NCBI GenBank assembly: GCA_028293375.1
Contig: JAQGOY010000228.1
Location: 1 to 51,586, forward strand
Length of the DNA: 51,586 bases
Source of the DNA: Verrucomicrobiales bacterium
GTDB taxonomy: Bacteria > Verrucomicrobiota > Verrucomicrobiia > Limisphaerales > JAQGOY01
Reading direction: 5' to 3'
Shown here: one piece after another, positions 1-51,586 of the stretch
How positions within the stretch are numbered: the stretch's first letter is position 1
How the letters are laid out: each line of letters opens with the position of its first letter
Notes under the pieces: model-generated
The model's database searches: none
The model's input: the letters and a program-made list of their open reading frames with translations, nothing else
What the model was told of the DNA's origin: nothing
Made by a program: the position numbers and the translations under genes

Positions 1-2
1 CT

Positions 3-674
3 CAGTATGGTTTAACCGCATCGAGTATTAAGAACAGTTTGTTCTATTCCAGTTTGAGCGCCACGGTGGACCTGGTTCTCGGGGTCATTATTGCGTGGCT
101 GTTGACCCGTAGGAAAATTCCGTTTGCCTGGCTCCTGGACGCCCTTGCCATGCTGCCTCTTGCCTTGCCTGGCCTTGTTCTGGCCTTCGGCTACGTGGCT
201 GGTTTCGATACCCAGGGATGGGCTAAAAATTTCCTGAACCCACGCTACAATCCGACCTTGCTACTGGTCATCAGTTACTCGGTACGCCGATTGCCTTATA
301 TCGTTCGGGCAGCCTATGCCGGGTTTCAGCAAACTTCCATTACGTTGGAGGAAGCGTCCGCCAATCTGGGCGCTTCACCGCTGCGCACTTTGATCAAGAT
401 CACCCTCCCGCTCGTCGCCGGAAATCTAATTGCTGGCACTATCCTCACCTTTTCCTTCGCCATGCTTGAAGTGAGCGACGGCCTCATTCTTGCGATGAAG
501 GAAACGTATTATCCCATCACCAAAGCCATCTACCAAATCATAGGCCGGGTAGATCCGACAGCGCCCAGTCTGGCTTCTGCTCTGGGAGTCGTGGGAATGC
601 TGATTTTGACAGCCAGCCTCCTGATCGCTGGAAGGATTCTGGGTAAAAAGATGGGTCAGCTCTTCCGGGCATAA
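3..674 (+). CDS. ABC transporter permease, Fe3+/thiamine (FbpB/ThiP-like) family; 5'-truncated by window edge
   Basis: Frame open from base 3; hydrophobic segments, LPLALPGLV motif and canonical EAA loop LEEASANLGASPLRTLIKITLP. Confidence 0.88.
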   Translation, partial: QYGLTASSIKNSLFYSSLSATVDLVLGVIIAWLLTRRKIPFAWLLDALAMLPLALPGLVLAFGYVAGFDTQGWAKNFLNPRYNPTLLLVISYSVRRLPYIVRAAYAGFQQTSITLEEASANLGASPLRTLIKITLPLVAGNLIAGTILTFSFAMLEVSDGLILAMKETYYPITKAIYQIIGRVDPTAPSLASALGVVGMLILTASLLIAGRILGKKMGQLFRA

Positions 675-714
675 TGAGTTACCATCGACTGTTTGTAGTT
701 GAGCGTATCAGGAT

Positions 715-1845
715 TCAAGTCAGTAACTTGAGCTGTTGGCGAGTGAGAAAGGGATCAAGCTTCGCGAGGACCAGAAAGGCCCACTTGCCCATCAGTTTCG
801 AAAAAAAAGTTCTCGACTGTTTCCATTCCGCGAGATCAATCGCTTTCGAATGTCCCAGGATTTCTGCGAAGAGTGATTCACCTTCGGAAATAAAACCGGG
901 TTCGTTTATTCTGACCAGCAACTCATAATTACTATGAAAGCTGCGAACATCCAGATTCGAAGACCCCACGTAGGCTGCCTGGGGCATCAGGATCATTTTG
1001 GCGTGCAGAATTTGCGGCTGGTACTCGTAAATTTCTATTCCGGTCATGAGCAGCCTCCTGTAAAGGCTGCGCGTGGCCATTTGTGAAAAAGGAACGTCCG
1101 AGATGGCTGGCAGCACCAATTGAACCCGCCCGCCGCGCTTGCGTATGCGAAGGATTTCCCTTCTCAATCGCCGGGTTGGAAGGAAATAAGCGCTCACTAT
1201 CTTCACGTGGTCGGCCCGCGCCAGGTCGTGATAAAGTGCGTTCTTCATCAGGTTAAAACTAAAACCTGGGCTGCTTAAAAGCAGTTTTGACTTTTCGGTG
1301 ACCACCGATACTTGATGACGCGCCTTGCGAATTTTCGTAAACCGGCGCGGTTTGAAATCCGCCAATTCGAACATCATGTCGAAAGCCTTGCTCAAGTCCG
1401 TGGCTAACTCCGAGCGAATGACCATTCCCAGGTCGCGCCAACCTTTGGTGACCCCGTCACCTTCATATTCCGGGGCGATGTTGAATCCGCCGATGAAGGC
1501 AATTTCGTCATCGCAAACCAGAATCTTGCGGTGGTCCCTCAACCCAAGACGATTAAATTGAAGGCGATTGAACCATTTGAATTGACCTCCGGCTTTCCTG
1601 AAGCTCTCCCAAAAGTCGTAGGGAAGCGTGACGGACCCGAGGGCATCGATCAAAACCCGTACGTCGAGTCCCCGACGAGCAGCCGAGACCAGTTCATCCC
1701 GAAAAAGATCCCCAATTGTCGATGCCTCATAGATGTACATCTCCAGCCGAACAGAGGTTTTTGCCGCACGAATAGCAGAAAGCATCGCCGCAAAGGCTTC
1801 ATCGCCAGTGTGAAGCCAATCGTAAAGTTGCAGCCTGCCTGTCAT
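715..1845 (-). CDS. cls: Phospholipase D family, cardiolipin synthase ClsB-like (no N-terminal TM anchor)
   Basis: HKD motif 1 DHRKILVCD...GGFN, WRD motif, SAYF, motif 2 LHAKMILMP...VGSSNLD.RS...NYE. Confidence 0.85.
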   Translation of the reverse strand: MTGRLQLYDWLHTGDEAFAAMLSAIRAAKTSVRLEMYIYEASTIGDLFRDELVSAARRGLDVRVLIDALGSVTLPYDFWESFRKAGGQFKWFNRLQFNRLGLRDHRKILVCDDEIAFIGGFNIAPEYEGDGVTKGWRDLGMVIRSELATDLSKAFDMMFELADFKPRRFTKIRKARHQVSVVTEKSKLLLSSPGFSFNLMKNALYHDLARADHVKIVSAYFLPTRRLRREILRIRKRGGRVQLVLPAISDVPFSQMATRSLYRRLLMTGIEIYEYQPQILHAKMILMPQAAYVGSSNLDVRSFHSNYELLVRINEPGFISEGESLFAEILGHSKAIDLAEWKQSRTFFSKLMGKWAFLVLAKLDPFLTRQQLKLLT

Positions 1846-1979
1846 TGGTTCAAAGATTACTTGAACCGGACGAAATTGGGAACTATGCGATTAGAGTCAG
1901 AAACCATCGGCAAAACCAAATCGTTGCCGTTCATGCCGCAAATTACATCGGGCACTGGGGCAATCCAGTCGGTGTCTGG

Positions 1980-3233
1980 TTACCGGAAAAGTGCCTGCGG
2001 GGGAGGGGTGATGGGGTTTGCGTTCCTGGATTTGAATTTTCTGTCGTAGAGCTCAGCAAGCCGTTTTCCGATGGTTCTCCACGAGAGTCTTTGTGAAGCG
2101 GTTTCTATGGCGGCTATGGAGAGTCGTTTTCGTAGCGATTCGTCTTTTAGGGCTTCGACCGTTTCGGTGATGAAGGCTTCAGGAGTGTCGGCGAGGAGGA
2201 TATCCTGTTTGTGAATCAGGTCCAAGCCTTGTGCGCCGATGGTGGTGGAAATGACAGGCGTTCCCAGGGCCATCGATTCAACTATTTTTAACCGGGTTCC
2301 ACCACCGATGCGGAGCGGGACGATTTGTAGCCAGGCCTGCCCGTAGTAAGGTCGAACATCGGGGACGCCTCCGGTAACGTGGACGCCCGGTTTGTCACCG
2401 TAAGCTTTGACTTCGGGTATTGGACTTTTACCGACGATGAGGACCTGCAGATTCGGTATCTGTTTCCGGATGCCTTCGTGGATGGCTTCGAAATACCAGC
2501 GAAGAGCGTCGACGTTGGGGTTGTAATCCATCGCGCCGCAGAAAATAAGGCTCGGGTTTTCGGCACGGGCTGTCGGGATTGGAGACTCCCGGAAGTAATC
2601 CAGATCCACACCGTTCACCACCACTTCGATTGGAACTGTTTTGCTGATGTACTTTTGAATGAAGACTTTGTCATCTGGCCCGCAGACGACCTCCATCGCG
2701 GCGCGGGCCGCGACCTTTTTTTCAAACGCAAGAAGCTTGGCATACCCTTCGTAACGCAAAAATCTGGTCTTGAGAGAGAAATTCATGCGCGAATGTTCCG
2801 CCAACTGAAATTGGAGATCGACCCGGCTGCGATCAACGATCATGGGGATGGATGCACGTTTCTTGTTGGTAAAATATTGAGCAAGGACAATATCGCAGAC
2901 ATGAACGGCGTCGTATTTCCCTGCAGTCAGGAGCCGGTCGAGGACAGGTTCCACCTGAGGAAGTGTCCAGTGAGCGACGTTTGGTGGCAAAGGATTCAGG
3001 AGTCGATCCGGAAACATTTTTTGCCAGTCGGGATGTTTGAAGGAGATGGTTTCGACTCTGTTACAAAATTCAGCGAAGACGTGTTTGTGCTCTTCACCTT
3101 CCCCGTTTTCAGTGAGGGCCAGGAGGTCAACTTCATGGACGCCGGCCAATTCCTTCAGAAGATTGAAAGTGCGATGGTAAGTGCCGCGGTCCAGCGGGTA
3201 GGGAAGGTAAGGATAAAAAACGAGAAGTTTCAT
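1980..3233 (-). CDS. Glycosyltransferase family 4
   Basis: MKLLVFYPYLPYP start, NGVD, PLRIGGGTRLKIVESMALGTPVIST (GT4 C-terminal motif); start moved to ATG 3233 to avoid overlap with upstream gene. Confidence 0.9.
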   Translation of the reverse strand: MKLLVFYPYLPYPLDRGTYHRTFNLLKELAGVHEVDLLALTENGEGEEHKHVFAEFCNRVETISFKHPDWQKMFPDRLLNPLPPNVAHWTLPQVEPVLDRLLTAGKYDAVHVCDIVLAQYFTNKKRASIPMIVDRSRVDLQFQLAEHSRMNFSLKTRFLRYEGYAKLLAFEKKVAARAAMEVVCGPDDKVFIQKYISKTVPIEVVVNGVDLDYFRESPIPTARAENPSLIFCGAMDYNPNVDALRWYFEAIHEGIRKQIPNLQVLIVGKSPIPEVKAYGDKPGVHVTGGVPDVRPYYGQAWLQIVPLRIGGGTRLKIVESMALGTPVISTTIGAQGLDLIHKQDILLADTPEAFITETVEALKDESLRKRLSIAAIETASQRLSWRTIGKRLAELYDRKFKSRNANPITPPPQALFR

Positions 3234-3237
3234 ATCG

Positions 3238-4377
3238 TTAATTATAGTGGCTCCAGAGTTGGCGATAGGCATGAACCAGCTCGGCATGGCTGGTGGCGAT
3301 GGTGTTTAATTCCGATTGGATAAAGCGAAGCAATGCCGGGTCATTGATCGATTCAGGTTTCCACAGCAACAACGGCAGGGTGTTTAGGAGCCGTTCCCGG
3401 GGATAGCGTGAGGATTTGTCACTTAACAATGATTTAGGACCAAATTTCCGAAGATTGATCAAACGATTTTTGGTGTCGGCCGTGTCGGGACATTTGTTGA
3501 TGGGAGACAATGCGTATTGTTCGACGTCGGCAAAATGTTGTTCCAGACGAAGATTTTCCAGCCAAAGCCAGACTTGCTGAGACACAGTTTTGAGCTCGGT
3601 TTGTGTTTGTTGAAAATCGCACGCTGCTCCCTCACGCCGGGTTGGATGAAGTTTAAAGTCCACTCCATCGAAGTGAAACGCCTTCACTGATTTCATCCAG
3701 GGAAGTGTGTCCTCCATGGCTTGAAGATATTGGGCCCGAGTGACGCTGCTCCAGTGGTAACGCTGATTGACAGTCAGGACGACATCCCCGAACGCGAGCT
3801 TGGCCTTGCATTGATTGCGACCGACGAAATCCGCATCCTCAGGACTGAAATCTTTTTTCGCCAGGGCCACCTCGGAAAACAAGAGGCCGGAGCAGCGATT
3901 CATCAGGAGACGAATGGCTTCAGCGAGTTTGATGTTCGCGGCAACACGGTGAACATTGGTGCTTTTGAGGATGGTAGGGCTCCCCAACAAAACCTTGTGG
4001 CCCATGACCAGGTCATAAAAGAACATGGTGGTGGGGCCGGTGATAATTTTTTCCAGCGGCAGGATCTTGAACTCCACCTCGATACCGGCTTTTTCCGTGC
4101 AACGATGAGCGATGTCCTGAAGCTGTCTGCCATAACGTTTCTCGTTGAGAAAAGCAGGACCAGCGATGCAGACATAAAATTCCATGTCGTTATAAGGAAG
4201 ATCGCTCGAAGGGGATTTAAGAACACCCCCTTCGCCCCGCCCATAACCTCCACCCAGAATGATGGCTTGCAGGCGAGATCCCGGCACGACAGCGGTGATG
4301 CCTTCGACCACCGCCTCAGAGACCGAGCTGAGGTGAGATTCCAGTTCGTCAGTACCGTCGAGGGTGAATCGATCCAT
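3238..4377 (-). CDS. Pol-beta superfamily nucleotidyltransferase-domain protein, function unknown
   Basis: ILGGGYGRGEGG...PYNDMEF matches hG(G/S)...DhD/Eh; helical C-terminal region; ATG 4377 coupled (TAATG) to the upstream GT stop. Confidence 0.7.
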   Translation of the reverse strand: MDRFTLDGTDELESHLSSVSEAVVEGITAVVPGSRLQAIILGGGYGRGEGGVLKSPSSDLPYNDMEFYVCIAGPAFLNEKRYGRQLQDIAHRCTEKAGIEVEFKILPLEKIITGPTTMFFYDLVMGHKVLLGSPTILKSTNVHRVAANIKLAEAIRLLMNRCSGLLFSEVALAKKDFSPEDADFVGRNQCKAKLAFGDVVLTVNQRYHWSSVTRAQYLQAMEDTLPWMKSVKAFHFDGVDFKLHPTRREGAACDFQQTQTELKTVSQQVWLWLENLRLEQHFADVEQYALSPINKCPDTADTKNRLINLRKFGPKSLLSDKSSRYPRERLLNTLPLLLWKPESINDPALLRFIQSELNTIATSHAELVHAYRQLWSHYN

Positions 4378-5645
4378 TACCGGTTGTACGGTTGTAGTGG
4401 CACTGGCGCCCATGATTTGAAACTTTCCTTGAGGAAATGATCGGCCTGGTCGAGATAAGCTTTTTCGTTGTAACGGGCATGCACCTCGGTTCGTCCGGTG
4501 TTGGCGATTTGGAATCGAAGTTCAGGATTTTTGTCCAACCGCAGAATTTGACGAGCCAGTTGTTCGGAGCTGCCGGCATTGTAAGTCAAAGCATTCTGAC
4601 CTTCGCGAAATAACTCTTTGCTACCGCCGGTCATCGTCCCAATTACAGGCAACCCGCTAGCCATGGCCTCCAGGGGAGTGATGGCGAATGGCTCCTCCCA
4701 CTCCGAAGTGAAAAGAAGAGCGTCGTGTTCTCGATACAGTGCTGGCATGGCGTCGGGTGAACTGACCGAGGTGAACTTGATGGGCAATTTTCGAGAAGCG
4801 GCGTAGTCGCGCACTTCCTTCTCGTAATCGGCCTCGCCTTTGCCGCAGACGGTTAGTTCACCGGCGAACTTGTCGCGCACCAATTCCATGGCCTTGATGG
4901 CTGTCATGGTGCCTTTATCCTGGGTGATGCGGCCCACAACCAAAAGTCGTTGAAGTGGTTTATCCACCGGTTTCACGGGAGCGTTGAAGCGTTCGATATT
5001 TACCGGGCAATAAGTGATGATCCCTTGAGAGACAGGAAAACCCGCTTCCGCGGTAAAGGTCCGAAGGAACTCACTGCAAAACTGCACATTTCTAAAAACA
5101 AGGTGCTTCACCGGATTGGTTGGTGTGACTTTTTGGCAACGACCCCGAAAACCGCTGACTGTTCTCAGGTTGCGAAGAATCCGTTGCTTGAAACTTGGAT
5201 TGTTGCAATTCCACCAGCGAAGCCATACATCCGCTTTTTCGCATCGAGCGATCCAATGATCGGAGACGTAAAAAGCGGTGGGAATACCCAGTTCCTGGAG
5301 TGTGAGTAGCATCGACTTGGAAAGCCCGCCCATGTTCCAGATATAAACCAGGTCCGGCGACACCTTTTCCAGGACCGAACGCAGGGTGCGATTATTGTAT
5401 TTCTCCAGGCTTTGAAGTTGGTGAATTCCCAGCCATGGGTTTCCATACATCCCGTGAATTTTCAACAAACGGTAGACCGTTTTCTCATTTTCGGGGATGG
5501 GCGACTTGTCCAGCCCGTAATCCGAAGTCAGGACATGCATTTCGTGGCCACGGCCCCGCAGGCCTTCCACCGTATTATGGCAGTTCAGCTCATAGCCACC
5601 GATGAAGAAGGGGGGATAAAGATTACTGAGCGTAAGAATTCTCAT
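4377..5645 (-). CDS. Glycosyltransferase family 4
   Basis: MRILTLSNLYPP..GGYE; SEWEEPFAITPLEAMASGLPVI (E-x7-E). Confidence 0.92.
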   Translation of the reverse strand: MRILTLSNLYPPFFIGGYELNCHNTVEGLRGRGHEMHVLTSDYGLDKSPIPENEKTVYRLLKIHGMYGNPWLGIHQLQSLEKYNNRTLRSVLEKVSPDLVYIWNMGGLSKSMLLTLQELGIPTAFYVSDHWIARCEKADVWLRWWNCNNPSFKQRILRNLRTVSGFRGRCQKVTPTNPVKHLVFRNVQFCSEFLRTFTAEAGFPVSQGIITYCPVNIERFNAPVKPVDKPLQRLLVVGRITQDKGTMTAIKAMELVRDKFAGELTVCGKGEADYEKEVRDYAASRKLPIKFTSVSSPDAMPALYREHDALLFTSEWEEPFAITPLEAMASGLPVIGTMTGGSKELFREGQNALTYNAGSSEQLARQILRLDKNPELRFQIANTGRTEVHARYNEKAYLDQADHFLKESFKSWAPVPLQPYNR

Positions 5646-6516
5646 GATTTAACCCTCGATAATGTTTCCAACCTTCTCGGAATCCCTCGAGTTTTCCCTT
5701 TCGCTGATGCCAGCGTATGCGCGCGGCGTGCGGCATCTCGGCCAGTCGTTTCTCCCGGAGACAGTATTGCAAGTCGTGACGAAGATCGCTGATTACGCCG
5801 AGCGCCACGGTCCGGCCAAAGTTGAAATAGTTGGGGTTTTTCTTCCAGGAAGCAGCAAGGGCTCGGGCGTCGCCAAAGCTTCGTTTGTAGGATTGCTGGG
5901 GCGTGTAATTGTGGGAATGCATGACGACCGATTCCGGCACGTAGACCACGTCATAACCTTGCTGGCGGGCCCAGCGGGTGTATTCATCATCCTCGGCGTA
6001 CTGAAGCTTTTCCAGAAACCCGCGCTTGCTCCAGATATCCTTCCGAAGACCACTGCTGACCATGCTGAAGAAATGATCCCACTTGGTCGAGATGCGGTTT
6101 GGGCCGAAGCATCGATCATAGTCGCAGGCAAATACCGCCTGGCAGTCCGGCCTTGGAATTTGTTGTCCGAAAACGGCAGCGGTGTTCGGGTTAAATAGTT
6201 TTTCCGCCAGGGGACGCAACCAGTTCTTGCCCTGCGGCGTCGCGTCGGCATTCACGAAAATGCCATATTCCGAAGAGGCGACTTCCATGCCCCAATTCAT
6301 CACGCGGCTGGGATTGTATTCCGGCGGAGTTATCTGTTTGAAATGCCGGGGTTTAAAATTCTTGATGAGGTCCACAGAACCATCGGTGGAACCGGAGTCG
6401 ATGACGATCAATTCCCAATTGCTATACTCCTGGTTTTGCAAAGCAGGAAGCGTATCGCGCAATGCCCAGGCTTCATTATAGGAACGCAATATTATGCTGA
6501 GTAATGGATCGCTCAT
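5623..6516 (-). CDS. Glycosyltransferase family 2 (rhamnosyltransferase-like)
   Basis: SIILRSYNE, VIDSGSTDGS, FVNAD, YAEDDE, VMHSHNY. Confidence 0.88.
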   Translation of the reverse strand: MSDPLLSIILRSYNEAWALRDTLPALQNQEYSNWELIVIDSGSTDGSVDLIKNFKPRHFKQITPPEYNPSRVMNWGMEVASSEYGIFVNADATPQGKNWLRPLAEKLFNPNTAAVFGQQIPRPDCQAVFACDYDRCFGPNRISTKWDHFFSMVSSGLRKDIWSKRGFLEKLQYAEDDEYTRWARQQGYDVVYVPESVVMHSHNYTPQQSYKRSFGDARALAASWKKNPNYFNFGRTVALGVISDLRHDLQYCLREKRLAEMPHAARIRWHQRKGKLEGFREGWKHYRGLNHENSYAQ

Positions 6517-8123
6517 GCTGTTTTCCCGGCTTTAAAAATTCTGGGAAATTTACGCGCAACTTGAAATCGGTCGGATGTCGTCATGGCATAATTCCAGAGG
6601 CCGATGAAACCAATGAACATGCCGAGAACGCATTGGCCAATCATAATGATCGAACTTTTTCGGTAATCGAGCCATGGGGAATAAAAAGTAAGAAGTAAGT
6701 AAGCCACCAAAGGTAAACAGCCTCGAAGTGTGGGGAACAGGACCTTCCGCAGCATCCCCATCAAGGAAAGCTCTGCCTCTTTTGCCGCCCATGGAAGAAT
6801 GTATCCAAAGCCAAAGACCATGGTGGCGATGAGTGAGCCTAGGGCCACACCAATGACATTGTGAAATTTGACGATCAAAGAAACGCTGAGCACCAGGTTA
6901 AGGAGCGCTTCACCAAGACCCATCCACATCAACTTCCGTTCATGACCGCACATCATAAAAATGCGCTTGGTGACACTCTGGGTAAGTAGAGTTACAAATT
7001 GCCAGGTGAGAAGAATTTCCCCAACCCAGAACGTTTCAAAATAAAAAGTCCTGTCGCGTGATAGGAAGGCAATCATTCCCTGCATGTAAAAAAGACCAAT
7101 CAGAAAAGCAGGAGTGGCGATCATGACGCTGAAACGGGTGCCATCCAGGAGCAGCCTGCGCAATACTTCCTTTTCGCCTTTGGCATGAAGATGAGCGGCA
7201 GCCGGACTAAATGTGTCGGGGAGTTGATTGGTAAAGGTTCCAAATACTTCGCCGACCTTCGCGCCAGTCTCGTAAAGTGCGACCGAAGATACTGCCTGGA
7301 CAATACCGATCACGAGGCGATCAGTCTTGCCGAGAATCATGTTGCTCAAAGTGCTGATGTAAGTGAACACCGAGAAACGAAGCGTTTCCACGATCATCTT
7401 TGGCGAAAAATATTTAGGCAACAACTTGACGTGAGGAAGTTTTTTCAAGGCACAGGCCCCGCAAAGGGCACTGGGAACAATCGCGCTCGCGAGTGAAATG
7501 ATGACGATGGTTCTTAGACCCAGGTGTTGACGAATCGCCACCGTAATAAAAACAAAATTCAAAACGCCAGTTACCGAAAAAATCATGTTCGCCAGGAAGA
7601 TACGCTGCTGACCGATCAGAATCTCCGGAAAAATACCGAGAGGAAAACCGATACCGATGCCGCAGAAGAAAAGCACCATGATTTGCCGAAAGATTTCGCG
7701 GTTTGGCGGGCTGATGTTGAACATGCCAATCAAGGCGTGTGAAAAGCCAAAGGCGATTCCAACGATGATCAGCGCGATGACAACATAGAGATAAAAAATG
7801 GTGCTTAATACCTGGCTAAGTTCCGTCCAGTTTTGGTGAACGGAGAGTTCCGCAACTTTCTTGACCGCAGTAAAACCAAATCCGAAATCGAGAAGAATTC
7901 CGAATCCGAACACACTCCAGAGAAGAGTCCAAAAACCGAATTCCTCAGTGTGAAGGCCTTGCTTCAGGACCCCGAACATAACGACGCCGAGAGCCATGCG
8001 AAGCCCCATGGCGAGGTAGTTGGAGATGGAATTCCTCCACATGTGCCTGGCCATCTCCTCATGGGGAGACTCCATAGGCGACTTATGTACGTCCGGAGCT
8101 GCTGGAGCGGCTGTAACTGGCAT
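6513..8123 (-). CDS. Wzx/MOP-family oligosaccharide flippase
   Basis: Many TM segments; EEFGFW, LLDFGFG, TDRLVIG...VALYETG; located among GTs. Confidence 0.85.
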   Translation of the reverse strand: MPVTAAPAAPDVHKSPMESPHEEMARHMWRNSISNYLAMGLRMALGVVMFGVLKQGLHTEEFGFWTLLWSVFGFGILLDFGFGFTAVKKVAELSVHQNWTELSQVLSTIFYLYVVIALIIVGIAFGFSHALIGMFNISPPNREIFRQIMVLFFCGIGIGFPLGIFPEILIGQQRIFLANMIFSVTGVLNFVFITVAIRQHLGLRTIVIISLASAIVPSALCGACALKKLPHVKLLPKYFSPKMIVETLRFSVFTYISTLSNMILGKTDRLVIGIVQAVSSVALYETGAKVGEVFGTFTNQLPDTFSPAAAHLHAKGEKEVLRRLLLDGTRFSVMIATPAFLIGLFYMQGMIAFLSRDRTFYFETFWVGEILLTWQFVTLLTQSVTKRIFMMCGHERKLMWMGLGEALLNLVLSVSLIVKFHNVIGVALGSLIATMVFGFGYILPWAAKEAELSLMGMLRKVLFPTLRGCLPLVAYLLLTFYSPWLDYRKSSIIMIGQCVLGMFIGFIGLWNYAMTTSDRFQVARKFPRIFKAGKTA

Positions 8124-8125
8124 TT

Positions 8126-11100
8126 TTATTTTCCGGCCTCTTCGAGGCACCGTTCAAGTTGTTTTGCCAGCAACTTTACATTTGGCTCCATCAGGATGGT
8201 ATCGTGATCTCCCGGAACGATATGTCGTTCAATTTGCTTAACCAGCGATTTCCACCCGTAATTGGGATCAGGTATAACGGCAGGATCCTGGATGGCAGCA
8301 TTGAAGAGAATAATCTTCCCTGCATACTTGTGGGACTCGTAACCGTCCAGAGCATTAAGGTTGGTGTGATAAATGTGCTCCAGGTTATCGAGAAATTTAT
8401 TTCTTTCAGCCACTTTGACCGGATCTTCGATTTCTTCGAGACTGGCGCGTTTGAATCGCATTTCGTCGGCGAGCCGAACACCTCGATAATAATTCACCTT
8501 GGCCACGACGTATCGTTTCCATTGCAGGGGAGACATACTGAACAGACATTGGAAGCGGCGCAGGGCGTAACGAATATTGGAATAGCCTGGCGAGGGGGCG
8601 GGAGTTTCAATCAGCGCCAGCAGTGCTGTTTTTTCACCCATCCTGGCCAGTTGCTGCGCCATTTCCACCGCGAGGATTCCGCCGTAACACCAGCCGCCCA
8701 GAAAATAGGGGCCATGCGGCTGGACGGTTTGGATTTGTTGAATATAATAACGCGCCATTTCCGGCACGTTGGTGTGAGCCAGGGAACTGTCCTTAAACCC
8801 AAGAGATTGCAAACCGTAACAGGGTTGTTCGGTGCCCAGATGATATACCAGGTTGCCATATCCGAGCACGTCACCCGGAGTGGTATGAATGAGAAATAAT
8901 GGTTTCTTAGTACCAAGGGTTTGCAATGGAACCAGCGACGACCATTCCTCGGGTCTGCTGACCTCTTCAATTTTTCGCGAAATAGCCTCGATGGTGGACG
9001 CCTGATAAAGAATTCCCATAGGCAATTTCTTGCCGCTAACCCTTTCTATTTCGACGATCAGCTTCATGGCCTGAAGCGAATCACCGCCGAGTTCAAAAAA
9101 GCTAATGTCGGTTCCAATCGGGCGCCGGTTCAGAAAACGCTCGAACACCAGTTGAATCTGCATTTCCAGTGGTGTTTGAGGAAGCTTGATACTCTGGTCG
9201 TGCTCTTCCACTACCGGTTTCGGCTCGGGAAGCGCTTTGCGGTCCACCTTACCGTTTGGAGTTAACGGAAGTTTCTCCAGTTTGACAAAGGCCGCTGGCA
9301 CGCAATAGACAGGGAGCTTTGTTTTCAGGTAATCGCGCAGCTCAGGGATGGTGTAAGTTTTTCCATTTTGGGTTACGATGTAAGCTACCAATTGTTTTTC
9401 CCCGCCGGTGACCACGCGAGCCACCACCACCGATTCGCGAACCGCAGGATGTTTGCTGAGGACGGCCTCGATCTCGCCGAGTTCCACACGGTAACCTCGA
9501 ATCTTTACCTGGTGATCGATACGCCCCAGGAACTCCAGATTGCCATTGGGTAAAAAGCGGGCCAGGTCGCCGGCCTTATACATTTTCGCACCGGGTTTCG
9601 AACTGAATGGATCGGGTATAAAGCGCTCATCGGTCAAATCCTGGCGATTGAGATACCCGCGAGCCAGGCAATCTCCCCCAATGAATAATTCCCCGGGCAT
9701 TCCGATCGGAACGAAATCTTTTTGCTCATTGAGAATGTAAATTTTCGCATTGGCTATCGGTTTCCCGATGGAGGGAAGAGGAGGCCAATAGAGTGCGCTG
9801 CCTTTCAAATCGTGGGCGGTCACCACATGGGTTTCAGAAGGCCCATATTGATTGTGCAAGGTGCATTCTTTCAGTTTGGTAAAAAATTGCACAATTTGGG
9901 GTGTGACCTGGAGCTGTTCCCCCGCAGTAATAACTTCGGCGAGCTGATTCGGGTAAATTGAATTCCGTTCAGCCGCTTCTGCCAGGTGCTTTAATGCAAC
10001 AAAGGGCAGAAAGATGCGCTGGATCGATTGTTCGGCAATGAACTGGATCAAGAGATTTGAATCGCGGCGATTGTTCTCGGGAATCATGACCAGCGTGCCG
10101 CCTGAGCAGGTGGTGGAAAATATTTCCTGGAACGAAACATCGAAATTCAGTGACGAAAACTGAAGCGTGCGCGCCGGGAGGGTGTAGCCCCAATTATCGA
10201 ATTGCCAGAAGAGCAGATTGACGAGCGGCCCCTGGCGCATGGCCACCCCTTTGGGCTTGCCCGTGGATCCGGAAGTATAAATGAGATAAGCGAGATGATC
10301 TTCAGACGTCCTGCACACCGGATTGGTATTGGGAGCGTCTGCAAATTGGGCCGCGTCGCGATCCAGGCAGAGGAGTCGGGTTTCAGTATCAGGAATTTCT
10401 TCGATTAGACTTTCCTGGGTCAGAAGCAGCGGAGCACATGTGTCTTCGAGCATGAAGGTCAGTCGATCCTTCGGATAACTGGGGTCGAAGGGAACGTAAG
10501 CGCCGCCCGCCTTGATGATGGCGAGAACAGCGATGGCGAGTTCGACCGAACGTTCCAGGCAGACTCCGACAACAACGTCTTCCCTTACACCGCTTTTTTG
10601 CAGGAAATGAGCGAGCTGATTGGCTCTTTCGTTGAGTTCATAGTAAGTCAGAGATTTTAATGGACTGTTTCCCAGGGGGGCGCAGACAGCAATGGTGGAA
10701 GGGGTCTTTTCGACTTGAGCCTCGAACAACGTTTTTAGATTTTTTACCGGTGGGTAATTGGTGTTCGTCTTGTTGAAAAGCCCAAGGATCTGAGTCCTTT
10801 GCGCTGGGGGGACCATATCCAGATCCTTGAGATTCTTCTCGGGGTGCTCCACCATTTGGCGCAACACCCAGGCGTATTGCTGAAGGAGCGCCTCCACGGC
10901 TGCTTTATCGAGGGCTGACCCTGAAAACTCAAGGTTCAAACCTCCGCTGGCTCCATTGACTGTAACCTTGATGCCCTGGGGATTTCCGGCAACGAATCCT
11001 CGATCGCCATTTGGACCGAATTCAACCAGACTTTCAATAATCGGCTGGTTATTGGGGATTTCGCACCACTGACGGAGATCCTTCGCTGAGGCGGCATCCT

Positions 11101-11551
11101 GAGACTGATAGGAAGAGAGCTCCACGTCCAATTCCATGAGCCAGGCCGATACCGATAGGCTGCTTTTTACATCGAGTATCAGGGGCCAAAATAAATCGCT
11201 CGCTGGAATCCCTTCAAACCGGGTGCCGAAAACCACCCGTTCTTCAGTACTGTAAGCGCCCAGCAAAAGAGCCCATGCCCCTAGGTAAACGGTTTCCGGG
11301 CAAACATTGGCTTTGGAAGTGAACTGAAGAAGCAACGACTGAAACTGGGCGTCAGTGCTGGAATAGCGAGTGACGTAGTGGTGATCTTCCCTGGGAGCCT
11401 TCACCGGCCGGACCAGATTGAAAGAAGTTGGCGCGCTAAAATAAGAAAGTTTGGTTTTCCAGAACTCGCGATCGCTGCCAGGATTTTTAGCGGCAGCAAT
11501 TCTGGCAGTTTTCCCAACTTTCAAACGATCGGTTTGAACTGAGGTGGCCAT
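8126..11551 (-). CDS. Stand-alone NRPS-like protein: partial condensation domain, adenylation, PCP, thioesterase
   Basis: A motifs [72 protein letters not shown] and GDH; N-terminus has only C-lobe motifs (EFWKTKL, AWALLL..YS...VVFG). Confidence 0.93.
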   Translation of the reverse strand: [1141 protein letters not shown]

Positions 11552-11577
11552 ATGACGTCTCTTTAGTTTTCTTGGCC

Positions 11578-12348
11578 TCACGAAACTTTTCTATCGGGGC
11601 TTTTACGAAGGAACGCAAAGGTATCTCCCTCTTCCCGGGCCACTTTGAAGCCAGCGTGGATGAGGGTGGATACGATATCGTAGGTGGCGGCCTGGCCGAG
11701 CACCCCTGGGTGCAGCTCGATGATGATCTTGTCGATGCTGTTCGGAAGCATGCTGAAGTCGATAAACTTTTCGGCTCCTTCAATGTCGATGATTAAAACA
11801 TTCGGAGGACGAGCGGCAAGCTGGAGCAGGGTGGGCAACGGCACGCTCTTGACCTTGATGGTTTTGCTGCGGTCGGCCGAAGCGGCCATGACAACAGAAT
11901 TTTCCCAGAAATCATTGCCTATATCGAGGTCTATCGTGCCTTCCTCCTGGCCAAGGGCGACATTGAGGACATTGGGTGTGACGTGGTTGAGCGCGTAATT
12001 CTTTTTAAGAATATTTACCGTTGCCGGGTTTGCTTCAACGGTGAGATAGTTCTTGATCCCAAGACGCTTCTGGCAATAAAGCCCGATGAAGCCGATGGCC
12101 CCGCCTACTTCAACGACCGAATCTTCGCTGGTCAGGAAATCACGGCACATCTGCTTTTCATGTTCTTCATATCCGACATTTAGAATCCGGTTTCGAATTT
12201 TCAATGGCAGCTCGGTCAGGTCGAGAACGATGCCTTCCAGGGAAGTCTTGTGGACCTTGGGAAGAACATATTTAAAGTAATATTTGATCCAGAAGTCCTG
12301 GTACTTTTGGAACAGGCTTTGTGAAACCGGAAAGGATAGTTTGGTCAT
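11578..12348 (-). CDS. FkbM-family SAM-dependent methyltransferase
   Basis: VVEVGGAIG, VEANP, NVALG, IIDIEGAE, IIIELH. Confidence 0.88.
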   Translation of the reverse strand: MTKLSFPVSQSLFQKYQDFWIKYYFKYVLPKVHKTSLEGIVLDLTELPLKIRNRILNVGYEEHEKQMCRDFLTSEDSVVEVGGAIGFIGLYCQKRLGIKNYLTVEANPATVNILKKNYALNHVTPNVLNVALGQEEGTIDLDIGNDFWENSVVMAASADRSKTIKVKSVPLPTLLQLAARPPNVLIIDIEGAEKFIDFSMLPNSIDKIIIELHPGVLGQAATYDIVSTLIHAGFKVAREEGDTFAFLRKSPDRKVS

Positions 12349-12372
12349 AAGTCTTGTTGCGTAAGCTCGGGT

Positions 12373-13569
12373 TTAGGCGCCTGCGGGAGTCAAAACGGTT
12401 TGCTGCTGGCGATTCGAATCTTTCGCCTGGGTGGCTGCCGCTTTCATCAAGTTGCAAATATGAGGAATGTCGGTGATCTCCCCGGGTATCTCCGGTTGAT
12501 TGGTGAACAACGCGGCATAACTTTGGGGATCGTCTGGATGATAGCCGTGCATGGCCGTGATGGGACGCTCGCCCATGTGGCTCGGGACAATCAAAACACC
12601 TTCCTTCATCAGGAAAATGGTCTCACCAAAATACTTGTCATCGAAGTAAGCCTTGAGTTCCTTAAGTTCTTCATCGGGGAGAATTCGACCTTCCGGCACG
12701 CCCTGCAGGACATCGTGAATTTGGACGCGAGCCTCGGAAGTAAAAAACCAGAAGCGCGCCATGGTGGAGTCATAAACCACGGAATAGTCTTTACCCATTT
12801 TCACCGGCAGCTTTTCTATTTTTGATTTGAGGTCGATGTGGACATCGCAATTCGCCATGCCATGGTCGCTGAAAACATAGAGCACCACTTTACGGTAATG
12901 GCCTTGTGCGGCCTTAAGCACTTTGTCGATCCATTCCTCATACATGGCCAGGCGTTCATGGACCAGGGGGGAACGGTTTCCCACATTGTGCAGGAGCCCG
13001 TCCAAACCGGGCCAGTAGGAGAACGAAAAATCTATTTTTTCGGACTGGATTTCGTTGATCAGGTTATCGCGGTTCTGCTCCTCAGTCAGGGCAGGATCGC
13101 TCACGAAATAGGGAATATTGGAACTGACTAGAAAATCAAAAATGTTGTCCCCGCGATTCATGCCCTTCGGTTTCAGCGGGCTTTTTTTCTCGGTGAAATT
13201 GTAGTTCGAGATGTGCTGGAACGGAATGTTATAGAGGTCGAAATACCCTTCAAAATCCAGCGTTTTACGCACCAGTTTCGTCAGAGCGCGGCGGACAATT
13301 CTGCGGCTGGTCAGCGCCTTGGGCAGAAATCGTAAAACGCGGAGATTGCGGAAAGGTGAATTCTCCGGATCATGGACGAAGTAGCACCAATTGCGGTGAT
13401 CCTGTGGCCAGCGCCCGGAAAGGATGGAGGGCACGCAGGTCGAAGAGTAGCCAAACACCGAGCGAAGCTTCTTGCGCTTCGGTGCGGCTTTCTTGAGGAA
13501 ATCGGTATTCTTGATGATTTCCCACCCGCAGGCGTCGATCATGATGCAAAGCGGCAATACATTTTTCAT
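12373..13569 (-). CDS. Alkaline phosphatase superfamily, nucleotide pyrophosphatase/phosphodiesterase-like, no signal peptide
   Basis: IMIDACG, GYSSTCVPSILSG, LDGLLH, FSDHGM, MHGY metal-ligand motifs. Confidence 0.85.
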   Translation of the reverse strand: MKNVLPLCIMIDACGWEIIKNTDFLKKAAPKRKKLRSVFGYSSTCVPSILSGRWPQDHRNWCYFVHDPENSPFRNLRVLRFLPKALTSRRIVRRALTKLVRKTLDFEGYFDLYNIPFQHISNYNFTEKKSPLKPKGMNRGDNIFDFLVSSNIPYFVSDPALTEEQNRDNLINEIQSEKIDFSFSYWPGLDGLLHNVGNRSPLVHERLAMYEEWIDKVLKAAQGHYRKVVLYVFSDHGMANCDVHIDLKSKIEKLPVKMGKDYSVVYDSTMARFWFFTSEARVQIHDVLQGVPEGRILPDEELKELKAYFDDKYFGETIFLMKEGVLIVPSHMGERPITAMHGYHPDDPQSYAALFTNQPEIPGEITDIPHICNLMKAAATQAKDSNRQQQTVLTPAGA

Positions 13570-15200
13570 GTCTGTGATCTTTCCAACTTATTTAAAATAA
13601 TAGGCAGAAGTTGTTTTTTGCGGGATACGCACCCCTCCCATAGCACTGCCTGGCCGTCCTCACCGAGGATATGGCGCCGTCGGTGTTGTTGGGAGTCGTC
13701 CAGCAGGACAAGGCTTTCCCCTCGAAGGGAGTCGGTAATCATCAAGGCCACAAAATCCCAGTCCGTTTGCTGCCGTTTTAATTTCAGCGCACAGGCAAAT
13801 TCGTTTATTTTCTCCGGAAGGAGCCGGGTGCGGTCCACCGTTTCCACCTGCGCCACACCAAATCGAATTTTGCCGGAACTGAATTCTTTTAAATCCTTGT
13901 TAACCAGCTCGAGAGCTGTTTTGGACAGCGTTTCGTCATTGCGCAACAGCACTTCCAGTCCAAATTCCTGCAACTCCACTTCGGCTTTGGCCGCGAGGAT
14001 TTTTGCCAGTTTGCGATCAATATCGGTCGTCGTCGGAGAAGTCAGGAGTAGAGTATCTGCGAGCATCGCGCCAAGCAGAAGAATGGCCTGGCCTTTGGTG
14101 ACTCGGACTTTGCTTTCCTGGAATTTACAGGCGATGATTGTCGCTGTGCTTCCAAGCGGACGGCAATCCACGCGAATGGGGTCTACGGTCTCCAGGCTGC
14201 CCACGCGGTGATGATCCACGATTTCGAGTATTTGAGCTTCTTCGATTCCACGTGCGGCATGGTTCTGCTCGAAATGATCCACGAGAATAATCTTTTGCTT
14301 TGGCGCATTGATTAATTCCGTCCGCGAAAGTACGCCAACCAGTTCGCCGCCAGGTCCCACCACCGGCAGAGCGTAGGGTTTGTGTGAAACCAGATCCTTG
14401 ACCTCGGCGAGGCTTTGTTCAGGGCTCAATTGCGGAAATTCCCGCGCCATCAGATTCCTGACGGGAATGGCGAGCGAGAGTTTTGAAGTAAGCGAGAGCA
14501 GGGAACCCCGGAACTGGTAAATTCCCATGCCGGAATCTTTTTGATATTCGGCAAAGGAGCACTTCACGCGTTTCGGGGAGCAAATGATCACCGCCGCAGC
14601 ATTGTGTTCGCGGGCCTGGGTGATCGATTCAATATCATCAGTGCAAAGCAGGATATCGCCACCCCGGATATTCTCGGGGGTTAACGAAAGACATCCATCT
14701 GCCGGACGGGCAGCGGGCTTCCAGCATTTTAATCCAAGGCCCCGAACCAGATCGTCCAGCTGGAAGAGAACTCCGAGAAAATTCTCCAGGTTAAAATGAT
14801 AAAAATAGTGACCCATCGGAAGTCGATCGCTTAGAATGCCTTCCAATTTCCCCGAACCGCTCACTACCGGAACAAGGCTCAACTGGAATTCGGTAATCAG
14901 CCGAATGGCGTCACCGAGAGGCGCCTCGATGGGGACGGTTTGGATGGCGCGGCGTGCCACGTCGCCCACTTTGATATTGAGGTCAGGAACAATTGGGGGA
15001 AGCTGGATGCCCGCTTTTTCGAAGAGCCACTCCGTTTGAGGGGAAAAATCGCCAAGGGAAACGCTTTGGTATTTGGTTTTGCGGTCCAAAGATTGCAGTA
15101 GCTGAGCGTATACCACGGCCGATACCACGGAGTCCGTGTCGGGACGCCGGTGGCCGGCAACCAGAACAGGTCGTTCGTGAGTAAAACTGCGTTTCTTCAT
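13566..15200 (-). CDS. ppaC: Mn-dependent family II inorganic pyrophosphatase with CBS/DRTGG insert
   Basis: GHRRPDTDS, ILVDH, IVDHH, SPTTT, DLKEF, VSRKKQ; two CBS domains. Confidence 0.9.
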   Translation of the reverse strand: MKKRSFTHERPVLVAGHRRPDTDSVVSAVVYAQLLQSLDRKTKYQSVSLGDFSPQTEWLFEKAGIQLPPIVPDLNIKVGDVARRAIQTVPIEAPLGDAIRLITEFQLSLVPVVSGSGKLEGILSDRLPMGHYFYHFNLENFLGVLFQLDDLVRGLGLKCWKPAARPADGCLSLTPENIRGGDILLCTDDIESITQAREHNAAAVIICSPKRVKCSFAEYQKDSGMGIYQFRGSLLSLTSKLSLAIPVRNLMAREFPQLSPEQSLAEVKDLVSHKPYALPVVGPGGELVGVLSRTELINAPKQKIILVDHFEQNHAARGIEEAQILEIVDHHRVGSLETVDPIRVDCRPLGSTATIIACKFQESKVRVTKGQAILLLGAMLADTLLLTSPTTTDIDRKLAKILAAKAEVELQEFGLEVLLRNDETLSKTALELVNKDLKEFSSGKIRFGVAQVETVDRTRLLPEKINEFACALKLKRQQTDWDFVALMITDSLRGESLVLLDDSQQHRRRHILGEDGQAVLWEGCVSRKKQLLPIILNKLERSQT

Positions 15201-15553
15201 ATCGAGGCTGGCATAAGGCGCCTGACTTCTGAGACGAGTTGAGTCGGACTAAATGGCTTGGTGAGGACAATTTCGTTCTCATTTGACCGCGGCAGCAGCA
15301 TGCCGGGAGGAATCTCTGACATGCGGATCACGGGTATGTGTTTTTGGGTCATGCGAAGAAGTGCAATCACCGGATCGAACAACTCGCGGCTGGAATCATC
15401 CAAAAGCACCATGCTGAACTGATTCAGCTGCACCGCCCTTAAGGCGTCTTCGCCGTTCCGGGCCTGCACCATTTCATACCCGGCTCGCTCCAAATGATGT
15501 TGCAGCAGCCTTAGCATGAACAATTTTGTGTCTAGTACCAGAATTTTGTTCAT
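15197..15553 (-). CDS. Single-domain response regulator receiver (atypical)
   Basis: KILVLD, ARNGEDAL, VLLD, LTKPFS. Confidence 0.8.
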   Translation of the reverse strand: MNKILVLDTKLFMLRLLQHHLERAGYEMVQARNGEDALRAVQLNQFSMVLLDDSSRELFDPVIALLRMTQKHIPVIRMSEIPPGMLLPRSNENEIVLTKPFSPTQLVSEVRRLMPASI

Positions 15554-17346
15554 AACTTCTTGTTTTCGTCCATCAATACAATGAATGTTTGATCATCGTA
15601 AAGTGTTCCACCATCTTGAAATTTGTTAAGCTCGAGAACGAGGGATTCCTTTAACTCCTCCGCAGAATTAAAGGACAAGGCGTTTTTTTCCATCCAGTTA
15701 AAGAGTCGGTTTTGTCCAAAGAAATCGTTGGTCGCGTTTTGGGCATCGGTGACACCGTCGGTGTAAAGCAGGACGCGGGAACCCGCAGGGAAGGGCAGGG
15801 TCGCCTCTTCAAAAGTTGTATTGGGAAGTATCCCCAGCGGCAAACCGTCCGGTGCCACCGTTGTCAGGCTGGTCTGGCCGGGGCTCATGATCAGAACCGG
15901 GCAATGGCCTGCCGTGGCTGCGCTCAAGGTCCGCTCAGTCATATTGATTTTCAATACTTCTGCCGTGATGAACATGCCCACGTCCGAAAGCTCATCGAAA
16001 AGCATGGTGTTGATTCGAGTCATGATCGCGCGAGGACTGTTGAGCTCGGTAGTGGCCCGCAACGCGCTTCGAAAGATCGCTGCAAACATCGCTGCCGGAA
16101 TTCCTTTGCCCATCACATCCGCGATGATGGCCAGGACGCAGTTTCCATCCTGGTGGATAACCGTGTAGAAATCGCCCCCCACCTGCCTGGCGCTTTCGCA
16201 ATGGGCGGCCAAACCAAGCCCTGGCAATACGGGCAGTTGTTTCGGCAACAGTGCCCGCTGAATATTCTTTGCGATTTCCAGTTCGTGCGAAGTCAGCCGG
16301 TGACTCATCTGTTCTTCACGGAACCTTGCGTTCACGATTTGAATGGCGAGAAAATCGGCAAAGGTATGGATGACGTTGGCGTGCGCGGCAGTGAAGGACG
16401 AACGGCCCATTTCCTTTCCAACAGTCAAGGTTCCCACCAGCTTACCTCCAAAATAAAAGGGATGCACCAGGCCGATCGAACTTGGTTTGATTTCCTGCCA
16501 GGCCCCCTGATTGGTTTTGGAAAGTTTGGGATCAAACCAAACATCCTGTCGCGACAGGGCAGCGCTGACTTCGGCATGTGATCCTTGCTCCGGAACATTT
16601 TCCAGGGAAAGGGAATCCAGTTTCAGCGAAGGTTCAGAAGCTGTAAAAACAATGAGTCGTTCTTCTTCCTTGGGCACAACTCGCAAAACGAACCAGTCCG
16701 AAGAAGTAATCTGGAGCAGATCAGAGCACAGGCAGCGGGCAAATTCGGCAAGGTCATCGGTTTTTCCAAGGTCTGTGCCGCAACGAAAAATGGCCGAGAG
16801 ACTTTCGTAACACGAACTTAACTCCTCCGTCATGTCATGAATGATTTGCTCATTCTCGGCGAGACGATCCTTGTAGGCCTCGAGCGTCGGTTCGGAGGAA
16901 TAATTGTCCGGAAGCACCGCTCCGCTTCCGTACTTTTTGAGAATGAGTGTGTTGCCTGCGGCCGCTTTTTCGTAGCTCACATCGTCCATGATCGAACGCA
17001 TCAGGAAAATTCCGCGACCGCTTTCGCTTTCGTGTTCCGGCAGTCGAGATTGCAGCGGAAGGGTGAAACCGGGTGTGTGATCCTCAATTCTCAGTTCCAG
17101 CGTATTGTCGTCCGTAATGGCGTGCATGACGATGGGTTTGGAACGCCCTGCCTCTTCGCAATAGAGAACGGCGTTGTTGCAACCCTCTACCATGGCCAGT
17201 TCGCAGGCCATGATGTCCTCTTCCGTCGTGCCGTTTTGTTTGAGAAAACGGCAAAGCTGCGAGACTGCATCTCGAACCATTTCCAGTTGGCAGGGCAGGG
17301 TTACCGAGAAACGTCTTGAAACCGTGGTTGCGGCTGACAAAAGCAT
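15550..17346 (-). CDS. RsbW-like HATPase kinase + GAF-like + SpoIIE/PP2C phosphatase fusion
   Basis: ELAMVEGCNNAV, IEDHTPGF, ESGRGIFLM; IQRALLP, VGGDFY, IADVMGKG, LLYTDGVTD, DDQT. Confidence 0.9.
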   Translation of the reverse strand: MLLSAATTVSRRFSVTLPCQLEMVRDAVSQLCRFLKQNGTTEEDIMACELAMVEGCNNAVLYCEEAGRSKPIVMHAITDDNTLELRIEDHTPGFTLPLQSRLPEHESESGRGIFLMRSIMDDVSYEKAAAGNTLILKKYGSGAVLPDNYSSEPTLEAYKDRLAENEQIIHDMTEELSSCYESLSAIFRCGTDLGKTDDLAEFARCLCSDLLQITSSDWFVLRVVPKEEERLIVFTASEPSLKLDSLSLENVPEQGSHAEVSAALSRQDVWFDPKLSKTNQGAWQEIKPSSIGLVHPFYFGGKLVGTLTVGKEMGRSSFTAAHANVIHTFADFLAIQIVNARFREEQMSHRLTSHELEIAKNIQRALLPKQLPVLPGLGLAAHCESARQVGGDFYTVIHQDGNCVLAIIADVMGKGIPAAMFAAIFRSALRATTELNSPRAIMTRINTMLFDELSDVGMFITAEVLKINMTERTLSAATAGHCPVLIMSPGQTSLTTVAPDGLPLGILPNTTFEEATLPFPAGSRVLLYTDGVTDAQNATNDFFGQNRLFNWMEKNALSFNSAEELKESLVLELNKFQDGGTLYDDQTFIVLMDENKKL

Positions 17347-17648
17347 TAGCGTTTAACAATTTCGAATATCCGATGCATGCGAGTGAGTTCCAGGATCTGT
17401 TGGACAGGGGGGGTTGGATTGACAAGCCGCACCATGCCGTTGCGGCTGCAGGTGGTTTTGTGAAGGCTGATCAGGGCGCCAAGGCCACAACTGTCGACGA
17501 ACATGGTTTGAGAAAGGTCTATCTCTATGATTTTGTGAGCCTCGGATAGGGAGGCCCTTACCTGATCCCGAAAGGAATTGGAGTTTGCTGCCGCTAATTC
17601 CTTGATGCCTGTGATGCTAAGGGTTTCACCGTTGGTTTGAGCTTTCAT
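17346..17648 (-). CDS. STAS-domain anti-sigma factor antagonist (RsbV/SpoIIAA-like)
   Basis: IDLSQTMFVDSCGLGALI, ILELTRMHRIF; phospho-Ser conserved. Confidence 0.92.
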   Translation of the reverse strand: MKAQTNGETLSITGIKELAAANSNSFRDQVRASLSEAHKIIEIDLSQTMFVDSCGLGALISLHKTTCSRNGMVRLVNPTPPVQQILELTRMHRIFEIVKR

Positions 17649-17715
17649 AAATAATCGAGTATTTGGGAGTTGGCTTGGCGTGGCGCCTGCCCGATTCCAA
17701 TTTTTTACTGGATTG

Positions 17716-17751
17716 ACTATAGAAAATTGGCGCGATCATTCACAATCAGGG
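17716..17751 (-). promoter_or_regulatory. Putative promoter of STAS-glycan operon: CCCTGA-TTGTGA-N18-TATAGT
   Basis: Read on minus strand; the 12-mer CCCTGATTGTGA is identical to the one upstream of the hybrid kinase. Confidence 0.6.
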
Positions 17752-17842
17752 GGCGGCATCTTTCCCCCTACGGGTCGTTGCCCCTATACGGAGTGAGCCA
17801 TTCCCCGGTGCGCGGTCAAACCGCTGCTAACACCCACAAATG

Positions 17843-17873
17843 AAAGGGGTTTTGCCAGCAGCAAAACCCCTTT
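17843..17873 (-). terminator. Perfect 13-bp hairpin, probable intrinsic terminator after the udk-sugar transferase unit
   Basis: AAAGGGGTTTTGC-CAGCA-GCAAAACCCCTTT, 23 nt after the 17897 stop; T-rich tail on minus strand. Confidence 0.7.
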
Positions 17874-17896
17874 AAAACAGGCCAAAACCCAATGTC

Positions 17897-19192
17897 TCAG
17901 TTCGGCGCAGTCCTGCCGAAATGGAGAATTTTTTTGACCAGGGTTGCTTCCCGGCCACTGGTTTCCTTTTTCGAAAGAAAGAATCTTTTGATGCAGGCGA
18001 CAATGATTTTCAAGTCCAGTTTCCAATCCGCCTGCACGGAATAAAAACTCGAATGTGCTTTGGCCTCTTCACAAAATGGCTCAATGCATCCCTGAGCTTC
18101 GGATAATGACATGAACCCCAGCGGAACGGAGAGCCAAAGCTTCTCAAAATCGTTCTCCAATTTTCTTGCCTCGTTGGGCGTCAAAGGCCGGTTTCCAACC
18201 CAAACGAACTCCCCCTTGACAATATTCCACATTTGCGGCCATCGGCGAAGTCCGCCTTGAAAGAACGGAAACTCAAAATAAATAATCGGCTTGGCCTGTG
18301 GATAGCCTTGTGGAGGTGTCGCCCGGCGGGGACGAACTATCCGTTGTCCCATCAGTAGCATCCACCCCGCAGCAAGGCCCACGATCGGGCTCGTAACTAC
18401 CATCAACCCGGCCGCCACCGCTCGTCCGCATAATCGTTGCAGATACTGCGAGTTTTCCAACGGCCGCAGGGAGCAGAGGAGAAAAGCGTCCACGATCTTC
18501 GTATGGGAACCGGTATTCCAGTTCATTAACTGAGCTCCCGAGGCAATCGATTGATTGAGAGTAATGGCCGAACCTACGAATGTCTGGGAACCGATTAGGC
18601 TTTCTCGGATTTCTGCGCCTTCCTCGACAACCACTTCGTTTTCCAGGATGACGCACGGGCCCACCACCGCCTTGTTACCGATTTTTGCGCGATCACCAAT
18701 CCAACAGGGGGCAGTTAGCACTGCGGTGCTGGAGATGTTGGCCTGTCGACCAACCCAGATGCCCGGGCGTATTTCTTTTACTCCGACCCGGTTGGACATG
18801 TCTGGATGGTCCAGGTTTTGTGAAACTACACGAAAGAGATCGCCAAGGCTGGAAAAAAGTTTCTGGTCAGGTTTCCATGGAAAGGAGTCTGCCACATGGC
18901 ACTCGATCCCGGCACCCGCCTTGTCAGCGGCCTCAGCAAGCGAAAGCTCGCGCGCCGTTGGCTGGACTAACAGTTTAACACCCCACCTTTCGCCTTCCCC
19001 GAGCGTTTCACGGATTTTCTCCGGCCTGTCACTGGCGAATAGGGTGATTTCCTTGCAGCCGCGCAAAACCAAATGCTCTATCCAGTATTCCAATAATGGT
19101 TTACCGAGCAGGGTAAATAGGCCCAGGGGGGCATTTTCGGCGAGGGATGCTACGGATTCTCTCTGGTGTGGGCAGATGAGACATGCATTCAT
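17897..19192 (-). CDS. Degenerate NDP-sugar pyrophosphorylase-like domain + hexapeptide (LbH) + degenerate bacterial sugar-transferase domain
   Basis: LLGKPLLEYWIEHL...LGEGERWGV (NTase fold), hexapeptides PCWIGDRAKIGNKAVVGPCVIL, C-terminal WPQMWNIVKGEFVWVGNRP. Confidence 0.8.
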   Translation of the reverse strand: MNACLICPHQRESVASLAENAPLGLFTLLGKPLLEYWIEHLVLRGCKEITLFASDRPEKIRETLGEGERWGVKLLVQPTARELSLAEAADKAGAGIECHVADSFPWKPDQKLFSSLGDLFRVVSQNLDHPDMSNRVGVKEIRPGIWVGRQANISSTAVLTAPCWIGDRAKIGNKAVVGPCVILENEVVVEEGAEIRESLIGSQTFVGSAITLNQSIASGAQLMNWNTGSHTKIVDAFLLCSLRPLENSQYLQRLCGRAVAAGLMVVTSPIVGLAAGWMLLMGQRIVRPRRATPPQGYPQAKPIIYFEFPFFQGGLRRWPQMWNIVKGEFVWVGNRPLTPNEARKLENDFEKLWLSVPLGFMSLSEAQGCIEPFCEEAKAHSSFYSVQADWKLDLKIIVACIKRFFLSKKETSGREATLVKKILHFGRTAPN

Positions 19193-19196
19193 TTTG

Positions 19197-19922
19197 TTAA
19201 TAAGCTCCTTTACTAAACAGAACCGCAGGCACTGTCTTCAACAGGATGCGCACATCGCCCAAAAACGATTGGCTTTCGATATACTGCACATCCAATAGAA
19301 CCTGTCCTGGAAAATCGATTTCGCTTCTTCCGCCGATCTGCCAAAGACAGGTGATTCCTGGCTTCGCAAGCAATCTGCGTCTGTCTTGCAAAGTATACAA
19401 TGCGACTTCACGAGGTACTGGGGGTCGGGGACCCACTAATGACATATCCCCTTTTAACACGTTGAAGAATTGAGGAAATTCATCAAGCGACAATTTTCTC
19501 AGCCATTTCCCCACTTTAGTGATGCGGGGATCGTCCTTCATTTTAAAGGTGATGCCCTCGGTGTGTTGATTTTTGGCAAGCAATTCTTTCATTTTAGCTT
19601 CGGCATCCACGCACATGGAACGGAACTTAAACATTTTAAATTCTTTCCCATCCTTGCCCACGCGGCGTTGCGCAAAGATCACCGGCCCGCCGTCCTCCAG
19701 TTTCACCAGTAGCGCCAGAAGGATAAAAATCGGCGAAAAAACGAGGATAAACATCAAGCTGGCCAGCACGTCAAAAAACCGTTTCACCGCAAGCGTCGCT
19801 GCCAGCATCCACTGCCAGGAATGGCGCTTCCAGGCGGAATAAGCTCTCAGGCGCATTCGCCCTGTCTTGGTTCGCATTAACTCCAGTCTTTCCACTGTCG
19901 GCGCTGTTGAATGGTTCACCAT
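19197..19922 (-). CDS. Priming sugar transferase (polyprenyl-phosphate glycosylphosphotransferase, small PGT)
   Basis: KRFFD, KFRSM, DDPRITKVG, SLDEFPQFFNVLKGDMSLVGPRP, KPGIT. Confidence 0.95.
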   Translation of the reverse strand: MVNHSTAPTVERLELMRTKTGRMRLRAYSAWKRHSWQWMLAATLAVKRFFDVLASLMFILVFSPIFILLALLVKLEDGGPVIFAQRRVGKDGKEFKMFKFRSMCVDAEAKMKELLAKNQHTEGITFKMKDDPRITKVGKWLRKLSLDEFPQFFNVLKGDMSLVGPRPPVPREVALYTLQDRRRLLAKPGITCLWQIGGRSEIDFPGQVLLDVQYIESQSFLGDVRILLKTVPAVLFSKGAY

Positions 19923-19929
19923 ACATCTA

Positions 19930-20538
19930 TTAATTTGCTAAGGACTTCTTTATTTCCATTGCCAACTCGGTCACGGTAGCCTCGTCCAGCGGATGATCGA
20001 GAACCCGGGTCGCCCATCGTTTTTGGCTCTCCACATAGCGCTCGTGCATCGGACGTACTGTCCCATGAAGCTGTTCCCGAATGGATTCTTCACTTCGCCC
20101 CCTTTCTGCCAGATCCCGATTGATTCTTCGGGAGAATCTCACATCTTCAGGGCAATTGAGGAAATAGCGATGTTTAAAGTGCTTTCTTACCGAAGGTTTG
20201 CGCAATAACCAGAGTCCTTCGAAGATTACGAAGGAAGTTTTGGGCAGGTCCTGAAACGTCTCTCTCCTCGTGTGGGAGCTAAAATCGTAGGAGGGAATTT
20301 CACAAGCATGGCCGTTTCTACAATTTTCCAAAACTTTCACTAAACTTCCCCAGTCAATCGTCCTGGGATGGTCGAAATTAACCATGCTTCTTCGTTTTGG
20401 AGACAAATGAGATTGGTCGCGATAGAAATTATCAAGCGAGCACACACCCGCTTCAACTAGTCTTTTTTGCAGCATTTCTGCCAACCACGTTTTTCCGGAA
20501 CCGCTGCCGCCTGTTATTGCTATTAAATGTGAACTCAT
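19930..20538 (-). CDS. udk: Uridine kinase
   Basis: GGSGSGKT Walker A, LDNFYRD, NFDHP, YDFSSHTR, FEGLW, RDLAERGR, VRPMH. Confidence 0.9.
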   Translation of the reverse strand: MSSHLIAITGGSGSGKTWLAEMLQKRLVEAGVCSLDNFYRDQSHLSPKRRSMVNFDHPRTIDWGSLVKVLENCRNGHACEIPSYDFSSHTRRETFQDLPKTSFVIFEGLWLLRKPSVRKHFKHRYFLNCPEDVRFSRRINRDLAERGRSEESIREQLHGTVRPMHERYVESQKRWATRVLDHPLDEATVTELAMEIKKSLAN

Positions 20539-20576
20539 CGCTCGTACATATGGCAGGTAATTCTCCTGCCAGAATC

Positions 20577-20612
20577 GTTATAACCGATCCTGGTAGATGG
20601 GTTCAATCAGGA
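20577..20612 (-). promoter_or_regulatory. Putative promoter of udk unit: TCCTGA-TTGAAC-N18-TATAAC
   Basis: Same CCYSA-TTG signature as other promoters in the window. Confidence 0.55.
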
Positions 20613-20672
20613 GTCAGGAGCGAAAATTTCCAAGGGTTTTCCCCTGTTGCTTCAGGGATTACATCAGCCGTG

Positions 20673-21887
20673 CTACGCGCTTTGTCCCGTTTTCACTGCT
20701 TTGGAAGAGTTCTCGAGCACAATTTTGGCGAACATCGCCTCCAGGCTGGAGATATAGGTATCGAACTGGTATTTCTCAGTGACTAACTCAAGGCCGTTAA
20801 GCCCCAGCTGTTTGGCGAGTGCTTTGTCTGAAAGAAGTGAATCCAATTTTTCCGCGTAGGTTTTGATATCCATCCACGGCACCAGGTATCCATTGTAACC
20901 ATTGGTAAGCCAGTCTTTGATCCCGCCGGCATCAAACGCTACCACAGGCAAGCCGTATCGCATCACTTCCAACCCAATTGTCGCGAACGGTTCGGGCCAT
21001 ACCGAACTGATGGCTACCACCGAGCATTCCTTGTAGTAATTGACCAAATCCTCCTGCGGAATGAACCCAAGAAATTTTACCTTGTCGGCCAGACCCAGTT
21101 TTAAGGCCAGTTTTTCGCAGTAGGCTTTATGACTTCCTTCTCCCAGAATAATGCATTGAAAGTCATTCTTGAGCAGTTTTAGGCTCCGGATCAGGATATC
21201 CACACCTTTCCCGCGGATAATCTGGCCGGCATAAATGATCAGGTTGCGCTCGCCAAAGTTGCTGCGGATATTTGGATCTCCCATCCTCGGCACAGGTGCA
21301 TGAATCTCGATCCTTCGTGAATCGAATCCGTTGTTGAGCAATTCCTCCTTCATGTATTGGGTCACGACAACCATGCGATCAAACTGCCTGTTCAGCGCTA
21401 TTTCACGCTGTTTGGCCCGCAGGCTGATCAGTTTCAACGGGAACCCGGGCCCATGGTTCCGGGCGATGGATGCGCCGCAGGGAAATAGGCAGCCAAAGCC
21501 GGCGCTCTTCGTGCAAATTTTCCTTGATAAGTAATGATATTTATAACTGCGCATGCAATAGATGTCGTGGTCATGAACCATTCTGACCAGCGGCAACCCT
21601 GAAGAAACCAGGGCTTCAATCACTTTCAGGTCCGCCATTTTGTGCACATAAACCAGGTCTGGCTTAAACTCCTGGATGGCCTGCTCTATCTGGTTGGAAG
21701 TGTCGGAGTTGAGGTATTTACGATAAGTGAAGGTCGCTTCCCATCCTTTTTGGTTTTTTCCGGTATGAGGCCCGTGGGCGATGCCTGTCTCGTGACCTTT
21801 TTTCTTCAACTCGGTCGCGGTAATGAACGCGTTGGCCTCGGCCCCCGCCAATGCTCCGAAGCGTTCATGCACAAAAAGAAATCTCAT
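20673..21887 (-). CDS. Glycosyltransferase family 4
   Basis: MRFLFVH...GAE, VHDH, GKGVD, SVWPEPFATIGLEVMRYGLPVVAFDAGG; start could be 21899 or 21923. Confidence 0.9.
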   Translation of the reverse strand: MRFLFVHERFGALAGAEANAFITATELKKKGHETGIAHGPHTGKNQKGWEATFTYRKYLNSDTSNQIEQAIQEFKPDLVYVHKMADLKVIEALVSSGLPLVRMVHDHDIYCMRSYKYHYLSRKICTKSAGFGCLFPCGASIARNHGPGFPLKLISLRAKQREIALNRQFDRMVVVTQYMKEELLNNGFDSRRIEIHAPVPRMGDPNIRSNFGERNLIIYAGQIIRGKGVDILIRSLKLLKNDFQCIILGEGSHKAYCEKLALKLGLADKVKFLGFIPQEDLVNYYKECSVVAISSVWPEPFATIGLEVMRYGLPVVAFDAGGIKDWLTNGYNGYLVPWMDIKTYAEKLDSLLSDKALAKQLGLNGLELVTEKYQFDTYISSLEAMFAKIVLENSSKAVKTGQSA

Positions 21888-21979
21888 CCTGAACAGCATG
21901 GAGGCAATGGACTTCTCAGCCAAACGTGGAATGCCTTATAATGAGGTAGACACAAAGCTGAGAAATCGTGGCGATAGTT

Positions 21980-22014
21980 GCCCGATTGCTGAGCAACATC
22001 CGTGTTTCTAACCT
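21980..22014 (+). promoter_or_regulatory. Putative promoter of YqjD/E-like operon: GCCCGA-TTGCTG-N17-TAACCT
   Basis: CCYSA-TTG signature, 17-nt spacer, TAnnnT -10. Confidence 0.55.
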
Positions 22015-22050
22015 GCCTTCAAGGTCATGGCACCTTCATGGGATTATAAT

Positions 22051-22365
22051 ATGGAAACATCAAATGGCACCACGGAACTCTCGGAATCGACTCAAAAACT
22101 CACGGAAGATTTGTCCAACATGGCGAAGCATACCCGCGAATTGATGGAAAGCGGCATGGAAAACCTGGACGAAAATACTGCGGAGCTCAGAACCCGGCTG
22201 CGGCAGGCCCTCGATGTGGCGAAAGATACTTGCGAAAAATTGGAAGCCAAAGCCGTGCAGGGAGCCAAAGCCACCGACAGGGCCATTCGTTCCAACCCGT
22301 ATCAGTCGATTGGTATCGCGCTGGTGGCAGGATTTGTAATTGGGACACTTATCAAACGGAGATAA
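22051..22365 (+). CDS. ElaB/YqjD/DUF883 tail-anchored membrane protein
   Basis: Helical N-terminus, ATDRAIRSNPYQSIGIALVAGFVIGTLIKRR tail. Confidence 0.9.
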   Translation: METSNGTTELSESTQKLTEDLSNMAKHTRELMESGMENLDENTAELRTRLRQALDVAKDTCEKLEAKAVQGAKATDRAIRSNPYQSIGIALVAGFVIGTLIKRR

Positions 22366-22366
22366 C

Positions 22367-22753
22367 ATGTTACAAGCAATATTGAATTCCAGTGGGGTCG
22401 TTGGCTCCGTTCGCCGAATGACCGATACTGTCCTGGCTGTCATCCACAACAGGCTGGAGCTGGCTTCTCTTGAGTTGAAGGAAGAAAAAGGCCGCGTCAT
22501 TGGCCTGTTGATTTGGGCCGTCGCTGCCATTTTCTTTGGTTTGATGTCCGTGGTTGCTCTCATGTTGCTGTTGCTGTTCGTATTTTGGGACAACAAGGTC
22601 GCCGTCGCCATTGGATTGAGCGGGTTTTTCCTTGTCGCCACTCTGGCCGCTTTCTTCGCCTTGAAAAGCAAATTGAAAAATCCTCCAATCCCTTTCGCCG
22701 AAACGATTAATCAGCTCAAAAAGGACCGGGCATGGCTAAAATCTCAAGTGTAA
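22367..22753 (+). CDS. YqjE / holin-X family membrane protein
   Basis: NRLELASLELKEEK, two TM helices, PFAETINQLKKDRAWL; follows YqjD-like gene. Confidence 0.85.
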   Translation: MLQAILNSSGVVGSVRRMTDTVLAVIHNRLELASLELKEEKGRVIGLLIWAVAAIFFGLMSVVALMLLLLFVFWDNKVAVAIGLSGFFLVATLAAFFALKSKLKNPPIPFAETINQLKKDRAWLKSQV

Positions 22754-23052
22754 ATAGGGATGTTGCGCGCAAGCACGAGTTGATTACAGCGAATGAGGTG
22801 TTGCGCGAGGATCTTTCCCTCGACTGCGCCAATGTTCGCCAGTTCGAACAGGGCATTTTCAAGGGCCTGACTGTCTATCAATCGTTTGTCGCCATCAAAA
22901 ACGATTCCGGTTTACGCGACCTGGCTCGCTTTTCAAAGGCGTCCGCCTTGGGCCGCGCCTGGATTATAACTCGGTTGTTTCTCCGTGTGAAAACTTTCTT
23001 GAACAACCGCGGCAAACTGGAATTGCATCTCCCTCTTGCGAAAGAGTATTGA
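22732..23052 (+). CDS. Hypothetical protein in YqjK-like position
   Basis: Third ORF of the operon, RKHELI...LREDL N-terminal pattern, followed by a terminator. Confidence 0.5.
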   Translation: MAKISSVNRDVARKHELITANEVLREDLSLDCANVRQFEQGIFKGLTVYQSFVAIKNDSGLRDLARFSKASALGRAWIITRLFLRVKTFLNNRGKLELHLPLAKEY

Positions 23053-23072
23053 GTTATATTGACCGCTTGCAA

Positions 23073-23099
23073 AGCCTTCCAGTGGAAGGCTCTTTTTTT
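23073..23099 (+). terminator. Intrinsic terminator
   Basis: AGCCTTCC-AGT-GGAAGGCT then C-T7. Confidence 0.75.
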
Positions 23100-23187
23100 G
23101 ACCGGACACTACAGGGCGCACTATCGGCCATCATCAAAAACCTCTACCAGCCTGCTGGGGTGCTGTGGGTTGATGACATAGAAAGAC

Positions 23188-23222
23188 CACCGATTGTCGC
23201 GCTACAAGAGGAGTGGTTTAGT
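23188..23222 (+). promoter_or_regulatory. Putative promoter: CACCGA-TTGTCG-N17-TTTAGT (TGn-extended)
   Basis: One-mismatch version of the CCYSA-TTG signature. Confidence 0.4.
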
Positions 23223-23242
23223 CCTTCAAGGATTTTATATTT

Positions 23243-23785
23243 ATGGCTAAAGCCGTTTTTTGTATCGCACGAAGTGAATTTCAAGCTGAGAGCATCGTCA
23301 ACGAGCTCAAAGTCGCGGGTTTTTCCGATAATGACATTTCCGTGTTGTTCCCGGATAAAACGGGAACCAAGGATTTTGCCCATGAGCATCACACCAAGGC
23401 GCCGGAAGGCGCCACCGCAGGTGCCGGAACCGGCGGGGTGCTCGGGGGGGCGCTCGGGTGGCTTGCTGGTATTGGAGCGCTAGCCATACCGGGAGCCGGA
23501 CCTTTCATCGCGGCAGGACCTATCATGGCCGCTCTTGGCGGGGCGGCAGTCGGTGCCGCCGTGGGAGGTATTACCGGCGCTTTGATCGGAATGGGAATCC
23601 CGGAATACGAGGCAAAACGGTACGAGGGTAAAATTAAGGCGGGCAATATCCTCATCTCCGTTCACACCGAGAATTCCCAGGAAGCCAAGCGTAGCAAGGA
23701 CATTTTCGAGGAACTCGGTGCACATGATATTTCGACCACTACTGAGGCCGAAGTGAAGGATGTTCGAAGGAGCGGTCAAAGTTGA
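23243..23785 (+). CDS. General-stress (YflT/17M-like) glycine-zipper membrane protein
   Basis: AESIVNELKVAGFSDNDISVL, GxxxG-rich AIPGAGPFIAAGP, GIPEYEAKRYEGKIKAGNILISVH. Confidence 0.8.
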   Translation: MAKAVFCIARSEFQAESIVNELKVAGFSDNDISVLFPDKTGTKDFAHEHHTKAPEGATAGAGTGGVLGGALGWLAGIGALAIPGAGPFIAAGPIMAALGGAAVGAAVGGITGALIGMGIPEYEAKRYEGKIKAGNILISVHTENSQEAKRSKDIFEELGAHDISTTTEAEVKDVRRSGQS

Positions 23786-23805
23786 TTCATCAAAAGGAGG
23801 TAGTT

Positions 23806-23955
23806 ATGTTGTGGACAATTTGTGCAATTCTTATCGCCTTATGGCTCTTGGGACTCGTGACCTCATTCACTATGGGAGGTATGATTCACCTGCTTTTAAT
23901 AGCGGCTATAGTCGTCCTCATGGTCCGAATCTTAAGTGGCAATCGGACCATTTAG
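23806..23955 (+). CDS. lmo0937/DUF5670-family small membrane protein (49 aa, absent from ORF track)
   Basis: AAGGAGGT SD then MLWTICAILIALWLLGLVTSFTMGGMIHLLLIAAIVVLMVRILSGNRTI*. Confidence 0.9.
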   Translation: MLWTICAILIALWLLGLVTSFTMGGMIHLLLIAAIVVLMVRILSGNRTI

Positions 23956-23997
23956 CCGTGCGGCTCAGATTGTATCCGGAAATCCCCTACCACTATC

Positions 23998-24066
23998 TAG
24001 GGCCAATTCCCTAATACTTTCCGAGACTTAGCCCTGATTGTGAGCTCGGGGGAGTGTGTTTATATA
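23998..24066 (+). promoter_or_regulatory. Putative kinase promoter: palindrome TAGGG-N6-CCCTA plus CCCTGA-TTGTGA-N17-TATATA
   Basis: CCCT(A/G) at 23985, 24009 and 24032 (24 and 23 nt apart). Confidence 0.5.
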
Positions 24067-24075
24067 GGGCTTTCC

Positions 24076-27000
24076 ATGGAAGCCCAGAATAAAACCGAGA
24101 CCGGAACAGCGGCTGTAAGTAGAGTTGTGGCCGCCAAAAAACCTTCCCCTAAACCCACCGCGCGCAAGTCAAAACTCAGGCGCCAGGTCACTGGCAGCAG
24201 GAACACTCCAACGCCTGCGGTTATTTCCGTCTCGGCCACTTCCAGTTTGGAAAAAAAGGATTTACTGGCCGCTTTAGTCGCCCTGAGAAAGGGCGATTTC
24301 AATGTACGGCTGCCAGTTGATTATGTGGGGGTCGACGGAAAACTCGCGGACACTTTCAACGATATCATTGAGTTTAACCAGCGATTGAGCCGGGAACTCG
24401 AACGTATCAGCCGTGTCGTCGGTAAAGAAGGGAAGATATCTCAGCGCGTGGAGGTCGGGGAAGTCACCGGGCTTTGGAACACCGCCGTTAACTCTGTCAA
24501 CAATCTCATTGGTGATTTGGCCTACCCTATTAATGAGTTGGCGCGCGTGATCGGTGCCGTCGCCAAAGGCGATCTGGCCCAAAGCGTCGCCTTGGAAACC
24601 GATGGCAAACCGCTTCAGGGTGAATTTCTAAGAACCGCCAAAACCGTGAATACCATGGTGACGCAGCTCGCTTCCTTCGCTTCTGAAGTAACGCGCGTGG
24701 CACGCGAAGTTGGAACGGAAGGAAAGCTGGGCGGTCAGGCCAAGGTTCGCGGTGTCGCCGGTACCTGGAAAGACCTTACCGATAACGTAAACCTGATGGC
24801 CAGTAACCTGACCAGCCAGGTTCGAAATATTGCTACCGTGACCACCGCTGTCGCCAACGGCGACCTTGCCAAGAAGATTACGGTGGACGTGAAAGGCGAA
24901 TTCCTCGAGCTCAAAAATACCATTAATACCATGGTGGACCAGTTGCGCTCTTTCGCCTCTGAAGTGACACGTGTTGCCCGCGAAGTGGGAACCGAAGGCA
25001 AACTCGGCGGCCAGGCCCGGGTGGAAGGTGTGTCTGGAACCTGGAAAGACCTTACCGATAACGTCAATTCCATGGCCCGTAACCTGACAGCCCAGGTGCG
25101 TAACATTGCCGCCGTAACTACCGCGGTGGCCAATGGAGACCTTTCCAAAAAAATCACTGTCAATGTCCGTGGCGAAATTCTTGAACTCAAGGACACCATC
25201 AACACCATGGTGGATCAACTTTCATCCTTCGCTTCTGAAGTGACTCGTGTGGCCCGCGAAGTGGGAACCGAAGGCAAACTCGGTGGCCAGGCCCAGGTTA
25301 AAGGCGTTGCTGGAACCTGGAAGGATCTGACCGATTCCGTCAACCTTATGGCTGCGAATCTTACCGGCCAGGTGCGTAACATTGCTGATGTCACCAAGGC
25401 AGTCGCAAAAGGCGACCTCTCCAAGAAAATCACGGTCGATGTGAAAGGCGAAATCCTCGAACTGAAGAACACCGTCAATACCATGGTGGATCAGCTTTCA
25501 TCGTTCGCTGCTGAAGTAACCCGTGTGGCTCGCGAAGTCGGTTCTGAAGGCAAACTTGGTGTGCAAGCCGAAGTTAAAGGCGTGGCTGGAACTTGGAAAG
25601 ATCTGACGGACAACGTCAACGTCATGGCCAGTAACCTGACAGTGCAGCTACGTGACGTCTCCAAGGTCGCAACGGCCATTGCTACAGGCGACCTCAGCCA
25701 AAAAATCACGGTGAACGTCAAAGGTGAAATTCTGCAAATCAAGGACACCATTAATACCATGGTGGATCAGCTCTCCTCCTTCGCCTCGGAAGTGACTCGT
25801 GTGGCGCGCGAAGTTGGTTCTGAAGGGAAATTGGGCGTCCAGGCTGAAGTGCGCGGTGTCGCTGGTACCTGGAAGGATCTTACGGACAACGTGAATGTCA
25901 TGGCCAGCAACCTCACGGTCCAGCTTCGTGACGTCTCCAAAGTGGCAACTGCTATTGCCACCGGCGACCTGGGGCAAAAAATAACGGTTAATGTAAAAGG
26001 TGAAATTTTACAAATTAAAAACACCATTAATACGATGGTGGATCAGCTTTCCTCGTTCGCGGCGGAAGTGACCCGCGTGGCGCGCGAAGTGGGAACCGAA
26101 GGAAAACTGGGTGGCCAGGCGGAAGTGAAAGGCGTGGCCGGAACCTGGAAGGACTTGACCGACTCGGTGAACTTCATGGCGCGCAACCTGACGGACCAGG
26201 TGCGTAATATTGCGGATGTGACCAAGGCCGTCGCGGCGGGCGACCTCTCCAAGAAGATCACCGTCGATGTCAAAGGCGAAATTCTCGAACTCAAAAACAC
26301 CATCAACACCATGGTGGATCAGCTCTCTTCGTTCGCCTCTGAAGTAACCCGCGTGGCGCGCGAAGTGGGAACGGAAGGAAAACTGGGTGGCCAGGCGGAA
26401 GTGAAAGGTGTAGCCGGAACGTGGAAGGATCTCACCGATTCCGTGAATTTCATGGCCGGCAATTTGACCGGGCAGGTTCGTAACATCGCGGACGTGACCA
26501 AAGCTGTCGCCGCAGGCGACCTTTCCAAGAAAATTACAGTTAACGTTCGCGGTGAAATCGCGGAGCTTAAAGACACCATCAATACTATGGTGGATCAGCT
26601 CCGGTCATTTGCTTCTGAAGTAACTCGCGTGGCTCGCGAAGTGGGAACGGAAGGAAAATTGGGCGGCCAGGCGGAAGTGAAAGGTGTGGCCGGAACCTGG
26701 AAGGACCTTACGGATTCCGTGAATTTCATGGCCGGTAACCTCACCGGGCAAGTGCGTAACATCGCGGATGTGACCAAGGCTGTCGCCGCAGGTGACCTTT
26801 CCAAGAAGATCACCGTGGACGTCAAAGGCGAAATTCTCGAGCTCAAAAACACCATCAACACCATGGTGGACCAGCTCTCCTCATTCGCCTCTGAAGTAAC
26901 TCGCGTGGCGCGCGAAGTTGGAACTGAAGGCAAACTCGGCGGTCAGGCTGAAGTGAAAGGTGTGGCCGGTACTTGGAAGGACCTTACTGACTCGGTGAAT

Positions 27001-30000
27001 TTCATGGCGCGCAACCTGACAGACCAGGTGCGTAACATTGCGGATGTGACCAAGGCTGTCGCTGCAGGTGACCTTTCCAAGAAGATCACGGTGGACGTCA
27101 AAGGCGAAATTCTGGAACTCAAAAACACCATCAACACCATGGTGGACCAGCTCTCTTCATTCGCTTCTGAAGTAACTCGCGTGGCCCGCGAAGTCGGAAC
27201 CGAAGGCAAACTGGGTGGCCAGGCCGATGTGCGCGGCGTCGCCGGAACGTGGAAAGATTTGACCGACAACGTCAACTTCATGGCCAACAACCTCACGGAT
27301 CAGGTGCGTAATATCGCCGACGTGACCAAAGCGGTGGCAGCCGGGGATCTCTCCAAAAAAATCACCGTGAATGTGCGCGGCGAAATTTTGGAATTGAAAG
27401 ACACCATCAACACCATGGTGGATCAACTCCGCTCGTTCGCTTCGGAAGTAACCCGCGTGGCCCGCGAAGTCGGAACCGAAGGCAAACTGGGTGGCCAGGC
27501 AGACGTCAAAGGCGTCGCAGGAACATGGAAGGATTTGACCGACAACGTCAACTTCATGGCCAACAACCTCACGGATCAGGTGCGTAATATCGCAGACGTC
27601 ACCAAGGCGGTGGCGAACGGTGACCTTTCGAAAAAGATTACGGTCAATGTGCGTGGTGAAATTTTGGAATTGAAAGACACCATCAACACCATGGTGGACC
27701 AACTCCGCTCCTTCGCTTCTGAAGTGACCCGTGTGGCCCGCGAAGTTGGAACCGAAGGAAAATTGGGTGGCCAGGCCGACGTCAAAGGAATCTCAGGAAC
27801 CTGGAAAGATCTGACCGACTCGGTGAACTTCATGGCGCGCAACCTGACAGACCAGGTGCGTAACATCGCCGACGTCACGAAGGCCGTGGCGGCAGGGGAC
27901 CTTTCCAAAAAAATCACGGTCGACGTCAAAGGTGAAATTCTGGAATTGAAGAACACCGTCAACACCATGGTGGACCAGCTTTCTTCTTTTGCTTCTGAAG
28001 TAACCCGCGTGGCCCGCGAAGTCGGAACCGAAGGCAAACTCGGCGGTCAGGCCGAAGTGAAAGGTGTGGCCGGAACCTGGAAGGACTTGACCGATTCCGT
28101 GAATTTCATGGCAGGTAACCTCACCGGTCAGGTCCGTAATATTGCTGCCGTGACCACCGCCGTGGCCAATGGTGACCTTTCCAAAAAGATCACGGTGGAC
28201 GTGAAAGGTGAAATCCTTGAACTCAAGGACACCATTAACACCATGGTGGATCAACTCCGGTCCTTCGCCTCTGAAGTGACCCGTGTCGCCCGCGAAGTCG
28301 GAACCGAAGGAAAACTCGGCGGCCAGGCGGATGTGAAGGGCGTAGCCGGAACCTGGAAGGATTTGACGGACAACGTTAATTTCATGGCCTCCAACCTCAC
28401 CGCGCAAGTTCGTAACATTGCCGACGTGACCAAGGCAGTCGCTGCGGGTGACCTTTCCAAAAAGATTACAGTCGATGTTAAAGGTGAAATTCTCGACCTC
28501 AAAAACACTGTTAACACCATGGTGGACCAGCTCCGTGCGTTCGCTGCGGAAGTAACCCGTGTCGCTCGCGAAGTGGGAACGGAAGGAAAACTTGGCGGCC
28601 AGGCGGAAGTGCAGGGTGTGTCGGGAACGTGGAAGGATTTGACCGACAACGTGAACTTCATGGCCGGTAACCTGACCAACCAGGTCCGCGGTATTGCGAA
28701 AGTTGTGACCGCTGTGGCCAATGGCGACTTGAAACGGAAGCTGACGGTGGAGGCCAAAGGCGAAATCGCCGAACTGGCAGATACCATCAACGGCATGACT
28801 GATACACTGGCTATCTTTGCTGATCAGGTGACAACCGTCGCCCGCGAAGTCGGTGTTGAAGGAAAACTCGGCGGTCAAGCCAGTGTCCCCGGGGCTGCGG
28901 GAACTTGGCGCGATTTGACGGATAATGTCAATCAGTTGGCTGCTAACCTGACTACTCAGGTGCGCGCGATTGCGGAAGTGGCCACTGCCGTCACCAAAGG
29001 CGACCTCACTCGTGCTATTCAGGTCGAAGCTCAGGGCGAAGTCGCTGTGCTCAAGGATACGATCAATGAAATGATTCGTAACTTGAAAGACACCACTCTC
29101 AAGAACTCGGAACAGGACTGGCTCAAGACCAACCTCGCCAAGTTCACCCGTATGTTGCAGGGTCAAAAAGACCTTATCACGGTCGGTCGCCTGATTCTAT
29201 CCGAACTCGCTCCCGTGGTCTCCGCTCAGCATGGCGTCTTCTATATGATGGACAATGCTCGCGATGACCATCACTTGAAATTGTTGGCCAGCTATGCTTA
29301 TCGCGAAAGAAAGACCGTTCAGAATCGTTTCGTCATGGGCGAAAGCCTTGTGGGTCAGTGCGCATTGGAAAAAGAAAAAATCCTGCTGACCAATGTCCCT
29401 GCGAACTATATTCAGATCTCTTCGGGATTAGGTGAGGCTAAACCGTTGAACCTCATTGTCCTGCCCGTGCTCTTCGAAGGTCAGGTTAAGGCGGTGATTG
29501 AATTGGCCTCGTTTGATCGATTCAGCCCCACCCACCAAACCTTCCTGGATCAGCTCACGGAAAGTATTGGTATCGTCTTGAATACGATTGAAGCCAACTC
29601 CCGAACCGAAGATCTTCTCAAGCAATCTCAGTCTCTTGCCAAAGAACTTCAAAGCCAGCAGGAAGAACTGCAGCAGACCAACGCCGAGCTCGAAGACAAA
29701 GCAAAGCTCCTGGCCATGCAGAATGACGAAGTCGAACGCAAAAATCGTGAAGTCGAGCAAGCTCGTCAGGCACTGGAAGAAAAAGCTTCCCAGCTCGCCC
29801 TGACTTCGAAATACAAATCCGAATTCCTCGCGAACATGTCGCACGAACTCCGGACACCGCTAAATAGCTTGCTGCTTCTGGCTCGCCAATTGGTCGATAA
29901 CCCGGAAAAGAATCTTACTGGGAAACAGGTGGAATTCGCTAAAATTATCCATGGGTCTGGAAATGACCTGCTGGCCTTGATTAACGATATTCTCGATCTC

Positions 30001-31875
30001 TCCAAGATTGAATCCGGAACTGTCTCGGTTGATGTCGGCGATCTTCGGTTCAACAACATGCAGGATTATGTCGAGAGGACGTTCCGTCACGTTGCGGATT
30101 CCAAAGGACTCGAATTCCACATCAACATGCATCCCAACCTGCCTCGTTCGATTCAGACGGACGTTAAACGGTTGCAGCAGATCATCAAGAACCTCCTGTC
30201 CAACGCGTTCAAATTTACCGAAAAAGGGCATGTCGTCATGGAAGTCCAGATGGTCCGCACAGGCTGGACTTCGGACCAGGTCACCCTCAACCAGACTGGG
30301 GCGGCAATCGCCTTCTCAGTTTCAGATACCGGTATCGGCATCGCTCCCGAGAAACAGGCCATCATCTTTGAGGCCTTCCAGCAGGCGGACGGAAGCACCA
30401 GCCGCAAATACGGAGGCACAGGCCTTGGTCTTGCCATCAGTCGCGAAATTGCGCGTTTGCTCGGCGGTGAAATTCAAATTGCAAGTAAGGTCGGCGAAGG
30501 CAGTGTGTTCACTCTCTATTTGCCGCAAAACTTCATGATCGTTCGGCCCAGCCGCCAGGGACAGGATACGGAATCCTCCCTTGCTTCGCTGCCGACCCAC
30601 AATCCAAGCAGCTTCCCTTCCGCTGCCACTGTTGCGAAGGCCCTTCCATTGCCCGCTCCTGTGGAGAGGGAAATTGAGGATGACAGGTCGAAGCTGGACA
30701 ACGGAGATAGGGTGGTCCTGATCGTTGAAGACGATTACGACTTCGCTAATTTCCTTTTCAATCTCGCTCACGAACAGGGAATGAAGGCCATTGTCGAAAC
30801 CCGCGGGCTTAAAACATTCGAGTTGGTGAAGGAATACCAACCCCATTCGATTACCCTCGACCTCAGTCTTCCAGATATTGACGGCTGGAAAATTCTGGAG
30901 CGCTTGAAGGACGACTCCAACACACGTCATATTCCCATCTACATCATCTCTGGTGACGACGATCGCGAACGCGGGTTACGGCAGGGCGCCATGGATTTCC
31001 TGACCAAGCCGGTGACCAAAGAAGCCTTGGAAGGGGCCTTCGACCGGATGCGATCCTTTATCGATCGGTCGGTGAAAAATCTTCTGGTGGTGGAAGACGA
31101 TCAGATTCAAAGACAACATATCGTCGATCTCATCGGTGACGGTGATGTTCAGACGACCGCCGTTTCAACAGGTGTCGAGGCGTTGGAAGCCATCAAGTCC
31201 AATCACTTTGATTGCCTGGTGCTGGATCTTGGATTGCCAGACATGAATGGTTTCGCGTTCATCGAGGAAATGCGCAAGACAACTGGGAAAGATATCCCAA
31301 TCATCGTTTACACCGCCCGTGAACTCACCCGCAAGGAACAAAGCAAGCTCCAGAAACTCGCTCAGAGCATCATCATCAAAGATGTGCGCTCTCCAGAGCG
31401 GTTGCTCGATGAAACGTCGCTTTTCCTCCACCGAAACGCGGCTCAACTTCCTGAGCCGAAACGGCAGATGCTCGAAAAATTGCACCAGGCCGACGCTGTG
31501 CTCGCCGGCAAAAAGGTTCTCATTGTCGATGACGATATTCGAAACATCTTTGCCCTTACCAGTATCCTCGAACGATACAATCTTCAGCTCTCGTCCGCCG
31601 AAAATGGCCATGACGCGATCGAAAACCTGGACAAAAATCCCGACATGGATGTTGTCCTGATGGATATCATGATGCCTGAAATGGATGGCTACGACACGAT
31701 CAAGCACATTCGGAAAAATCCTAAGTTCAAGTCACTGCCAATTATCGCTGTCACCGCCAAAGCGATGAAGGGAGACCGTGCGAAATGCATTGAGGCGGGC
31801 GCGTCGGATTATCTGTCTAAACCTGTCGATCCCGAGCAATTGTTATCTACGCTGCGGGCTTGGTTGTATCGGTAA
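24076..31875 (+). CDS. Soluble poly-HAMP hybrid histidine kinase (poly-HAMP, GAF, HisKA, HATPase, three REC); OsaA / fungal group III-like
   Basis: 92-aa repeats [19 protein letters not shown]...TWKDLTD; [14 protein letters not shown]; [24 protein letters not shown]; three receivers; no TM segment. Confidence 0.95.
24649..29064 (+). repeat. 16 tandem 276-nt (92-aa) coding repeats, each a HAMP pair
   Basis: TW(K/R)DLTD codons start at 24763+276n for n=0..15 (last 28903) with no indels. Confidence 0.95.
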
Positions 31876-31883
31876 AAACTGTG

Positions 31884-31912
31884 GTCCCGGGCCGGATATC
31901 CGGCATCGGGAC
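31884..31912. other. GC-rich hairpin after kinase stop, flanked by a 10-bp direct repeat
   Basis: GTCCCG-G-GCCGGATATCCGGC-AT-CGGGAC; TTGTATCGGT at 31864 and 31913. Confidence 0.55.
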
Positions 31913-31957
31913 TTGTATCGGTTGTAAAACTCATTGTATTAAATTAATCAACAAGTT

Positions 31958-32614
31958 ATGTCCGCAAAAAAACCAAAGTGCAAAATCCTCATCGTGGATG
32001 ACCATCCGATCATGAGGGAGGGAATCGTGCAGCTCATTAACCACGAGAAGGACTTGATGATATGTGGCCAATATGAAGATGCGGGCGAAGCGTTCAAAGG
32101 CGTAGAGGATCATCGTCCGGACCTTGCCGTCATCGACATCTCTCTTAAGGGCAGCAGTGGCATTGAACTTCTCAAGAACATCAAATGCAACTTTCCCAAT
32201 GTGCTCGTACTGATGCTCTCCATGCATGATGAATCGCTTTATGCCGAACGGGTGCTCCGCGCTGGCGCTGCTGGATATATCATGAAACAAGAGGCCACCG
32301 AGCGGATTTTGATTGCCATCCGCAAAGTCCTGAATGGAGAGGTCTATCTGAGTGAAAGAATGTCCACCAAACTGATGCATCAGTTGGTCGGAGGCCGCGC
32401 GGCTTCGGGCGGTTCACTTATGGAAAGGCTGAGTGATCGCGAACTCGAAGTTTTTGGTTTGATCGGTCAGGGGAAAGGCACTCGTCAGATTGCTGAACAA
32501 CTTCACTTAAGCGTCAAGACCATTGAATCTCACCGCGCACACATTAAAGAAAAGCTGAATCTGAAGAATGCCACTGAATTGGTCCACCGTGCCATTCAGC
32601 TCCGAGGTGAATAG
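31958..32614 (+). CDS. NarL/FixJ-family response regulator (REC + LuxR HTH)
   Basis: ILIVDDHPIMREG, VIDISL, LSMHDE, YIMK, LSDRELEVF...LSVKTIESHR. Confidence 0.95.
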   Translation: MSAKKPKCKILIVDDHPIMREGIVQLINHEKDLMICGQYEDAGEAFKGVEDHRPDLAVIDISLKGSSGIELLKNIKCNFPNVLVLMLSMHDESLYAERVLRAGAAGYIMKQEATERILIAIRKVLNGEVYLSERMSTKLMHQLVGGRAASGGSLMERLSDRELEVFGLIGQGKGTRQIAEQLHLSVKTIESHRAHIKEKLNLKNATELVHRAIQLRGE

Positions 32615-32725
32615 GTCCATCTGATATTATCCAGGCGCTCATAAAACTTGAGCGCCTTTTGCTGGGCCTAGGGGATGCCCCGAAGCTGTTATCCCCTGCT
32701 TCCGCCTTTCCGGACTCCTGAGCCT

Positions 32726-32760
32726 CCCCGATTGCGATCTTTTCTGATTCCTCATCAAAT
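32726..32760 (+). promoter_or_regulatory. Putative promoter of second regulator: CCCCGA-TTGCGA-N17-TCAAAT
   Basis: CCYSA-TTG signature, extra CCTGA 10 nt upstream, TAGGG-N5-CCCGA at about 32669. Confidence 0.45.
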
Positions 32761-32790
32761 GGCTTTGTTGACGGAGCTCTGCTTCTTACT

Positions 32791-33468
32791 ATGAAGGCCA
32801 ATGGAACAAAAGTAGCACAAAAAAGAATCTTATTAGTCGATGATCATCCCTTACTGCGGCAGGGGATTGCCCAACTCATCAATCAACAGGCCGATCTGAT
32901 GGTGTGCGGCGAAGCCGATGATGCGCAAAAAGCTGTTACAGCTATTGAGACAACCAAGCCTGACTTGGTCGTGCTCGATATTTCTCTAAAAGGCAGTAGC
33001 GGAATCGAATTGTTGAAAAACGTCAAAGTCCGGTTTCCTCAGTTATCCATCCTGATGCTTTCTATGCATGACGAAACGGTTTTCGCTCAACGTGCCCTTC
33101 GCGCTGGAGCTTCCGGCTACATCATGAAGCAGGAGTCCACGGACAAGATTCTCGGGGCGCTTCGGAAAGTCATCAATGGAGAAGTTTACGTGAGCGACAG
33201 GCTCGGAGCTCGCATGCTGACCCAATTGGTCGGCGGCAAGGTTATGGCTCCATCCTCTCCCATTGAAGAACTCAGCGACCGCGAGCTCGAAGTATTTAGC
33301 TTGATAGGGCAGGGCCATGGAACGCGGCCAATTGCAGAGAAATTGCACTTGAGTGTAAAGACCGTCGAGTCGCACCGTGCTCATATCAAAGAGAAACTCC
33401 ATCTCAACAGTGCCGCCGAACTGGTCCATCACGCTATTCAGTGGGTGCAAAGTGAAAGCATTGGATAG
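32791..33468 (+). CDS. NarL/FixJ-family response regulator, paralog of upstream gene
   Basis: ILLVDDHPLLRQG, VLDISLKGSSGIELLKN, LSDRELEVF...LSVKTVESHR. Confidence 0.95.
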   Translation: MKANGTKVAQKRILLVDDHPLLRQGIAQLINQQADLMVCGEADDAQKAVTAIETTKPDLVVLDISLKGSSGIELLKNVKVRFPQLSILMLSMHDETVFAQRALRAGASGYIMKQESTDKILGALRKVINGEVYVSDRLGARMLTQLVGGKVMAPSSPIEELSDRELEVFSLIGQGHGTRPIAEKLHLSVKTVESHRAHIKEKLHLNSAAELVHHAIQWVQSESIG

Positions 33469-33486
33469 CAACCAGTTCCATCAAGG

Positions 33487-33522
33487 TTATACCTGAGCCC
33501 TTTCGCGCGGCCTCAGGTATAA
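33487..33522. terminator. Hairpin after second regulator (possible terminator or stability element)
   Basis: TTATACCTGAG...CTCAGGTATAA 11-bp arms; no clean U tract. Confidence 0.45.
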
Positions 33523-33569
33523 GCTGAATTTCTTCTACTTCTCCTTGTCCATGGGTTCGGCGGGTGGCT

Positions 33570-33604
33570 GCCTCATTGTGACCCGTTTGCCTCAGACCTA
33601 CCTT
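33570..33604 (+). promoter_or_regulatory. Putative leaderless promoter: GCCTCA-TTGTGA-N17-TACCTT-N5-ATG
   Basis: CCYSA-TTG signature; -10 ends 5 nt before ATG 33610; no SD. Confidence 0.55.
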
Positions 33605-33609
33605 TGGCT

Positions 33610-34626
33610 ATGAAAACAAACAATCATTTCCGAAGAATTATGCTCGCAGCTTCTGCGGGAGCTCTTTTAACAGGCTCTTCCGCTTTTGCTAATCATGAGG
33701 TTTATGTGGATTCCTCCGAGACCAGGATGGCCCATCCGAGCGCTGAACTGCGCACTGACACCCGCTCCTCAATCTATGACCCCTCTGGCTCCGAAATTCA
33801 GGTCTATCATCGCGATTCCAACAGCAGCGGACTCTCGGCAGGGTTCAATTCGGATTTATCGATGAATGCCGACATCGACGCCCAGGCTGATCGCATCCTC
33901 CGCATGTATCAAAAAGGCAAAATGCCTGCGGAAATCACCGACCGCGAATTTCATCAGGTCAACGGACAAACTCTTTTTCCAAGGTTTCAAGCTTCTCGCG
34001 GAGACTATGACAACATCCGTACCGAGCGGTATCATCATTCTTCCGTGCGTTCGGATTCCATGATGGAACCTGCCGGCGCATCAGCAACAGTTTCCACCTC
34101 GTCTGATCATGATTTGATTCGTGATACCAGTTCCACCATCACGGTGGCGCCATCAGTGACTTCCAGTTCCACGAATGATTGGCAAAAAGGATATTATAAT
34201 AGTCAATCCAACCGTGGCGCGGAAATCAAGGATCCTGCTGGCGCCGATATCTCCGTCCGTGCCACCCAGAGCCCTGACTTGGCTCCATCGGCGGAGATTA
34301 GTTCCTCTGCGACTAGTCCCAGCAACACCTCCGACGTAATTGTTAGCAATCCTTCTGTAACCGTCTTTCAGGACAATTCACTCTCCAGCACTAACTCGCA
34401 GTTGGGCGGTATCAATAATCAGAACAAGGATGGAATCCGACTTGGGGATAAGAATGCCTCCAATCGCGTGAACGAAAATTCGAGCTCCTTGAACTCAAGC
34501 ACCAGTTCCGATTCGGAAATAAAATCCGATTCCGACAGTCCAGCAAACGGTGGTATCAACAACCAGACCAAGGATTCTCAAAAATCCAGTGGCAACGATT
34601 CCACCATCCACAACGAATCCAAGTAA
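33610..34626 (+). CDS. Secreted Ser-rich, probably disordered hypothetical protein
   Basis: Signal peptide MKTNNHFRRIMLAASAGALLTGSSAFA; low complexity; (D/E)P(S/A)G(S/A) x3; GGINNQxKD x2. Confidence 0.75.
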   Translation: MKTNNHFRRIMLAASAGALLTGSSAFANHEVYVDSSETRMAHPSAELRTDTRSSIYDPSGSEIQVYHRDSNSSGLSAGFNSDLSMNADIDAQADRILRMYQKGKMPAEITDREFHQVNGQTLFPRFQASRGDYDNIRTERYHHSSVRSDSMMEPAGASATVSTSSDHDLIRDTSSTITVAPSVTSSSTNDWQKGYYNSQSNRGAEIKDPAGADISVRATQSPDLAPSAEISSSATSPSNTSDVIVSNPSVTVFQDNSLSSTNSQLGGINNQNKDGIRLGDKNASNRVNENSSSLNSSTSSDSEIKSDSDSPANGGINNQTKDSQKSSGNDSTIHNESK

Positions 34627-34685
34627 GTCTTGATAACGGGATGACAGGGGAGGCTTGACTCCCTCAACAATCAGAAAGGCCTAAA

Positions 34686-34805
34686 ATGAAAGTAATGGTT
34701 AAAAGAAAATACGAAGAAGGCAAGGTCGGCTGGTTCATTCTTTGGCTCATGGGAGTGCCAGTGTCGGTTCTTTTCGTGCTCTTCCTCTTGAGAGGTTGCA
34801 CTTAA
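34686..34805 (+). CDS. Small single-TM protein (39 aa, absent from ORF track)
   Basis: AGAAAGG SD; MKVMVKRKYEEGKVGWFILWLMGVPVSVLFVLFLLRGCT*; followed by terminator. Confidence 0.75.
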   Translation: MKVMVKRKYEEGKVGWFILWLMGVPVSVLFVLFLLRGCT

Positions 34806-34823
34806 AATGTAAGTCTCATAATC

Positions 34824-34852
34824 AGGCGCGACTCTCCAGTCGCGCCTTTTTT
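34824..34852 (+). terminator. Intrinsic terminator
   Basis: AGGCGCGACT-CTCC-AGTCGCGCCT followed by T tract. Confidence 0.88.
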
Positions 34853-34910
34853 GTTCATTAAAGTGCTTGGCCTATCCCGGCATTGAAGTGTAGAAAACGT
34901 TTACACATTT

Positions 34911-36284
34911 ATGCCGTCAGGTAATTTCGCAACTGCTTCTCCCATACCACTTCCAAAGTTAACCCGGGACCAATGGTTCATCTTCACCATGGCAGCGCTG
35001 GCCTGGATGTTCGATTGCCTGGATCAACAACTTTTTACTCTGGCTCGCAACTCCGCCATGAAGGCCCTCTTGCATGGGCATGGAGATACGAAGGTTTTTG
35101 GCGCTTACGCCACCTCCATATTCGTCGCTGGATGGGCCACCGGTGGCCTGATCTTTGGTGCTGTGGGAGACCGAATCGGACGCGCCAAAACCCTCACTAT
35201 CACCGTCCTTCTTTACTCTCTGAGCACAGGTCTTTCCGCTTTTGCCACAGGTTGGGCGGATTTTGCTTTCTATAGATTTCTGACAGGCCTTGGGGTCGGT
35301 GGGGTCTTCGGCTTGGCCGTAGCCCTGGTCGCTGATAGTTTTCCAGATGAACGAAGGGCCAACGCCCTTGGCAATCTCCAGGCGCTTTCCGCTCTCGGCA
35401 ATATCATGGCGGGTTTGATAAGTATGTTCCTTGGCAACCTGGAGGGGAAGGGAGTCATTAACACTGGCGAATCCTGGAAATACATGTTTCTTATTGGAGC
35501 GCTGCCGGCATTTCTCTGTGTCTTTCTCGCCGTGCGCTTGAAGGAGCCTGAGAAATGGGTGAAGGCGCGCGAAGCGGGCCGGTTAACAGGAGTGCGCTTT
35601 GGCTCTTATGTTTCGCTGTTCGGAGAAGCCCGGTGGCGGAAACCCGCTCTTCTCGGCATGGTGCTTTGCGTGTCCGGTGTTGTTGGGCTTTGGGGAATTG
35701 GATTTTTTGCGCCGGAACTCGTTGGCGATGTTTTGGAGCGTTCTCTTCGCGCACAGGGGCTGGGCGTTCAGGAAATTGCCAGTAAAAAGACCTTTTGGAT
35801 CGGCGCCAATTCAATCATTCAAAACGTCGGCGCATTTTTTGGTATGTTGACTTTGAGCAAAATGGCACAGCGTTTTGGCCGCAAAAAGGCCTTCATCGTT
35901 GGATTTTCCGCTGCCCTCTTCGTCACTGTCGGTTATTTCGCTTTATTTAACGGCATCAAGGATATGTGGATGAGCGCAGTCATGGGATTCTGCCAACTCG
36001 GTTTGTTCGCTGGCTTTGCTATCTACCTTCCCGAATTGTTCCCCACCCGGCTTCGCAGCACCGGCACCAGCTTTTGTTATAATGTCGGCAGGTTTATCGC
36101 CGCCAGCGGACCATTTACCCTTGGCCGGCTCCAGGTCACTCTGGCAAACGGTGCCACTACACCGGATGCAAAACTTCAGGCCTTCCGTTCGGCCTGTTGC
36201 TGGATGAGTCTTGTCTTCCTGGTCGGCATCGTGGCGGTTTTATTTTTGCCAGAGACCAAAGGCCGCCCCATGCCTGAGGATTGA
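34911..36284 (+). CDS. MFS transporter
   Basis: GAVGDRIGRAKT motif A, RFLTGLGVGG, PELFPTRLRSTG, LPETKG. Confidence 0.93.
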   Translation: MPSGNFATASPIPLPKLTRDQWFIFTMAALAWMFDCLDQQLFTLARNSAMKALLHGHGDTKVFGAYATSIFVAGWATGGLIFGAVGDRIGRAKTLTITVLLYSLSTGLSAFATGWADFAFYRFLTGLGVGGVFGLAVALVADSFPDERRANALGNLQALSALGNIMAGLISMFLGNLEGKGVINTGESWKYMFLIGALPAFLCVFLAVRLKEPEKWVKAREAGRLTGVRFGSYVSLFGEARWRKPALLGMVLCVSGVVGLWGIGFFAPELVGDVLERSLRAQGLGVQEIASKKTFWIGANSIIQNVGAFFGMLTLSKMAQRFGRKKAFIVGFSAALFVTVGYFALFNGIKDMWMSAVMGFCQLGLFAGFAIYLPELFPTRLRSTGTSFCYNVGRFIAASGPFTLGRLQVTLANGATTPDAKLQAFRSACCWMSLVFLVGIVAVLFLPETKGRPMPED

Positions 36285-37670
36285 TCAGTCTCGCGAGAAT
36301 TTGAGGGAAACCAATTTCTTTTCGCTTCGGATATAAAGGCATTTTTCCGAGAGCGCTGGCGTTGACCAGCAGGGATGTTCCAACTGGGTAATTTGGGCGT
36401 GGCAGATTTCTTCCATTTTCCTGCTGTTTAATTTGAAAAGCCCAAGTTTCCCTCCCTCTCCAAGGGCAATCAACTTTCCGTCTGCCATTATCAACGATCC
36501 ACGCCCATAGACTGCCGGCTGTGGTGTGCTGTGCGGAGCCCAGGTTTCGTCATTGTCCCACATCAATTCACCGCTTTTGTAGTGCACACATCTCAGGCGG
36601 GCGTCCGGTTCGTTTCTTCCGCTAAATCCATACAAATATCCGTCGTAATAAATCGGTGTGCTCCAGTGCATTTCCAGGGATGTGGAACGCCACCCTTCAT
36701 GAATTTCTTTGTTGTCGGGATGTATTTTCAGAAGCACCGATCCCACGTGATAATAAGCGCCGGAAATAAAAACGTCGTTATCGACTACTATCGGGCTCAT
36801 CGCATTGACCGATTCGTCTACCCTCGCTCTGAACCAAAAACTGAAATCGCAGACTCCGGTCTTTGGCTCCAGCGCCACCAATCCCTGCCTCATGAAGCAG
36901 AACACCAACTTTTTGCCATTCACTGTTGCTATCGCGGGAGTCGAATAACTCGCTTGCTTCTCATACTTTCTCCACTCCACTTTTTTTTCGCCCGGCCATG
37001 CCGTCATTGGAATTCCGGTCCAGTTTATCTCCCCAACATTTTCCCACACCGTCTTTCCAGTTTCGGGATTAAGCGCAACAACTCCGCTGTTCGGTTGCCC
37101 TCCAATCGCGACTATCAGCAAGTTGTCTTCCAGCACCGGTGAACTTCCTACCCCGAAAAATGCCTCGGGAATTTCAAATTCTTTCGCCGTATCTCTCTGC
37201 CACAACACGGTGCCGTCTTTTAGATCAAGGCATCGAATTTTTCCTTCCGCCCCGAAAGTGAAGCATTTGTTCCCTGCCAACAACGGCTGACTTCGGGGAC
37301 CGTTATTGTAACCGTATGGATCTTGAAATTTTGAAGGATAGGCACTTTTCCAGATCTCCGCCCCGGTTTTCTTGTTCAGGCAATGAACCACTTCCTCCCC
37401 TCCGACCCTGTCAAAATAGATCAACTTTTCTCCAAGCACAGAAGGCGAACAATAACCTGTGCCGATGTCTTTTTCCCAAAGAACTTTAGGGCCTGAAGCG
37501 TCCCACTTCTCAAGAAGGTTTGTCTCAGTTGACGTTCCATTTCGTGCAGGCCCCAGGAACTGAGGCCAATCTGCCGCTCCCGCTGTGCAGGCCACCGCAA
37601 AGCCCGCGATCAGGGCCGCCAGTGCTGGTCGAGCGCCGCCCAGTCTACCTCTATTTGGAAATGACTTCAT
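36285..37670 (-). CDS. Secreted PQQ-like (BamB-like) beta-propeller protein
   Basis: Signal peptide ...AGAA/DWPQFLGPARNG, GPRSQP, SSPV, W.TP...LYIR. Confidence 0.88.
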   Translation of the reverse strand: MKSFPNRGRLGGARPALAALIAGFAVACTAGAADWPQFLGPARNGTSTETNLLEKWDASGPKVLWEKDIGTGYCSPSVLGEKLIYFDRVGGEEVVHCLNKKTGAEIWKSAYPSKFQDPYGYNNGPRSQPLLAGNKCFTFGAEGKIRCLDLKDGTVLWQRDTAKEFEIPEAFFGVGSSPVLEDNLLIVAIGGQPNSGVVALNPETGKTVWENVGEINWTGIPMTAWPGEKKVEWRKYEKQASYSTPAIATVNGKKLVFCFMRQGLVALEPKTGVCDFSFWFRARVDESVNAMSPIVVDNDVFISGAYYHVGSVLLKIHPDNKEIHEGWRSTSLEMHWSTPIYYDGYLYGFSGRNEPDARLRCVHYKSGELMWDNDETWAPHSTPQPAVYGRGSLIMADGKLIALGEGGKLGLFKLNSRKMEEICHAQITQLEHPCWSTPALSEKCLYIRSEKKLVSLKFSRD

Positions 37671-39072
37671 TCTTAAAACAATACAGTGTTTTCTCGCCGC
37701 GCAGGTAGATGCTTCTGCCCGCAATTGCCGGCGTGGCCATGGTTTGTTCATGGAAATCATGGCTGCCCAGGATGGATAATTCGGGCGTGTTCCTGACGAT
37801 GGTCATTTTTCCCTGCTGCGATAAAAAGTAAAGGTTGTCTCCGGCCGCAACCGGCGAAGCATAGTAGTCTCCAGGCGCGCCCAATCGTTCCGCCTCCACC
37901 AGCGCTTTCCCTGTCAGCAGGTCGTAACAGGAAAGCATTCCCCCATTTTTCACCGACCAGATTCGGCCCTGGTAGAGCAGGGGCGAGCTGACATAGGACA
38001 GATGCTTTGTTTGCTTCCAAATCATGTGAGTGGCAGTAATGTCTCCCGTTCCACCGGCTCGGATGGAGAAAATGCTGTTCTCCGCCTTCTGAAACATTTC
38101 CGCCATTTTCGTCCATTCCTCACCAGTGACTGATCCGTCCTTGTTAAAATCCATCTGCGTAAATCGGTCTTTGATCACGCCAGAAGGCAACTCATCAAAC
38201 TGGAGTTTGCCATCGCCGTTCTTGTCGTTTGTCTTTAGGAACTCCCCAAATTCAGGCATACTGACCCGGCTGTCCGAATCTCCACCTACATTCCAGGAAC
38301 AATAAACCAGTAAATTGCTCGTGCAACTCGGCGTGCTCGTTGCCACTCGTGAAGTCCCCGCCACCCGCCATCGTTCTTTTCCGGTTTCGGGGTCGTAACC
38401 CGTTAACCAGATCGATCCCGGAACCACCAGGTCCGTCCGGTTCGATTGAGCCCATATGATGGGACTGGCGAAACCGCGCCGAAATTCCGGCCTGTTCACT
38501 CTCCACTTCTGGTTCCCTGTCTTTTTATCCAATGCTAATAAGTAGGAGTCCTGATCCTGATCCACAATCAGGAAAAGCGTATCATTCCATAATAAGGGAG
38601 ATGTGCCCGTGCCAAACTCCACCATCGGCGTCGGCAGTCGATGTTCCCATTTCGCTTTGCCTTCCATGTCGTAGGCAACAACTCCAAAGGACCCGAAATA
38701 GGAATAAACCATGGCGCCATCGGTTGCAGGTGTGGGGGTCGCTGGATTCCCAAGTCGATGTGTTTTTTCCAATGCCGTCGCTGTCACCTTTTGCGACCAC
38801 TTCATTTCGCCTGTTTTCGTGTCGTAACAAAGGGTGATCAGATCATTGGAAACCATGCCTGTAATAAACAACTGGTCTTCCCAGATGATCGGGGATGAAT
38901 TCCCCGCAGGGATTGTGATTTTCCATGAGGGAGGAACCTCAAAGCGGACGGGTGCGTCATGGCCGCTAACCGCCTGCAATGTTCCGCCCCGAAATTGCGT
39001 CCAATTTTCCGCCATCGCAGCCCCCTGCATGGCGAATGCAATCAGCAAACCAACAATTCTTCTTAAGGGCAT
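37651..39072 (-). CDS. Secreted PQQ-like beta-propeller with EF-hand pair insert
   Basis: NWTQFRG, SSPIIW, YASPV, ATPAI; DKNGDGKLQFDE and DFNKDGSVTGEE loops. Confidence 0.88.
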   Translation of the reverse strand: MPLRRIVGLLIAFAMQGAAMAENWTQFRGGTLQAVSGHDAPVRFEVPPSWKITIPAGNSSPIIWEDQLFITGMVSNDLITLCYDTKTGEMKWSQKVTATALEKTHRLGNPATPTPATDGAMVYSYFGSFGVVAYDMEGKAKWEHRLPTPMVEFGTGTSPLLWNDTLFLIVDQDQDSYLLALDKKTGNQKWRVNRPEFRRGFASPIIWAQSNRTDLVVPGSIWLTGYDPETGKERWRVAGTSRVATSTPSCTSNLLVYCSWNVGGDSDSRVSMPEFGEFLKTNDKNGDGKLQFDELPSGVIKDRFTQMDFNKDGSVTGEEWTKMAEMFQKAENSIFSIRAGGTGDITATHMIWKQTKHLSYVSSPLLYQGRIWSVKNGGMLSCYDLLTGKALVEAERLGAPGDYYASPVAAGDNLYFLSQQGKMTIVRNTPELSILGSHDFHEQTMATPAIAGRSIYLRGEKTLYCFKNEVISK

Positions 39073-39105
39073 GCTTGTCCGGTCGGTGTTCAGTTTTTCA
39101 CCTGG

Positions 39106-40167
39106 CTATTTTCCCGGCATGACCCCGTGGGTGGTGGTTGATATCCTTAGCAGATCATGGTTGGAGGTAATATACAGAACAGAACCGTCTTCACCCCACG
39201 CGCAATTCGCAGTGGGTTGGCCGGTATACAAGGTTCCTAAATGTTCTCCCTGGGGTGAAACAACGAGCAAACCGCCCGGTCCCGTCACGAAAAGGTTTCC
39301 ATGCACATCCACTTTCAATCCATCCGGTCCCCCGGGCCCATCTTTCACCAGGGGTTTGGCATCAAAGAAAACTCTACCGTTTTGGATCGTTCCATCCGGC
39401 TGCACGTCGTATATCATCACCACCGGCTTGTTTCCGTCGGATACCGCAACATAGAGCTTTTTCTCATCAGGTGAAAAAGCGATTCCATTGGGGAACGTCA
39501 CCTCTTTCGTCAGTAGCTCCAATTCCCCGGTTTTTTTGATTCGATAAACCCCATTAAAGTTCAATTCACGATTTTTGCTGGTCATGCCCCCTTCCAGGCC
39601 ATACGAGGGATCGGTGAAATAAATGTCTCCATTCGATTTGTAAACCAAATCATTGGGGCTGTTAAGCTGTTTCCCCTGGAAAAGATGAGCGAGTGTTGTC
39701 TTCGTTCCGTTTTTTTCGAGCCTGGCAATTCTCCGGTCCCCATGCTCGCATGACGTTAACCTTCCCTCCTTGTCCAATGTAAGACCGTTGGAACCTGGTT
39801 CCCCGCCGCGCGGCGTCGAACCGGTGTATCCGCTGGGTTGAAGATATTTGGAAATACCTTCTCCCTCTTTCCATTTATATATCGTGTTGCCGATGACATC
39901 CGAAAAAACAACGCAATGGTCCTTTGGCAACCAGACAGGTCCTTCAGACCATTGGAATCCTGACGCCAATTTTTCGATCGAAGTTCCCGGTGCTATGAGT
40001 GAATCCAACTTTGGGCTTTTGCGGCGGACTTCGCCGTATGCGGGATATTGCACCCTTTTCGCCGCAGGCGGGGTCACCGACGATTGTTTCGAAGTCGACT
40101 CGCAGCCAGTGACAATCGAAAGCGAAAGGATGGATGCCAATAAAATGGTTTGGTTGGAAGCATTCAT
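39106..40167 (-). CDS. SMP-30/gluconolactonase-family lipoprotein
   Basis: Lipobox IVTGC; WSEGPVW, SNGL, NSPND, FTDP, PNGI, PDGLKVD. Confidence 0.9.
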   Translation of the reverse strand: MNASNQTILLASILSLSIVTGCESTSKQSSVTPPAAKRVQYPAYGEVRRKSPKLDSLIAPGTSIEKLASGFQWSEGPVWLPKDHCVVFSDVIGNTIYKWKEGEGISKYLQPSGYTGSTPRGGEPGSNGLTLDKEGRLTSCEHGDRRIARLEKNGTKTTLAHLFQGKQLNSPNDLVYKSNGDIYFTDPSYGLEGGMTSKNRELNFNGVYRIKKTGELELLTKEVTFPNGIAFSPDEKKLYVAVSDGNKPVVMIYDVQPDGTIQNGRVFFDAKPLVKDGPGGPDGLKVDVHGNLFVTGPGGLLVVSPQGEHLGTLYTGQPTANCAWGEDGSVLYITSNHDLLRISTTTHGVMPGK

Positions 40168-40371
40168 GGTTTTAACTATCATTCTCCTACTGTTGGGCTG
40201 TGCAAGCGAAAACCACAAATATATAAAGGTTCCGCTGCCACTTGGTTTTTCTTTTGGCGCATTTCTTAAATTCTCTGGTTTTTCTCATTAGCTTTTTATA
40301 ATTTCATCTGAACGCCCGGATGTGTTTATTAGTCGATACTCCAAAACTGATTCCTAACTCTGGAAATTTAC

Positions 40372-41373
40372 ATGACCATCGAAGAACAAATCTCTCTTTT
40401 CCGATCCAGCTATTCACGGCTTCGCACCGAAATTGGCAAAGTGATCGTCGGCCATGAAAAAATAGTGGAGGGGACGTTATTTGCCATCCTCAGTGGGGGA
40501 CATGTTTTGCTGGAGGGAGTGCCCGGCCTCGGTAAAACGTTGCTCGTTCGTACTCTGAGCGAAGTCCTGGATCTTTCTTTTAATCGCATTCAATTCACCC
40601 CTGATCTGATGCCGGCTGACATCATCGGCACAAACCTGGTCATGGAAACTCCGGATGGCAAAAGAATCTTCCAGTATCAAAAAGGACCCATTTTCGCCCA
40701 CCTCGTCCTCGCCGATGAAATCAATCGCGCCACTCCAAAAACCCAATCTGCCATGCTGGAAGCCATGCAGGAAAAGAGCGTTACCGCAGGTGGTGAAATT
40801 CGCCGTCTTGATCCTCCCTTCTTCGTCCTGGCAACCCAGAATCCTATTGACCAGGAAGGTACCTATCCACTTCCCGAAGCACAGTTGGACCGTTTTTTCT
40901 TCAAACTCGTGGTCGGTTATCCCAGCGCTGCGGAACTGAATGAGGTTCTCTCCCGAACTACCGGTGGAACCACCGCCCAGGTCGAAAAAGTTTTATCGAA
41001 GGAAGAATTGATGGGCCTGCAAAAGCTCGTGAAGGATGTTCCAGTGGCCAACCATGTCCGGGACTTCGCCGTCCGCATTGTTTTGGCTACCCACCCGAAA
41101 ACCGAAACCGCATTGCCCGTTACCAATCAGTTCCTGCGGTTCGGCAGCAGTCCTCGCGGCGGTCAAACTCTCCTGCTCGCGGGCAAAGTCCGCGCACTGG
41201 CTGAAGGCCGATTTAATGTCTCCTTTGATGATATCATTGCCGTCGCTCCCCATGCTCTCAGGCATCGCTTGATTCTTAATTTCGAAGCCGAAGCAGAAGG
41301 AATTACGACAGATCACGTGATCGACCAGATCCTCGCGACGGTTCCAAAGGACAATGCGCTGCTCTCCAGGTAG
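40372..41373 (+). CDS. moxR: MoxR-family AAA+ ATPase
   Basis: EGVPGLGKT, RIQFTPDLMPAD, LADEINRA, ATQNP, YPLPEAQLDRF, GSSPR. Confidence 0.95.
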   Translation: MTIEEQISLFRSSYSRLRTEIGKVIVGHEKIVEGTLFAILSGGHVLLEGVPGLGKTLLVRTLSEVLDLSFNRIQFTPDLMPADIIGTNLVMETPDGKRIFQYQKGPIFAHLVLADEINRATPKTQSAMLEAMQEKSVTAGGEIRRLDPPFFVLATQNPIDQEGTYPLPEAQLDRFFFKLVVGYPSAAELNEVLSRTTGGTTAQVEKVLSKEELMGLQKLVKDVPVANHVRDFAVRIVLATHPKTETALPVTNQFLRFGSSPRGGQTLLLAGKVRALAEGRFNVSFDDIIAVAPHALRHRLILNFEAEAEGITTDHVIDQILATVPKDNALLSR

Positions 41374-41378
41374 TCGTC

Positions 41379-42275
41379 ATGAGTCAGCCCATCCTCAGCC
41401 TCGAACTGATGCGAAAGCTGGAGCAGTTTCAACTCACTGCTTCCCGCAAGGCATTCAGCTCGTTTAAAGGAGAACGGAGAAGTCAGGCTCGCGGAATATC
41501 CGTGGAGTTCGCCGATTTTCGAAACTACGTCGCTGGCGATGACTTCCGTTATCTGGATTGGAATTTATTCGGTCGTCTCGACCGTTTGTATCTCAAACTT
41601 TACGAGGAAGAGCGGGAATTGCCGGTTCGCATCTTCCTGGATTGCAGCAAGTCCATGGACTTTGGTTCACCCGCGAAGTTTGATTTCGCCAGGCAGCTGG
41701 GGGCCGCGATCGGTTACACCACCTTGGTCGGCTTTGACCGGGTGAGTTTTATTCCCCTTCCTTCCGAAGCGGGTGCCAGCTCGGTCGTGAGTTTCCTGCG
41801 GGCGTTGCGGGGACGCAAGCAGGTGCTTCCCTTCCTCAAATCGCTTGAACTTTTGAAGGCTTCCGGGTCACTCGCCTTCGATGCCGCATTGCGAAAAGCC
41901 GCACTGGAAACCCGCCAGGTCGGATTAGCCGTGGTCATTAGTGATTTCCTGGATCCCCAGGGCTACGCCGTCGGTTTGAATGCGCTCGTAGCCCGTGGTT
42001 TCAAGATTTTGGTCATCCAGGTGCTGTCGCCGGAAGAGTTGGACCCCAGCACTTTCGGAGACCTGCGGTTGATTGATTCCGAGACCGGTTCCATGCAGGA
42101 AGTGACCTTCGGGAAATACCGCCTGGACGCTTACAAAAAAACAGTGGCTAATTATTGCCAGGTACTAAGGGAGTTTTGTGGACAGCGGGGCATTGCTCAT
42201 TTCCTCTTTCCCAGCAACGCCAGCCTGGAGCAGGTTTTGCTCAAGGATTTTCGAAAGGCAAAAATTTGGGGATGA
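41379..42275 (+). CDS. DUF58 domain protein
   Basis: EFADFRNYVAGDDFRYLDWN, DCSKSM, ISDF; follows moxR. Confidence 0.92.
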   Translation: MSQPILSLELMRKLEQFQLTASRKAFSSFKGERRSQARGISVEFADFRNYVAGDDFRYLDWNLFGRLDRLYLKLYEEERELPVRIFLDCSKSMDFGSPAKFDFARQLGAAIGYTTLVGFDRVSFIPLPSEAGASSVVSFLRALRGRKQVLPFLKSLELLKASGSLAFDAALRKAALETRQVGLAVVISDFLDPQGYAVGLNALVARGFKILVIQVLSPEELDPSTFGDLRLIDSETGSMQEVTFGKYRLDAYKKTVANYCQVLREFCGQRGIAHFLFPSNASLEQVLLKDFRKAKIWG

Positions 42276-42294
42276 AACACCGGAGCCACAGGAA

Positions 42295-44130
42295 GTGAAG
42301 TTTTTATTGCCAGCGGCATTTTCGTTTGCAGCGACAATCCCCATTGTCGTGGTCTTTTACTTGCTCAAGCGTAAACGAACCGAAAAAATCGTTTCCAGCA
42401 CTTTGCTCTGGCAAAAATACCTCGCAGAAACTCAGGCCAGTTCTCCATTTCAAAAACTTAAAAATAATTGGCTTCTTTGGTTGCAACTTCTTTTCCTCCT
42501 TCTCCTGCTCTTTGCCACCGCTCGGCCCTATTTTTCAGGACACACTCAAAAATCGCAACTTCGCGTCATCATCCTCGACGCTTCTGCCTCCATGAAGAGC
42601 AGGGATGTCCTGCCGAACCGCTTTGAAAAGTCCAGGGCCGATGTCCTGACGTTGATCAACGGCATGTTGGACGATGACGAATCCATTTTGCTTCTGGTTT
42701 CATCCCGCCCGCAGGTTAAGGTTTCAGCTACTTCCAATAAAAGCGCGCTTCGCAAAGGCCTCGCCGATTCGGAGGCCACCGATGCCAGGACAGGGCTCAG
42801 TGAGGCGTTGAAACTTGCTGAGACATTGACCCGCGATCGTATCGGTTCTGAAATCCATCTTTTTTCGGATGGTGCAGTTAAAACCCTGGGTGAATTCGAA
42901 AATAAAGCGCTGAACGTTATTTACCACCAGGTCGGGGTGGGGAATAGGAATCTTGGAATCATCGGCCTCGATATTCGGGAGAATCCTGAAAACCGCGCCC
43001 AAAGGGCGGTTTATGTCAACGTGGCGAATTTTTCCACCAACTCCGAAACGGTCGTGCTCAAGCTTTCGCTCGATGGCAGGGAGATCAACCAGCAACCACT
43101 TTCCATAGCTGCCGGACAGACCGTGCCCAGTGTTTTTATCTCTTCTCAGGAAAAAGATGGGGTTTTTACCGTGTCGATTGATGCCGCGGACGATCTCGCC
43201 ACAGACAACAAGGCATCCATACCCAGCCTGATTTCGCGTCCCGTTAAGACTCTGCTCGTTACCAGGGGTAATCGCTTTTTGGAAAAGGCTTTGCGCGCCG
43301 CTCCGAATGTCGAATTGCAAGTGTCGGAGGATTTTGCCGGCAACCTCGTTCCATCACCGGATCTGGTCGTACTGGATAACGTGGTTCCAAAGGTATGGCC
43401 TGGGATCAACACTCTGGCTTTTCACGTCGATAATACAAATTGGTTTAATGTAATGGGGGTGACTCCGAACCCCGCGCTTGTCGATTGGAAAATGGCTCAT
43501 CCCGTCCTGCGCTACGCCAGCATGGATAATGTTCAAGTCGCCGAGACCATGACCATCAAGACCCCCGCCTGGGCCGAGGTCCTTGCCGAGTCGCAGCAGA
43601 CCCCCCTCATTCTTGCCGGTGAGGTGGACCGTCACAAAGCCATCTGGGTCGGCTTTGATAACCTGCAAAGCACCTGGCCACTTCGCATTTCTTTTCCCAT
43701 CTTCATTGCTAATTCTGTGAAATGGCTTTCTCCAAACAGCCTCGGCGCTGACTTGATGGTGAATGCCGGCGACCCATTCAGGCGCACTTTTTCGGAGCCC
43801 GTTGCCTCTTATGAACTTCGATTTCCAGATGGACACACCGCGAAATTTCAAAACGAAACCAATAGTTTCGAAGTGGTTGTTGGCGCCACTGACACCAGCG
43901 GCATTTATCGGTTGACCACCGGTACCAATCAACTTGATTTCACTGTCAATTTGTTAAACCCCGAGGAAAGCAACATCACCCCTGCTTCTGCACTGACTTT
44001 CGGCAAATTTACTAAAGTGGAAGCGACCCAAGCGACTCTCGGAAACAAGGAAATTTGGAAATATTTCACTCTTGCCGCGTTGTTCTTTCTTCTCTTCGAG
44101 TGGTGGTTTTATCACAGGAGGACCGCTTGA
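42295..44130 (+). CDS. BatA N-terminal + vWA domain membrane protein
   Basis: GTG start; IPIVVVFYLLKRKR, LQLL...ARP, ILDASASM MIDAS, FSDG, C-terminal TM ...EWW. Confidence 0.87.
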   Translation: MKFLLPAAFSFAATIPIVVVFYLLKRKRTEKIVSSTLLWQKYLAETQASSPFQKLKNNWLLWLQLLFLLLLLFATARPYFSGHTQKSQLRVIILDASASMKSRDVLPNRFEKSRADVLTLINGMLDDDESILLLVSSRPQVKVSATSNKSALRKGLADSEATDARTGLSEALKLAETLTRDRIGSEIHLFSDGAVKTLGEFENKALNVIYHQVGVGNRNLGIIGLDIRENPENRAQRAVYVNVANFSTNSETVVLKLSLDGREINQQPLSIAAGQTVPSVFISSQEKDGVFTVSIDAADDLATDNKASIPSLISRPVKTLLVTRGNRFLEKALRAAPNVELQVSEDFAGNLVPSPDLVVLDNVVPKVWPGINTLAFHVDNTNWFNVMGVTPNPALVDWKMAHPVLRYASMDNVQVAETMTIKTPAWAEVLAESQQTPLILAGEVDRHKAIWVGFDNLQSTWPLRISFPIFIANSVKWLSPNSLGADLMVNAGDPFRRTFSEPVASYELRFPDGHTAKFQNETNSFEVVVGATDTSGIYRLTTGTNQLDFTVNLLNPEESNITPASALTFGKFTKVEATQATLGNKEIWKYFTLAALFFLLFEWWFYHRRTA

Positions 44131-45047
44131 CCGGTAATTTTAGATGGTTCATCTTTTTGCTCGCCGCCAGTTTGTTTTCGGGCTGTGGCAGGGGGTCCAA
44201 TGAGGTGATTCTTTACACTTCGCAGGACCAGGTTTTTGTCGAGCCGTTGTTGAAGAAATTTCAAGCCGATTCCGGCATCATTGTCAGGTCTGTCTTTGAC
44301 AACGAATCGGTGAAGACCGTTTCACTGGTCAATCGTCTCCACGCGGAAAAGGGTAATCCACAATGCGATTTGTTCTGGAATAACGAATCCTTCCGAAGCT
44401 TCCAACTTGCCCAGGAGGGCCTCGTCGATCCCCGTTACCCCGTTAAAACCTTTGGGTTCAGGACCAGGCGCATTGTTGTCCACGATCCCCCTCCCGCAGG
44501 TTTTGAAATTCCTTCCAGCTTCAGGGATCTGACCAACAAAAGTTATTTTGGAAAAATTGGGTTTGCTTATCCCATTTACGGAACCACCGGAACTCACTTT
44601 CTCGCCCTGCGACAGCAATGGGGAACCAACGCATGGCTGCAGTGGTGTCAGGCTCTCCAGGCCAACAAACCCTTCATTGTGGACGGTAATTCTGCCGTCG
44701 TGCGCCTTGTTGCCTCAGGAGAAATCTGGCTGGGTATGACTGATTCCGACGATATCGCTTCCGCCCGTGAGGAGCATGTTCCTGTGAAAGGGCTTCCGCT
44801 GAGCGTCGATTCTTTGCGCATTCCCAATTCCATTGCTCACATTGCAGGAGCGCGTCATGTCGAGAACGCAGAAAAGCTGGCTTTATTTCTTCAACTTCCC
44901 GAAACCATCGCTGCTCTTCAGGAAGCACACGCTTTGGAAAAGGAAGGGCAGGGGACCACCGGTTTGTCATCGCCGCCCGATTTCCAACTCATGTTGGCCG
45001 ATTTAAAAACTGCGACAGAGCAGATGCTCCAATTATTTAAAAAGTGA
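44127..45047 (+). CDS. ABC substrate-binding lipoprotein, Fe3+ (FbpA/AfuA)-like
   Basis: TTGA overlap start; lipobox LFSGC; YTSQD, AEKGNPQCD, GTTGTH, TDSDD. Confidence 0.85.
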   Translation: MTGNFRWFIFLLAASLFSGCGRGSNEVILYTSQDQVFVEPLLKKFQADSGIIVRSVFDNESVKTVSLVNRLHAEKGNPQCDLFWNNESFRSFQLAQEGLVDPRYPVKTFGFRTRRIVVHDPPPAGFEIPSSFRDLTNKSYFGKIGFAYPIYGTTGTHFLALRQQWGTNAWLQWCQALQANKPFIVDGNSAVVRLVASGEIWLGMTDSDDIASAREEHVPVKGLPLSVDSLRIPNSIAHIAGARHVENAEKLALFLQLPETIAALQEAHALEKEGQGTTGLSSPPDFQLMLADLKTATEQMLQLFKK

Positions 45048-47416
45048 CTTGGACATCCACCATCAACAGCCTGTTAGTGGCGGCCAGTTCCGCAGGAATG
45101 GCCACCCTGCTCGGTTTGATTGCTGCCATGTCTGCCGCCAGGTATCCGCGCGCGGGGAAAGCCCAACAATTTGCCTGGTGCCTTATACTTGCCTTGCCGC
45201 CCTTCTTCGTCACCAGCGGTTGGCTTTATTTCTTTGGATTTACCGGTGAGTTCAAATCTTTTCTACCTTTTAATTTATTCAGCCTTTCGGGCTTGACCTC
45301 CATTCTCGTTTTTCTCTACTGGCCCGTTGCCGCCTGGATTTTCCATCGTCGTCTTCCTGCGCTTGCGCCACCGTATTGGGAATGGGAAACTCATTGGACT
45401 CTCTTACGGTTTTGGCGCGTCGTCCTCTTGCCTTTCCTGCGTCCTGCTTTCGCTACATCATTTTTAATAATCTTTGTCTTGTCGATTACCCAGTTCAGCG
45501 TCCCTTCACTCCTCCAGGTCAAAGTCTTGCCCGAAGATGTCTGGCTCCGCATGAACGCAGATCTCAATTATAAGACCGCTGCCCTGCTCCTGTGCCCCAT
45601 GTTGATTTCCATTGCCCTGGTTCTTTACTCCATTAATAAATTTGGAATATTTAAAGGCAGTAATTTCGCCACCTCGGGCGTTGCTGCTCTCCCTCCGGGA
45701 ATGGTTCCTGGGTTGTTCCAATTCATTGCCTGGGGCGCAATTGTTGTTTCGGTATTCCTTCCTGTGGCACCCGTGGCGGGGTCCCTCCAGACCTGGCTGT
45801 CGCTTCGCTCCGCGCTCATCGCGAATATCGCGCCCCTTACCTTGTCCATTCTCACCGCCATCCTCGTTCCCCTCCTCATTTTTTGTTGTTCCCGGGTCCT
45901 CTCAGGGCGCTGGATGGTTCATCTCTCCGCGTTGCTCTTCCTCGCTCCAGGTCTCGCCATTGCCTGGGTTTTAATCGTCGTCTTTAATCGCCCCGTGCTC
46001 GGTTGGTTTTACCCCAGCCTCGGTTGTGTTTTTTTATGTCTTATCATTAAATACTCCGCACCTCTGATTTTTGGAGATTTTCTGGGAATACGCACGAATC
46101 TGAAAAGCCACCTCGCTCTCCTCGATATGGAAGGCGCTGGAAAGGTGAAGGCGAATTTGCTCCTCGCTCCGCTTGCCTTCCAGGAACTCCTCGGCCCCAT
46201 GATTGTCACCGCTTTGCTTGTCATCTGGGATGTTGAAACCGTCGTCATGATCATGCCCCCCGGTCGCGAGACTCTCTCCTTGCGCGTGTTTAATATGCTT
46301 CACTACGGCCACAATAGCCAAATCAATGCCATCGGAGTCATTTTGATGGGTGGAGCTTTGTTCACCGCTGGCATTCTTATCTGCCTGCAACTTTTTTGCC
46401 GGCGCTTTTTTCACCGGATTTTGGTCCGTTGTTTTTTGGTGGTTCTCACCCTGTTCAGTTTTTCGTGTTCCCCCAAAAATGAAACTTCTGCCGCAACGGG
46501 TTCTCCCATCCATAACAGTAAATTATTCAGTGCTGTCCAAATCATCGGTGGCAAGGGAGCCGGGGCCGGTCAATTTAATAAACCCCGATCTGTGGCCGTC
46601 GACGACAATGACAATCTCTACGTCGTCGACATGACTGGTCGCGTCCAGAAATTTGACGATCACGGGTTGTATTTGAGCAGTTGGCAAATGCCCCAGACTG
46701 ATCTCGGCAAACCCAAAGGCATGTGCATCGACCAGGCCGGGAATCTTGTCCTGGTGGAGCCGCACTATTCCCGGTTGAATTACTTCTCCAAAACGAACAG
46801 TTCACTTCTCGCCCAATGGGGTGTGCACGGAACCAATGATGGCCAACTCGCTTTCCCTCGTTCAGCCACTGTTCTTGGAGATGGCCGGACATTCGTCACA
46901 GAATACGGTCAATGCGAACGCGTCTCCTGTTTTAGTGCTTTCGGTTCCCGGTTTCTTTTTTCCTTCGGAACTCCCGGCGATGGCCCTGGCCAGTTTAATC
47001 GTGCTGAAGGCGTTTGTTCCGACTCCAGGGGCATGCTCTACATCGCAGACTCCTGCAACCATCGTGTCCAGATTTTCAATTCCGATGGCAAATTTGTTAG
47101 CGCCTTCGGCAGTCCTGGCAGGGATCCCGGCCAGATGAACTATCCCTACGATGTTCGCGTCGATGCGGAAGGCTATTGTTTTGTCTGCGAATTCGGCAAC
47201 AGCCGCATCCAGGTATTCAAGGGTTCGAATGTTCCAGTGGAAGTCATCGGGCGTGGCGGCAGTGAACCCGCTGAATTTTCCAACCCGTGGAGCATCGCCC
47301 TCGATAAGCATGGCAATTTATTTGTGGCTGACGCCATGAATCACCGGGTTCAAAAACTCTTGAGAAAACACGAAAGCGCCAGCCGGCAGGCAATGGAGAA
47401 AAAACAAGCTCTGTGA
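45044..47416 (+). CDS. ABC-permease-like membrane domain (two halves) fused to C-terminal NHL-repeat beta-propeller
   Basis: NSL...LPPF..., PPGRETLSLRVFNMLHYG; NHL repeats FNKPRSVAVD, FPRSA, YIADSCNHRVQIF, FVADAMNHRVQK. Confidence 0.82.
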   Translation: MTWTSTINSLLVAASSAGMATLLGLIAAMSAARYPRAGKAQQFAWCLILALPPFFVTSGWLYFFGFTGEFKSFLPFNLFSLSGLTSILVFLYWPVAAWIFHRRLPALAPPYWEWETHWTLLRFWRVVLLPFLRPAFATSFLIIFVLSITQFSVPSLLQVKVLPEDVWLRMNADLNYKTAALLLCPMLISIALVLYSINKFGIFKGSNFATSGVAALPPGMVPGLFQFIAWGAIVVSVFLPVAPVAGSLQTWLSLRSALIANIAPLTLSILTAILVPLLIFCCSRVLSGRWMVHLSALLFLAPGLAIAWVLIVVFNRPVLGWFYPSLGCVFLCLIIKYSAPLIFGDFLGIRTNLKSHLALLDMEGAGKVKANLLLAPLAFQELLGPMIVTALLVIWDVETVVMIMPPGRETLSLRVFNMLHYGHNSQINAIGVILMGGALFTAGILICLQLFCRRFFHRILVRCFLVVLTLFSFSCSPKNETSAATGSPIHNSKLFSAVQIIGGKGAGAGQFNKPRSVAVDDNDNLYVVDMTGRVQKFDDHGLYLSSWQMPQTDLGKPKGMCIDQAGNLVLVEPHYSRLNYFSKTNSSLLAQWGVHGTNDGQLAFPRSATVLGDGRTFVTEYGQCERVSCFSAFGSRFLFSFGTPGDGPGQFNRAEGVCSDSRGMLYIADSCNHRVQIFNSDGKFVSAFGSPGRDPGQMNYPYDVRVDAEGYCFVCEFGNSRIQVFKGSNVPVEVIGRGGSEPAEFSNPWSIALDKHGNLFVADAMNHRVQKLLRKHESASRQAMEKKQAL

Positions 47417-50274
47417 AGTTTTATTTTTCAAATCCAATTTGGTTGTGGGCGCTGATCCCTGTTTTGGGTTGGGTCTGTTGGTTTGGGCTTCGTTCGTCAC
47501 TTTCTCTTTCCCCATGGCGCAAGGCCCTTTCCATTGCGTTGCGAATCATTATTGTTCTCCTCGCCTTGTTCGCTCTTGCCGGACTTCAATTGCAAAAGCC
47601 CATCGAGGGCATGAATACTTTTTATCTCCTGGATCGCTCCCAAAGCGTCCCGTTCGCCCAGCAGGAGGCCGCCCGCCTCATGGTCATCAGGCAAATCTCT
47701 CAAAAAAAACCGAATGACAAGGTGGGTGTCGTGGTTTTCGGGGCGGATGCCGCCATTGAGAGTTCCGTCTCCCCAGTGCTTGGCCTCGATAAAATTCAAT
47801 CCGTCATCAACGCCAACGGAAGCGATATTGGCGCCGCGCTGCGTCTGGCTTCCGCCGCGTTCCCGGAAGCAGGTCAAAAGAAAATGGTGCTCTTCTCTGA
47901 CGGAAACGAAAACCTGGGGGATGCGCTTTCCGCAGTGGTTTCGGCCCGCCCCCTCGGTGCCACCCTCGACATCGTTCCACTTGGATCCGCTCGGGCTCAT
48001 GATGTTGCCGTTGAAAAAATTGCCCTGCCTCCCAATCTGAAAAAGGGCCAGACTTTTGATGTTAAGATTTTTCTGAAAAGTGATGCCGCCACCAGGGCGA
48101 ATCTGCGCTTGTTTAAAAACGAGCAGTTACTTGGAGAACAACAGGTCGACCTGAGTGAAGGAAAAAATCTCTTCACCTTTCCCCAGGAACTGGCGGATCC
48201 CGGCTTTTACCAATATTCCGTCCAGGTGGATGTAGCAGGGGACGTTGTTCCTCAAAATAACCACGCTTCCGCCTTCGCCAATGTCAAAGGTGAACCGCGA
48301 ATTTTGGTAATTTCTTCCGACCCCTCAAAGGACGCGCCCCTCGCCAAAGCTTTAATTTCTGGAAAACTCGAAGTACGCATGGGAGGAATCGAACTCTTTC
48401 CAAAATCGCTGGCGGAAATGAACAGCTACGATTCCATTTTCCTAAGCAATATTGGGGCAGGGGAAGCGAGTCGTGAATCATGGCAACTCCTGGAGAGCGC
48501 CGTCCGCGATTTCGGCGTGGGTCTTGTCTGCCTCGGCGGAGATCAAAGTTACTCTGCCGGTTCTTATCGCGGAACTCCCCTCGAGGACACTCTGCCTGTC
48601 AGCATGGACCTTAACAGTAAAAAGGTGCTTCCTTCAGGAGCACTGGTGCTGGTCGTGCATGCCACAGAATTTCCCAATGGGAATCAGTGGTCCCGCGATA
48701 TCGCCTTCGCAGCTTTGAATGGTCTGGGACCTCTCGATGAAATGGGAGTTGTCTTATGGAATGGCACCGATCAATGGCTCTTTCCCCTTCAAAAGGTCGG
48801 AGACAAGAAAAAAATGGGTCAACTGATTTCCGGGATGACGCCCGGCGATATGCCCAGTTTCAAAAACGTCATGAAAATGGCTTACACCGGCCTCAAAGAT
48901 TCGAAAGCTCACCTGAAACACATGGTCGTTTTCAGCGATGGCGATCCTGGCCGTCCCGATGACTCGGATATCCAGGACATTGTGAATGACAAAATCACTA
49001 TCAGCACCGTGATGATCGGTGGCCATACCGCTCCCGATAACATGGTCATGATGGCCAACGCAGGACACGGGCAATTCTATGATGTCCGTTCTGCGGAAGT
49101 GCTGCCTCAGATTTTTATCAAGGAATCGGCTGTCATCCTGAAGAGCGCCATCTTTGAAGAGCCTTTCATTCCCAAACTCGTCCAGGCTTCCGAACTCGTC
49201 CAGGGCATCGCCGCTGCTGAATATCCCGAACTGCAGGGATATGTTTGCGTCACTCCCAAGGGGCGCGCCGAGATTCCTCTGGTCTCCGACAAGGGCGACC
49301 CCATTCTTGCCCACTGGCAGTTTGGACTTGGCCGCTCCGTGGCCTACACTTCCGACGCCAGGGCCAAGTGGGCTCGAAACTGGCTCGATTGGGCCAAATA
49401 CCAGCAATTCTGGACTCAAGTGGCTCAATGGAGTTTGCGCAGAATTGAAAATAGTGAGTACAACACGGATATTAATATTGAAAAAGGAACCGGGAAATTG
49501 AATGTCGAAGCCCTCGATAACCAGGGTAACTTTCGTAATTTCCTCGATCTTCAAGCCCTGGTGGTCGATCCAAAGGGCCAGAAACAAACCGTCCGGCTTG
49601 AGCAAACAGGTCCTGGCCGCTACGAAGTAAATTTTCCTGGCCGCGAAGTTGGTTCCTACCTCGTAAATCTCGTCTCATTGAAGGATGGCAAGGTGCTTTC
49701 CTCACAGGCCTTGGGAGCCAGCGTGAACTATTCACCGGAATTCGCTTCCGCCGATCCCAATTTCAATCTCTTGCAAAGGCTGGCCGATGCGGGCGCCGGC
49801 AAAATCCTCCTTCCGGAGGAGAATCCCTTCCTCCTTGGCCGGAAACGAACATTTCAACCTCTGGATCTCCTCACTTTCCTCCTCAAGTGCGCCCTGGTCC
49901 TGTTCCCTCTGGATGTGGCCATACGCAGGATTCATTTGGATCGCTCCGATTGGGCGCTTTTCCTCGCTGGTTTACGCAATCGATTGTTCTGGAAAAGGGC
50001 TAAGCCTTCCGTAGCCTCGGAGGAAAACATGGGTTCGTTGCTGGCCAAAACAAAACAAACACGCGATCGCACCTCCTCGGCCCCGGCCATCGATCCCAAA
50101 CTGTTCGTCCCTAAGGCAGCCCCAAAAGATGTGCCACTCCCCTCATCTGTGCCAAAAGTTCCCCAGCAATCCTCCCCGGTGGAACTTTCCAAACCATCCA
50201 CACTGGTCCCCCCGCCTCCCTCCACCGCTTCAGCGCTTCTGGAAGCAAAGAAACGGGCTAAAAAGAAATTATAG
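47413..50274 (+). CDS. Membrane-anchored vWA + GATase1-like + vWA protein
   Basis: LLDRSQSV MIDAS, FSDGNEN, GLVCLGG..SY..G.Y..TPLE..LPV, PILAHWQFGLGRSVAYTSD, W...W..Y..FW; Pro-rich tail. Confidence 0.85.
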   Translation: MKFYFSNPIWLWALIPVLGWVCWFGLRSSLSLSPWRKALSIALRIIIVLLALFALAGLQLQKPIEGMNTFYLLDRSQSVPFAQQEAARLMVIRQISQKKPNDKVGVVVFGADAAIESSVSPVLGLDKIQSVINANGSDIGAALRLASAAFPEAGQKKMVLFSDGNENLGDALSAVVSARPLGATLDIVPLGSARAHDVAVEKIALPPNLKKGQTFDVKIFLKSDAATRANLRLFKNEQLLGEQQVDLSEGKNLFTFPQELADPGFYQYSVQVDVAGDVVPQNNHASAFANVKGEPRILVISSDPSKDAPLAKALISGKLEVRMGGIELFPKSLAEMNSYDSIFLSNIGAGEASRESWQLLESAVRDFGVGLVCLGGDQSYSAGSYRGTPLEDTLPVSMDLNSKKVLPSGALVLVVHATEFPNGNQWSRDIAFAALNGLGPLDEMGVVLWNGTDQWLFPLQKVGDKKKMGQLISGMTPGDMPSFKNVMKMAYTGLKDSKAHLKHMVVFSDGDPGRPDDSDIQDIVNDKITISTVMIGGHTAPDNMVMMANAGHGQFYDVRSAEVLPQIFIKESAVILKSAIFEEPFIPKLVQASELVQGIAAAEYPELQGYVCVTPKGRAEIPLVSDKGDPILAHWQFGLGRSVAYTSDARAKWARNWLDWAKYQQFWTQVAQWSLRRIENSEYNTDINIEKGTGKLNVEALDNQGNFRNFLDLQALVVDPKGQKQTVRLEQTGPGRYEVNFPGREVGSYLVNLVSLKDGKVLSSQALGASVNYSPEFASADPNFNLLQRLADAGAGKILLPEENPFLLGRKRTFQPLDLLTFLLKCALVLFPLDVAIRRIHLDRSDWALFLAGLRNRLFWKRAKPSVASEENMGSLLAKTKQTRDRTSSAPAIDPKLFVPKAAPKDVPLPSSVPKVPQQSSPVELSKPSTLVPPPPSTASALLEAKKRAKKKL

Positions 50275-50401
50275 GTGTAAGGAAAAAGGCAGTTCTTTCG
50301 GGGTATCTTTACCCTAACTCCCCTCCGCGCCTTGGCTTAACCCTCAACAGGGATTTCTTAAGGCTTTCCGTACTCCTCATTGATCGGGCAAACAGCTTTT
50401 C

Positions 50402-50435
50402 TCCCCATTGAGAGAGGTCCTATCAGGTCTAAGTT
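50402..50435 (+). promoter_or_regulatory. Putative leaderless promoter: TCCCCA-TTGAGA-N16-TAAGTT-N6-ATG
   Basis: CCYSA-TTG signature, second copy TCCTCATTG at 50374; no SD before ATG 50442. Confidence 0.5.
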
Positions 50436-50441
50436 GTTCCC

Positions 50442-50879
50442 ATGAAGACTAAACTCAAATTCACCAAGCTGGTTCTCGCCGCCTCTTTAGGCTCGCTCAT
50501 CTGGGCCGGTTGTTCTACCAACAATCATCAAGCCTTTAACTCTAATGATCACAGCATCACTGCTTATCCTCTTTCAGCGGATGTGCCCGTCCCAGTCGAT
50601 CAAACCAAACGCCGCCCCGATACCCATCCTGAGCTTCGCCGGGGTGCTTGGGACTTCACCTACAGTGGCACTCAACAGGTTGTAGAAGCTCCCAACATTC
50701 AGGATGCTCCTCCCGGAACGGTCGATTCTCCTGTTCTCCTTGGCTACGAGCCTGAATATCGTAACGCCTTCGCCGCCACTCAGGGCGATGTGATCAACGA
50801 AGCCGCCGGTGCCAACAGCGACCGGAAGTCCAAAAAGGTGATCATTCGCGAACGCCACGACGACAATCTCAATTACTAA
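50442..50879 (+). CDS. Small hypothetical lipoprotein
   Basis: MKTKLKFTKLVLAASLGSLIWAGC lipobox; INEAAGA motif; followed by terminator. Confidence 0.8.
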   Translation: MKTKLKFTKLVLAASLGSLIWAGCSTNNHQAFNSNDHSITAYPLSADVPVPVDQTKRRPDTHPELRRGAWDFTYSGTQQVVEAPNIQDAPPGTVDSPVLLGYEPEYRNAFAATQGDVINEAAGANSDRKSKKVIIRERHDDNLNY

Positions 50880-50908
50880 GCTCGCGACCCATTCTTGCGG
50901 ACTACATT

Positions 50909-50939
50909 ACCCTCCAGGTCATCCTGGAGGGTTTTTTTT
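50909..50939 (+). terminator. Intrinsic terminator
   Basis: ACCCTCCAGG-TCAT-CCTGGAGGGT followed by T7. Confidence 0.9.
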
Positions 50940-50965
50940 GTACATAACTTTTGTTAAAAAAATAT

Positions 50966-50994
50966 TTGACGGGGCCATACGGCCCTATTAAAGT
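50966..50994 (+). promoter_or_regulatory. Sigma70-like promoter TTGACG-N17-TAAAGT with AT-rich upstream element
   Basis: Near-consensus boxes; GGGCC-ATAC-GGCCC inverted repeat in the spacer. Confidence 0.65.
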
Positions 50995-51062
50995 CTCGTC
51001 GCCTGGACTGCTCTAGAGTGGTGTAAAATCACTCTTTCGCTTTGCTGCAATACGGTAACGTT

Positions 51063-51586
51063 ATGTCCCAAAAATTCGTTATTTTAATAAAATCAGTACT
51101 GTTCGTGTTCTTGATTGCCATCGCTTCGTTTCGCGCTGCAGCCACCGAGCTCTCTTTCTTTGCCAGCTACACCAATGTTGATTACGTCTCGGCCGGAGTC
51201 GGCGGTTTGCGTGAGACTGGCTATGGTGACATCTCGTTGACCGGGGTTAGCGGCACGATTAAAAAAGCCTATCTTTACTGGCATGGCCACGGCAAACAGG
51301 GAGATTACGATGCTTCCATCACCAACGCTTTGGTTTTCATTAATGGCAATCCCGCCCAGGGACAGGTGATCGGGACCTCCGGCCCCAATGGTTGGAACTT
51401 TCCTCCCTACAACTTTTATTTCGGCCAGGCTTTCCGCGCTGATGTGACGGATCTGATCACCGGCAACGGCACTTATACAGTGAGCGATTTCGATCCGCTT
51501 CCCTTCACCATTCAGGGCGCTTCCCTGATCGTCATCTTTGACGACGGCATCACCACCAATAACCGGGACATTACGCTCTACAATGG
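51063..51586 (+). CDS. Secreted protein with DUF3344-like N-terminal domain; 3'-truncated by window edge (absent from ORF track)
   Basis: MSQKFVILIKSVLFVFLIAIASFRAAA signal; KKAYLYWHG, AFRADVT, GASLIVIFDDG; frame open to the end. Confidence 0.75.
   Translation, partial: MSQKFVILIKSVLFVFLIAIASFRAAATELSFFASYTNVDYVSAGVGGLRETGYGDISLTGVSGTIKKAYLYWHGHGKQGDYDASITNALVFINGNPAQGQVIGTSGPNGWNFPPYNFYFGQAFRADVTDLITGNGTYTVSDFDPLPFTIQGASLIVIFDDGITTNNRDITLYN

What the first reader, a model, noticed from the sequence alone, without database searches (positions are those of the whole stretch)
1980..21887. Glycan locus with a built-in single-module NRPS: candidate aminoacyl (prolyl-like) glycoconjugate pathway
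Seen: the NRPS sits in one tightly packed minus-strand run (overlaps or gaps under 30 nt) between an FkbM methyltransferase and a flippase/GT2/GT4/NTase/GT4 series. It has one module and no complete C domain. Known: a single module cannot elongate a peptide, and A/carrier pairs (DltA/DltC) are used to aminoacylate envelope polymers. Inference: the NRPS activates an amino acid and transfers it onto a lipid-linked or nucleotide-linked sugar, with methylation and possibly a phospho-substituent added by neighbours. I do not know of a characterised pathway with this gene set.
Basis: partly seen in the sequence, partly recalled or inferred. Interest (0 to 1): 0.88.

Follow-up and report, generated by a model that had tools for sequence, protein, structure and literature searches.

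The report
Proline-type NRPS module inside glycan operon
A soil Verrucomicrobiota genome carries a surface-sugar assembly operon into which a one-module peptide-synthetase enzyme was inserted and then kept, which suggests, without proving it, that an amino acid is hung onto the sugar polymer in a way not yet described.

Summary
On the minus strand, 1980-21923 is a glycan-assembly run of 16 genes. Twelve of them (STAS at 17648 down to GT4 at 1980) overlap or lie at most 24 nt apart.

The NRPS (8126-11581) consists of four parts:
- a vestigial half condensation domain;
- an adenylation domain whose specificity region best matches the Pro-activating TycB/GrsB modules;
- a carrier domain;
- a thioesterase with a cysteine nucleophile.

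The NRPS belongs to a monophyletic family: 37 of the 120 listed homologues are single-module and all carry the same motifs. In other Verrucomicrobiota genomes its orthologue has NPP upstream in 12 of 12 assessable loci and Wzx downstream in 11 of 11.

The surrounding locus is much older and wider. NPP homologues occur in 97 of 401 phylum genomes, and 0 of 20 sampled NPP loci carry an NRPS. T-TE orthologues occur in 1 of 401, the window itself. On the NPP tree the NRPS-bearing loci need only one gain.

The NRPS is therefore an accessory, lineage-specific add-on to the glycan pathway. Glycan aminoacylation by the thioesterase is my best reading (about 0.5) and remains an inference. I rate it a new variant of a known kind, with interest of about 0.6.

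The parts
20673..21923 (-). GT4 glycosyltransferase (first gene of the conserved cassette)
   Evidence: Pfam Glycos_transf_1, 132 bits. Orthologues of 59-64% identity sit at the same end of the cassette in L014, L018, L023 and L025.
19930..20538 (-). PRK/uridine-kinase-family P-loop kinase
   Evidence: Pfam PRK, 105 bits. Conserved in L013, L014, L016, L018, L023 and L025.
19197..19922 (-). Small polyprenyl-phosphate phosphoglycosyl transferase (initiating enzyme)
   Evidence: Pfam Bac_transf, 230.9 bits. TIGR03025 scores 293.4 bits, just under its 295.55 cut-off. Hydrophobic segments at aa 43-84.
17897..19192 (-). Nucleotidyltransferase/left-handed beta-helix protein with a C-terminal partial Bac_transf segment
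   Evidence: Hexapep hit, and Bac_transf positions 91-177 of 179. NCBIfam GlmU/RmlA-like hits all lie below their cut-offs. Weak PDB match to sugar-1-P nucleotidylyltransferases.
17346..17648 (-). STAS single-domain protein (partner-switching antagonist type)
   Evidence: Pfam STAS, 62 bits. A DSCGLG serine motif is present. It is 75-83% identical in most NRPS-bearing loci and lies on the upstream side of NPP, directly or with SpoIIE-RR between, wherever enough flank exists.
15550..17346 (-). Fused serine kinase (HATPase_c_2) - GAF - PP2C phosphatase
   Evidence: Pfam SpoIIE 149 bits and HATPase_c_2 77.7 bits; GAF_2 27 bits, just under its 28.6-bit cut-off. Absent from L022, L023 and L061.
15197..15553 (-). 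Receiver-domain protein
   Evidence: Pfam Response_reg scores 30.1 bits against a 30.2 cut-off, so it is borderline. Homologues of 40-47% identity are found in 8 other loci.
13566..15200 (-). CBS-DHH-DHHA2 protein (CBS-type family II pyrophosphatase architecture)
   Evidence: Pfam CBS, DHH and DHHA2. No homologue in any of the other NRPS-bearing loci. Homologues of 33-35% identity lie next to NPP in L107-L109.
12373..13569 (-). Cytoplasmic NPP-fold phosphodiesterase/pyrophosphatase
   Evidence: Pfam Phosphodiest, 47 bits. AlphaFold pLDDT 95.2. Fold matches ENPP6, ENPP5 and Xanthomonas NPP at E about 1e-16, TM 0.62-0.69. No hydrophobic segment. It is 60-74% identical in the NRPS-bearing loci.
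11578..12348 (-). FkbM-family methyltransferase
   Evidence: TIGR01444 scores 64.2 bits, above its 37.7 cut-off. Pfam Methyltransf_21. Among NRPS-bearing loci it is present in L013-L016 and absent from L018-L023, L061 and L114. It is present without an NRPS in L094.
8126..11581 (-). Single-module NRPS, 1151 aa from the GTG start (the database record begins at Met11 and is 1141 aa)
   Evidence: It overlaps FkbM by 4 nt and Wzx by 25 nt.
10802..11500 (-). Vestigial C-terminal half of a condensation domain (about aa 28-260)
   Evidence: The Pfam Condensation match covers only profile positions 185-280 of 456. It aligns to McyB residues 196-365. It is present in 9 of the 23 aligned family members, and these lie in four subclades.
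9248..10726 (-). Adenylation domain (aa 286-778), Pro-like specificity pocket
   Evidence: AMP-binding 250 bits. TIGR01733 scores 428 bits, above its cut-off. The specificity stretch matches TycB (9bfd_B) at 105.7 bits and GrsB (8p5o_A) at 103.1 bits, against at most 57.9 bits for all others.
8975..9148 (-). Carrier (thiolation) domain (aa 812-869) with GGDSL serine
   Evidence: PP-binding 47.4 bits. G832, G833 and S835 are invariant in 23 of 23 sequences.
8174..8902 (-). Thioesterase domain (aa 894-1136) with Cys965, Glu992 and His1126
   Evidence: Thioesterase 76 bits. Best PDB relative is AB3403 (4zxh, 90.1 bits), which has Cys at the same aligned position. C965, E992 and H1126 are invariant in 23 of 23 sequences.
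6513..8150 (-). Wzx-like MOP-family flippase
   Evidence: Polysacc_synt_3 scores 44.7 bits, above its 23 cut-off. NF041503 scores only 42.5 bits against a 300 cut-off. Multiple hydrophobic segments. It lies directly downstream of the NRPS in 11 of 11 assessable loci.
5623..6516 (-). GT2 glycosyltransferase
   Evidence: Glycos_transf_2, 77.9 bits. It is 68-77% identical in the NRPS-bearing loci. A homologue is present in 15 of 20 sampled NPP loci.
4377..5645 (-). GT4 glycosyltransferase
   Evidence: Glycos_transf_1, 97.4 bits. Absent from L018 and L020.
3238..4413 (-). Soluble Pol-beta-type nucleotidyltransferase-like protein
   Evidence: No Pfam or NCBIfam hit. GGGYGRGEG...DMEF motif. pLDDT 92.8. 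Best fold match is ANT(4') kanamycin nucleotidyltransferase, E 3.9e-4. Atlas neighbours are unnamed Verrucomicrobiota clusters.
1980..3287 (-). GT4 glycosyltransferase (last gene of the cassette)
   Evidence: Glyco_trans_1_4, 86.8 bits. TIGR03087 scores 227 bits, below its 316.65 cut-off. It is 53-67% identical in the NRPS-bearing loci.

Best explanation
The region is a polyprenyl-phosphate-linked glycan (exopolysaccharide or other envelope glycan) assembly operon of a soil Verrucomicrobiota (Limisphaerales-like) bacterium. The taxon is inferred from the titles of the homologous records.

Core of the locus. It comprises an initiating phosphoglycosyl transferase, GT2 and GT4 transferases, an NPP-fold phosphodiesterase, a Pol-beta-type nucleotidyltransferase, a kinase, and an embedded STAS / kinase-phosphatase / receiver partner-switching module. 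This core is widespread in the phylum and older than the NRPS.

Origin of the NRPS. One sublineage acquired, most simply once, a termination module of a canonical NRPS. It kept that module between NPP and a Wzx-type flippase. The condensation domain has decayed to a catalytically dead half and has been lost altogether in many descendants.

Proposed mechanism, step by step:
1. The A domain activates L-proline or a close analogue. The pocket evidence is shown; the substrate is inferred.
2. It loads the amino acid on the carrier domain. The motifs are shown.
3. The thioesterase takes the amino acid onto Cys965 as a thioester. The conserved Cys-His-Glu set is shown; the chemistry is inferred.
4. 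Because there is no upstream donor and no peptide to release, the thioesterase passes the amino acid to a hydroxyl or amino group of the cytoplasmic, lipid-linked or nucleotide-linked sugar unit. This step is inferred from gene context only.
5. The neighbouring Wzx then flips the unit (inferred).

FkbM and the NPP/NTase pair act on the glycan independently of the NRPS. STAS with its kinase/phosphatase gates output after translation, as SypA/SypE do for the Vibrio syp polysaccharide (by analogy).
For: 1. Tight operon. Junctions from STAS to the last GT4 are overlaps of 1-50 nt or a 24-nt gap. The domain content is that of a glycan pathway.

2. Conserved position.
- NPP lies upstream of the NRPS orthologue, directly or with only FkbM between, in 12 of 12 assessable loci: L013, L014, L016, L018-L023, L025, L061, L114.
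- Wzx lies directly downstream in 11 of 11: L013-L016, L018-L023, L061.
- This holds although the proteins have diverged to 53-63% identity.

3. Intact, constrained enzyme.
- 23 of 23 aligned family members keep the A-domain core motifs, the GGDSL serine, Cys965, Glu992 and His1126.
- 37 of 37 single-module homologues among the 120 listed hits carry WCYGG, NQYGPSE and FDVSFQE.
- A phosphopantetheinyl transferase gene exists in the same MAG.

4. Pro-like pocket.
- The 161-aa specificity stretch scores 105.7 and 103.1 bits against TycB (9bfd_B) and GrsB (8p5o_A), and at most 57.9 bits against any other solved A domain.
- At the nine pocket positions readable in that alignment, the window matches TycB at seven. 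The differences are Ile for Leu and Gln for His.
- Most family members have Leu at the first of these.
- That TycB module 1 and GrsB module 1 activate L-Pro, and which positions form the pocket, are recalled knowledge.

5. No condensation. Only the part of a C domain after the His motif is present. Members with and without this remnant are interleaved on the family tree, so it is a dispensable relic.

6. Thioesterase type and precedent.
- Its nearest solved relative is the single-module C-A-T-TE protein AB3403, which also has a Cys nucleophile.
- Passages of PMC11298585 state that, among solved TEs, nucleophilic Cys occurs only in SulM, ObiF1 and AB3403.
- A TE of a monomodular NRPS that transfers its acyl group to another molecule is documented for FrsA (PMC7794379; title and start of abstract only).

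7. Single acquisition and retention. On the NPP tree the 10 NRPS-bearing loci need one change of state (SH-aLRT 85). They are nested within a 100-supported clade with the NRPS-free loci L093, L094 and L095.

8. Partner-switching control of polysaccharide loci is documented for SypA/SypE (PMC4517449) and for the Anabaena Hep layer (bioRxiv 10.64898/2026.04.08.717354). For both papers I saw only the listing and the start of the abstract.
Against: - No chemical, genetic or expression evidence exists. The organism is an uncultured soil MAG, 75.6% complete.
- The glycan locus works without the NRPS in most of the phylum: 0 of 20 sampled NPP loci have one, and only the window itself among 401 genomes has a T-TE orthologue. 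The NRPS is therefore not needed for the core product, and co-location could reflect co-regulation only.
- The nearest NRPS-free loci (L093-L096) showed no Wzx homologue in the stretches fetched. NRPS and the MOP-family transporter may thus have arrived together as a self-contained make-and-export pair.
- The pocket differs from the Pro reference at position 322 (Gln, invariant in the family), so the substrate may not be proline.
- No acceptor-forming enzyme, such as a sugar aminotransferase, is evident in the locus.
- No TE is known to acylate a sugar.
- The acid residue is Glu where AB3403 has Asp, and the effect of this is unknown.
- The single-gain node has only moderate support (85; quick tree without bootstrap).
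Confidence: 0.5

Rival explanations
1. The NRPS and the adjacent MOP-family membrane protein form a separate make-and-export pair. The A-T-TE works iteratively: Cys-TE holds one prolyl unit and the carrier brings a second. It releases a small free product such as a cyclodipeptide or other proline derivative, which the transporter exports. The pair sits in the glycan operon only because both are switched on together, for example during biofilm formation.
For: - The closest NRPS-free loci (L093-L096) showed neither an NRPS nor a Wzx homologue in the fetched stretches, so the two genes may have come together.
- The Wzx assignment is weak: NF041503 scores 42.5 bits against a 300-bit cut-off.
- Thioesterases that oligomerise carrier-bound units are established knowledge (EntF, GrsB; recalled).
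- The nearest solved relative, AB3403, comes from a non-glycan operon (recalled) and shares the Cys nucleophile.
Against: - More distant loci carry a Wzx homologue next to NPP, STAS and GT2 without any NRPS (L105, L106, L110). The flippase therefore belongs to this locus family in its own right.
- The pair is wedged between NPP and GT2 with overlapping reading frames in every assessable locus.
- Pfam places the transporter in Polysacc_synt_3, above that model's cut-off.
Confidence: 0.2
2. The A-T-TE aminoacylates something other than the glycan repeat unit. Candidates are a membrane lipid or polyprenyl carrier, a cell-wall component, or a protein of the locus. This would resemble the way Dlt and AlmEFG modify teichoic acid and lipid A.
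For: - Carrier-protein-dependent aminoacylation of envelope lipids and polymers is an established kind. Dlt is recalled. For AlmEFG I saw PMC4278540 only as a listing and start of abstract.
- The A domain scores 250-268 bits against the DltA models, below their cut-offs.
- A PLD-family gene lies just downstream, at 715-1845.
Against: - No MBOAT/DltB, DltD or AlmG-type acyltransferase domain is present in the window.
- The PLD gene is not conserved beside the cassette in other genomes.
- The invariant neighbours are glycan enzymes.
Confidence: 0.15
3. The NRPS is a decaying remnant of a larger assembly line and no longer does anything. The truncated C domain is the visible sign of that decay.
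For: - The C domain is reduced to a half without its catalytic motif.
- The remnant has been lost in many family members.
Against: - The A, T and TE domains are full length, with all catalytic residues invariant in 23 of 23 sequences.
- The gene has been kept in the same slot across lineages that have diverged to 53-63% identity.
- No stop codon interrupts it.
Confidence: 0.03

Closest known systems
AB3403 (ABBFA_003403) of Acinetobacter baumannii, a single-module C-A-T-TE NRPS (PDB 4zxh/4zxi)
   Same: - It is a stand-alone termination module.
- It is the best solved match to the window's TE: 90.1 bits over the whole domain.
- It has the same GGWC(Y/F)GG nucleophile motif with Cys, and the His in PGDH.
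- PMC11298585 (passages) notes that it is one of only three solved TEs with a nucleophilic Cys.
   Different: - AB3403 has a complete C domain and an Asp after beta-6, where this family has an invariant Glu.
- By recall, it prefers glycine and sits in a lipid/acyl-CoA-type operon, not a glycan operon.
- Its product is still uncharacterised: PMC11298585 calls it 'uncharacterized'.
DltABCD (teichoic acid D-alanylation) and AlmEFG (lipid A glycylation in Vibrio cholerae)
   Same: The logic is the same. An adenylating enzyme loads an amino acid on a phosphopantetheinyl carrier, and the amino acid ends up as a decoration on an envelope polymer. DltA models match the A domain at 250-268 bits.
   Different: - In those systems the A enzyme and the carrier are separate small proteins, and transfer needs DltB/DltD or AlmG. 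No such domains are in the window.
- Here A, T and a Cys-TE are fused, and the TE is the only candidate transferase.
- The DltA scores are below the family cut-offs (476 and 559.85 bits), so this is not a member.
FrsA of FR900359 biosynthesis (monomodular NRPS whose TE performs intermolecular transesterification)
   Same: It is a one-module NRPS whose thioesterase hands its acyl-amino acid to a hydroxyl of a separate molecule instead of hydrolysing or cyclising (PMC7794379; title and start of abstract).
   Different: - The FrsA acceptor is a cyclic depsipeptide, not a sugar.
- By recall, FrsA has a working C domain that N-acylates the amino acid.
- I made no sequence comparison with FrsA.
Vibrio fischeri syp polysaccharide locus with SypA (STAS) and SypE (kinase-receiver-PP2C)
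   Same: It is a polysaccharide locus that contains its own STAS protein and a multidomain serine kinase/phosphatase acting on it (PMC4517449; start of abstract). The window has STAS with the DSxG serine, an HATPase_c_2-GAF-PP2C fusion, and a receiver protein.
   Different: - The domain order differs: here a GAF domain replaces the central receiver, and the receiver is a separate protein.
- By recall, the syp locus has no NRPS, NPP or NTase.
- I tested no orthology.
TycB module 1 and GrsB module 1 (L-Pro-activating adenylation domains)
   Same: They are the best and second-best solved matches to the specificity-conferring stretch (105.7 and 103.1 bits against at most 57.9 for others). They are identical to the window at seven of nine pocket positions read from the alignment.
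   Different: - Position 322 is Gln, invariant in the family, instead of His. Position 278 is Ile in the window (Leu in most family members), against Leu in TycB.
- Those modules sit in multimodular assembly lines with working C domains.

Membership tests
NRPS termination module (A-T-TE) | Adenylation domain with core motifs, scoring above family cut-offs | tested here: met
   PF00501 scores 250 bits (cut-off 29.9). TIGR01733 scores 428 bits (cut-off 317.4). The YTSGSTGKPKG, NxYGPSE, YKxGD, GRxDxQVKIRGxRxE and NGKxDR stretches are conserved in the 23-sequence alignment.
NRPS termination module (A-T-TE) | Carrier domain with the phosphopantetheine-accepting serine (GGxS) | tested here: met
   PF00550 scores 47.4 bits. 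G832, G833 and S835 are invariant. A PPTase gene (PF01648, 72.1 bits) is present on contig C90 of the same MAG.
NRPS termination module (A-T-TE) | Type I thioesterase with a nucleophile-His-acid triad | tested here: met
   PF00975 scores 76 bits. The nucleophile is Cys965 instead of Ser, aligned to the Cys of AB3403. His1126 is aligned. The acid is Glu992 where AB3403 has Asp. All three are invariant in 23 of 23 sequences.
Canonical elongation/termination module with active condensation domain | Full C domain (about 450 aa) including the HHxxxDG catalytic motif | tested here: not met
   Only profile positions 185-280 of 456 are matched. Alignment to McyB begins at residue 196 of 8hlk_A. The motif position at about residue 150 is recalled. 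The upstream gene is FkbM, which overlaps the NRPS start by 4 nt.
L-proline-activating A domains | Ten specificity-pocket residues matching the Pro signature | tested here: inconclusive
   In the alignment, seven of nine readable positions equal TycB module 1. The differences are Ile/Leu at 278 and Gln/His at 322. The tenth position, Lys of NGKVDR, is present. The pocket positions and the Pro signature are recalled from the literature, not taken from a tool.
Dlt / AlmEFG aminoacylation systems | Separate DltA-type ligase and small carrier, plus a DltB (MBOAT)/DltD or AlmG transferase | tested here: not met
   DltA models score 250.7 and 267.7 bits, below their cut-offs of 559.85 and 476. No MBOAT, DltD or lipid A acyltransferase domain appears among the window's ORFs.
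Wzx/Wzy-dependent glycan pathway | Initiating phosphoglycosyl transferase and Wzx flippase | tested here: met
   Bac_transf scores 230.9 bits. Polysacc_synt_3 scores 44.7 bits, above its 23 cut-off. However, NF041503 scores only 42.5 bits against a 300-bit cut-off.
Wzx/Wzy-dependent glycan pathway | Wzy polymerase, chain-length regulator and outer-membrane export protein | tested here: not met
   No such Pfam domain is found in the window. Within the cassette, only Wzx and the PGT show more than one hydrophobic segment; NTP-LbH and SpoIIE have one each. These genes may lie elsewhere in the 75.6%-complete MAG; I did not search for them.
PEP-CTERM/exosortase-associated EPS loci | stp1-type glycosyltransferase above cut-off, and an exosortase nearby | tested here: not met
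   TIGR03087 scores 227.1 bits, below its 316.65 cut-off. TIGR03098 (exosortase-associated ligase) scores 181.4 bits, below its 592.35 cut-off. No exosortase domain is found in the window.
Partner-switching module of the SypA/SypE or RsbV/RsbW/RsbU kind | STAS protein with a phosphorylatable serine, plus an HATPase_c_2 kinase and a PP2C phosphatase | tested here: met
   STAS scores 62 bits, HATPase_c_2 77.7 bits and SpoIIE 149.1 bits. The DSCGLG motif is present. Phosphorylation itself cannot be tested here.
NPP (nucleotide pyrophosphatase/phosphodiesterase) family | NPP fold with metal-binding and nucleophile motifs | tested here: met
   PF01663 scores 47.1 bits. Fold TM is 0.62-0.69 to ENPP5, ENPP6 and Xac NPP at E about 1e-16. 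D190, H194, H236 and H341 are invariant and D12 and D235 nearly so. In the GYSSTC segment, G40 and S42 are invariant across 27 sequences. The substrate is unknown.

The most novel reading that the evidence does not exclude
The Cys-thioesterase of this A-T-TE family is a glycan aminoacyl transferase. It moves a carrier-bound prolyl (or proline-analogue) group onto a lipid-linked sugar unit in the cytoplasm before Wzx flips it. The result would be an aminoacylated exopolysaccharide made by a route unlike Dlt, AlmEFG, tRNA-dependent or ATP-grasp routes. This would be a new job for an NRPS thioesterase and a new class of glycan-decorating enzyme. It arose when one termination module was captured into a phylum-wide glycan operon.
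Probability: 0.4. Interest if true: 0.8.

Novelty: new variant of a known kind. Interest (0 to 1): 0.6.

Why it matters
If the thioesterase really transfers an amino acid to a sugar, three things follow.
- It adds a new reaction type to NRPS thioesterases, of which very few are known to use an external acceptor.
- It gives a new, genetically compact route to aminoacylated surface polysaccharides. The enzymes that attach amino acids to bacterial glycans are largely unknown.
- The natural experiment found here makes the question directly testable by heterologous expression. Closely related loci exist with and without the NRPS, and with and without the C-domain remnant and FkbM.

The analysis also defines a previously unnamed glycan locus present in about a quarter of sampled Verrucomicrobiota-phylum genomes. 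That locus contains GT2, a Pol-beta-type nucleotidyltransferase, a cytoplasmic NPP and a built-in partner-switching switch.

If the NRPS instead makes a free small molecule, the finding is an ordinary orphan NRPS with an unusual address.

Tried and rejected
No earlier findings were seen.

2. The search for related loci with the single NRPS protein in genome contigs found no relative. The alignment-based repeat worked.

3. The metagenome-contig scan used generic patterns. It returned only two orthologues among 80 loci. L113 gives the same BLAST values as L022 and is counted as a duplicate. L114 adds one locus.

4. The 40 'relatives' genomes (same order, each a different family) hold only generic NRPS homologues of at most 42% identity over long stretches. 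None is an orthologue.

5. The look-up of sequencing runs: no RNA holder is listed. Three DNA runs of one soil study hold the stretch.

6. The promoter/terminator scan is at chance level: 11 promoter-like sites against 14.8 expected, and 33 terminator-like sites against 25.7. One promoter-like site lies in the 248-nt gap upstream of STAS, but this carries no weight.

7. I considered that a 1456-aa C-A-T-TE gene in G277, which lies just beyond the 20-kb stretch fetched around that genome's NPP locus (L095), might be a full-length precursor. It belongs to an ordinary multimodular NRPS cluster with its own PPTase and is separated from the glycan genes by type II secretion genes. I rejected it.

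8. I considered an exosortase/PEP-CTERM affiliation because of the TIGR03087 and TIGR03098 hits. Both are below their cut-offs and no exosortase is in the window. I rejected it as membership.

9. The literature searches found no description of an NRPS inside a Verrucomicrobiota glycan locus:
- 'nonribosomal peptide synthetase' + 'exopolysaccharide' + 'Verrucomicrobia': 6 papers, none on this.
- NRPS + flippase + glycosyltransferase + aminoacyl + polysaccharide + adenylation: 1 unrelated review.
These two searches are the whole basis for saying it is not in print. Subscription journals and supplementary files were not visible.

11. I did not search the rest of the MAG for Wzy, Wzz or Wza.

Full report
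WHAT IS THERE

ORF listing and Pfam/NCBIfam scans show one minus-strand series of 16 genes from 21923 down to 1980:
- GT4
- PRK-family kinase
- Bac_transf phosphoglycosyl transferase (230.9 bits)
- a nucleotidyltransferase/beta-helix protein with a partial Bac_transf tail
- STAS
- an HATPase_c_2-GAF-PP2C fusion
- a receiver
- CBS-DHH-DHHA2
- an NPP-family enzyme
- FkbM methyltransferase
- the NRPS
- a Wzx-like flippase
- GT2
- GT4
- a 391-aa protein without family hits
- GT4

From STAS to the last GT4 every junction is an overlap of 1-50 nt or a 24-nt gap. Gaps of 248 and 134 nt separate the upstream four genes.

- It is soluble and carries a GGGYGRGEG...DMEF motif.
- It models with pLDDT 92.8.
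- It is most like kanamycin nucleotidyltransferase ANT(4'), though only modestly (E 3.9e-4, TM 0.34/0.47).
- Its nearest Atlas clusters are unnamed Verrucomicrobiota proteins.

The NPP protein is cytoplasmic by hydropathy. It models with pLDDT 95.2 and has a clear NPP fold (ENPP6, ENPP5, Xanthomonas NPP; E about 1e-16, TM 0.62-0.69).

THE NRPS

The protein has 1151 aa from a GTG start; the database record starts at Met11.

Condensation remnant:
- Pfam finds Condensation only at aa 28-124, matching profile positions 185-280 of 456.
- The first 285 aa align only to residues 196-365 and 414-475 of the McyB C-A structure. By recall, the catalytic HHxxxDG motif of C domains sits at about residue 150, so the match lies downstream of it.
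- The gene upstream is FkbM, overlapping by 4 nt, so the missing half is not encoded nearby.

A, T and TE domains:
- All three are complete.
- TIGR01733 scores 428 bits, above its cut-off.

Specificity:
- I searched the 161-aa stretch between motifs A4 and A5 against all solved structures.
- TycB (9bfd_B, residues 640-796) scores 105.7 bits and GrsB (8p5o_A) 103.1 bits. Everything else scores 57.9 bits or less.
- These two are the first modules of tyrocidine synthetase 2 and gramicidin S synthetase 2, which activate L-proline (recalled knowledge).
- I read the pocket positions from the printed alignment; which positions form the pocket is recalled from the Stachelhaus scheme. The window equals TycB at seven of nine.
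- The differences are Ile for Leu at position 278 and Gln for His at position 322.
- Most family members have Leu at 278. Gln at 322 is invariant in the family.
- 'Prolyl-like' is therefore a fair label, but the fixed Gln leaves room for a proline analogue or another substrate.

Thioesterase:
- It is most like that of AB3403 (4zxh, 90.1 bits).
- Like AB3403, it has Cys in the nucleophile position, and His in PGDH. It has Glu where AB3403 has Asp.
- Cys965, Glu992 and His1126 are invariant in 23 of 23 aligned relatives.
- Passages of PMC11298585 state that, among solved NRPS thioesterases, a nucleophilic cysteine is found only in SulM, ObiF1 and the uncharacterised AB3403.

A PPTase gene is present elsewhere in the MAG.

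THE FAMILY

- A search of the 5.8-billion-protein collection listed 120 best hits.
- Of these, 37 are single-module proteins of 876-1152 aa, one being the window's own record.
- All 37 carry the Cys-TE motif and the same A4 and A5 motifs. 36 of 37 carry the Glu motif.
- Where named, they come from Verrucomicrobiota, Limisphaerales or Verrucomicrobiia MAGs. One bears a 'Candidatus Saccharimonadales' label.
- A quick maximum-likelihood tree was built from 23 family members and five terminal modules of two-module NRPSs. The family is one group (SH-aLRT 100).
- The nine members that keep the C remnant are scattered over four subclades, among members that lack it.
- The simplest reading is that the family descends from a canonical C-A-T-TE termination module, and that the C domain was first halved and then lost several times. 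That is what one expects if condensation is no longer used.

An alignment-based scan of one genome per species returned 14 loci with orthologues of 53-63% identity (L013-L025, L061). I compared their ORFs with the window's proteins by BLASTP.
- Two contigs (L017, L024) are too short to show neighbours.
- In the others the order is the window's order: (GT4-PRK-PGT-NTP/LbH)-STAS-(kinase/phosphatase-receiver)-NPP-(FkbM)-NRPS-Wzx-GT2-(GT4)-NTase-GT4.
- Adding one metagenome contig (L114), NPP lies directly upstream of the NRPS, or with only FkbM between, in 12 of 12 loci where that side is readable.
- Wzx lies directly downstream in 11 of 11.

Variable parts of the cassette:
- FkbM is present in L013-L016 and the window, and absent in the other seven loci that show the junction.
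- The kinase/phosphatase and receiver are absent in L022, L023 and L061.
- One GT4 is absent in L018 and L020.
- CBS-DHH is found only in the window.

The PLD gene at 715-1845 and the giant histidine kinase at 24040-31875 are not conserved neighbours. Two small divergent genes at 22027-22753 are conserved neighbours in three loci.

THE LOCUS WITHOUT THE NRPS

The NPP protein has full-length homologues (28-66% identity) in 97 of 401 genomes sampled across the phylum. I fetched 20 of these loci across the identity range and compared them in the same way. Homologues of window genes were found as follows:

| Window gene | Loci with a homologue (of 20) |
|---|---|
| NRPS | 0 |
| GT2 | 15 |
| NTase | 7 |
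| PGT | 7 |
| STAS | 6 |
| kinase/phosphatase | 4 |
| CBS-DHH | 3 (next to NPP, as in the window) |
| Wzx | 3 |
| FkbM | 1 |

- Close relatives lack the NRPS: L093 (NPP 66%; order NPP-GT2-NTase), L094, L095 and L096.
- A search of the same 401 genomes with the T-TE part found no orthologue except the window itself. The next best hits are 41-42% identical and lie inside proteins of about 2400 aa.
- On an NPP tree the ten NRPS-bearing loci need only one change of state (node support 85).
- They are nested within a 100-supported clade with L093, L095 and L094. L094, the sister, has FkbM beside NPP but no NRPS.

The glycan locus is therefore old and widespread. The NRPS was most simply gained once in one sublineage and then kept while the proteins diverged to about 55-60% identity. 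FkbM is independent of the NRPS in both directions.

HOW IT MOST LIKELY WORKS

What is shown:
- a glycan operon;
- a complete, conserved A-T-TE with a Pro-like pocket and a Cys nucleophile;
- no working C domain;
- a fixed position between NPP and Wzx;
- accessory status.

What is inferred:
- With no upstream donor and no peptide, the only useful fates of a carrier-bound amino acid are transfer to an outside acceptor or self-condensation.
- A thioesterase of a one-module NRPS that transfers to a separate molecule has a precedent in FrsA (PMC7794379; title and start of abstract).
- The fixed, frame-overlapping position among cytoplasmic glycan enzymes, directly before the flippase, makes the lipid-linked or nucleotide-linked sugar unit the most likely acceptor.
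- I put this reading at about 0.5.

Rival readings:
- The main rival (0.2) is a separate small-molecule pair of NRPS plus MOP transporter. It is favoured by the absence of both genes from the nearest NRPS-free loci. It is weakened by distant loci that have Wzx with NPP, STAS and GT2 but no NRPS.
- Aminoacylation of another envelope component (0.15) lacks any Dlt- or Alm-type transferase in the window.
- A dead relic (0.03) is contradicted by the invariant catalytic residues.

Other components:
- The STAS / kinase-phosphatase / receiver set resembles SypA/SypE of the Vibrio syp locus and a module reported for the Anabaena heterocyst polysaccharide (PMC4517449 and bioRxiv 10.64898/2026.04.08.717354; listings and starts of abstracts). 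I take it as a post-translational switch on glycan output.
- The NTase/NPP pair could add and trim a nucleotidyl or phospho group on the glycan. That is speculation from folds alone.

COMPARISON WITH WHAT IS KNOWN, AND NOVELTY

- The principle, an adenylating enzyme plus carrier decorating an envelope polymer, is known from Dlt and AlmEFG (AlmEFG: PMC4278540, listing only; Dlt recalled). By recall it is also known from the tetronate genes of the Vibrio cholerae O1 rfb region and from NodE/NodF.
- This locus fails the membership tests for those systems: there is no DltB, DltD or AlmG, and the DltA scores are below cut-off.
- What is new is the form. A fused NRPS termination module with a rare Cys thioesterase and a vestigial C domain is inserted into a Wzx-type glycan operon of an uncultured soil lineage.
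- Two literature searches found no description of it. Subscription journals and supplements were not visible.
- I rate it a new variant of a known kind.

VERDICT

The coupling of NRPS and glycan genes is strongly supported by conserved synteny. The NRPS is accessory and not integral. The chemistry is unproven.
- Interest is 0.6. It is a well-defined, testable lead to a possible new thioesterase function, but it rests on context alone and concerns a narrow group of uncultured bacteria.

Noticed in passing
window 24040-31875 (+), with 31958-32614 and 32791-33468: A 2611-aa hybrid histidine kinase with 16 HAMP domains, GAF, HisKA, HATPase_c and three receiver domains, followed by two LuxR-type response regulators. 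It lies about 2 kb beyond the far end of the glycan cassette but is not a conserved neighbour in other genomes.
   Followed up: partly
window 13566-15200 (-); L107 10572-12269, L108 7851-9503, L109 10524-12167: A CBS-DHH-DHHA2 protein (CBS-type pyrophosphatase architecture) lies next to NPP in the window, and in three same-class genomes that lack the NRPS. It is in none of the other NRPS-bearing loci. It may pull PPi-releasing steps forward.
   Followed up: partly
L098 7319-10540, L099 7475-10678, L100 7656-10587, L101 7755-10886, L103 9477-12639: A compact GT2 - NTase-like - NPP three-gene unit recurs in distant members of the phylum (GT2 30-34%, NTase 24-30%, NPP 39-44% identical to the window's). 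NPP homologues occur in 97 of 401 sampled genomes. This looks like an unnamed, widespread glycan-modifying module.
   Followed up: partly
L094 9934-11830: In the NRPS-free locus nearest to the NRPS-bearing clade on the NPP tree, FkbM sits directly after NPP. It is followed by unrelated genes: a PQQ-like beta-propeller and a solute-binding protein. FkbM therefore came before, or outlived, the NRPS in that slot.
   Followed up: partly
window 17897-19192 (-): The nucleotidyltransferase/beta-helix protein ends in a segment matching only positions 91-177 of the 179-position Bac_transf profile, and sits right beside the complete Bac_transf gene. The fusion is conserved in other loci at 37-42% identity.
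   Followed up: no
L022 (record labelled Candidatus Saccharimonadales) and L113: A contig assigned to Saccharimonadales carries the STAS-NPP-NRPS-Wzx-GT2 block, and gives the same BLAST values as metagenome contig L113. It is probably a Verrucomicrobiota contig placed in the wrong bin.
   Followed up: no
L061 12721-15119: In a chromosome-level Verrucomicrobiae MAG, the Wzx and GT2 genes of the cassette are split into several ORFs (four and two pieces). This could be frameshifts from sequencing errors or real decay; I did not examine it.
   Followed up: no
L193 (G277) 10402-19969: An ordinary multimodular NRPS cluster with its own PPTase lies just beyond the 20-kb stretch fetched around that genome's NRPS-free glycan locus (L095). 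Type II secretion genes separate the two. It is unrelated to the finding.
   Followed up: yes
window 40372-50274 (+): A MoxR AAA ATPase - DUF58 - BatA/VWA - solute-binding-like protein - NHL-repeat protein - VWA/GATase1-like series. This is a Bat/MoxR-type operon unrelated to the glycan locus.
   Followed up: no
window 22027-22753 (+): Two small genes, one with a DUF883 C-terminal glycine-zipper, lie divergent from the first GT4. They are conserved at the same place in L014, L018 and L023.
   Followed up: no

Follow-up and report, generated by a model that had tools for sequence, protein, structure and literature searches.

In Escherichia coli the genes yqjD, yqjE and yqjK follow one another in this order and, like elaB, belong to the RpoS regulon, and YflT of Bacillus belongs to the SigB regulon. 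Kinases with poly-HAMP arrays have precedents in osmotic or developmental signalling, as described in the cited accounts of OsaA, OsaB and OsaC of Streptomyces (PMC10117811), of AskA, AskB and AskC of Myxococcus xanthus, which also bind the regulator FruA (PMC7643160), and of the fungal group III kinases (PMC13446029); OsaC is further described as bringing SigB activity back to basal after osmotic stress (PMC10117811). For polysaccharide loci, SypE (kinase–REC–phosphatase) is described as controlling SypA in the syp locus of Vibrio fischeri (PMC10120452, PMC4517449), and Anabaena All4160 as an STAS–Bac_transf fusion regulated by phosphorylation (bioRxiv 10.64898/2026.04.08.717354). Such a module is controlled in Anabaena by OrrA, a salt- and drying-responsive response regulator whose family is not given in the cited passages (bioRxiv 10.64898/2026.04.08.717354, PMC9804601).

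The window (the whole 51,586-nt stretch of DNA that was analysed) comes from a soil bacterium, represented by a 281-contig metagenome bin that is 75.6% complete. The first-pass annotation had read it as a general-stress circuit running from a poly-HAMP kinase through two NarL-type regulators to small stress proteins and a glycan operon headed by a partner switch. The gene content and the tie of the NarL regulators to the stress genes withstood our analysis; a conserved partnership of the kinase with these regulators and a sigma-type role of the switch were not supported. Our own reading, which is tentative and which we give not quite an even chance, is that three evolutionarily separable modules make up the span as a mosaic and look wired together in this genome.

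Gene content and closest counterparts

Every gene named in the first-pass annotation was found where it had been placed, by Pfam and NCBIfam profile matches. The features are:

715..15200, reverse strand: glycan locus beyond the switch, with CBS–DHH–DHHA2, phosphodiesterase, FkbM methyltransferase, NRPS-like C-A-PCP-TE, flippase, GT2, two GT4, unknown membrane protein and PLD
15197..15553, reverse strand: divergent single-domain receiver (30.1 bits; cut-off 30.2)
15550..17346, reverse strand: fused RsbW-like serine kinase (HATPase_c_2), GAF and SpoIIE PP2C phosphatase (Pfam)
17346..17648, reverse strand: STAS single-domain protein with a D52-S53-x-G55 phospho-site motif, first gene of its sub-operon
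17897..21923, reverse strand: upstream glycan sub-operon of GT4, PRK-like kinase, Bac_transf and hexapeptide/degenerate Bac_transf (profile matches)
22027..22365, forward strand: DUF883/ElaB-YqjD-like membrane-anchored protein (PF19029, 39 bits; cut-off 27)
22367..22753, forward strand: YqjE-like (Phage_holin_3_6/DUF1469) two-TM protein (PF07332, 79 bits)
22732..23052, forward strand: YqjK-like small protein, by its position after DUF883–YqjE
23243..23785, forward strand: YflT/DUF1269-like glycine-zipper membrane protein (PF11181)
23806..23955, forward strand: lmo0937-family 49-aa membrane protein (NF033488, 54.8 bits; cut-off 30)
24040..31875, forward strand: cytoplasmic poly-HAMP hybrid histidine kinase, 2611 aa, with HAMP array, GAF, HisKA, HATPase_c and three REC
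31958..32614, forward strand: NarL1, REC and GerE response regulator, hairpins on both flanks
32791..33468, forward strand: NarL2, paralogue of NarL1 (64% identical)
33604..34626, forward strand: secreted Ser/Asn-rich low-complexity protein with signal peptide and xPAGA motifs

The small proteins belong to the same families as those of E. coli yqjD–yqjE–yqjK and elaB, Bacillus YflT and Listeria lmo0937, and the first three genes match the E. coli order. Against the E. coli and Bacillus families, however, the matches range from weak to absent: the ElaB equivalog match of the DUF883 protein (whose true start is possibly the ATG at 22051) reached 33.6 bits against 139 in NCBIfam, the YflT-like call is marginal because it scored 27.0 bits where the cut-off is 26.2 (PF11181), and Pfam and NCBIfam searches gave no match for the YqjK-like protein, whose gene holds third place after DUF883–YqjE here and in two further loci (L211, L212). 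A protein atlas scored YqjK-like clusters at 0.77-0.80 for this product, which is a lead only. The secreted Ser/Asn-rich protein had no family match in Pfam or NCBIfam. Terminator-like hairpins lie 3' of the YqjK-like gene (23073-23091) and of the secreted-protein gene (34824-34847). Unlike in the E. coli, Bacillus and Listeria cases, the small genes of the window and its relatives adjoin NarL-type regulators, with no known stress sigma factor above them.

The first-pass annotation had noted no sigma factor and no HPt in the window, and there were none among the window ORFs scanned. In the source genome, at 75.6% completeness, we found no SigB/SigF-type sigma; there are 39 sigma-70 region 2 matches, mostly of ECF size, plus two RpoS/RpoD-like group-2 sigmas. 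A stand-alone HPt protein was not found there either, and the only proteins with an HPt match are three CheA proteins, one hybrid kinase and one REC-x-REC protein.

The kinase, which probably starts at the ATG at 24077, gave 17 HAMP and 17 HAMP_2 matches in Pfam, corresponding to ~34 HAMP domains or ~17 di-HAMP units; residues 202-1673 consist of 16 exact 92-aa di-HAMP units, and the gene has a tandem period of 276 nt in 14.6 copies. It has a HisKA domain and three receivers without an HPt, and as read from the translation all three receivers retain the acidic pocket, Asp, Thr/Ser and Lys. It is longer than the 17 full-length frames of the order sample (1992-2495 aa); it is not the longest known, as matches in other phyla reach 11.1 kb (L060). 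With AskA/AskB, OsaA and Nik1/Os-1 it shares a predicted soluble architecture of a long 92-aa di-HAMP array, HisKA, HATPase_c and several receivers, and Streptomyces loci align with it over its whole length (52-58% in the best segment). Inside its HAMP array Pfam gives spurious hits to SpoIIID and HTH_6, as is described also for AskA/B, and within the order the gene of another REC-bearing kinase lies beside the kinase gene, comparable to the described interaction of AskC with AskA via receiver domains (PMC7643160). It differs from its AskA, OsaA and Nik1 relatives in the number of HAMP domains and in the GAF between the array and the kinase core. It is also followed by two NarL-type regulators in place of a CheY-type OsaB or a REC–PAS–kinase. 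FruA is itself a regulator of the NarL/FixJ type.

The glycan locus extends to ~715, far past the left edge set for it previously. The STAS gene had been described as the head of this operon, and it does open its own unit, since the 248-nt gap before it holds a terminator-like hairpin and then a promoter-like TTGTGA-N18-TATAGT; however, four same-strand glycan genes lie upstream (17897-21923). Among these the Bac_transf priming transferase has an intact DE dyad, and in the fourth protein, of the nucleotidyltransferase/hexapeptide kind, the Bac_transf domain is degenerate. Read from the translation, the fusion has the kinase N/G boxes and the PP2C metal motifs, and the receiver keeps the acceptor Asp and the Lys, with one of its two N-terminal acidic residues replaced.

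Conservation of the three modules in relatives

The link between the NarL regulators and the small stress genes proved to be conserved. YflT/lmo0937 or DUF883/YqjE genes lie within 1.5 kb of the NarL1 orthologue in 6/8 loci from other families of the order (70-79% identity), vs 1/21 paralogue loci (53-61% identity). One relative (G120) has the order YflT–lmo0937–NarL1–NarL2 as in the window, without the kinase in between, another (G140) has DUF883–YqjE–NarL1, and YflT-like orthologues (80-90% identity) adjoin NarL1/2 orthologues. The NarL pair is followed by PRC-barrel/BON proteins in three relatives; the secreted Ser/Asn-rich protein occupies their place in the window and has its signal peptide and xPAGA motifs in common with the PRC–BON protein of locus L206. 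In the best explanation, these small membrane proteins, the secreted low-complexity protein and the two NarL paralogues form a conserved envelope or dehydration-type stress cluster, module A, in which NarL1 and NarL2 most likely control the other members and themselves.

The pairing of the kinase with NarL regulators is not conserved. Kinase orthologues are present in 34 of the 151 genomes of the order (source genome included), and the kinase lies between lmo0937 and NarL1 only in the source genome; a NarL pair was downstream of the orthologue in 0/20 loci of the order. The usual downstream neighbour is a REC–PAS–kinase gene, with REC and HisKA–HATPase matches there in most of the 20 loci, and a 54%-identical copy of this neighbour is on contig C39 of the source genome. 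Across 91 kinase loci GerE is outside the 25 commonest families of the first downstream gene, and in the 80 cross-phylum loci a full-length NarL-type match lies within 2 kb only in L072, L073 and L094. No poly-HAMP kinase match was obtained in four of the eight genomes with a NarL1 orthologue (G107, G029, G137 and G117), so the NarL regulators can work with another kinase. Module B is best explained as an AskA/OsaA-type kinase whose gene, in this lineage alone, is separated from the REC–PAS–kinase gene that it usually adjoins.

Streptomyces OsaC (RsbW-like kinase, sensor domains, PP2C) lies beside osaAB, which puts a kinase/phosphatase near a poly-HAMP kinase as in the window. In 14/16 Streptomyces loci, as in L065 and L100, a match to the window fusion is found 1.7-2.4 kb upstream of the kinase; the Streptomyces matches are presumably OsaC itself. 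In the window, by contrast, the fusion is 6.7 kb and nine genes from the kinase, the two genes are on different contigs in each of the six relatives that have both, and no SigB-type sigma was detected in the source genome.

The glycan locus, module C, carries its switch across the order. In 29 loci with the fused RsbW–GAF–PP2C, STAS is adjacent in 27 and the receiver is downstream in 24; a hexapeptide gene is present in 14/29, a phosphodiesterase follows the cassette in 12/29, and Bac_transf and hexapeptide genes are upstream in 10 of 18 wider locus views. D52, S53 and G55 are invariant across 27 STAS sequences. Judging from these neighbourhoods, the partner switch belongs integrally to the glycan locus throughout the order. 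Post-translational glycan control of the SypA/SypE kind fits it better than a sigma-factor stress switch, and no SigB/SigF-type sigma was found in the 75.6% complete genome. Like SypA/SypE, the window pairs a small STAS protein, with a Ser predicted to be phosphorylatable, and a single polypeptide with an RsbW-like Ser kinase at the N-terminus and a PP2C phosphatase at the C-terminus, and in both cases the switch genes are inside a polysaccharide locus with no sigma output evident, for syp as far as the cited accounts describe it (PMC10120452, PMC4517449). The central domain is GAF in the window fusion and REC in SypE; unlike in SypE, the divergent receiver is a separate downstream gene, and the phylum and the glycan genes differ. 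A second analogy is with Anabaena All4160, with the HenR phosphatase and the Alr3423 kinase, and All2284/All2285 under OrrA, in which a phosphorylation switch on an STAS domain controls a polysaccharide priming enzyme, as it would in the window. The window STAS gene comes directly after two Bac_transf-domain genes and may be a split form of the cyanobacterial fusion; unlike in the All4160 system, STAS is free-standing and the kinase and phosphatase are fused.

A shared promoter motif and how it can be read

The motif CYGATTGY is promoter-proximal to DUF883, YflT, the kinase, NarL2 and STAS: CCCGATTGC occurs at 21981, 45 nt upstream of DUF883, and again 63 nt upstream of NarL2, CCGATTGT at 23190, 53 nt upstream of YflT, CCCTGATTGTGA at 24032, upstream of the kinase, and CCCCTGATTGTGA at 17751, upstream of STAS, with the hairpin and TATAGT. 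Of the nine genes that open a transcription unit in the span, five have it 43-101 nt upstream; it is absent upstream of NarL1 and the secreted-protein gene, and from three further DUF883 paralogues on contig C26. Genome-wide there are 534 occurrences of C[CT]GATTG[CT] (0.065 per strand-kb). In relatives the strict motif is upstream of STAS in 3/26 loci, which are exactly those of the NarL1-orthologue genomes G120, G049 and G140 (0/23 in the others), and in an alignment of the four STAS-upstream regions the motif block alone is conserved; the motif is likewise present before DUF883 in G049 and before NarL2 in G120. This short motif was derived post hoc from promoters of the window itself; its distribution is suggestive of one regulon, and it could just as well belong to a -35 element.

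A doubtful but serious possibility is that the modules are independent neighbours without a circuit, i.e., that the kinase keeps its C39 partners and was placed here by neutral rearrangement, that NarL1/NarL2 are fed by an unlinked kinase, that the glycan switch answers its own GAF and receiver, and that the shared 8-mer is chance or a -35 habit of the lineage. Kinase, glycan locus and NarL cluster indeed occupy separate contigs in relatives, the usual kinase partner genes are kept on C39, and half of the NarL1-orthologue genomes lack a kinase match; in addition, the twenty other source-genome genes with the motif upstream are a functionally unrelated miscellany, none stress-type, and the 53 upstream-located matches genome-wide are near chance placement by a rough estimate. 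Chance accounts less readily for five coding-strand sites that precede 5/9 units in a stretch of 16.5 kb, or for the exact 12-mer CCCTGATTGTGA, of which two of the three genome copies are at the kinase and STAS promoters. The STAS-upstream motif is also kept only in the three NarL1-bearing relatives while its flanks diverged, and the kinase promoter has the motif only where the kinase gene sits in the cluster (1/18 orthologues in relatives have it upstream, which is chance level).

We think it unlikely that the motif, with a TAnnnT-like hexamer ~17-19 nt on, is the promoter of an alternative sigma factor, with the NarLs and the kinase as members of its regulon and not its masters. A constant spacing of ~24-31 nt between the motif and a -10-like hexamer was seen by eye in ten promoters of four genomes, and the genome has many sigma genes, the two group-2 sigmas among them. 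However, the scanned window ORFs include no sigma or anti-sigma gene, the STAS-upstream motif tracks the presence of the NarL1 orthologue, the -10-like hexamers are loose, and a general promoter scan was at chance level. It is very improbable that a chimeric contig wrongly places the kinase gene between lmo0937 and NarL1: the bin has 281 contigs and poly-HAMP repeats break assemblies (orthologues are at contig ends in G003, G026, G115 and G121), but the gene runs unbroken and open through all of its 7.8 kb, with unique flanks and exact 92-aa periodicity, both junctions are intergenic, a chimera would require two precise joins, and the 12-mer of the kinase promoter recurs on the same contig, at the STAS promoter 6.3 kb from it.

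A candidate circuit

The genes present, the conserved modules A and C, the unique location of module B and the places where the motif occurs are observations. On the reading of three modules wired together, we infer the signal, each phosphotransfer step, the binding of NarL at the motif and what the STAS protein acts on as follows. Osmotic upshift, drying or a like physical stress would change the poly-HAMP array, and phosphoryl groups would pass from the His to the three intact kinase receivers and on to NarL1/NarL2, directly or through a putative HPt. NarL-P would then act at CYGATTGY next to the -35 position of the DUF883, YflT, kinase, NarL2 and STAS promoters. In the glycan locus, the second transcription unit opens with the SypA/SypE-like switch, in which the fused RsbW–GAF–PP2C would set the phosphorylation state of STAS at Ser53, and STAS would tune glycan synthesis post-transcription, plausibly at the priming sugar transferase. 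All of the components are of known kinds; the wiring is new, and partly common to relatives.

Stress-type genes and the paired NarL-type regulators

An open reading frame listing and family scans of the window recovered all of the genes named in the first-pass annotation. The window belongs to bin G000 (4.1 Mb, 281 contigs, 75.6% complete), and its listed runs carry the label soil metagenome. The features that concern us here are the following:

21923 to about 715, minus strand: glycan locus
22027-22365, plus strand: DUF883/ElaB-like gene
22367-22753, plus strand: YqjE-like gene
22732-23052, plus strand: gene for a 106-aa protein with no family match, in the YqjK position
23073-23091: strong terminator-like hairpin, after the 106-aa gene
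23243-23785, plus strand: YflT/DUF1269-like gene
23806-23955, plus strand: lmo0937-family gene, 49 aa (54.8 bits against a cut-off of 30)
24040-31875, plus strand: poly-HAMP hybrid histidine kinase gene, 2611 aa
31958-32614 and 32791-33468, plus strand: NarL-type regulators NarL1 and NarL2 (64% mutual identity)
33604-34626, plus strand: secreted Ser/Asn-rich protein, 340 aa
34824-34847: terminator-like hairpin 3' of the secreted-protein gene, followed by an MFS transporter gene (plus strand)

The DUF883_C, YqjE, and lmo0937 genes passed their Pfam or NCBIfam cut-offs and the YflT gene was marginal; the DUF883-like protein scored below the cut-off of the ElaB equivalog model, and for the YqjK-like protein there was no model match and the protein atlas yielded sub-threshold leads only. 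Farther along (40372-50274), a MoxR–DUF58–BatA/VWA–solute-binding–NHL–VWA/GATase1-like row is reminiscent of a Bat-like aerotolerance operon and has no relation to our finding. Three metatranscriptome runs from the same study placed a single, partly fitting 37-nt piece (24539-24575) on this stretch, which has no bearing on expression.

Both regulators have the NarL/FixJ composition (Response_reg at 90 and 98 bits, GerE at 66 and 58 bits), with the acceptor Asp, the Ser, and the Lys readable in each. A search of the order with NarL1 returned a large paralogous family, from which we compared the best locus per genome in 29 genomes with 1.5-kb flanks. YflT/lmo0937 or DUF883/YqjE genes adjoin 6 of the 8 loci at 70-79% identity to NarL1, as against 1 of the 21 at 53-61%. 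The arrangement in relative G120 (YflT–lmo0937–NarL1–NarL2) is identical to that of the window minus the kinase; G107 and G029 have YflT–lmo0937–NarL1, with NarL2–YflT on second contigs; G049 has YflT–NarL1–NarL2 fragment–PRC/BON protein–YflT; G045 has NarL1–NarL2–PRC protein–YflT; G140 has DUF883–YqjE–(YqjK-like)–NarL1; and G137 has a DUF883 gene at some remove from NarL1. The genomes with a NarL1 orthologue and such a cluster span six families of the order.

Secreted PRC-barrel/BON proteins are encoded 3' of NarL regulators in three relatives. We considered whether the window's 340-aa protein might be one of them, but it was not recognisable as either PRC-barrel or BON, having only a signal peptide and short xPAGA motifs in common with the relatives' proteins. 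In several relatives a YflT gene directly follows a coding region that, in translations read by eye, is BON-domain-like (locus L208 at 8690-8939 and 12667-12916; loci L215 and L168), a further osmotic-stress-type protein in these clusters. We also saw an ORF of ~65 aa with two transmembrane segments between lmo0937 (or YflT) and NarL1 in G120, G107, and G049 (L206 9488-9837; L209 1898-2285; L208 9453-9865), which is the place occupied by the kinase in the window.

Judged from gene order, the NarL-linked cluster of putative stress genes is real and conserved. The first-pass annotation had the stress-type genes wired through NarL-type regulators, and the conserved adjacency of NarL and small genes is the strongest support for that proposal, but it does not extend to the kinase as a fixed partner. 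Kinase orthologues are found in 4 of the 8 genomes with a NarL1 orthologue (33 of 150 overall), and in the other four (G107, G029, G137, and G117) the poly-HAMP kinase search gave no match.

The poly-HAMP kinase and its place in the cluster

By Pfam the kinase consists of 17 PF00672 (HAMP) and 17 PF18947 (HAMP_2) stretches, then GAF, HisKA (residues 1926-1993), HATPase_c (2041-2163), and three Response_reg stretches, and all three receivers (3/3) retain the acidic pocket, acceptor Asp, Thr/Ser, and Lys; no hydrophobic segment was visible when the translation was read by eye. It shares with the AskA/OsaA type a concatenated array of di-HAMP modules, in which canonical and non-canonical HAMP alternate, joined to a HisKA–HATPase_c core and receivers. 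Sixteen exact 92-aa di-HAMP units make up residues 202-1673, and since the inner units (window 24652-28685) are 88-99% identical to one another as protein while the 276-nt tandem array in the DNA has only 80% matches, their sameness seems to have been kept by selection at the protein level and not to stem from recent duplication. Spurious SpoIIID and HTH_6 Pfam matches fall inside the array, as described for AskA/AskB. These Myxococcus poly-HAMP kinases are reported to have a developmental role, together with a third kinase (AskC), and to bind the regulator FruA (PMC7643160), and Streptomyces OsaA/B/C are linked to osmoadaptation (PMC10117811). Fungal group III kinases serve in osmosensing, and the structure of poly-HAMP arrays has been described (PMC13446029).

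Scanning species-representative genomes across phyla (≥600 matching stretches), we examined the best 80 loci (L022-L101), which came from Nostoc/Calothrix, Acidobacteriota, Verrucomicrobiota, Planctomycetota, Bacteroidota, Proteobacteria, Gemmatimonadota, and 16 Streptomyces records; the family is thus widespread and already known. The non-repeat C-terminal 991 residues (window 28900-31875) showed 56-69% identity across phyla, the best named relative being a 'Verrucomicrobiales bacterium' MAG (L024, 69% over 991 aa); this relative and one protein-atlas row are the basis for a probable placement of the bin in Verrucomicrobiota. So high an identity between Verrucomicrobiota-like, cyanobacterial, proteobacterial, acidobacterial, and planctomycete genomes is unusual and points to gene transfer or to strong constraint.

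Within the order, 34 of 151 genomes (G000 included) have an orthologue at E ≤ 1e-90, and 17 full-length frames in this sample run from 1992 to 2495 aa. A NarL pair downstream of the kinase was found in 0 of the 20 in-order loci we fetched; in most of them the kinase is closely followed by REC and HisKA–HATPase matches, and a YflT gene lies 4.7 kb away in one and an lmo0937 gene 3.7 kb away in one. In G026 the orthologue is followed by a REC–PAS–HisKA–HATPase gene and a receiver, and in G003 (L018 3437-8703) by a CheR-domain protein, a CheB methylesterase, and a REC–REC–PAS–kinase–REC protein, the CheR/CheB pair hinting at methylation-based adaptation of such kinases. Another G003 contig (L019) carries a universal stress protein gene near an N-terminal kinase fragment.

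The first same-strand downstream ORF at 91 loci of all phyla carried Response_reg in 23, HATPase_c in 16, HisKA in 14, PAS families in ~10, and FtsK in 10 (which we take to be the Streptomyces loci), with GerE outside the 25 commonest families. Among the best 80 cross-phylum loci, a full-length NarL-type match lay within 2 kb in three (L072, L073, and L094) and a YflT or lmo0937 homologue within 10 kb in four and two, respectively; the window's kinase/phosphatase fusion protein, discussed below, was matched in 16, with 14 of these among the 16 Streptomyces loci, where the match is presumably OsaC.

A 4-kb contig of G000 itself (C39:1996-3949) encodes a REC–PAS–kinase 54% identical to the usual neighbour of the kinase, together with a receiver, and has no kinase sequence upstream. 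As this usual neighbour and its receiver were retained elsewhere, the kinase gene has changed place in the lineage of G000. A fixed pairing of it with the NarL regulators is not supported, the fetched in-order loci having no NarL pair downstream and half of the NarL1 genomes having given no kinase match; the kinase is a lineage-specific newcomer to the NarL-linked cluster.

In multistep phosphorelays a hybrid kinase typically passes phosphate through an HPt to a NarL-type regulator, as in BarA/UvrY or RcsC/D/B. That the window itself holds no HPt, as first noted, was borne out among the ORFs scanned, and a search of G000 (a bin 75.6% complete) found no stand-alone HPt; its five HPt matches were three CheA proteins, one hybrid kinase (contig C73, 27.8 bits), and one REC-x-REC protein (contig C247, 25.4 bits).

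A partner switch within the glycan locus

The glycan locus runs along the minus strand from 21923 to about 715 in the following order:

First part: GT4; PRK-like kinase; Bac_transf; nucleotidyltransferase/hexapeptide protein with a degenerate Bac_transf domain (431 aa, 17897-19192); 248-nt gap
Middle: STAS; HATPase_c_2–GAF–PP2C fusion (15550-17346); 118-aa receiver; CBS–DHH–DHHA2; phosphodiesterase; FkbM methyltransferase
End: NRPS-like C-A-PCP-TE; flippase; GT2; GT4; unknown membrane protein; GT4; PLD

The claim that this locus is headed by the STAS gene does not apply to the locus as a whole, but STAS does head a transcription unit of its own, given that the 248-nt gap before it holds a hairpin and a promoter-like element. 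The STAS protein (PF01740 at 62 bits) is single-domain and has the DSxG sequence of the SypA type with its putatively phosphorylatable Ser, and D52-S53-x-G55-L56-G57 was invariant across 27 aligned STAS sequences. The fusion combines an N-terminal RsbW-like Ser kinase (HATPase_c_2, 20-138) and a C-terminal PP2C phosphatase (SpoIIE, 401-591) in one protein encoded inside a polysaccharide biosynthesis locus, and in translation both the N and G boxes of the kinase part and the metal motifs of the PP2C part are intact; between these two parts no central receiver was found but GAF_2 (197-335), the receiver being a separate gene.

Of the order's 151 genomes, 38 had matches to the fusion at E ≤ 1e-30, and we compared neighbourhoods at the 29 best loci from other genomes, with wider views of 18. 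STAS lies directly upstream in 27 of the 29, the remaining two being cut by contig ends; the receiver is downstream in 24/29, the hexapeptide gene upstream in 14/29, and the phosphodiesterase downstream in 12/29, and 10 of the 18 wider views have both Bac_transf and the hexapeptide gene ahead of STAS. In the hexapeptide protein, the most constant upstream neighbour of STAS, a nucleotidyltransferase/left-handed-helix region is joined to a membrane helix and to half of a Bac_transf domain, the C-terminal one. The catalytic Asp–Glu dyad of Bac_transf is kept in the Bac_transf protein (DEFPQ) and replaced by RRWPQ in the hexapeptide protein, whose Bac_transf domain we accordingly read as probably inactive; the protein could serve as a scaffold or be a pseudo-enzyme. 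Three products of the locus (8126-13569) suggest a glycan that could be amino-acylated or phospho-substituted, namely a type I phosphodiesterase, an FkbM methyltransferase, and an NRPS-like protein (partial condensation, adenylation, carrier, thioesterase).

The closest working models for the switch are Vibrio SypE/SypA and Anabaena All4160. In the Vibrio syp locus SypE (kinase–REC–phosphatase) is described as acting on SypA (PMC10120452, PMC4517449), and All4160 is presented as a STAS–Bac_transf fusion in which the phosphorylation state of STAS controls heterocyst polysaccharide (bioRxiv 10.64898/2026.04.08.717354). The window has in common with SypA/SypE a single-domain STAS and a kinase/phosphatase protein inside a polysaccharide locus and differs in having a GAF sensor where SypE has its central receiver. 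By analogy with the All4160 fusion, the free STAS protein would target the priming transferase; a predicted complex of STAS with the Bac_transf priming transferase scored 0.00 against a mark of 0.32, a run made without controls that speaks neither for nor against binding.

As a target of the RsbW-like kinase, a group-3 sigma factor of the SigB/SigF type was not found in G000, an absence that is not proven because the bin is only 75.6% complete. The four sigma genes carrying region 3 are RpoD, two group-2-like genes, and FliA (in a flagellar cluster); the genome also has 3 PP2C genes, 4 STAS matches, and 2 clear RsbW-like domains. A second partner-switch module, on contig C129 (238-4005, locus L106), comprises a kinase core, a receiver, a REC–PP2C protein, a free RsbW-like kinase, and a STAS protein, with no sigma gene among its scanned ORFs. 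The partner switch of the window is part of the glycan locus and most likely acts after transcription.

A candidate promoter motif shared by the three modules

Three modules can thus be distinguished, namely the small stress-type genes with NarL, the kinase, and the glycan locus with its switch, and in relatives they are without positional link. In G049, G054, G120, G110, G140, and G034 the kinase falls on one contig and the glycan locus on another, and DUF883-type genes occur near the glycan locus at 2 of the 7 loci where the region is visible (in G049 DUF883–YqjE is divergent to the GT4 gene, and in G054 a NarL-like gene and DUF883 lie ~3.7 kb from it). A neighbourhood with no wiring between the modules is the main rival to a single circuit, and we consider it a substantial possibility, if a rather doubtful one.

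On reading the upstream regions of the window we noticed the motif C[CT]GATTG[CT], a short sequence picked post hoc, which lies 43-63 nt ahead of the DUF883, YflT, kinase, and NarL2 genes on their coding strand (4 in 837 nt against 0.05 expected; the G000 genome has 534, or 0.065 per strand-kb). The genome-wide listing placed it also 101 nt before STAS, and of three genomic occurrences of the 12-mer CCCTGATTGTGA, two are the kinase and STAS promoters. By eye, a TAnnnT-like hexamer follows the motif by 24-31 nt in ten promoters from four genomes. Upstream of STAS, which was inspected at 26 of the 29 loci (L124 and L127 have no STAS in the fetched stretch, and L120 was also left out), the strict motif occurs in three relatives (G120, G049, and G140, at -82, -82, and -108), the very genomes that combine the glycan locus with a NarL1 orthologue, and in 0 of the 23 others, which gave one looser match at -169 and one on the reverse strand. 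In an alignment of the four STAS upstream regions, conservation was confined to the motif block and a short block reading GAARGnTGC. The motif precedes DUF883 in G049 and NarL2 in G120, and a GATAG variant precedes YflT in G120, G107, and G029.

The motif was at chance level upstream of kinase orthologues (1/18) and was not found upstream of NarL1 or the 340-aa gene of the window, nor before three DUF883 paralogues on contig C26; a search for regulon members gave 20 other G000 genes of unrelated function. As the relatives are kin, its co-occurrence with NarL1 may partly reflect descent. We rejected the 7-mer CYGATAG of the relatives' YflT promoters as an element of the window (10 against 5.6 expected, with 4 of 100 shuffles reaching 10) and a bipartite GATTG-N12-17-GTKTTT for defining a genome-wide regulon (too few and too varied), and a general sigma-70 promoter scan of 15100-35000 was at chance level (14 against 12.8 expected). 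We treat the shared motif as a lead for a possible link between the modules.

Of the general-stress circuit through NarL-type regulators first proposed, the gene content and the conserved NarL-linked cluster stand, but the kinase is a newcomer and the switch belongs to the glycan locus. That the three modules form one circuit in G000 through NarL1/NarL2 and the shared promoter element is our best, though tentative, reading, to which we give slightly less than even weight. It is unlikely that, as a more specific account would have it, the osmosensor-type kinase was captured into a pre-existing NarL stress regulon, left its ancestral partner kinase, gained the motif, and came to lie directly upstream of the two regulators, in a positive-feedback circuit that would also turn on a glycan sub-operon gated post-transcriptionally by STAS/RsbW–GAF–PP2C. 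If that account were true, it would describe a sigma-independent general-stress and desiccation response in an uncultured, probably verrucomicrobial, soil order, and, as seen by comparing relatives, a natural case of two-component rewiring.

In a few phyla, sigma factors such as RpoS, SigB, and EcfG have given an understanding of general stress responses, and to our knowledge the general stress response of most soil lineages is wholly uncharacterised. Our results suggest that, in at least six families of a single uncultured order, a set of stress-type genes is tied to orphan NarL-type regulators; in one genome a candidate sensor, the poly-HAMP kinase, lies inside that set, and this kinase, the two regulators, and the motif offer a testable entry. 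With Vibrio Syp and Anabaena Hep as the first two, the glycan locus would be a third and widely conserved example of a partner switch that governs the synthesis of a polysaccharide with no sigma factor involved. All of the parts are of known kinds, and since none is new in kind, the value lies in the wiring and its evolution; the novelty is in the arrangement, a tractable case of two-component rewiring.

Follow-up and report, generated by a model that had tools for sequence, protein, structure and literature searches.

Several genes in one 51,586-nt stretch of DNA (the window), which is part of a MAG of an uncultured soil Limisphaerales (Verrucomicrobiota), are preceded by the same short word, CC[CT][CG]ATTG. 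The question is whether this word marks a regulon and, if so, what reads it. A sequence-only reading had offered two answers: an activator half-site abutting the -35 element, read by two autoregulated NarL-type proteins, or an extended -35 element recognised by an alternative sigma factor that a STAS switch releases.

The shared word and its promoters in the window

All eight exact copies on which that reading was built are present in the positions and orientations given for them, and the one-mismatch copy at 23189 is confirmed as ACCGATTG (Table 1). An additional one-mismatch copy, ACTCATTG, lies before NarL1. It is doubtful as a functional promoter site because it leaves too little space for a normal -10 box and leader. 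The stretch said to be identical before the kinase gene and the STAS operon is indeed common to both (CCCTGATTGTGA), and no copy is found before MFS, moxR or the last gene, from which the word had been reported absent. The -10-like boxes TATAGT, TATAAC, TAACCT, TACCTT and TAAGTT are confirmed, 19-21 nt past the G of TTG, and further boxes of this kind are TATATA (kinase), TTTAGT (YflT) and TCAAAT (NarL2). GTG 24040 falls within the kinase motif, and the start codon of this gene is likely ATG 24077 instead. The in-frame ATG of the secreted 340-aa protein at 33610 follows just 5 nt past its TACCTT box, while the upstream member of the tandem before the lipoprotein gene is without a -10 box at the correct distance.

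Table 1. Positions of motif copies, promoters, distal palindromes and regulatory genes in the window
Feature	Position	Strand	Description
Exact CC[CT][CG]ATTG copies	17743, 20604	-	word search
Exact CC[CT][CG]ATTG copies	21981, 24033, 32727, 33571, 50375, 50403	+	word search
STAS start codon	17648	-	ATG
STAS-operon promoter	17716-17750	-	CCTGATTG (17750-17743), 21-nt spacer, TATAGT (17721-17716)
udk promoter	20577-20611	-	CCTGATTG (20611-20604), 21-nt spacer, TATAAC (20582-20577)
Distal palindrome	20631-20646	-	CAGGGGAAAACCCTTG, ~20 nt 5' of udk motif; candidate full operator
DUF883 (yqjD-like) operon promoter	21981-22014	+	CCCGATTG, 20-nt spacer, TAACCT (22009-22014)
YflT promoter	23189-23222	+	ACCGATTG (one mismatch), 20-nt spacer, TTTAGT (23217-23222)
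Distal palindrome	23998-24013	+	TAGGGCCAATTCCCTA, 20 nt 5' of kinase motif
Hybrid-kinase promoter	24033-24066	+	CCTGATTG, 20-nt spacer, TATATA (24061-24066)
Hybrid histidine kinase, 2599 aa	24077-31875	+	16-17 HAMP repeats, GAF, HisKA, HATPase_c, three REC domains
One-mismatch copy	31929-31936	+	ACTCATTG, 22 nt 5' of NarL1 ATG
NarL1	31958-32614	+	REC plus GerE/LuxR HTH response regulator
Distal palindrome	32669-32683	+	TAGGGGATGCCCCGA, 5' of NarL2, past terminator-like hairpin that follows NarL1
NarL2 promoter	32727-32760	+	CCCGATTG, 20-nt spacer, TCAAAT (32755-32760)
NarL2	32791-33468	+	REC plus GerE/LuxR HTH response regulator
Secreted 340-aa protein promoter	33571-33604	+	CCTCATTG (C subclass), 20-nt spacer, TACCTT (33599-33604)
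Upstream tandem copy	50375-50382	+	CCTCATTG, 28 nt 5' of second copy (50403)
Lipoprotein promoter	50403-50435	+	CCCCATTG, 19-nt spacer, TAAGTT (50430-50435); ATG at 50442

Counted over the whole window the word shows no enrichment, with 17 copies against 11.1 expected and 4 of 100 shuffles reaching 17. Its intergenic copies all stand in sense (8/8) and occupy 7 of ~13 upstream regions in a hand-made gene list; genome-wide, it occurs in 40 of 1950 auto-called upstream regions, each taken as the last 150 nt. In an unbiased enumeration of every 8-mer with two 2-fold positions over the 22 auto-called upstream regions of the window, CC[CT][CG]ATTG is the top pattern (7/22 regions, binomial 5.9e-8). 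Of 87 control blocks from the same genome, each made up of 22 neighbouring upstream regions, 14 reach an equal or smaller best p, and the raw count of 7 is reached by 3 of 38 blocks. The window by itself therefore yields p ~0.16 and is not statistically safe. The earlier expectation of under one hit is sound for a word named beforehand but ignored the post-hoc choice of pattern, and was too optimistic. At sense-intergenic positions genome-wide the share of the word is 0.122, slightly higher than the 0.062-0.106 of permuted control words. The control blocks, the window-wide count and this small excess are the observations that speak for a functionless word, produced by chance in a post-hoc pattern search over ordinary -35 TTG boxes.

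Conservation at orthologous promoters

Against chance stands the recurrence of the pre-specified word at orthologous promoters amid non-conserved sequence. Within 200 nt upstream of NarL2 orthologues the exact motif occurs in sense in 17 of 20 cases and in antisense in 0 of 20, at a chance expectation of about 1% per 200 nt, and it is found upstream of 0 of 17 NarL2 homologues of 57% identity or less. STAS-operon orthologues carry the exact motif in 6 of 7 cases, followed by N21 of non-conserved spacer and TATAGT, TATGCT or TATCCT; the STAS promoters of NarL2-less relatives carry it in 0 of 8. For DUF883 homologues in NarL2-bearing genomes a relaxed motif is found upstream in 12/30 (antisense 4/30), compared with 2/27 in NarL2-less relatives. 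Upstream of YflT orthologues, CCYGAT[A/G/T]G was read by eye in 8 of 15 listed regions (one CCGGATGG, one CCTAATTG), in each case with a T[A/T]nnnT box 19-20 nt further on; in some of them TTG is changed to TAG or TGG with CCYGAT kept.

Metagenome loci of NarL2 or NarL1 type with 68% identity or more hold an exact copy in ten cases, three of them near-identical (L064, L066, L067). Exact copies are also present at lower identity in L102 and L126. In three NarL1-type loci (L051, L055, L052) the exact copy lies about 140 nt upstream. Directly past NarL2, an exact motif stands in eight orthologue loci, six of which have CCYCATTG and then a TAnnnT box 5-10 nt before an ATG. The exceptions are L150, without a nearby ATG, and L146, which is of the G subclass and has the motif between NarL2 and the putative start of a kinase orthologue identified from gene order, only the C-terminal part being matched. 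Word, orientation and -10 distance are kept before NarL2, the STAS operon, YflT, DUF883 and the gene after NarL2, which supports the regulon proposed earlier. On this comparative evidence the word, which adjoins the -35 box of about nine promoters in the window, is a genuine regulatory signal, conserved in evolution, of a small group of stress-type genes, and it is the orthologous promoters rather than the window count that establish its more-than-chance status. The chance reading, already contradicted by these orthologue data, is highly improbable.

Comparison also places the word within the promoter. When 43 non-identical sites are aligned on the motif, 31 have T at +28 and 30 have T at +33, with A/T between, corresponding to a -10 hexamer 17 bp past TTGnnn behind a spacer without information. 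The last three motif bases, TTG, are thereby shown by comparison to be the beginning of the -35 hexamer in promoters of sigma-70 type that have a TAnnnT-like box, and the 17-18 bp spacer and the orientation are fixed at the conserved sites. An A-rich block resembling an UP element lies 5-9 nt 5' of the motif. TTG-N16/17-TAnnnT is commoner in sense genome-wide (181 vs 104 and 147 vs 74) and shows no CCYSA preference, so that the CCYSA prefix is no feature of promoters in general.

A PWM built from the orthologue sites fails to split sense from antisense in this genome, where only two sense hits exceed the antisense maximum of 18.4 bits; the regulon cannot be delimited from sequence. The targets and top hits outside the window belong to what we take to be general-stress families (DUF883, PF07332, YflT, DUF892, BON, DUF1328, SRPBCC, LigD Prim-Pol), a 'stress' flavour that is a judgement on a handful of genes.

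Candidate readers of the word

We tentatively favour the possibility that CCYSATTG is the cis-regulatory element of a small clade-specific stress-type regulon, controlled by an autoregulated NarL-type activator whose half-site abuts the -35 element. CCYSA, best written cCCYGA, would be the half-site of a GerE/NarL-type activator directly against -35, read by NarL2 and/or NarL1 once the HAMP-array hybrid kinase encoded next to them has phosphorylated them. Binding would be to the proximal half-site plus copies or palindromes 20-40 nt upstream (TAGGG-N6-CCCTA, CAGGGG-N4-CCCTTG), with contacts to sigma region 4 and alpha-CTD. The regulator would turn on its own gene and the kinase gene in positive autoregulation, together with the STAS/RsbW-PP2C partner-switch operon, the yqjD-like DUF883 operon, YflT, udk and two secreted proteins or lipoproteins. 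Targets outside the window likely include a BON lipoprotein and the LigD Prim-Pol gene, and the subclass with C at the fourth base (two secreted proteins) may be tied to the second of two paralogous regulators.

NarL1 and NarL2 are the most likely candidates as readers, and the 2599-aa hybrid kinase is a candidate sensor feeding the pair. L064, L066 and L067 share the order YflT, small membrane ORF, NarL1, NarL2, lipo145-like, sec340-like; YflT adjoins NarL1/NarL2 in L133, L135 and L148; and in L088, L146 and L147 a kinase with 54-55% identity to the C-terminal part of the window kinase lies near NarL2. The motif or a close variant precedes the NarL2 gene and the gene of a third paralogue on contig C250, which has TCAGGGGAATTCC ... 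CCTGATAT-N19-TATTTT before it. Only one of 40 family-level relatives (G029) has a NarL2 orthologue (75%), the others reaching 58% at most. The motif accompanies NarL2 orthologues and is at chance level in the NarL2-less relatives tested, a co-occurrence that is one clade against the rest, with kin that are not independent; any other clade-private factor, including one of many ECF sigmas, would give the same pattern.

Additional sites upstream are the kind of pattern that transcription-factor sites typically show. Extra copies of CCCTGA cluster upstream in both orientations. Between -70 and -10 the inverted 6-nt half-site (one mismatch allowed) is found in 31 of 64 promoters, against 14.4 in shuffles and 15/64 in a downstream control, both values being for the inverted orientation; a direct copy is present in 37/64. 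Five of the 64 sites belong to contigs that are near-identical or to close kin. Inverted copies are most frequent near -35, and among the eight sites of the window just one has such a copy upstream. Distal copies are degenerate and differ in position between gene classes. The profile of the 43 sites contains a GGG..TTTCC block at -32..-22, many of 17 NarL2-orthologue promoters contain similar palindromic blocks (CAGGGATTCCCCG, AGGGGAATCCCC and the like), and the C250 paralogue promoter also has a TAGGGGATGCCCCGA-type block. Tandem motif copies occur before the BON gene (C190:4092) as well as before the lipoprotein gene. Against the activator reading, what stands next to -35 is one non-palindromic half-site, fixed in distance and orientation, a form equally expected of a core-promoter element read by RNA polymerase, whereas dimers of GerE type usually require two half-sites.

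That the motif is read by another clade-private DNA-binding protein, which controls the NarL genes along with the stress genes, we consider unlikely. The single-clade contrast behind the NarL2 link would hold for any clade-specific gene, and the proximal half-site differs from the palindromes typical of GerE-type regulators. Yet NarL1 and NarL2 are the only regulator genes conserved beside the targets in the loci examined, three NarL paralogue genes have the motif or a close variant, and the upstream GGG...CCC palindromes belong to a type that NarL-family dimers, DosR for example, bind.

It is somewhat unlikely that the whole word is an extended -35 element of an alternative sigma, either one of two group-2-like factors or a clade-private ECF, with the NarL genes as members of the regulon rather than readers. 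Such a sigma may be freed by a STAS/RsbW-PP2C partner switch, and the window does encode STAS plus a HATPase_c_2-GAF-SpoIIE module. The fixed orientation and -10 distance, the UP-like block, two RpoD/RpoS-like sigmas (339 and 322 aa) and at least 39 sigma-70 region-2 matches in the genome agree with this, as does the gene content of the motif set, which resembles the SigB and RpoS regulons. However, none of the 33 sigma genes with a gene call has the motif in the 300 nt before it (6 of the 39 matches have none, and at a MAG completeness of 75.6% a motif-bearing sigma gene could be missing). C10-type group-2 sigma orthologues (61-85%) exist in 40 of 40 order-level relatives, motif-less ones included, and the C23-type sigma was not found in motif-bearing G029 (96% complete). 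The conserved CCYGA stands 5' of the -35 hexamer, in a stretch that has few base contacts with sigma region 4.2, and CCYGAT as the -35 element itself would mean a 22 bp spacer. YflT orthologues include variants that lose TTG and retain CCYGAT. The upstream copies in both orientations and the tandem copies are not expected of a sigma element, and the -10 box is of TAnnnT rather than ECF type. A motif copy also precedes the partner-switch operon, which makes that operon look like a target. The sigma proposal of the earlier reading is weakened by these observations. Its activator proposal gains from the tracking of NarL2, the motif before the NarL2 and C250 genes, the extra half-sites and the tandem copies; NarL1 has just the doubtful copy in the window, though an exact one is present in three NarL1-type metagenome loci.

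Relation to known regulatory systems

The activator reading is close to DosR/DevR, the NarL-family regulator of the dormancy regulon of Mycobacterium tuberculosis. Both have a REC plus GerE-type response regulator gene beside a kinase gene, what looks like positive autoregulation, at most a few dozen targets of stress or dormancy type, and G-rich GGG...CCC palindromes that overlap the -35 region or lie close to it. Where DosR/DevR has a 20-bp palindrome, conservation here is highest in one half-site, cCCYGA, joined to the TTG of -35; the candidate sensor is a HAMP-array hybrid kinase, and two or three paralogous regulators occur in a different phylum. Class II activator promoters have an activator box that adjoins -35 or takes its place (PhoB pho box, PhoP box, LuxR lux box at -42.5). 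The fixed geometry, the contact of the site with the -35 hexamer and the weakened -35 (TAG or TGG) of some YflT-type promoters resemble this arrangement. Class II boxes comprise two half-sites over 16-20 bp, whereas here one 5-6 nt half-site is invariant beside -35 and partner copies lie 20-40 nt further upstream.

With the SigB regulon of Bacillus and Listeria (RsbV/RsbW/RsbU switch) the locus shares YflT, a small membrane ORF that we take to be lmo0937-like, and a STAS protein plus a protein with RsbW-like kinase and PP2C phosphatase domains. SigB promoters are of GTTT-N12-14-GGGTAT type, in contrast to TTG-N17-TAnnnT here, and the motif before the partner-switch operon sets the two systems apart. 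No SigB/F/G-type sigma was found at the NCBIfam cut-off among five non-ECF candidates examined, the best such hit being FliA/WhiG. Features in common with the RpoS regulon of Escherichia coli and with group-2 sigma regulons are the yqjD/elaB-type DUF883, yqjE-like PF07332, osmY-like BON and yciF-like DUF892 targets, promoters near the housekeeping type and the two group-2-like sigmas. RpoS selectivity resides near the -10 box and does not involve a CCYGA word ahead of -35, and the group-2 sigma is order-wide whereas the motif is confined to NarL2-bearing genomes among those tested.

CCCGATAG and CCCGATTG resemble GCCGATAA, the -10 element of sigma-28 (FliA/WhiG), and a FliA/WhiG sigma is encoded in the genome. 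Unlike that element, the motif has one extra base (CCYGAT vs CCGAT) and no TAAA 15 nt upstream, and since a conserved TAnnnT box follows 20 nt downstream, it lies at -35 and not at -10.

The CCYSATTG word in the window and at orthologous promoters

The sequence-only reading had proposed that the word CC[CT][CG]ATTG marks a regulon, and its coordinates all proved correct when the window sequence was checked. The eight exact intergenic copies all stand in sense with the downstream gene, 31-94 nt ahead of the called start, and the -10-like boxes described for the window sites are present 19-21 nt past the motif's final G. The accompanying chance estimate, under one hit in the intergenic DNA, was too optimistic, since it took no account of how many patterns were available to choose from. 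Over the whole window the count of 17 copies against 11.1 expected is not significant. The genome holds 608 copies, of which a crude gene caller places 74 in sense and between genes, nine of them on the window's contig and one of these nine (42339) at a gene overlap. We enumerated all 8-mers with two 2-fold-degenerate positions in the last 150 nt of the 22 automatically called upstream regions of the window, and CC[CT][CG]ATTG came out as the top pattern (7/22 regions versus 40/1950 genome-wide, binomial 5.9e-8). An equal or smaller best p was reached in 14 of 87 control blocks, each made up of 22 adjacent upstream regions from other parts of the genome, and the raw count of seven regions in 3 of 38. 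The upstream region of the uridine kinase gene udk, which the caller missed, is absent from the 22, a defect that the control blocks share. Once the post-hoc choice is allowed for, p is about 0.16; the window alone therefore proves nothing, and we rejected its statistics as proof. It is a caution that such striking figures are equalled by 16% of control blocks, and that only orthologue footprinting made the case.

That the motif is more than a chance occurrence is confirmed, at the level of sequence, by orthologues. Loci were collected by a metagenome scan with NarL1 (80 loci) and a genome scan with NarL2 (48 loci), the two response regulators of the window. NarL2 orthologues, at 68-75% identity, come from MAGs labelled Verrucomicrobiota or Limisphaerales plus two otherwise labelled. 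Within 200 nt upstream of the orthologue match, the exact motif occurs in sense in 17/20 and in antisense in 0/20 (two loci whose upstream DNA is absent, L151 and L152, were left out), where about 1% would be expected for four 8-mers in 200 nt. Homologues at 57% identity or less have it in sense in 0/17 and in antisense in 1/17. Ten metagenome loci that are NarL2-like or NarL1-like with at least 68% identity carry an exact copy, three of them near-identical (L064, L066 and L067); two loci of lower identity (L102, L126) also have it. The flanks of these motifs are not alignable, which argues for selection and not recent descent.

Other targets were searched in the 21 genomes bearing the NarL2 orthologues. 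Seven of them contain an orthologue of the STAS operon, and six of the seven orthologues carry the exact motif 82-109 nt ahead of the STAS ATG, followed by 21 non-conserved bases and then TATAGT (four cases), TATGCT or TATCCT. For the YflT-domain protein (64-87% identical), 8/15 of the upstream regions listed show CCYGAT[A/G/T]G by eye (one as CCGGATGG, one as CCTAATTG), with a box T[A/T]nnnT 19-20 nt further on, so that CCYGAT persists even at sites lacking TTG; several other YflT orthologues lie downstream of a BON gene in one operon. For DUF883 homologues with at least 150 nt of upstream DNA, a relaxed motif (12 variants, chance about 1.4/30) lies within 250 nt upstream in sense in 12/30 versus in antisense in 4/30, with a TAnnnT box about 20 nt past most copies. 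Conservation at the NarL2, STAS, YflT and DUF883 promoters supports the regulon interpretation. Four STAS-orthologue promoters (L262-L265) also share a conserved block TTTCAGGTTTACGCTGAGAA (TCAG-N7-CTGA), some 35-57 nt ahead of the motif, and TCAGCAGTTTTACGG stands at a similar place in YflT orthologues; the block includes an inverted CCTGA.

No other genome in the comparison set belongs to the family of the window's MAG, whose nearest relatives come from different families within the order. A NarL2 orthologue (75%) is present in just one of 40 family-level relatives, G029; the others reach no more than 58%. The STAS promoters of eight NarL2-less order-level relatives (L002-L009) are not alignable and carry no exact motif (0/8, versus 6/7 above); a loosely similar CCTTGATGAGGAATGATC in L002 was left uncounted. 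The relaxed DUF883 motif stands at chance level in NarL2-less relatives (sense 2/27, antisense 2/27), and YflT there lies mostly behind a BON gene in an operon whose promoter falls past the 1.5-kb flank or right at its limit. Motif and regulator co-occur across the genomes compared, an observation of modest weight since the comparison amounts to one clade versus the rest.

Motif copies and other features in the window (contig C160) and on further contigs of the same MAG
Feature	Contig	Position	Strand	Detail
Motif, STAS operon	C160	17743	-	
Motif, udk	C160	20604	-	
Motif, DUF883 gene	C160	21981	+	
Motif, YflT gene	C160	23189	+	one mismatch
Small membrane ORF	C160	23806-24014	+	about 69 aa, two hydrophobic stretches, AGGAGG ahead; between YflT and kinase promoter
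Motif, hybrid kinase	C160	24033	+	
Kinase, longest ORF	C160	24040	+	GTG within the motif
Kinase, probable start	C160	24077	+	ATG
Terminator-like hairpin	C160	32634-32660	+	directly 3' of NarL1; GGCGCTCA-N7-TGAGCGCC, then TTTT
Motif, NarL2	C160	32727	+	
Motif, secreted 340-aa protein	C160	33571	+	
Box to ATG, secreted 340-aa protein	C160	33599-33612	+	ATG 33610
Second small ORF	C160	34686-34806	+	about 39 aa, one hydrophobic stretch; in 284-nt gap ahead of MFS gene
MoxR/VWA operon	C160	40372-50274	+	MoxR AAA_3 ATPase, then VWA-containing proteins including a 953-aa VWA-GATase1_like protein
Motif, 145-aa lipoprotein	C160	50375, 50403	+	tandem copies
Box to ATG, 145-aa lipoprotein	C160	50430-50444	+	ATG 50442
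Third NarL2-like gene	C250	103-762	-	66% identity to NarL2
Relaxed motifs, BON gene	C190	4014-4045		CCTGATGG, CCCGATAG; 23 nt apart; TAATTT 19 nt past the second
BON-domain lipoprotein gene	C190	4092-4595		
bpX4 gene	C196	7215		MoxR-vWA-beta-propeller system; PWM 14.8 bits, GCTGATTG

Promoter geometry and additional half-sites

The sites show the layout of a sigma-70-type (group 1/2) promoter, with a TTG hexamer and a TAnnnT-like box 16-18 bp apart, in sense ahead of a gene. A look for RNA runs that cover the stretch returned none. When 43 non-identical sites are aligned on the motif, T is found at +28 in 31/43 and at +33 in 30/43, the spacer between motif and -10 box holds zero information, and an A-rich block (-13 to -9) and a GGG..TTTCC block (-32 to -22) appear upstream. 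CCYSA lies immediately 5' of TTG at every site and so abuts the -35 element at a fixed distance. Genome-wide, TTG-N16-TAnnnT and TTG-N17-TAnnnT (hexamer spacing) are more frequent in sense than in antisense (181 versus 104 and 147 versus 74), and no preference for CCYSA was found ahead of them; promoters of this organism thus do not in general carry the prefix. Among strand-asymmetric k-mers from all upstream regions of the genome only T/C-rich words stand out, with no Shine-Dalgarno or promoter word enriched.

The -10-like boxes of the secreted 340-aa protein and the lipoprotein end 5 and 6 nt ahead of an in-frame ATG, so that their transcripts would be leaderless or nearly so. A further motif copy lies directly past NarL2 in eight loci, and in six of these it has C as fourth base and a TAnnnT box 5-10 nt ahead of an ATG; the copy in L146 is of the G class, ahead of a presumed kinase gene, and that in L150 has no ATG nearby. 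Coding statistics and promoter geometry point to the ATG, not the GTG, as the true start of the kinase. The terminator-like hairpin after NarL1 means that NarL2 probably has its own promoter.

Several other readings of the word were dropped. As a sigma-28 -10 element it has one base too many and is followed by a conserved -10 box 20 nt downstream; the sigma-32 -10 (CCCCATNT) and sigma-54 readings fail on the same geometric ground. The A-rich block and the motif were also considered as a consistent inverted repeat (ATC-N-GAT), but the spacing ranges from 6 to 12 and the idea was given up.

Additional copies of the 6-nt half-site cCCYGA are frequent upstream. Between -70 and -10, an inverted copy with at most one mismatch is present in 31/64 promoters, versus 14.4 in shuffles and 15/64 in downstream sequence, and such copies peak near -35; a direct copy is present in 37/64, a count that has no shuffle control. 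The 64-site set leaves out L086 and L150, the latter only from the class downstream of NarL2. No partner half-site was found within 10 bp of the proximal motif. Clear palindromes precede the motifs of the kinase (TAGGGCCAATTCCCTA), udk (CAGGGGAAAACCCTTG) and NarL2 (TAGGGGATGCCCCGA) at varying positions, and tandem copies occur ahead of the lipoprotein gene and the BON gene of contig C190.

Candidate readers of the motif

We tentatively predict, with slightly less than even confidence, that the motif is the half-site of a NarL-type activator set against the -35 element. As for a class II activator, a regulator with REC and GerE helix-turn-helix domains is encoded within or near the regulon: NarL1 and NarL2 each contain Response_reg and GerE domains, and their best NCBIfam matches are MctR, NarL, UvrY and similar, each under its equivalog cut-off. 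Bases upstream of the -35 hexamer are generally contacted by an activator or alpha-CTD rather than by sigma, and the conserved bases lie there. In line with autoregulation, the motif or a close variant also stands ahead of the genes for NarL2, the kinase and the NarL2 paralogue on contig C250, and NarL1 in the window has a doubtful one-mismatch copy only. Within about 100 nt upstream of the C250 paralogue the full layout is seen, TCAGGGGAATTCC ... GAAAC ... CCTGATAT-N19-TATTTT, with T replacing the final G.

The sequence-only reading had left two mechanisms side by side, a NarL half-site abutting -35 or an alternative sigma factor freed by the STAS switch. The first is the better supported of the two on sequence grounds, and the second is less favoured; that an alternative sigma reads the motif appears rather unlikely to us. 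What speaks for it against the activator is that the proximal element looks like part of a core promoter, being a single half-site of set orientation and distance, that the phyletic profiling covers the two group-2-like sigmas and not the ECF types, and that the MAG (4.12 Mb, 281 contigs, the window being contig C160) is 75.6% complete. A partner-switch module of RsbV/RsbW/RsbU type is indeed present, with a STAS anti-anti-sigma, an RsbW-like kinase domain and a PP2C phosphatase, and its operon itself bears the motif. The operon holds no cognate sigma gene, REC and DHH-CBS-DHHA2 proteins coming next, and none of the 39 sigma-70 region-2 matches found in the genome falls on the window's contig.

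The promoter boxes likewise tell against a dedicated sigma. An ECF -10 is CGT-like and a SigB -10 GGGTAT-like, each with a matching short spacer. At the motif sites the box is T[A/T]nnnT, 17-18 bp past TTGnnn, and the predicted promoters are not of SigB, ECF or sigma-28 type because -10 box and spacer do not fit. Autoregulation by a sigma is not seen either, as 0/33 sigma genes called in this incomplete MAG have the exact motif or a version differing at one position where a promoter would be expected; in 5/33 a variant lies 190-299 nt upstream. The distribution of the two group-2-like sigmas, the types covered by the phyletic comparison, does not follow the motif: the type on contig C10 has orthologues of 61-85% identity in 40/40 relatives, and the patchy type on contig C23 was not found in the motif-bearing G029 (96% complete). 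That yet another DNA-binding factor takes the place of the NarL-type activator is unlikely too.

With an activator of NarL type as the preferred reader, the fourth base of the motif may distinguish the two paralogues. It is C ahead of the secreted and lipoprotein genes (33571, 50375, 50403) and in 7/8 orthologue loci with a motif directly past NarL2, and G ahead of the STAS, udk, DUF883, YflT, kinase and NarL2 genes, as in almost all orthologues of these genes. The C and G flavours may match the two regulators. The arrangement resembles a class II, autoregulated response-regulator regulon, and its nearest analogue would be DosR/DevR, of the NarL family, with stress or dormancy genes and G-rich palindromes. 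A literature search limited to article listings and the opening parts of abstracts returned nothing on the motif or on a Verrucomicrobiota stress regulator or regulon.

Regulon extent, gene content and a possible stress circuit

A PWM trained exclusively on sites outside the window could not delimit the regulon and was rejected for this use, as sense and antisense matches in the genome are inseparable: the antisense maximum of 18.4 bits is exceeded only by STAS (24.1) and C228:2025 (21.7). A composite expression of motif and T[A/T]nnnT finds 15 sense regions, five on the window's contig, versus 6 antisense among 1950, and regulon size is therefore uncertain. Roughly one third of the detectable regulon is carried by the window. 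Among the best sense matches outside it are the BON lipoprotein, an SRPBCC protein, LigD Prim-Pol, DUF892 and DUF1328. We take these families, along with DUF883, PF07332 and YflT, to be ones found in the RpoS, SigB and EcfG general stress regulons; the stress flavour is our judgement on about ten genes.

On the minus strand the window encodes STAS (100 aa), a 598-aa HATPase_c_2-GAF-SpoIIE protein, the REC and DHH-CBS-DHHA2 proteins, sugar-transferase genes and uridine kinase. A plus-strand run begins with DUF883 (yqjD-like), followed by a PF07332 gene, a 106-aa ORF, the YflT-domain protein and a small membrane ORF. The hybrid kinase, also on the plus strand, has 2599 aa with 16-17 HAMP repeats, GAF, HisKA, HATPase_c and three REC domains. 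Pfam and NCBIfam gave no family for the 340-aa and 145-aa proteins, whose signal-peptide and lipoprotein labels come from inspecting the N-termini without a tool. The motif is absent ahead of the MoxR/VWA operon.

These parts suggest a wider reading, unlikely to hold in full, in which the general stress response of this uncultured soil Limisphaerales clade would be run by a two-component system and not by an alternative sigma. The giant HAMP-array hybrid kinase would signal to the two paralogous NarL-type regulators, which would act at half-sites fused to the -35 box in two flavours, one per paralogue. The CCYGA flavour would serve the genes of the regulators themselves along with cytoplasmic stress genes, the CCYCA flavour secreted proteins, and the STAS partner-switch module would be an output of the circuit rather than its master. 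Verrucomicrobiota are abundant in soil with few cultured members, and the motif gives a first handle on how stress genes are regulated in this uncultured lineage. It links the kinase, the NarL pair, the partner-switch module and hallmark stress proteins over about twenty MAGs, gives a testable regulon with a short list of candidate readers, and would allow the clade's stress promoters to be annotated in metagenomes.

In two related MAGs (L262, G047:C172; L263, G042:C8) the STAS-operon orthologue shares its contig with a DUF883 gene about 5 kb away on the other strand. The window has this arrangement too, so the cluster itself is syntenic. The second small ORF, with a hairpin and T-run on its 3' side, was missed by automatic gene calling. 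The small membrane ORF ahead of the kinase promoter, presumably 'lmo0937-like', has a counterpart, 59% identical, between YflT and NarL1 in L064, L066 and L067.

Follow-up and report, generated by a model that had tools for sequence, protein, structure and literature searches.

An importer-type binding protein and permease with no ATPase gene beside them in a MoxR/VWA cluster of Limisphaerales

Among envelope-associated gene clusters, Bat-type MoxR operons follow the order MoxR-DUF58-BatA/BatB(-BatC/D/E), and their further Bat proteins (BatB-E) carry TPR repeats. Among ABC importers, the MsiK/MsmK-type and UspABC systems are carbohydrate (CUT1) systems sharing an ATPase, and the classical coupling-loop pattern of importer permeases reads EAA-x3-G-x9-I-x-LP. 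The ferric-ion importers FbpABC, HitABC and SfuABC are also relevant here. In one account the function of the Bat (Bacteroides aerotolerance) proteins is described as still undefined (PMC3557215), and another places VWFA proteins next to MoxR in Borrelia (PMC5700661). MoxR ATPases are described as working via VWA partners by Kaur et al. 2020 (PMC7159879), who also present ternary conflict systems in which MoxR, vWA proteins and a beta-propeller stand in one locus.

The locus reported here lies in a 51,586-nt stretch of a Verrucomicrobiales bacterium, analysed as a whole and called the window hereafter. It has the same AAA_3 MoxR, DUF58 and two-TM plus VWA BatA in the Bat order; however, in place of further Bat proteins it has a VWA/GATase1-like protein of 953 aa and, inserted, an SBP/permease/NHL cassette, and Pfam finds no TPR family in the six proteins or in the small downstream ORF. 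As in FbpABC/HitABC/SfuABC, the SBP matches the FbpA family (7w3w, 1d9v) by profile and fold and the permease is closest in fold to FbpB (T. thermophilus FbpBC, 9j4r); relatives of the permease bear the JGI label 'ABC-type Fe3+ transport system permease subunit'. Unlike FbpABC, the cluster has no FbpC gene and its permease ends in an NHL propeller; the His/Tyr ligands of iron are replaced by Asp, and the window permease has no Pfam match to its membrane domain and altered EAA loops. The MsiK/MsmK-type and UspABC (M. tuberculosis) systems likewise have an SBP and a permease whose ATPase gene lies elsewhere, and coupling loops are intact in most members of the present family; for the cassette, however, no shared ATPase was found, and it is embedded in a MoxR/VWA cluster. 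As for the ternary conflict systems, our MoxR reaches 46.8 bits against Pfam bpMoxR (cut-off 27), whereas AAA_3 is far better at 206 bits; none of the effector domains that the systems in PMC7159879 carry was seen in the cluster proteins, and the terms BatA and NHL have 0 occurrences in the main text of that source.

Gene content and boundaries of the cluster

Six same-strand genes occupy 40372-50274 on the forward (+) strand, to which all features below belong, and ORFs together with Pfam matches bear out the content listed in an earlier note on this DNA, namely moxR, DUF58, BatA-vWA, SBP, permease-NHL and vWA-GATase1-vWA. The MoxR-type AAA+ ATPase (40372..41373, 333 aa; Pfam AAA_3 1.9e-61, AAA_lid_2 1.1e-15) has Walker A GVPGLGKT and Walker B LADEINR, and is 74-79% identical to its orthologs in related loci. 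It is followed by a VWA-like DUF58 protein (41379..42275, 298 aa; 9.4e-29) with the motif DCSKS, and by a BatA-type membrane protein (42295..44130; Pfam BatA 1.1e-11, VWA_2 1.3e-12; NCBIfam two_anch) made of an N-terminal two-TM domain, a VWA domain with DASAS and a C-terminal TM segment, for which we took GTG 42295 downstream of GGAG as the start, the longest ORF beginning at 42178. Then come the lipoprotein SBP of FbpA fold (44127..45047; SBP_bac_11 3.5e-12; lipobox LFSGC), the permease-NHL protein (45044-47416, 790 aa, about 12-13 TM plus NHL repeats) and the VWA/GATase1-like membrane protein (47413..50274; Pfam GATase1_like 1.9e-17, VWA 5.5e-15, and VWA_3), which is built from two N-terminal TM segments, a VWA domain (DRSQS), GATase1_like, a second VWA domain, a C-terminal TM segment and a basic tail. 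The DxSxS metal-site motif is thus found in all three VWA-type proteins. The 4-nt overlaps claimed for the last three junctions are also there (GTGA at 45044-45047 and 47413-47416, and TTGA at 44127-44130, the latter valid only with in-frame TTG as the SBP start).

Downstream, an ORF for a small predicted lipoprotein of 145 aa (50442..50879), not found beside the cluster in relatives, probably closes the transcription unit. It is followed by a strong terminator-like hairpin with a T run (50909..50942; hairpin 50909-50932, 10-bp stem with 7 GC pairs), in a hairpin scan whose overall yield is not above that of shuffles (21 sites vs mean 16.7).

Binding protein, membrane domain and coupling loops

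The SBP profile retrieves FbpA 7w3w from the PDB at 1e-21, its AF2 model has a pLDDT of 93.6, and Foldseek ranks the same structure at 9.3e-22 with FbpA, HitA and FutA at about 1e-20, which places the SBP in the FbpA cluster of class II periplasmic binding folds. For Fe3+ we take the ligands to be His9, Glu57, Tyr195 and Tyr196 in H. influenzae FbpA numbering. In the HMMER alignment to hFbpA these iron ligands are not found in the SBP: His9 corresponds to invariant D34 and Y195/Y196 to invariant D208/D209, while E57/Q58 align with N86/E87 and R101 with invariant R112. The window SBP keeps all family invariants, pocket residues included, and the pocket is retained with acidic chemistry.

Residues 1-480 of the window permease match no Pfam family even at E 10, and the protein was missed in the genome search with PF00528, which is matched by orthologs (28.2 bits in genome G042, 32.2 bits in a member of a distant second clade) and, in precomputed matches, by several database relatives. 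The AF2 model of the permease-NHL protein (pLDDT 86.6 over the whole protein, pTM 0.82) and its Foldseek alignment to 9j4r_A (FbpBC; E 1.2e-12, 461 columns, TM-score 0.71 on the target) reveal two tandem six-helix importer modules, i.e. a fused 12-TM FbpB-like importer membrane domain in residues 1-472 (45044..46459). Sequence profiles and predicted folds trace SBP and permease back to a ferric-type FbpA/FbpB pair. A 13th hydrophobic segment (46379..46468) ends at Cys475, invariant among 52 aligned fused proteins and preceded mostly by L-x-G/S in the orthologs, with FSFSC in the window; this looks like a retained lipoprotein signal and lipobox position, at which we infer cleavage. The remainder (46490..47371; Pfam NHL 4.7e-27) is a six-bladed NHL beta-propeller, predicted to be periplasmic, with NHL domains such as 6xg7 (1.8e-20) and TRIM2/71 as Foldseek neighbours.

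The membrane domain has diverged more than its neighbours. Median identity of the window to the orthologs is 0.31 there, vs 0.48 among the orthologs themselves, the corresponding pairs being 0.56 and 0.62 for NHL, 0.57 and 0.63 for VWA/GATase1, 0.52 and 0.58 for BatA, and 0.45 and 0.54 for the SBP; the ratio of TM to NHL identity is the lowest among 71 taxa. Judged by these identities, the window permease membrane domain is a fast-evolving outlier of its family. At the same time its 790-codon frame is intact, a near-identical protein is on record (P0003), 65 of the 90 columns that are at least 90% conserved are retained with the family signature motifs among them, the periplasm-side motifs PPG.ET and FN.LHYGH are kept, and the translocation-path motifs of the family are conserved as in working relatives.

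The sequences LAPPYWEWETHW and LKSHLALLDMEGA, which the earlier note had read as degenerate coupling helices, are indeed present at the EAA-loop positions, where they align with the PotC EAA loop and with both conserved coupling loops of the orthologs. Loop 1 (residues 104-131, 45353..45436) retains E113, R125, L128 and P130 and has lost a 90%-conserved glycine (G120L). Loop 2 (residues 350-378, 46091..46177) retains G364, A365 and P376 and carries D353L, Q377L, W368V and R371N, and it reads LALLDMEG; the ortholog loop 2, DAARLEGAS..WQ.FRHV.WPQ, fits the classical pattern. The claim of degeneracy holds in part for this copy, which lost the conserved G120, D353 and Q377, and fails for the family: both loops are retained in all 80 orthologs, so degeneracy is not a property of the system, and they are conserved in the second clade too, which argues for an ABC ATPase-like partner still docking in this family. 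Consensus agreement at the 70% level is 7 of 24 loop columns vs 93 of 169 elsewhere (Fisher p 0.027), a difference that loses significance at the 80% and 90% levels; the window's losses of conserved residues are only weakly concentrated in the loops.

Conservation of the cassette and the search for its ATPase

One verrucomicrobial order (Limisphaerales/Pedosphaera), from soil and freshwater, has kept the cluster. Its gene order recurs in 20 loci from related genomes and 80 loci from species genomes, two sets sharing at least 9 contigs, and the synteny of the SBP-permease pair with BatA/VWA genes, often with moxR as well, is thereby confirmed. In the species-genome loci, BatA is present in 51 of the 56 with room for it, NHL in 56/60, the VWA/GATase1 protein in 53/60 and the SBP in 53/72; VWA/GATase1 orthologs also occur in 40 of 60 relatives, at 46-62% identity. 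The permease always adjoins, or is fused to, NHL and the VWA/GATase1 gene. An adjacent SBP is missing in 19/72 loci, with BatA abutting the permease in 11 of these, so SBP-dependent import may not be a constant role. The moxR gene lies within about 9 kb in only 19 of the 36 loci having at least 9 kb upstream and is absent from 17. Genome G023 has MoxR..DUF58-BatA-VWA/GATase1 without SBP, permease and NHL, in keeping with the cassette nature of these three. Outside the order, the best homologs (G064, G295, G248) belong to ordinary SBP-permease-NBD operons, in keeping with descent from an importer of that kind. In the second clade, known from metagenome contigs, the string is SBP-permease/NHL-VWA/GATase1-MoxR-DUF58-BatA-X717-ABC-2 ATPase, with moxR included in 36/36 loci having room.

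No ABC ATPase gene is on the contig, as had been noted: none of the 68 genomic PF00005 matches falls there, the contig (C160) being the whole window. The survey for a linked NBD showed that the pair lacks a linked importer-type ATPase gene, here and in relatives. An NBD gene is near the cluster in 2 of 80 species-genome loci, both times upstream on the opposite strand, and in 1 of 20 loci from related genomes, 4.5 kb beyond the cluster; among 80 clade-2 loci none has an importer-type NBD in cis. Moreover, no ATPase with a phyletic pattern matching the cassette was found in 60 relatives with 34 first-look candidates per genome scored, nor a consistent orphan importer-type NBD across five well-assembled relatives.

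Outside the cluster, the ORF at 3..674 is what the contig end leaves of a canonical fused PhnU2/FbpB-like permease, namely its C-terminal part (PF00528 2.1e-13; 81% identity to residues 348-566 of the 566-aa G042 permease), with the N-terminal part at the end of contig C45; it does carry LEEASANLGAS, as the earlier note had it. An orphan PhnT2/FbpC-like ATPase on contig C10 pairs with this canonical permease, unlinked yet co-occurring: across 60 relatives, counted on 34 first-look candidates per genome, 15 have both, 2 and 2 have only one of them, and 41 have neither. Dispersed ABC genes thus occur in this order. The C10 ATPase does not track the cassette: on the same candidates it was found in only 15 of the 40 relatives having the cassette permease, and it tracks another permease.

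A candidate ATPase for the window lineage is an orphan UgpC/MalK-like NBD (C86:32419-33522), for which 60 relatives yielded no ortholog at E<=1e-60. The predicted complex of the window TM domain with two copies of it scored 0.51 (runs 0.51, 0.53, 0.50; at least 85% contact agreement, partner pLDDT at least 80), vs 0.11 for the best of 3 controls. Of 80 solved complexes, 58 pass the mark that it passes, as do 2 of 110 mismatched pairs, and passes scoring at most 0.60 comprise only 7 of the 80 solved complexes plus both passing mismatches. The model lends weak support to the pairing and, similar complexes having already been solved, may reflect likeness to, or memory of, solved importers alone.

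Possible roles of the cassette

What is shown here, from gene content and synteny to folds, conserved loops and unequal rates, leads us to a reading to which we give about an even chance: the cassette would be an importer half powered by an ABC ATPase encoded elsewhere, with coupling eroded or retuned in the window lineage. A tentative and rather less probable one is that permease, SBP and NHL no longer transport and form a ligand-sensing or anchoring platform for periplasmic VWA proteins, with the conserved cytoplasmic loops bound to another partner of the system, be it DUF58, MoxR or the co-inherited ABC-2 transporter's ATPase. Such an ATPase-free platform is consistent with the lack of an importer-type NBD in cis in either clade and of one with matching phyletic pattern, with the constant company of NHL and VWA/GATase1, with the dispensable SBP, and with coupling loops eroded in the window while the SBP pocket and the periplasm-side motifs stay; however, the classical EAA-G...LP spacing and residues in the 80 orthologs and the second clade are as expected for NBD docking, motifs along the translocation path are conserved as in working relatives, and no non-NBD partner of a type I importer membrane domain is known to us. 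It is also unlikely, in our view, that the permease half is simply decaying in the window lineage, under relaxed selection after loss of its ATPase and kept mainly via the NHL fusion and translational coupling. The low TM identity, beside neighbours only 0.05-0.09 lower, would fit decay, as would the missing Pfam match, the atypical lipobox and the lost G120, D353 and Q377, but the intact frame with its near-identical homolog, the 65 kept columns, the complete SBP invariants and the confident AF2 model argue otherwise.

The earlier note had proposed metal delivery or sensing as a new role of the pair, possibly with MoxR driving it instead of an NBD; this reading, with the MoxR drive, we regard as very unlikely. 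The moxR gene runs in the same direction 3 kb upstream here and belongs to the gene string in the 19 and 36 loci given above, the SBP has a ferric-binding fold with an acidic pocket, and all three VWA-type proteins carry DxSxS sites; but DUF58 is the obvious VWA partner of MoxR, nearly half of the loci with sufficient upstream sequence (17/36) have no moxR nearby, conserved EAA loops point to an NBD-type partner, and the Fe ligands are missing from the SBP. An action of MoxR on the permease finds no support. Of low probability, too, is a binding-protein-gated conduit or sensor without importer ATPase, which might pass a hard-cation-type ligand on to MIDAS sites that BatA and the VWA/GATase1 protein present in the periplasm, all within a larger PVC envelope machine (MoxR, DUF58, BatA, VWA/GATase1, X734 protein, ABC-2 transporter); its 'coupling' loops would engage a partner there, and the window lineage, with rewritten loops, would be an end state.

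For the order as a whole, the cluster has an envelope frame of a Bat-type MoxR/DUF58/BatA module and a large VWA/GATase1-like membrane protein, inside which sits a three-part cassette of lipoprotein SBP, fused 12-TM permease descended from a ferric-type FbpA/FbpB importer, and periplasmic NHL-propeller lipoprotein, the last usually fused to the permease end via its retained signal/lipobox segment. Since the family keeps its coupling loops, the motifs of the translocation path and an acid-rich SBP pocket under strict conservation, importer or conduit function most likely persists; the cassette, having no ATPase gene of its own, would most likely be an importer, or gated conduit, that depends on its binding protein, takes a small cationic or metal-anion ligand and draws its energy from an ABC ATPase encoded elsewhere. 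In the window lineage, whose membrane domain has diverged far faster than its neighbours with partial erosion of the coupling loops, the copy may either have been retuned to a lineage-specific orphan ATPase or have lost tight ATP coupling.

Composition and conservation of the gene cluster

The window, which is one entire contig (C160) of a genome bin of 4.1 Mb and 75.6% completeness, carries on its plus strand genes for MoxR (40372-41373; Pfam AAA_3, 1.9e-61), a DUF58 protein (41379-42275; Pfam DUF58, 9.4e-29), a BatA-type protein (42295-44130; Pfam BatA N-terminal domain and VWA_2), an SBP whose lipoprotein signal ends in LFSGC (44127-45047; SBP_bac_11, 3.5e-12), a 790-aa protein of a membrane domain and NHL repeats (45044-47416; Pfam NHL, 4.7e-27) and a 953-aa VWA / GATase1_like / VWA protein (47413-50274; GATase1_like, 1.9e-17). 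The earlier note had described a six-gene MoxR-vWA operon without an ABC ATPase gene, and this is borne out: the six ORFs are co-directional and none of the 68 ABC_tran matches of the genome lies on the contig. The four-base overlaps reported at the last three junctions (TTGA, GTGA and GTGA) and the quoted loop strings are likewise all present in the sequence. On the 3' side there follow a small lipoprotein ORF and then a strong hairpin with a T run at 50909-50942; in a promoter and terminator scan of the window, whose counts did not exceed those of shuffles, the hairpin at 50909 was the sole standout. Neither the small lipoprotein ORF nor the ORF at 51042-51584 had a BLASTP match at 1e-3 in three locus sets of relatives. 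Head to head with moxR, three beta-propeller genes are found on the minus strand (36285-40218), two of them PQQ_2/BamB-like, one of these with an EF-hand, and the third SMP-30/gluconolactonase-like. At 24040-31875 on the plus strand there is a giant hybrid sensor kinase of 2611 aa, with 15 HAMP stretches, GAF, HisKA, HATPase_c and three receiver domains.

Of 60 related genomes, taken one per family and all in the window's order, 40 contain a match to the membrane domain, and a pattern scan of species genomes gave at least 303 stretches. The best 80 of these 303, on which the counts below are based, are labelled Verrucomicrobiota, Limisphaerales or Pedosphaera, plus a few oddly labelled bins. 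By ORF calling and BLASTP, with the loci having room for the gene as denominator, BatA was found in 51/56 loci, NHL in 56/60, the VWA/GATase1 protein in 53/60 and the SBP in 53/72, and MoxR and DUF58 in 19/36 loci where at least 9 kb upstream is present. BatA directly abuts the permease, with no SBP gene between, in 11 of the 80 loci (L055, L073, L085, L086, L093, L103, L104, L107, L109, L113 and L127). In the relative G023 (L132, contig C9), MoxR, DUF58, BatA and VWA/GATase1 occur without SBP, permease or NHL between them, a natural cassette-less form of the frame, so that the SBP-permease-NHL trio behaves as a cassette. The known kinds behind the cluster are Bat-type MoxR operons and FbpAB importers; a description of the cassette was absent from the literature searched, and related loci might be found among the source data of PMC7159879.

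Identity of the permease, the SBP and the NHL propeller

No family was recognised in the window's membrane domain by the Pfam search, and its likeness to PotC is only faint (NCBIfam, 7e-5; PDB 8y5g_C, E 0.07). The AlphaFold model of the permease-NHL protein, based on an alignment of 52 fused orthologs, is confident (pLDDT 86.6, pTM 0.82), and the nearest fold of its membrane part by Foldseek is the fused permease of T. thermophilus FbpBC (9j4r_A, E 1.2e-12, 461 columns). The model and Foldseek also give the C-terminal part as a six-bladed NHL propeller. For relatives, the automatic name on record is 'ABC-type Fe3+ transport system permease subunit/streptogramin lyase'.

When 55 orthologs of the SBP were combined into a profile, it matched the FbpA ferric-binding family (7w3w, 1e-21). 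The predicted fold of the SBP agrees with FbpA as well (pLDDT 93.6; Foldseek). In the HMMER alignment all ligand positions of Haemophilus FbpA, in its residue numbering, fall on invariant or nearly invariant SBP columns, but with changed chemistry: His9 corresponds to D34, Glu57/Gln58 to N86/E87, Asn193 to D206 and Tyr195/196 to D208/D209, with Arg101 retained as R112. The pocket is therefore conserved, yet it is not a ferric-tyrosinate site, and ferric iron was rejected as the ligand because the Fe ligand residues are missing. The pocket holds many carboxylates and two arginines, and its residues suggest that the ligand may be a hard cation or a metal-anion complex.

In 56 cases the permease and the NHL protein form one fusion, and in 11 the NHL protein is separate. 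A hydrophobic segment with an invariant cysteine (C475; 46379-46468 in the window) joins the two parts in the fused forms (L049-L128), the strict lipobox pattern being found at this cysteine in 46 of the 56, and among the 11 NHL ORFs that stand alone, 10 begin with a signal peptide and a lipobox. From such sequence features we infer the NHL propeller to be a lipoprotein on the periplasmic side, with the conserved cysteine as a possible cleavage site of the fusion protein, and processing of a polytopic fusion protein by signal peptidase II is suggested. A lipobox retained where a polytopic permease passes into a lipoprotein domain points to an unusual route of maturation.

Linked and unlinked ATPases

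An NBD gene is present in 2 of the 80 loci, both times upstream and on the opposite strand, and in 1 of 20 loci from relatives, 4.5 kb beyond the cluster; the two sets have at least nine contigs in common. Beyond the order, 12 of 250 sampled phylum genomes have a permease match at E<=1e-25. In three of four fetched contexts (G064, G295 and G248) the operon is simply one of permease and NBD, with or without an SBP, and the fourth (G308) has an SBP and a permease with no NBD within 13 kb. By these contexts, the cassette descends from a complete importer, of which the ATPase linkage was lost.

Regarding an ATPase in trans, contig C10 of the window's genome has a PhnT2/PotA/FbpC-like ATPase (353 aa) adjoining a PhnS2-like SBP and rpoD with no permease, and its ortholog in the near-complete genome G042 (66% identity) has the same rpoD-APRT setting. 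The canonical fused permease of 566 aa is not linked to the ATPase in G042, and in the window's genome it is divided between two contig ends, the C-terminal part being the window ORF 3-674. A canonical PhnSTU2/Fbp-like importer is scattered in this genome over window 3-674, C45:7007-8059 and C10:4376-6910. With 34 candidates per genome scored for the C10 ATPase, 15 of the 60 relatives, which through kinship are not independent, had both this ATPase and the canonical permease, 2 and 2 had just one of them and 41 had neither; the two are likely a pair. As a dedicated partner of the cassette the C10 ATPase was rejected, because it tracks the canonical permease and is missing in 25 of 40 cassette-bearing relatives. 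No consistent orphan importer-type ATPase was found across five well-assembled relatives; their orphan NBDs were rejected as the partner, most matches being Mla-type operons, and the PotA-like orphan NBDs of G028 and G034 share just 46% identity, with G030 and G009 lacking a counterpart.

An orphan UgpC/MalK-like NBD at C86:32419-33522 (L129:6420-7523) of the window's genome, which has an LSGGE signature and whose Walker motifs are intact, is set among housekeeping genes, flanked by a gene for a pseudouridine synthase on one side and hypothetical genes on the other. The 60 relatives gave no ortholog at E<=1e-60, and this NBD was rejected as a family-wide partner since among 61 genomes searched it occurs only in the window's; it is an ATPase candidate for the window's lineage only. 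Predicted as a complex, the membrane domain of the window and two copies of the NBD scored 0.51 against 0.11 for the best control, which is weak support: the mark was passed by 58/80 solved complexes and 2/110 mismatches, and at scores <=0.60 only 7/80 solved complexes passed, together with both passing mismatches. The runs share at least 85% of contacts, with partner pLDDT of at least 80. Because similar complexes are already solved, the score shows at most a dockable-looking cytoplasmic face.

A search seeded with a distant fused relative (P0037) gave a second clade of 194 metagenome stretches. In the 80 loci kept (L139-L218) the order is SBP, permease/NHL, VWA/GATase1, MoxR, DUF58, BatA, a 717-aa protein whose gene lies directly 3' of batA, and an ABC ATPase; among loci with room, the SBP is present in 59/59, VWA/GATase1 and MoxR in 36/36 and the ATPase in 20/20. 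This is a DrrA/ABC-2-type ATPase, whose gene has a four-base overlap with the end of the 717-aa gene. The membrane protein of 717-734 aa, weakly like DUF7408/DUF4350, is translationally coupled to this ATPase. The same pair occurs in the window's genome at C136:4124-7146 (L219), and the DrrA-type ATPase of relatives (L220-L223) is 69-78% identical to its copy. A fused ABC-2 permease follows the ATPase in G029 and G050 (G042 and G030 were also looked at); given its type, its coupling and its own permease, the ATPase was rejected as the missing FbpC. Across the 60 relatives the 734-aa protein occurs with the permease in 35, the permease alone in 5, the 734-aa protein alone in 4 and neither in 16; for the VWA/GATase1 protein the respective numbers are 37, 3 (VWA/GATase1 alone), 2 and 18. 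By this shared phyletic pattern the MoxR/VWA module, the cassette and the ABC-2 transporter seem to belong to a single larger envelope system.

Coupling loops and proposed energisation of the cassette

The earlier note had described degenerate coupling helices in the window's permease. They are not a trait of the family: the 80 orthologs retain both EAA-type loops, as L-E-x-D-P-x-L-R-G-x(4)-R-x-L-L-L-P in loop 1 and D-A-A-R-L-E-G-A-S-x-W-Q-x-F-R-H-V-x-W-P-Q in loop 2, and the second clade retains them in both permease halves. In the SBP-less subgroup loop 2 is mostly ..AMARLEGA.., in place of ..DAARLEGA... What stands of the observation is the altered copy in the window, which lacks the conserved G120, D353 and Q377 and retains E113, R125, L128, P130, G364, A365 and P376. 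At columns at least 80% conserved in orthologs the window agrees at 4/7 in loop 1, 3/9 in loop 2 and 79/121 elsewhere; change is weakly concentrated in the loops, since only the 70% level gives significance (p 0.027), the 80% and 90% levels none. The degenerate helices of the window are a lineage peculiarity, not the design of the system. Median identity of the window to orthologs, compared with that among orthologs, is 0.31 against 0.48 for the TM domain, 0.56 against 0.62 for NHL, 0.57 against 0.63 for the VWA/GATase1 protein, 0.52 against 0.58 for BatA and 0.45 against 0.54 for the SBP, and in the TM/NHL identity ratio the window is the lowest of 71 taxa. Judged by these identities, the entire membrane domain of the window is accelerated.

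We give about even chances to the reading that the cassette is an importer half with its ATPase in trans, the coupling being retuned or weakened in the window's lineage. The ligand would be taken up by the SBP, which would dock on the FbpB-like domain. For most members the ATPase that drives transport would be encoded elsewhere, and in the window's genome the coupling to it would be retuned or weakened. According to PMC7159879, MoxR AAA+ rings remodel partners via VWA proteins. DUF58 is the likely cytoplasmic partner of MoxR in the cluster. Judged by the charge distribution of the sequences, BatA and the 953-aa protein would each be anchored through a helical hairpin at the N-terminus and a helix at the C-terminus. 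Their VWA domains would then be periplasmic and may encounter both lipoproteins there, the SBP and the NHL protein.

A role of the cassette as an ATPase-free scaffold or sensor is possible, though we doubt it; beside the rarity of linked NBD genes one has to set the coupling loops kept by the orthologs. It is unlikely that the window's permease copy is decaying, a reading for which its accelerated membrane domain speaks. The idea of the earlier note, in which MoxR might drive the permease, seems to us very improbable. The conflict-system reading, after the MoxR-vWA-beta-propeller loci of PMC7159879, was set aside for the cluster.

What Bat-type MoxR/VWA envelope modules do is a decades-old question, and in this cluster such a module is combined with half a transporter and with a binding protein whose ligand pocket is strictly conserved. 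The family offers a natural test of whether the membrane domain of a type I importer can function when its energiser is unlinked, shared or non-canonical, and the fast-evolving permease of the window amounts to a naturally occurring coupling-loop mutant. The ligand of the SBP, if identified, would be the first chemical handle on what Bat-type modules handle.
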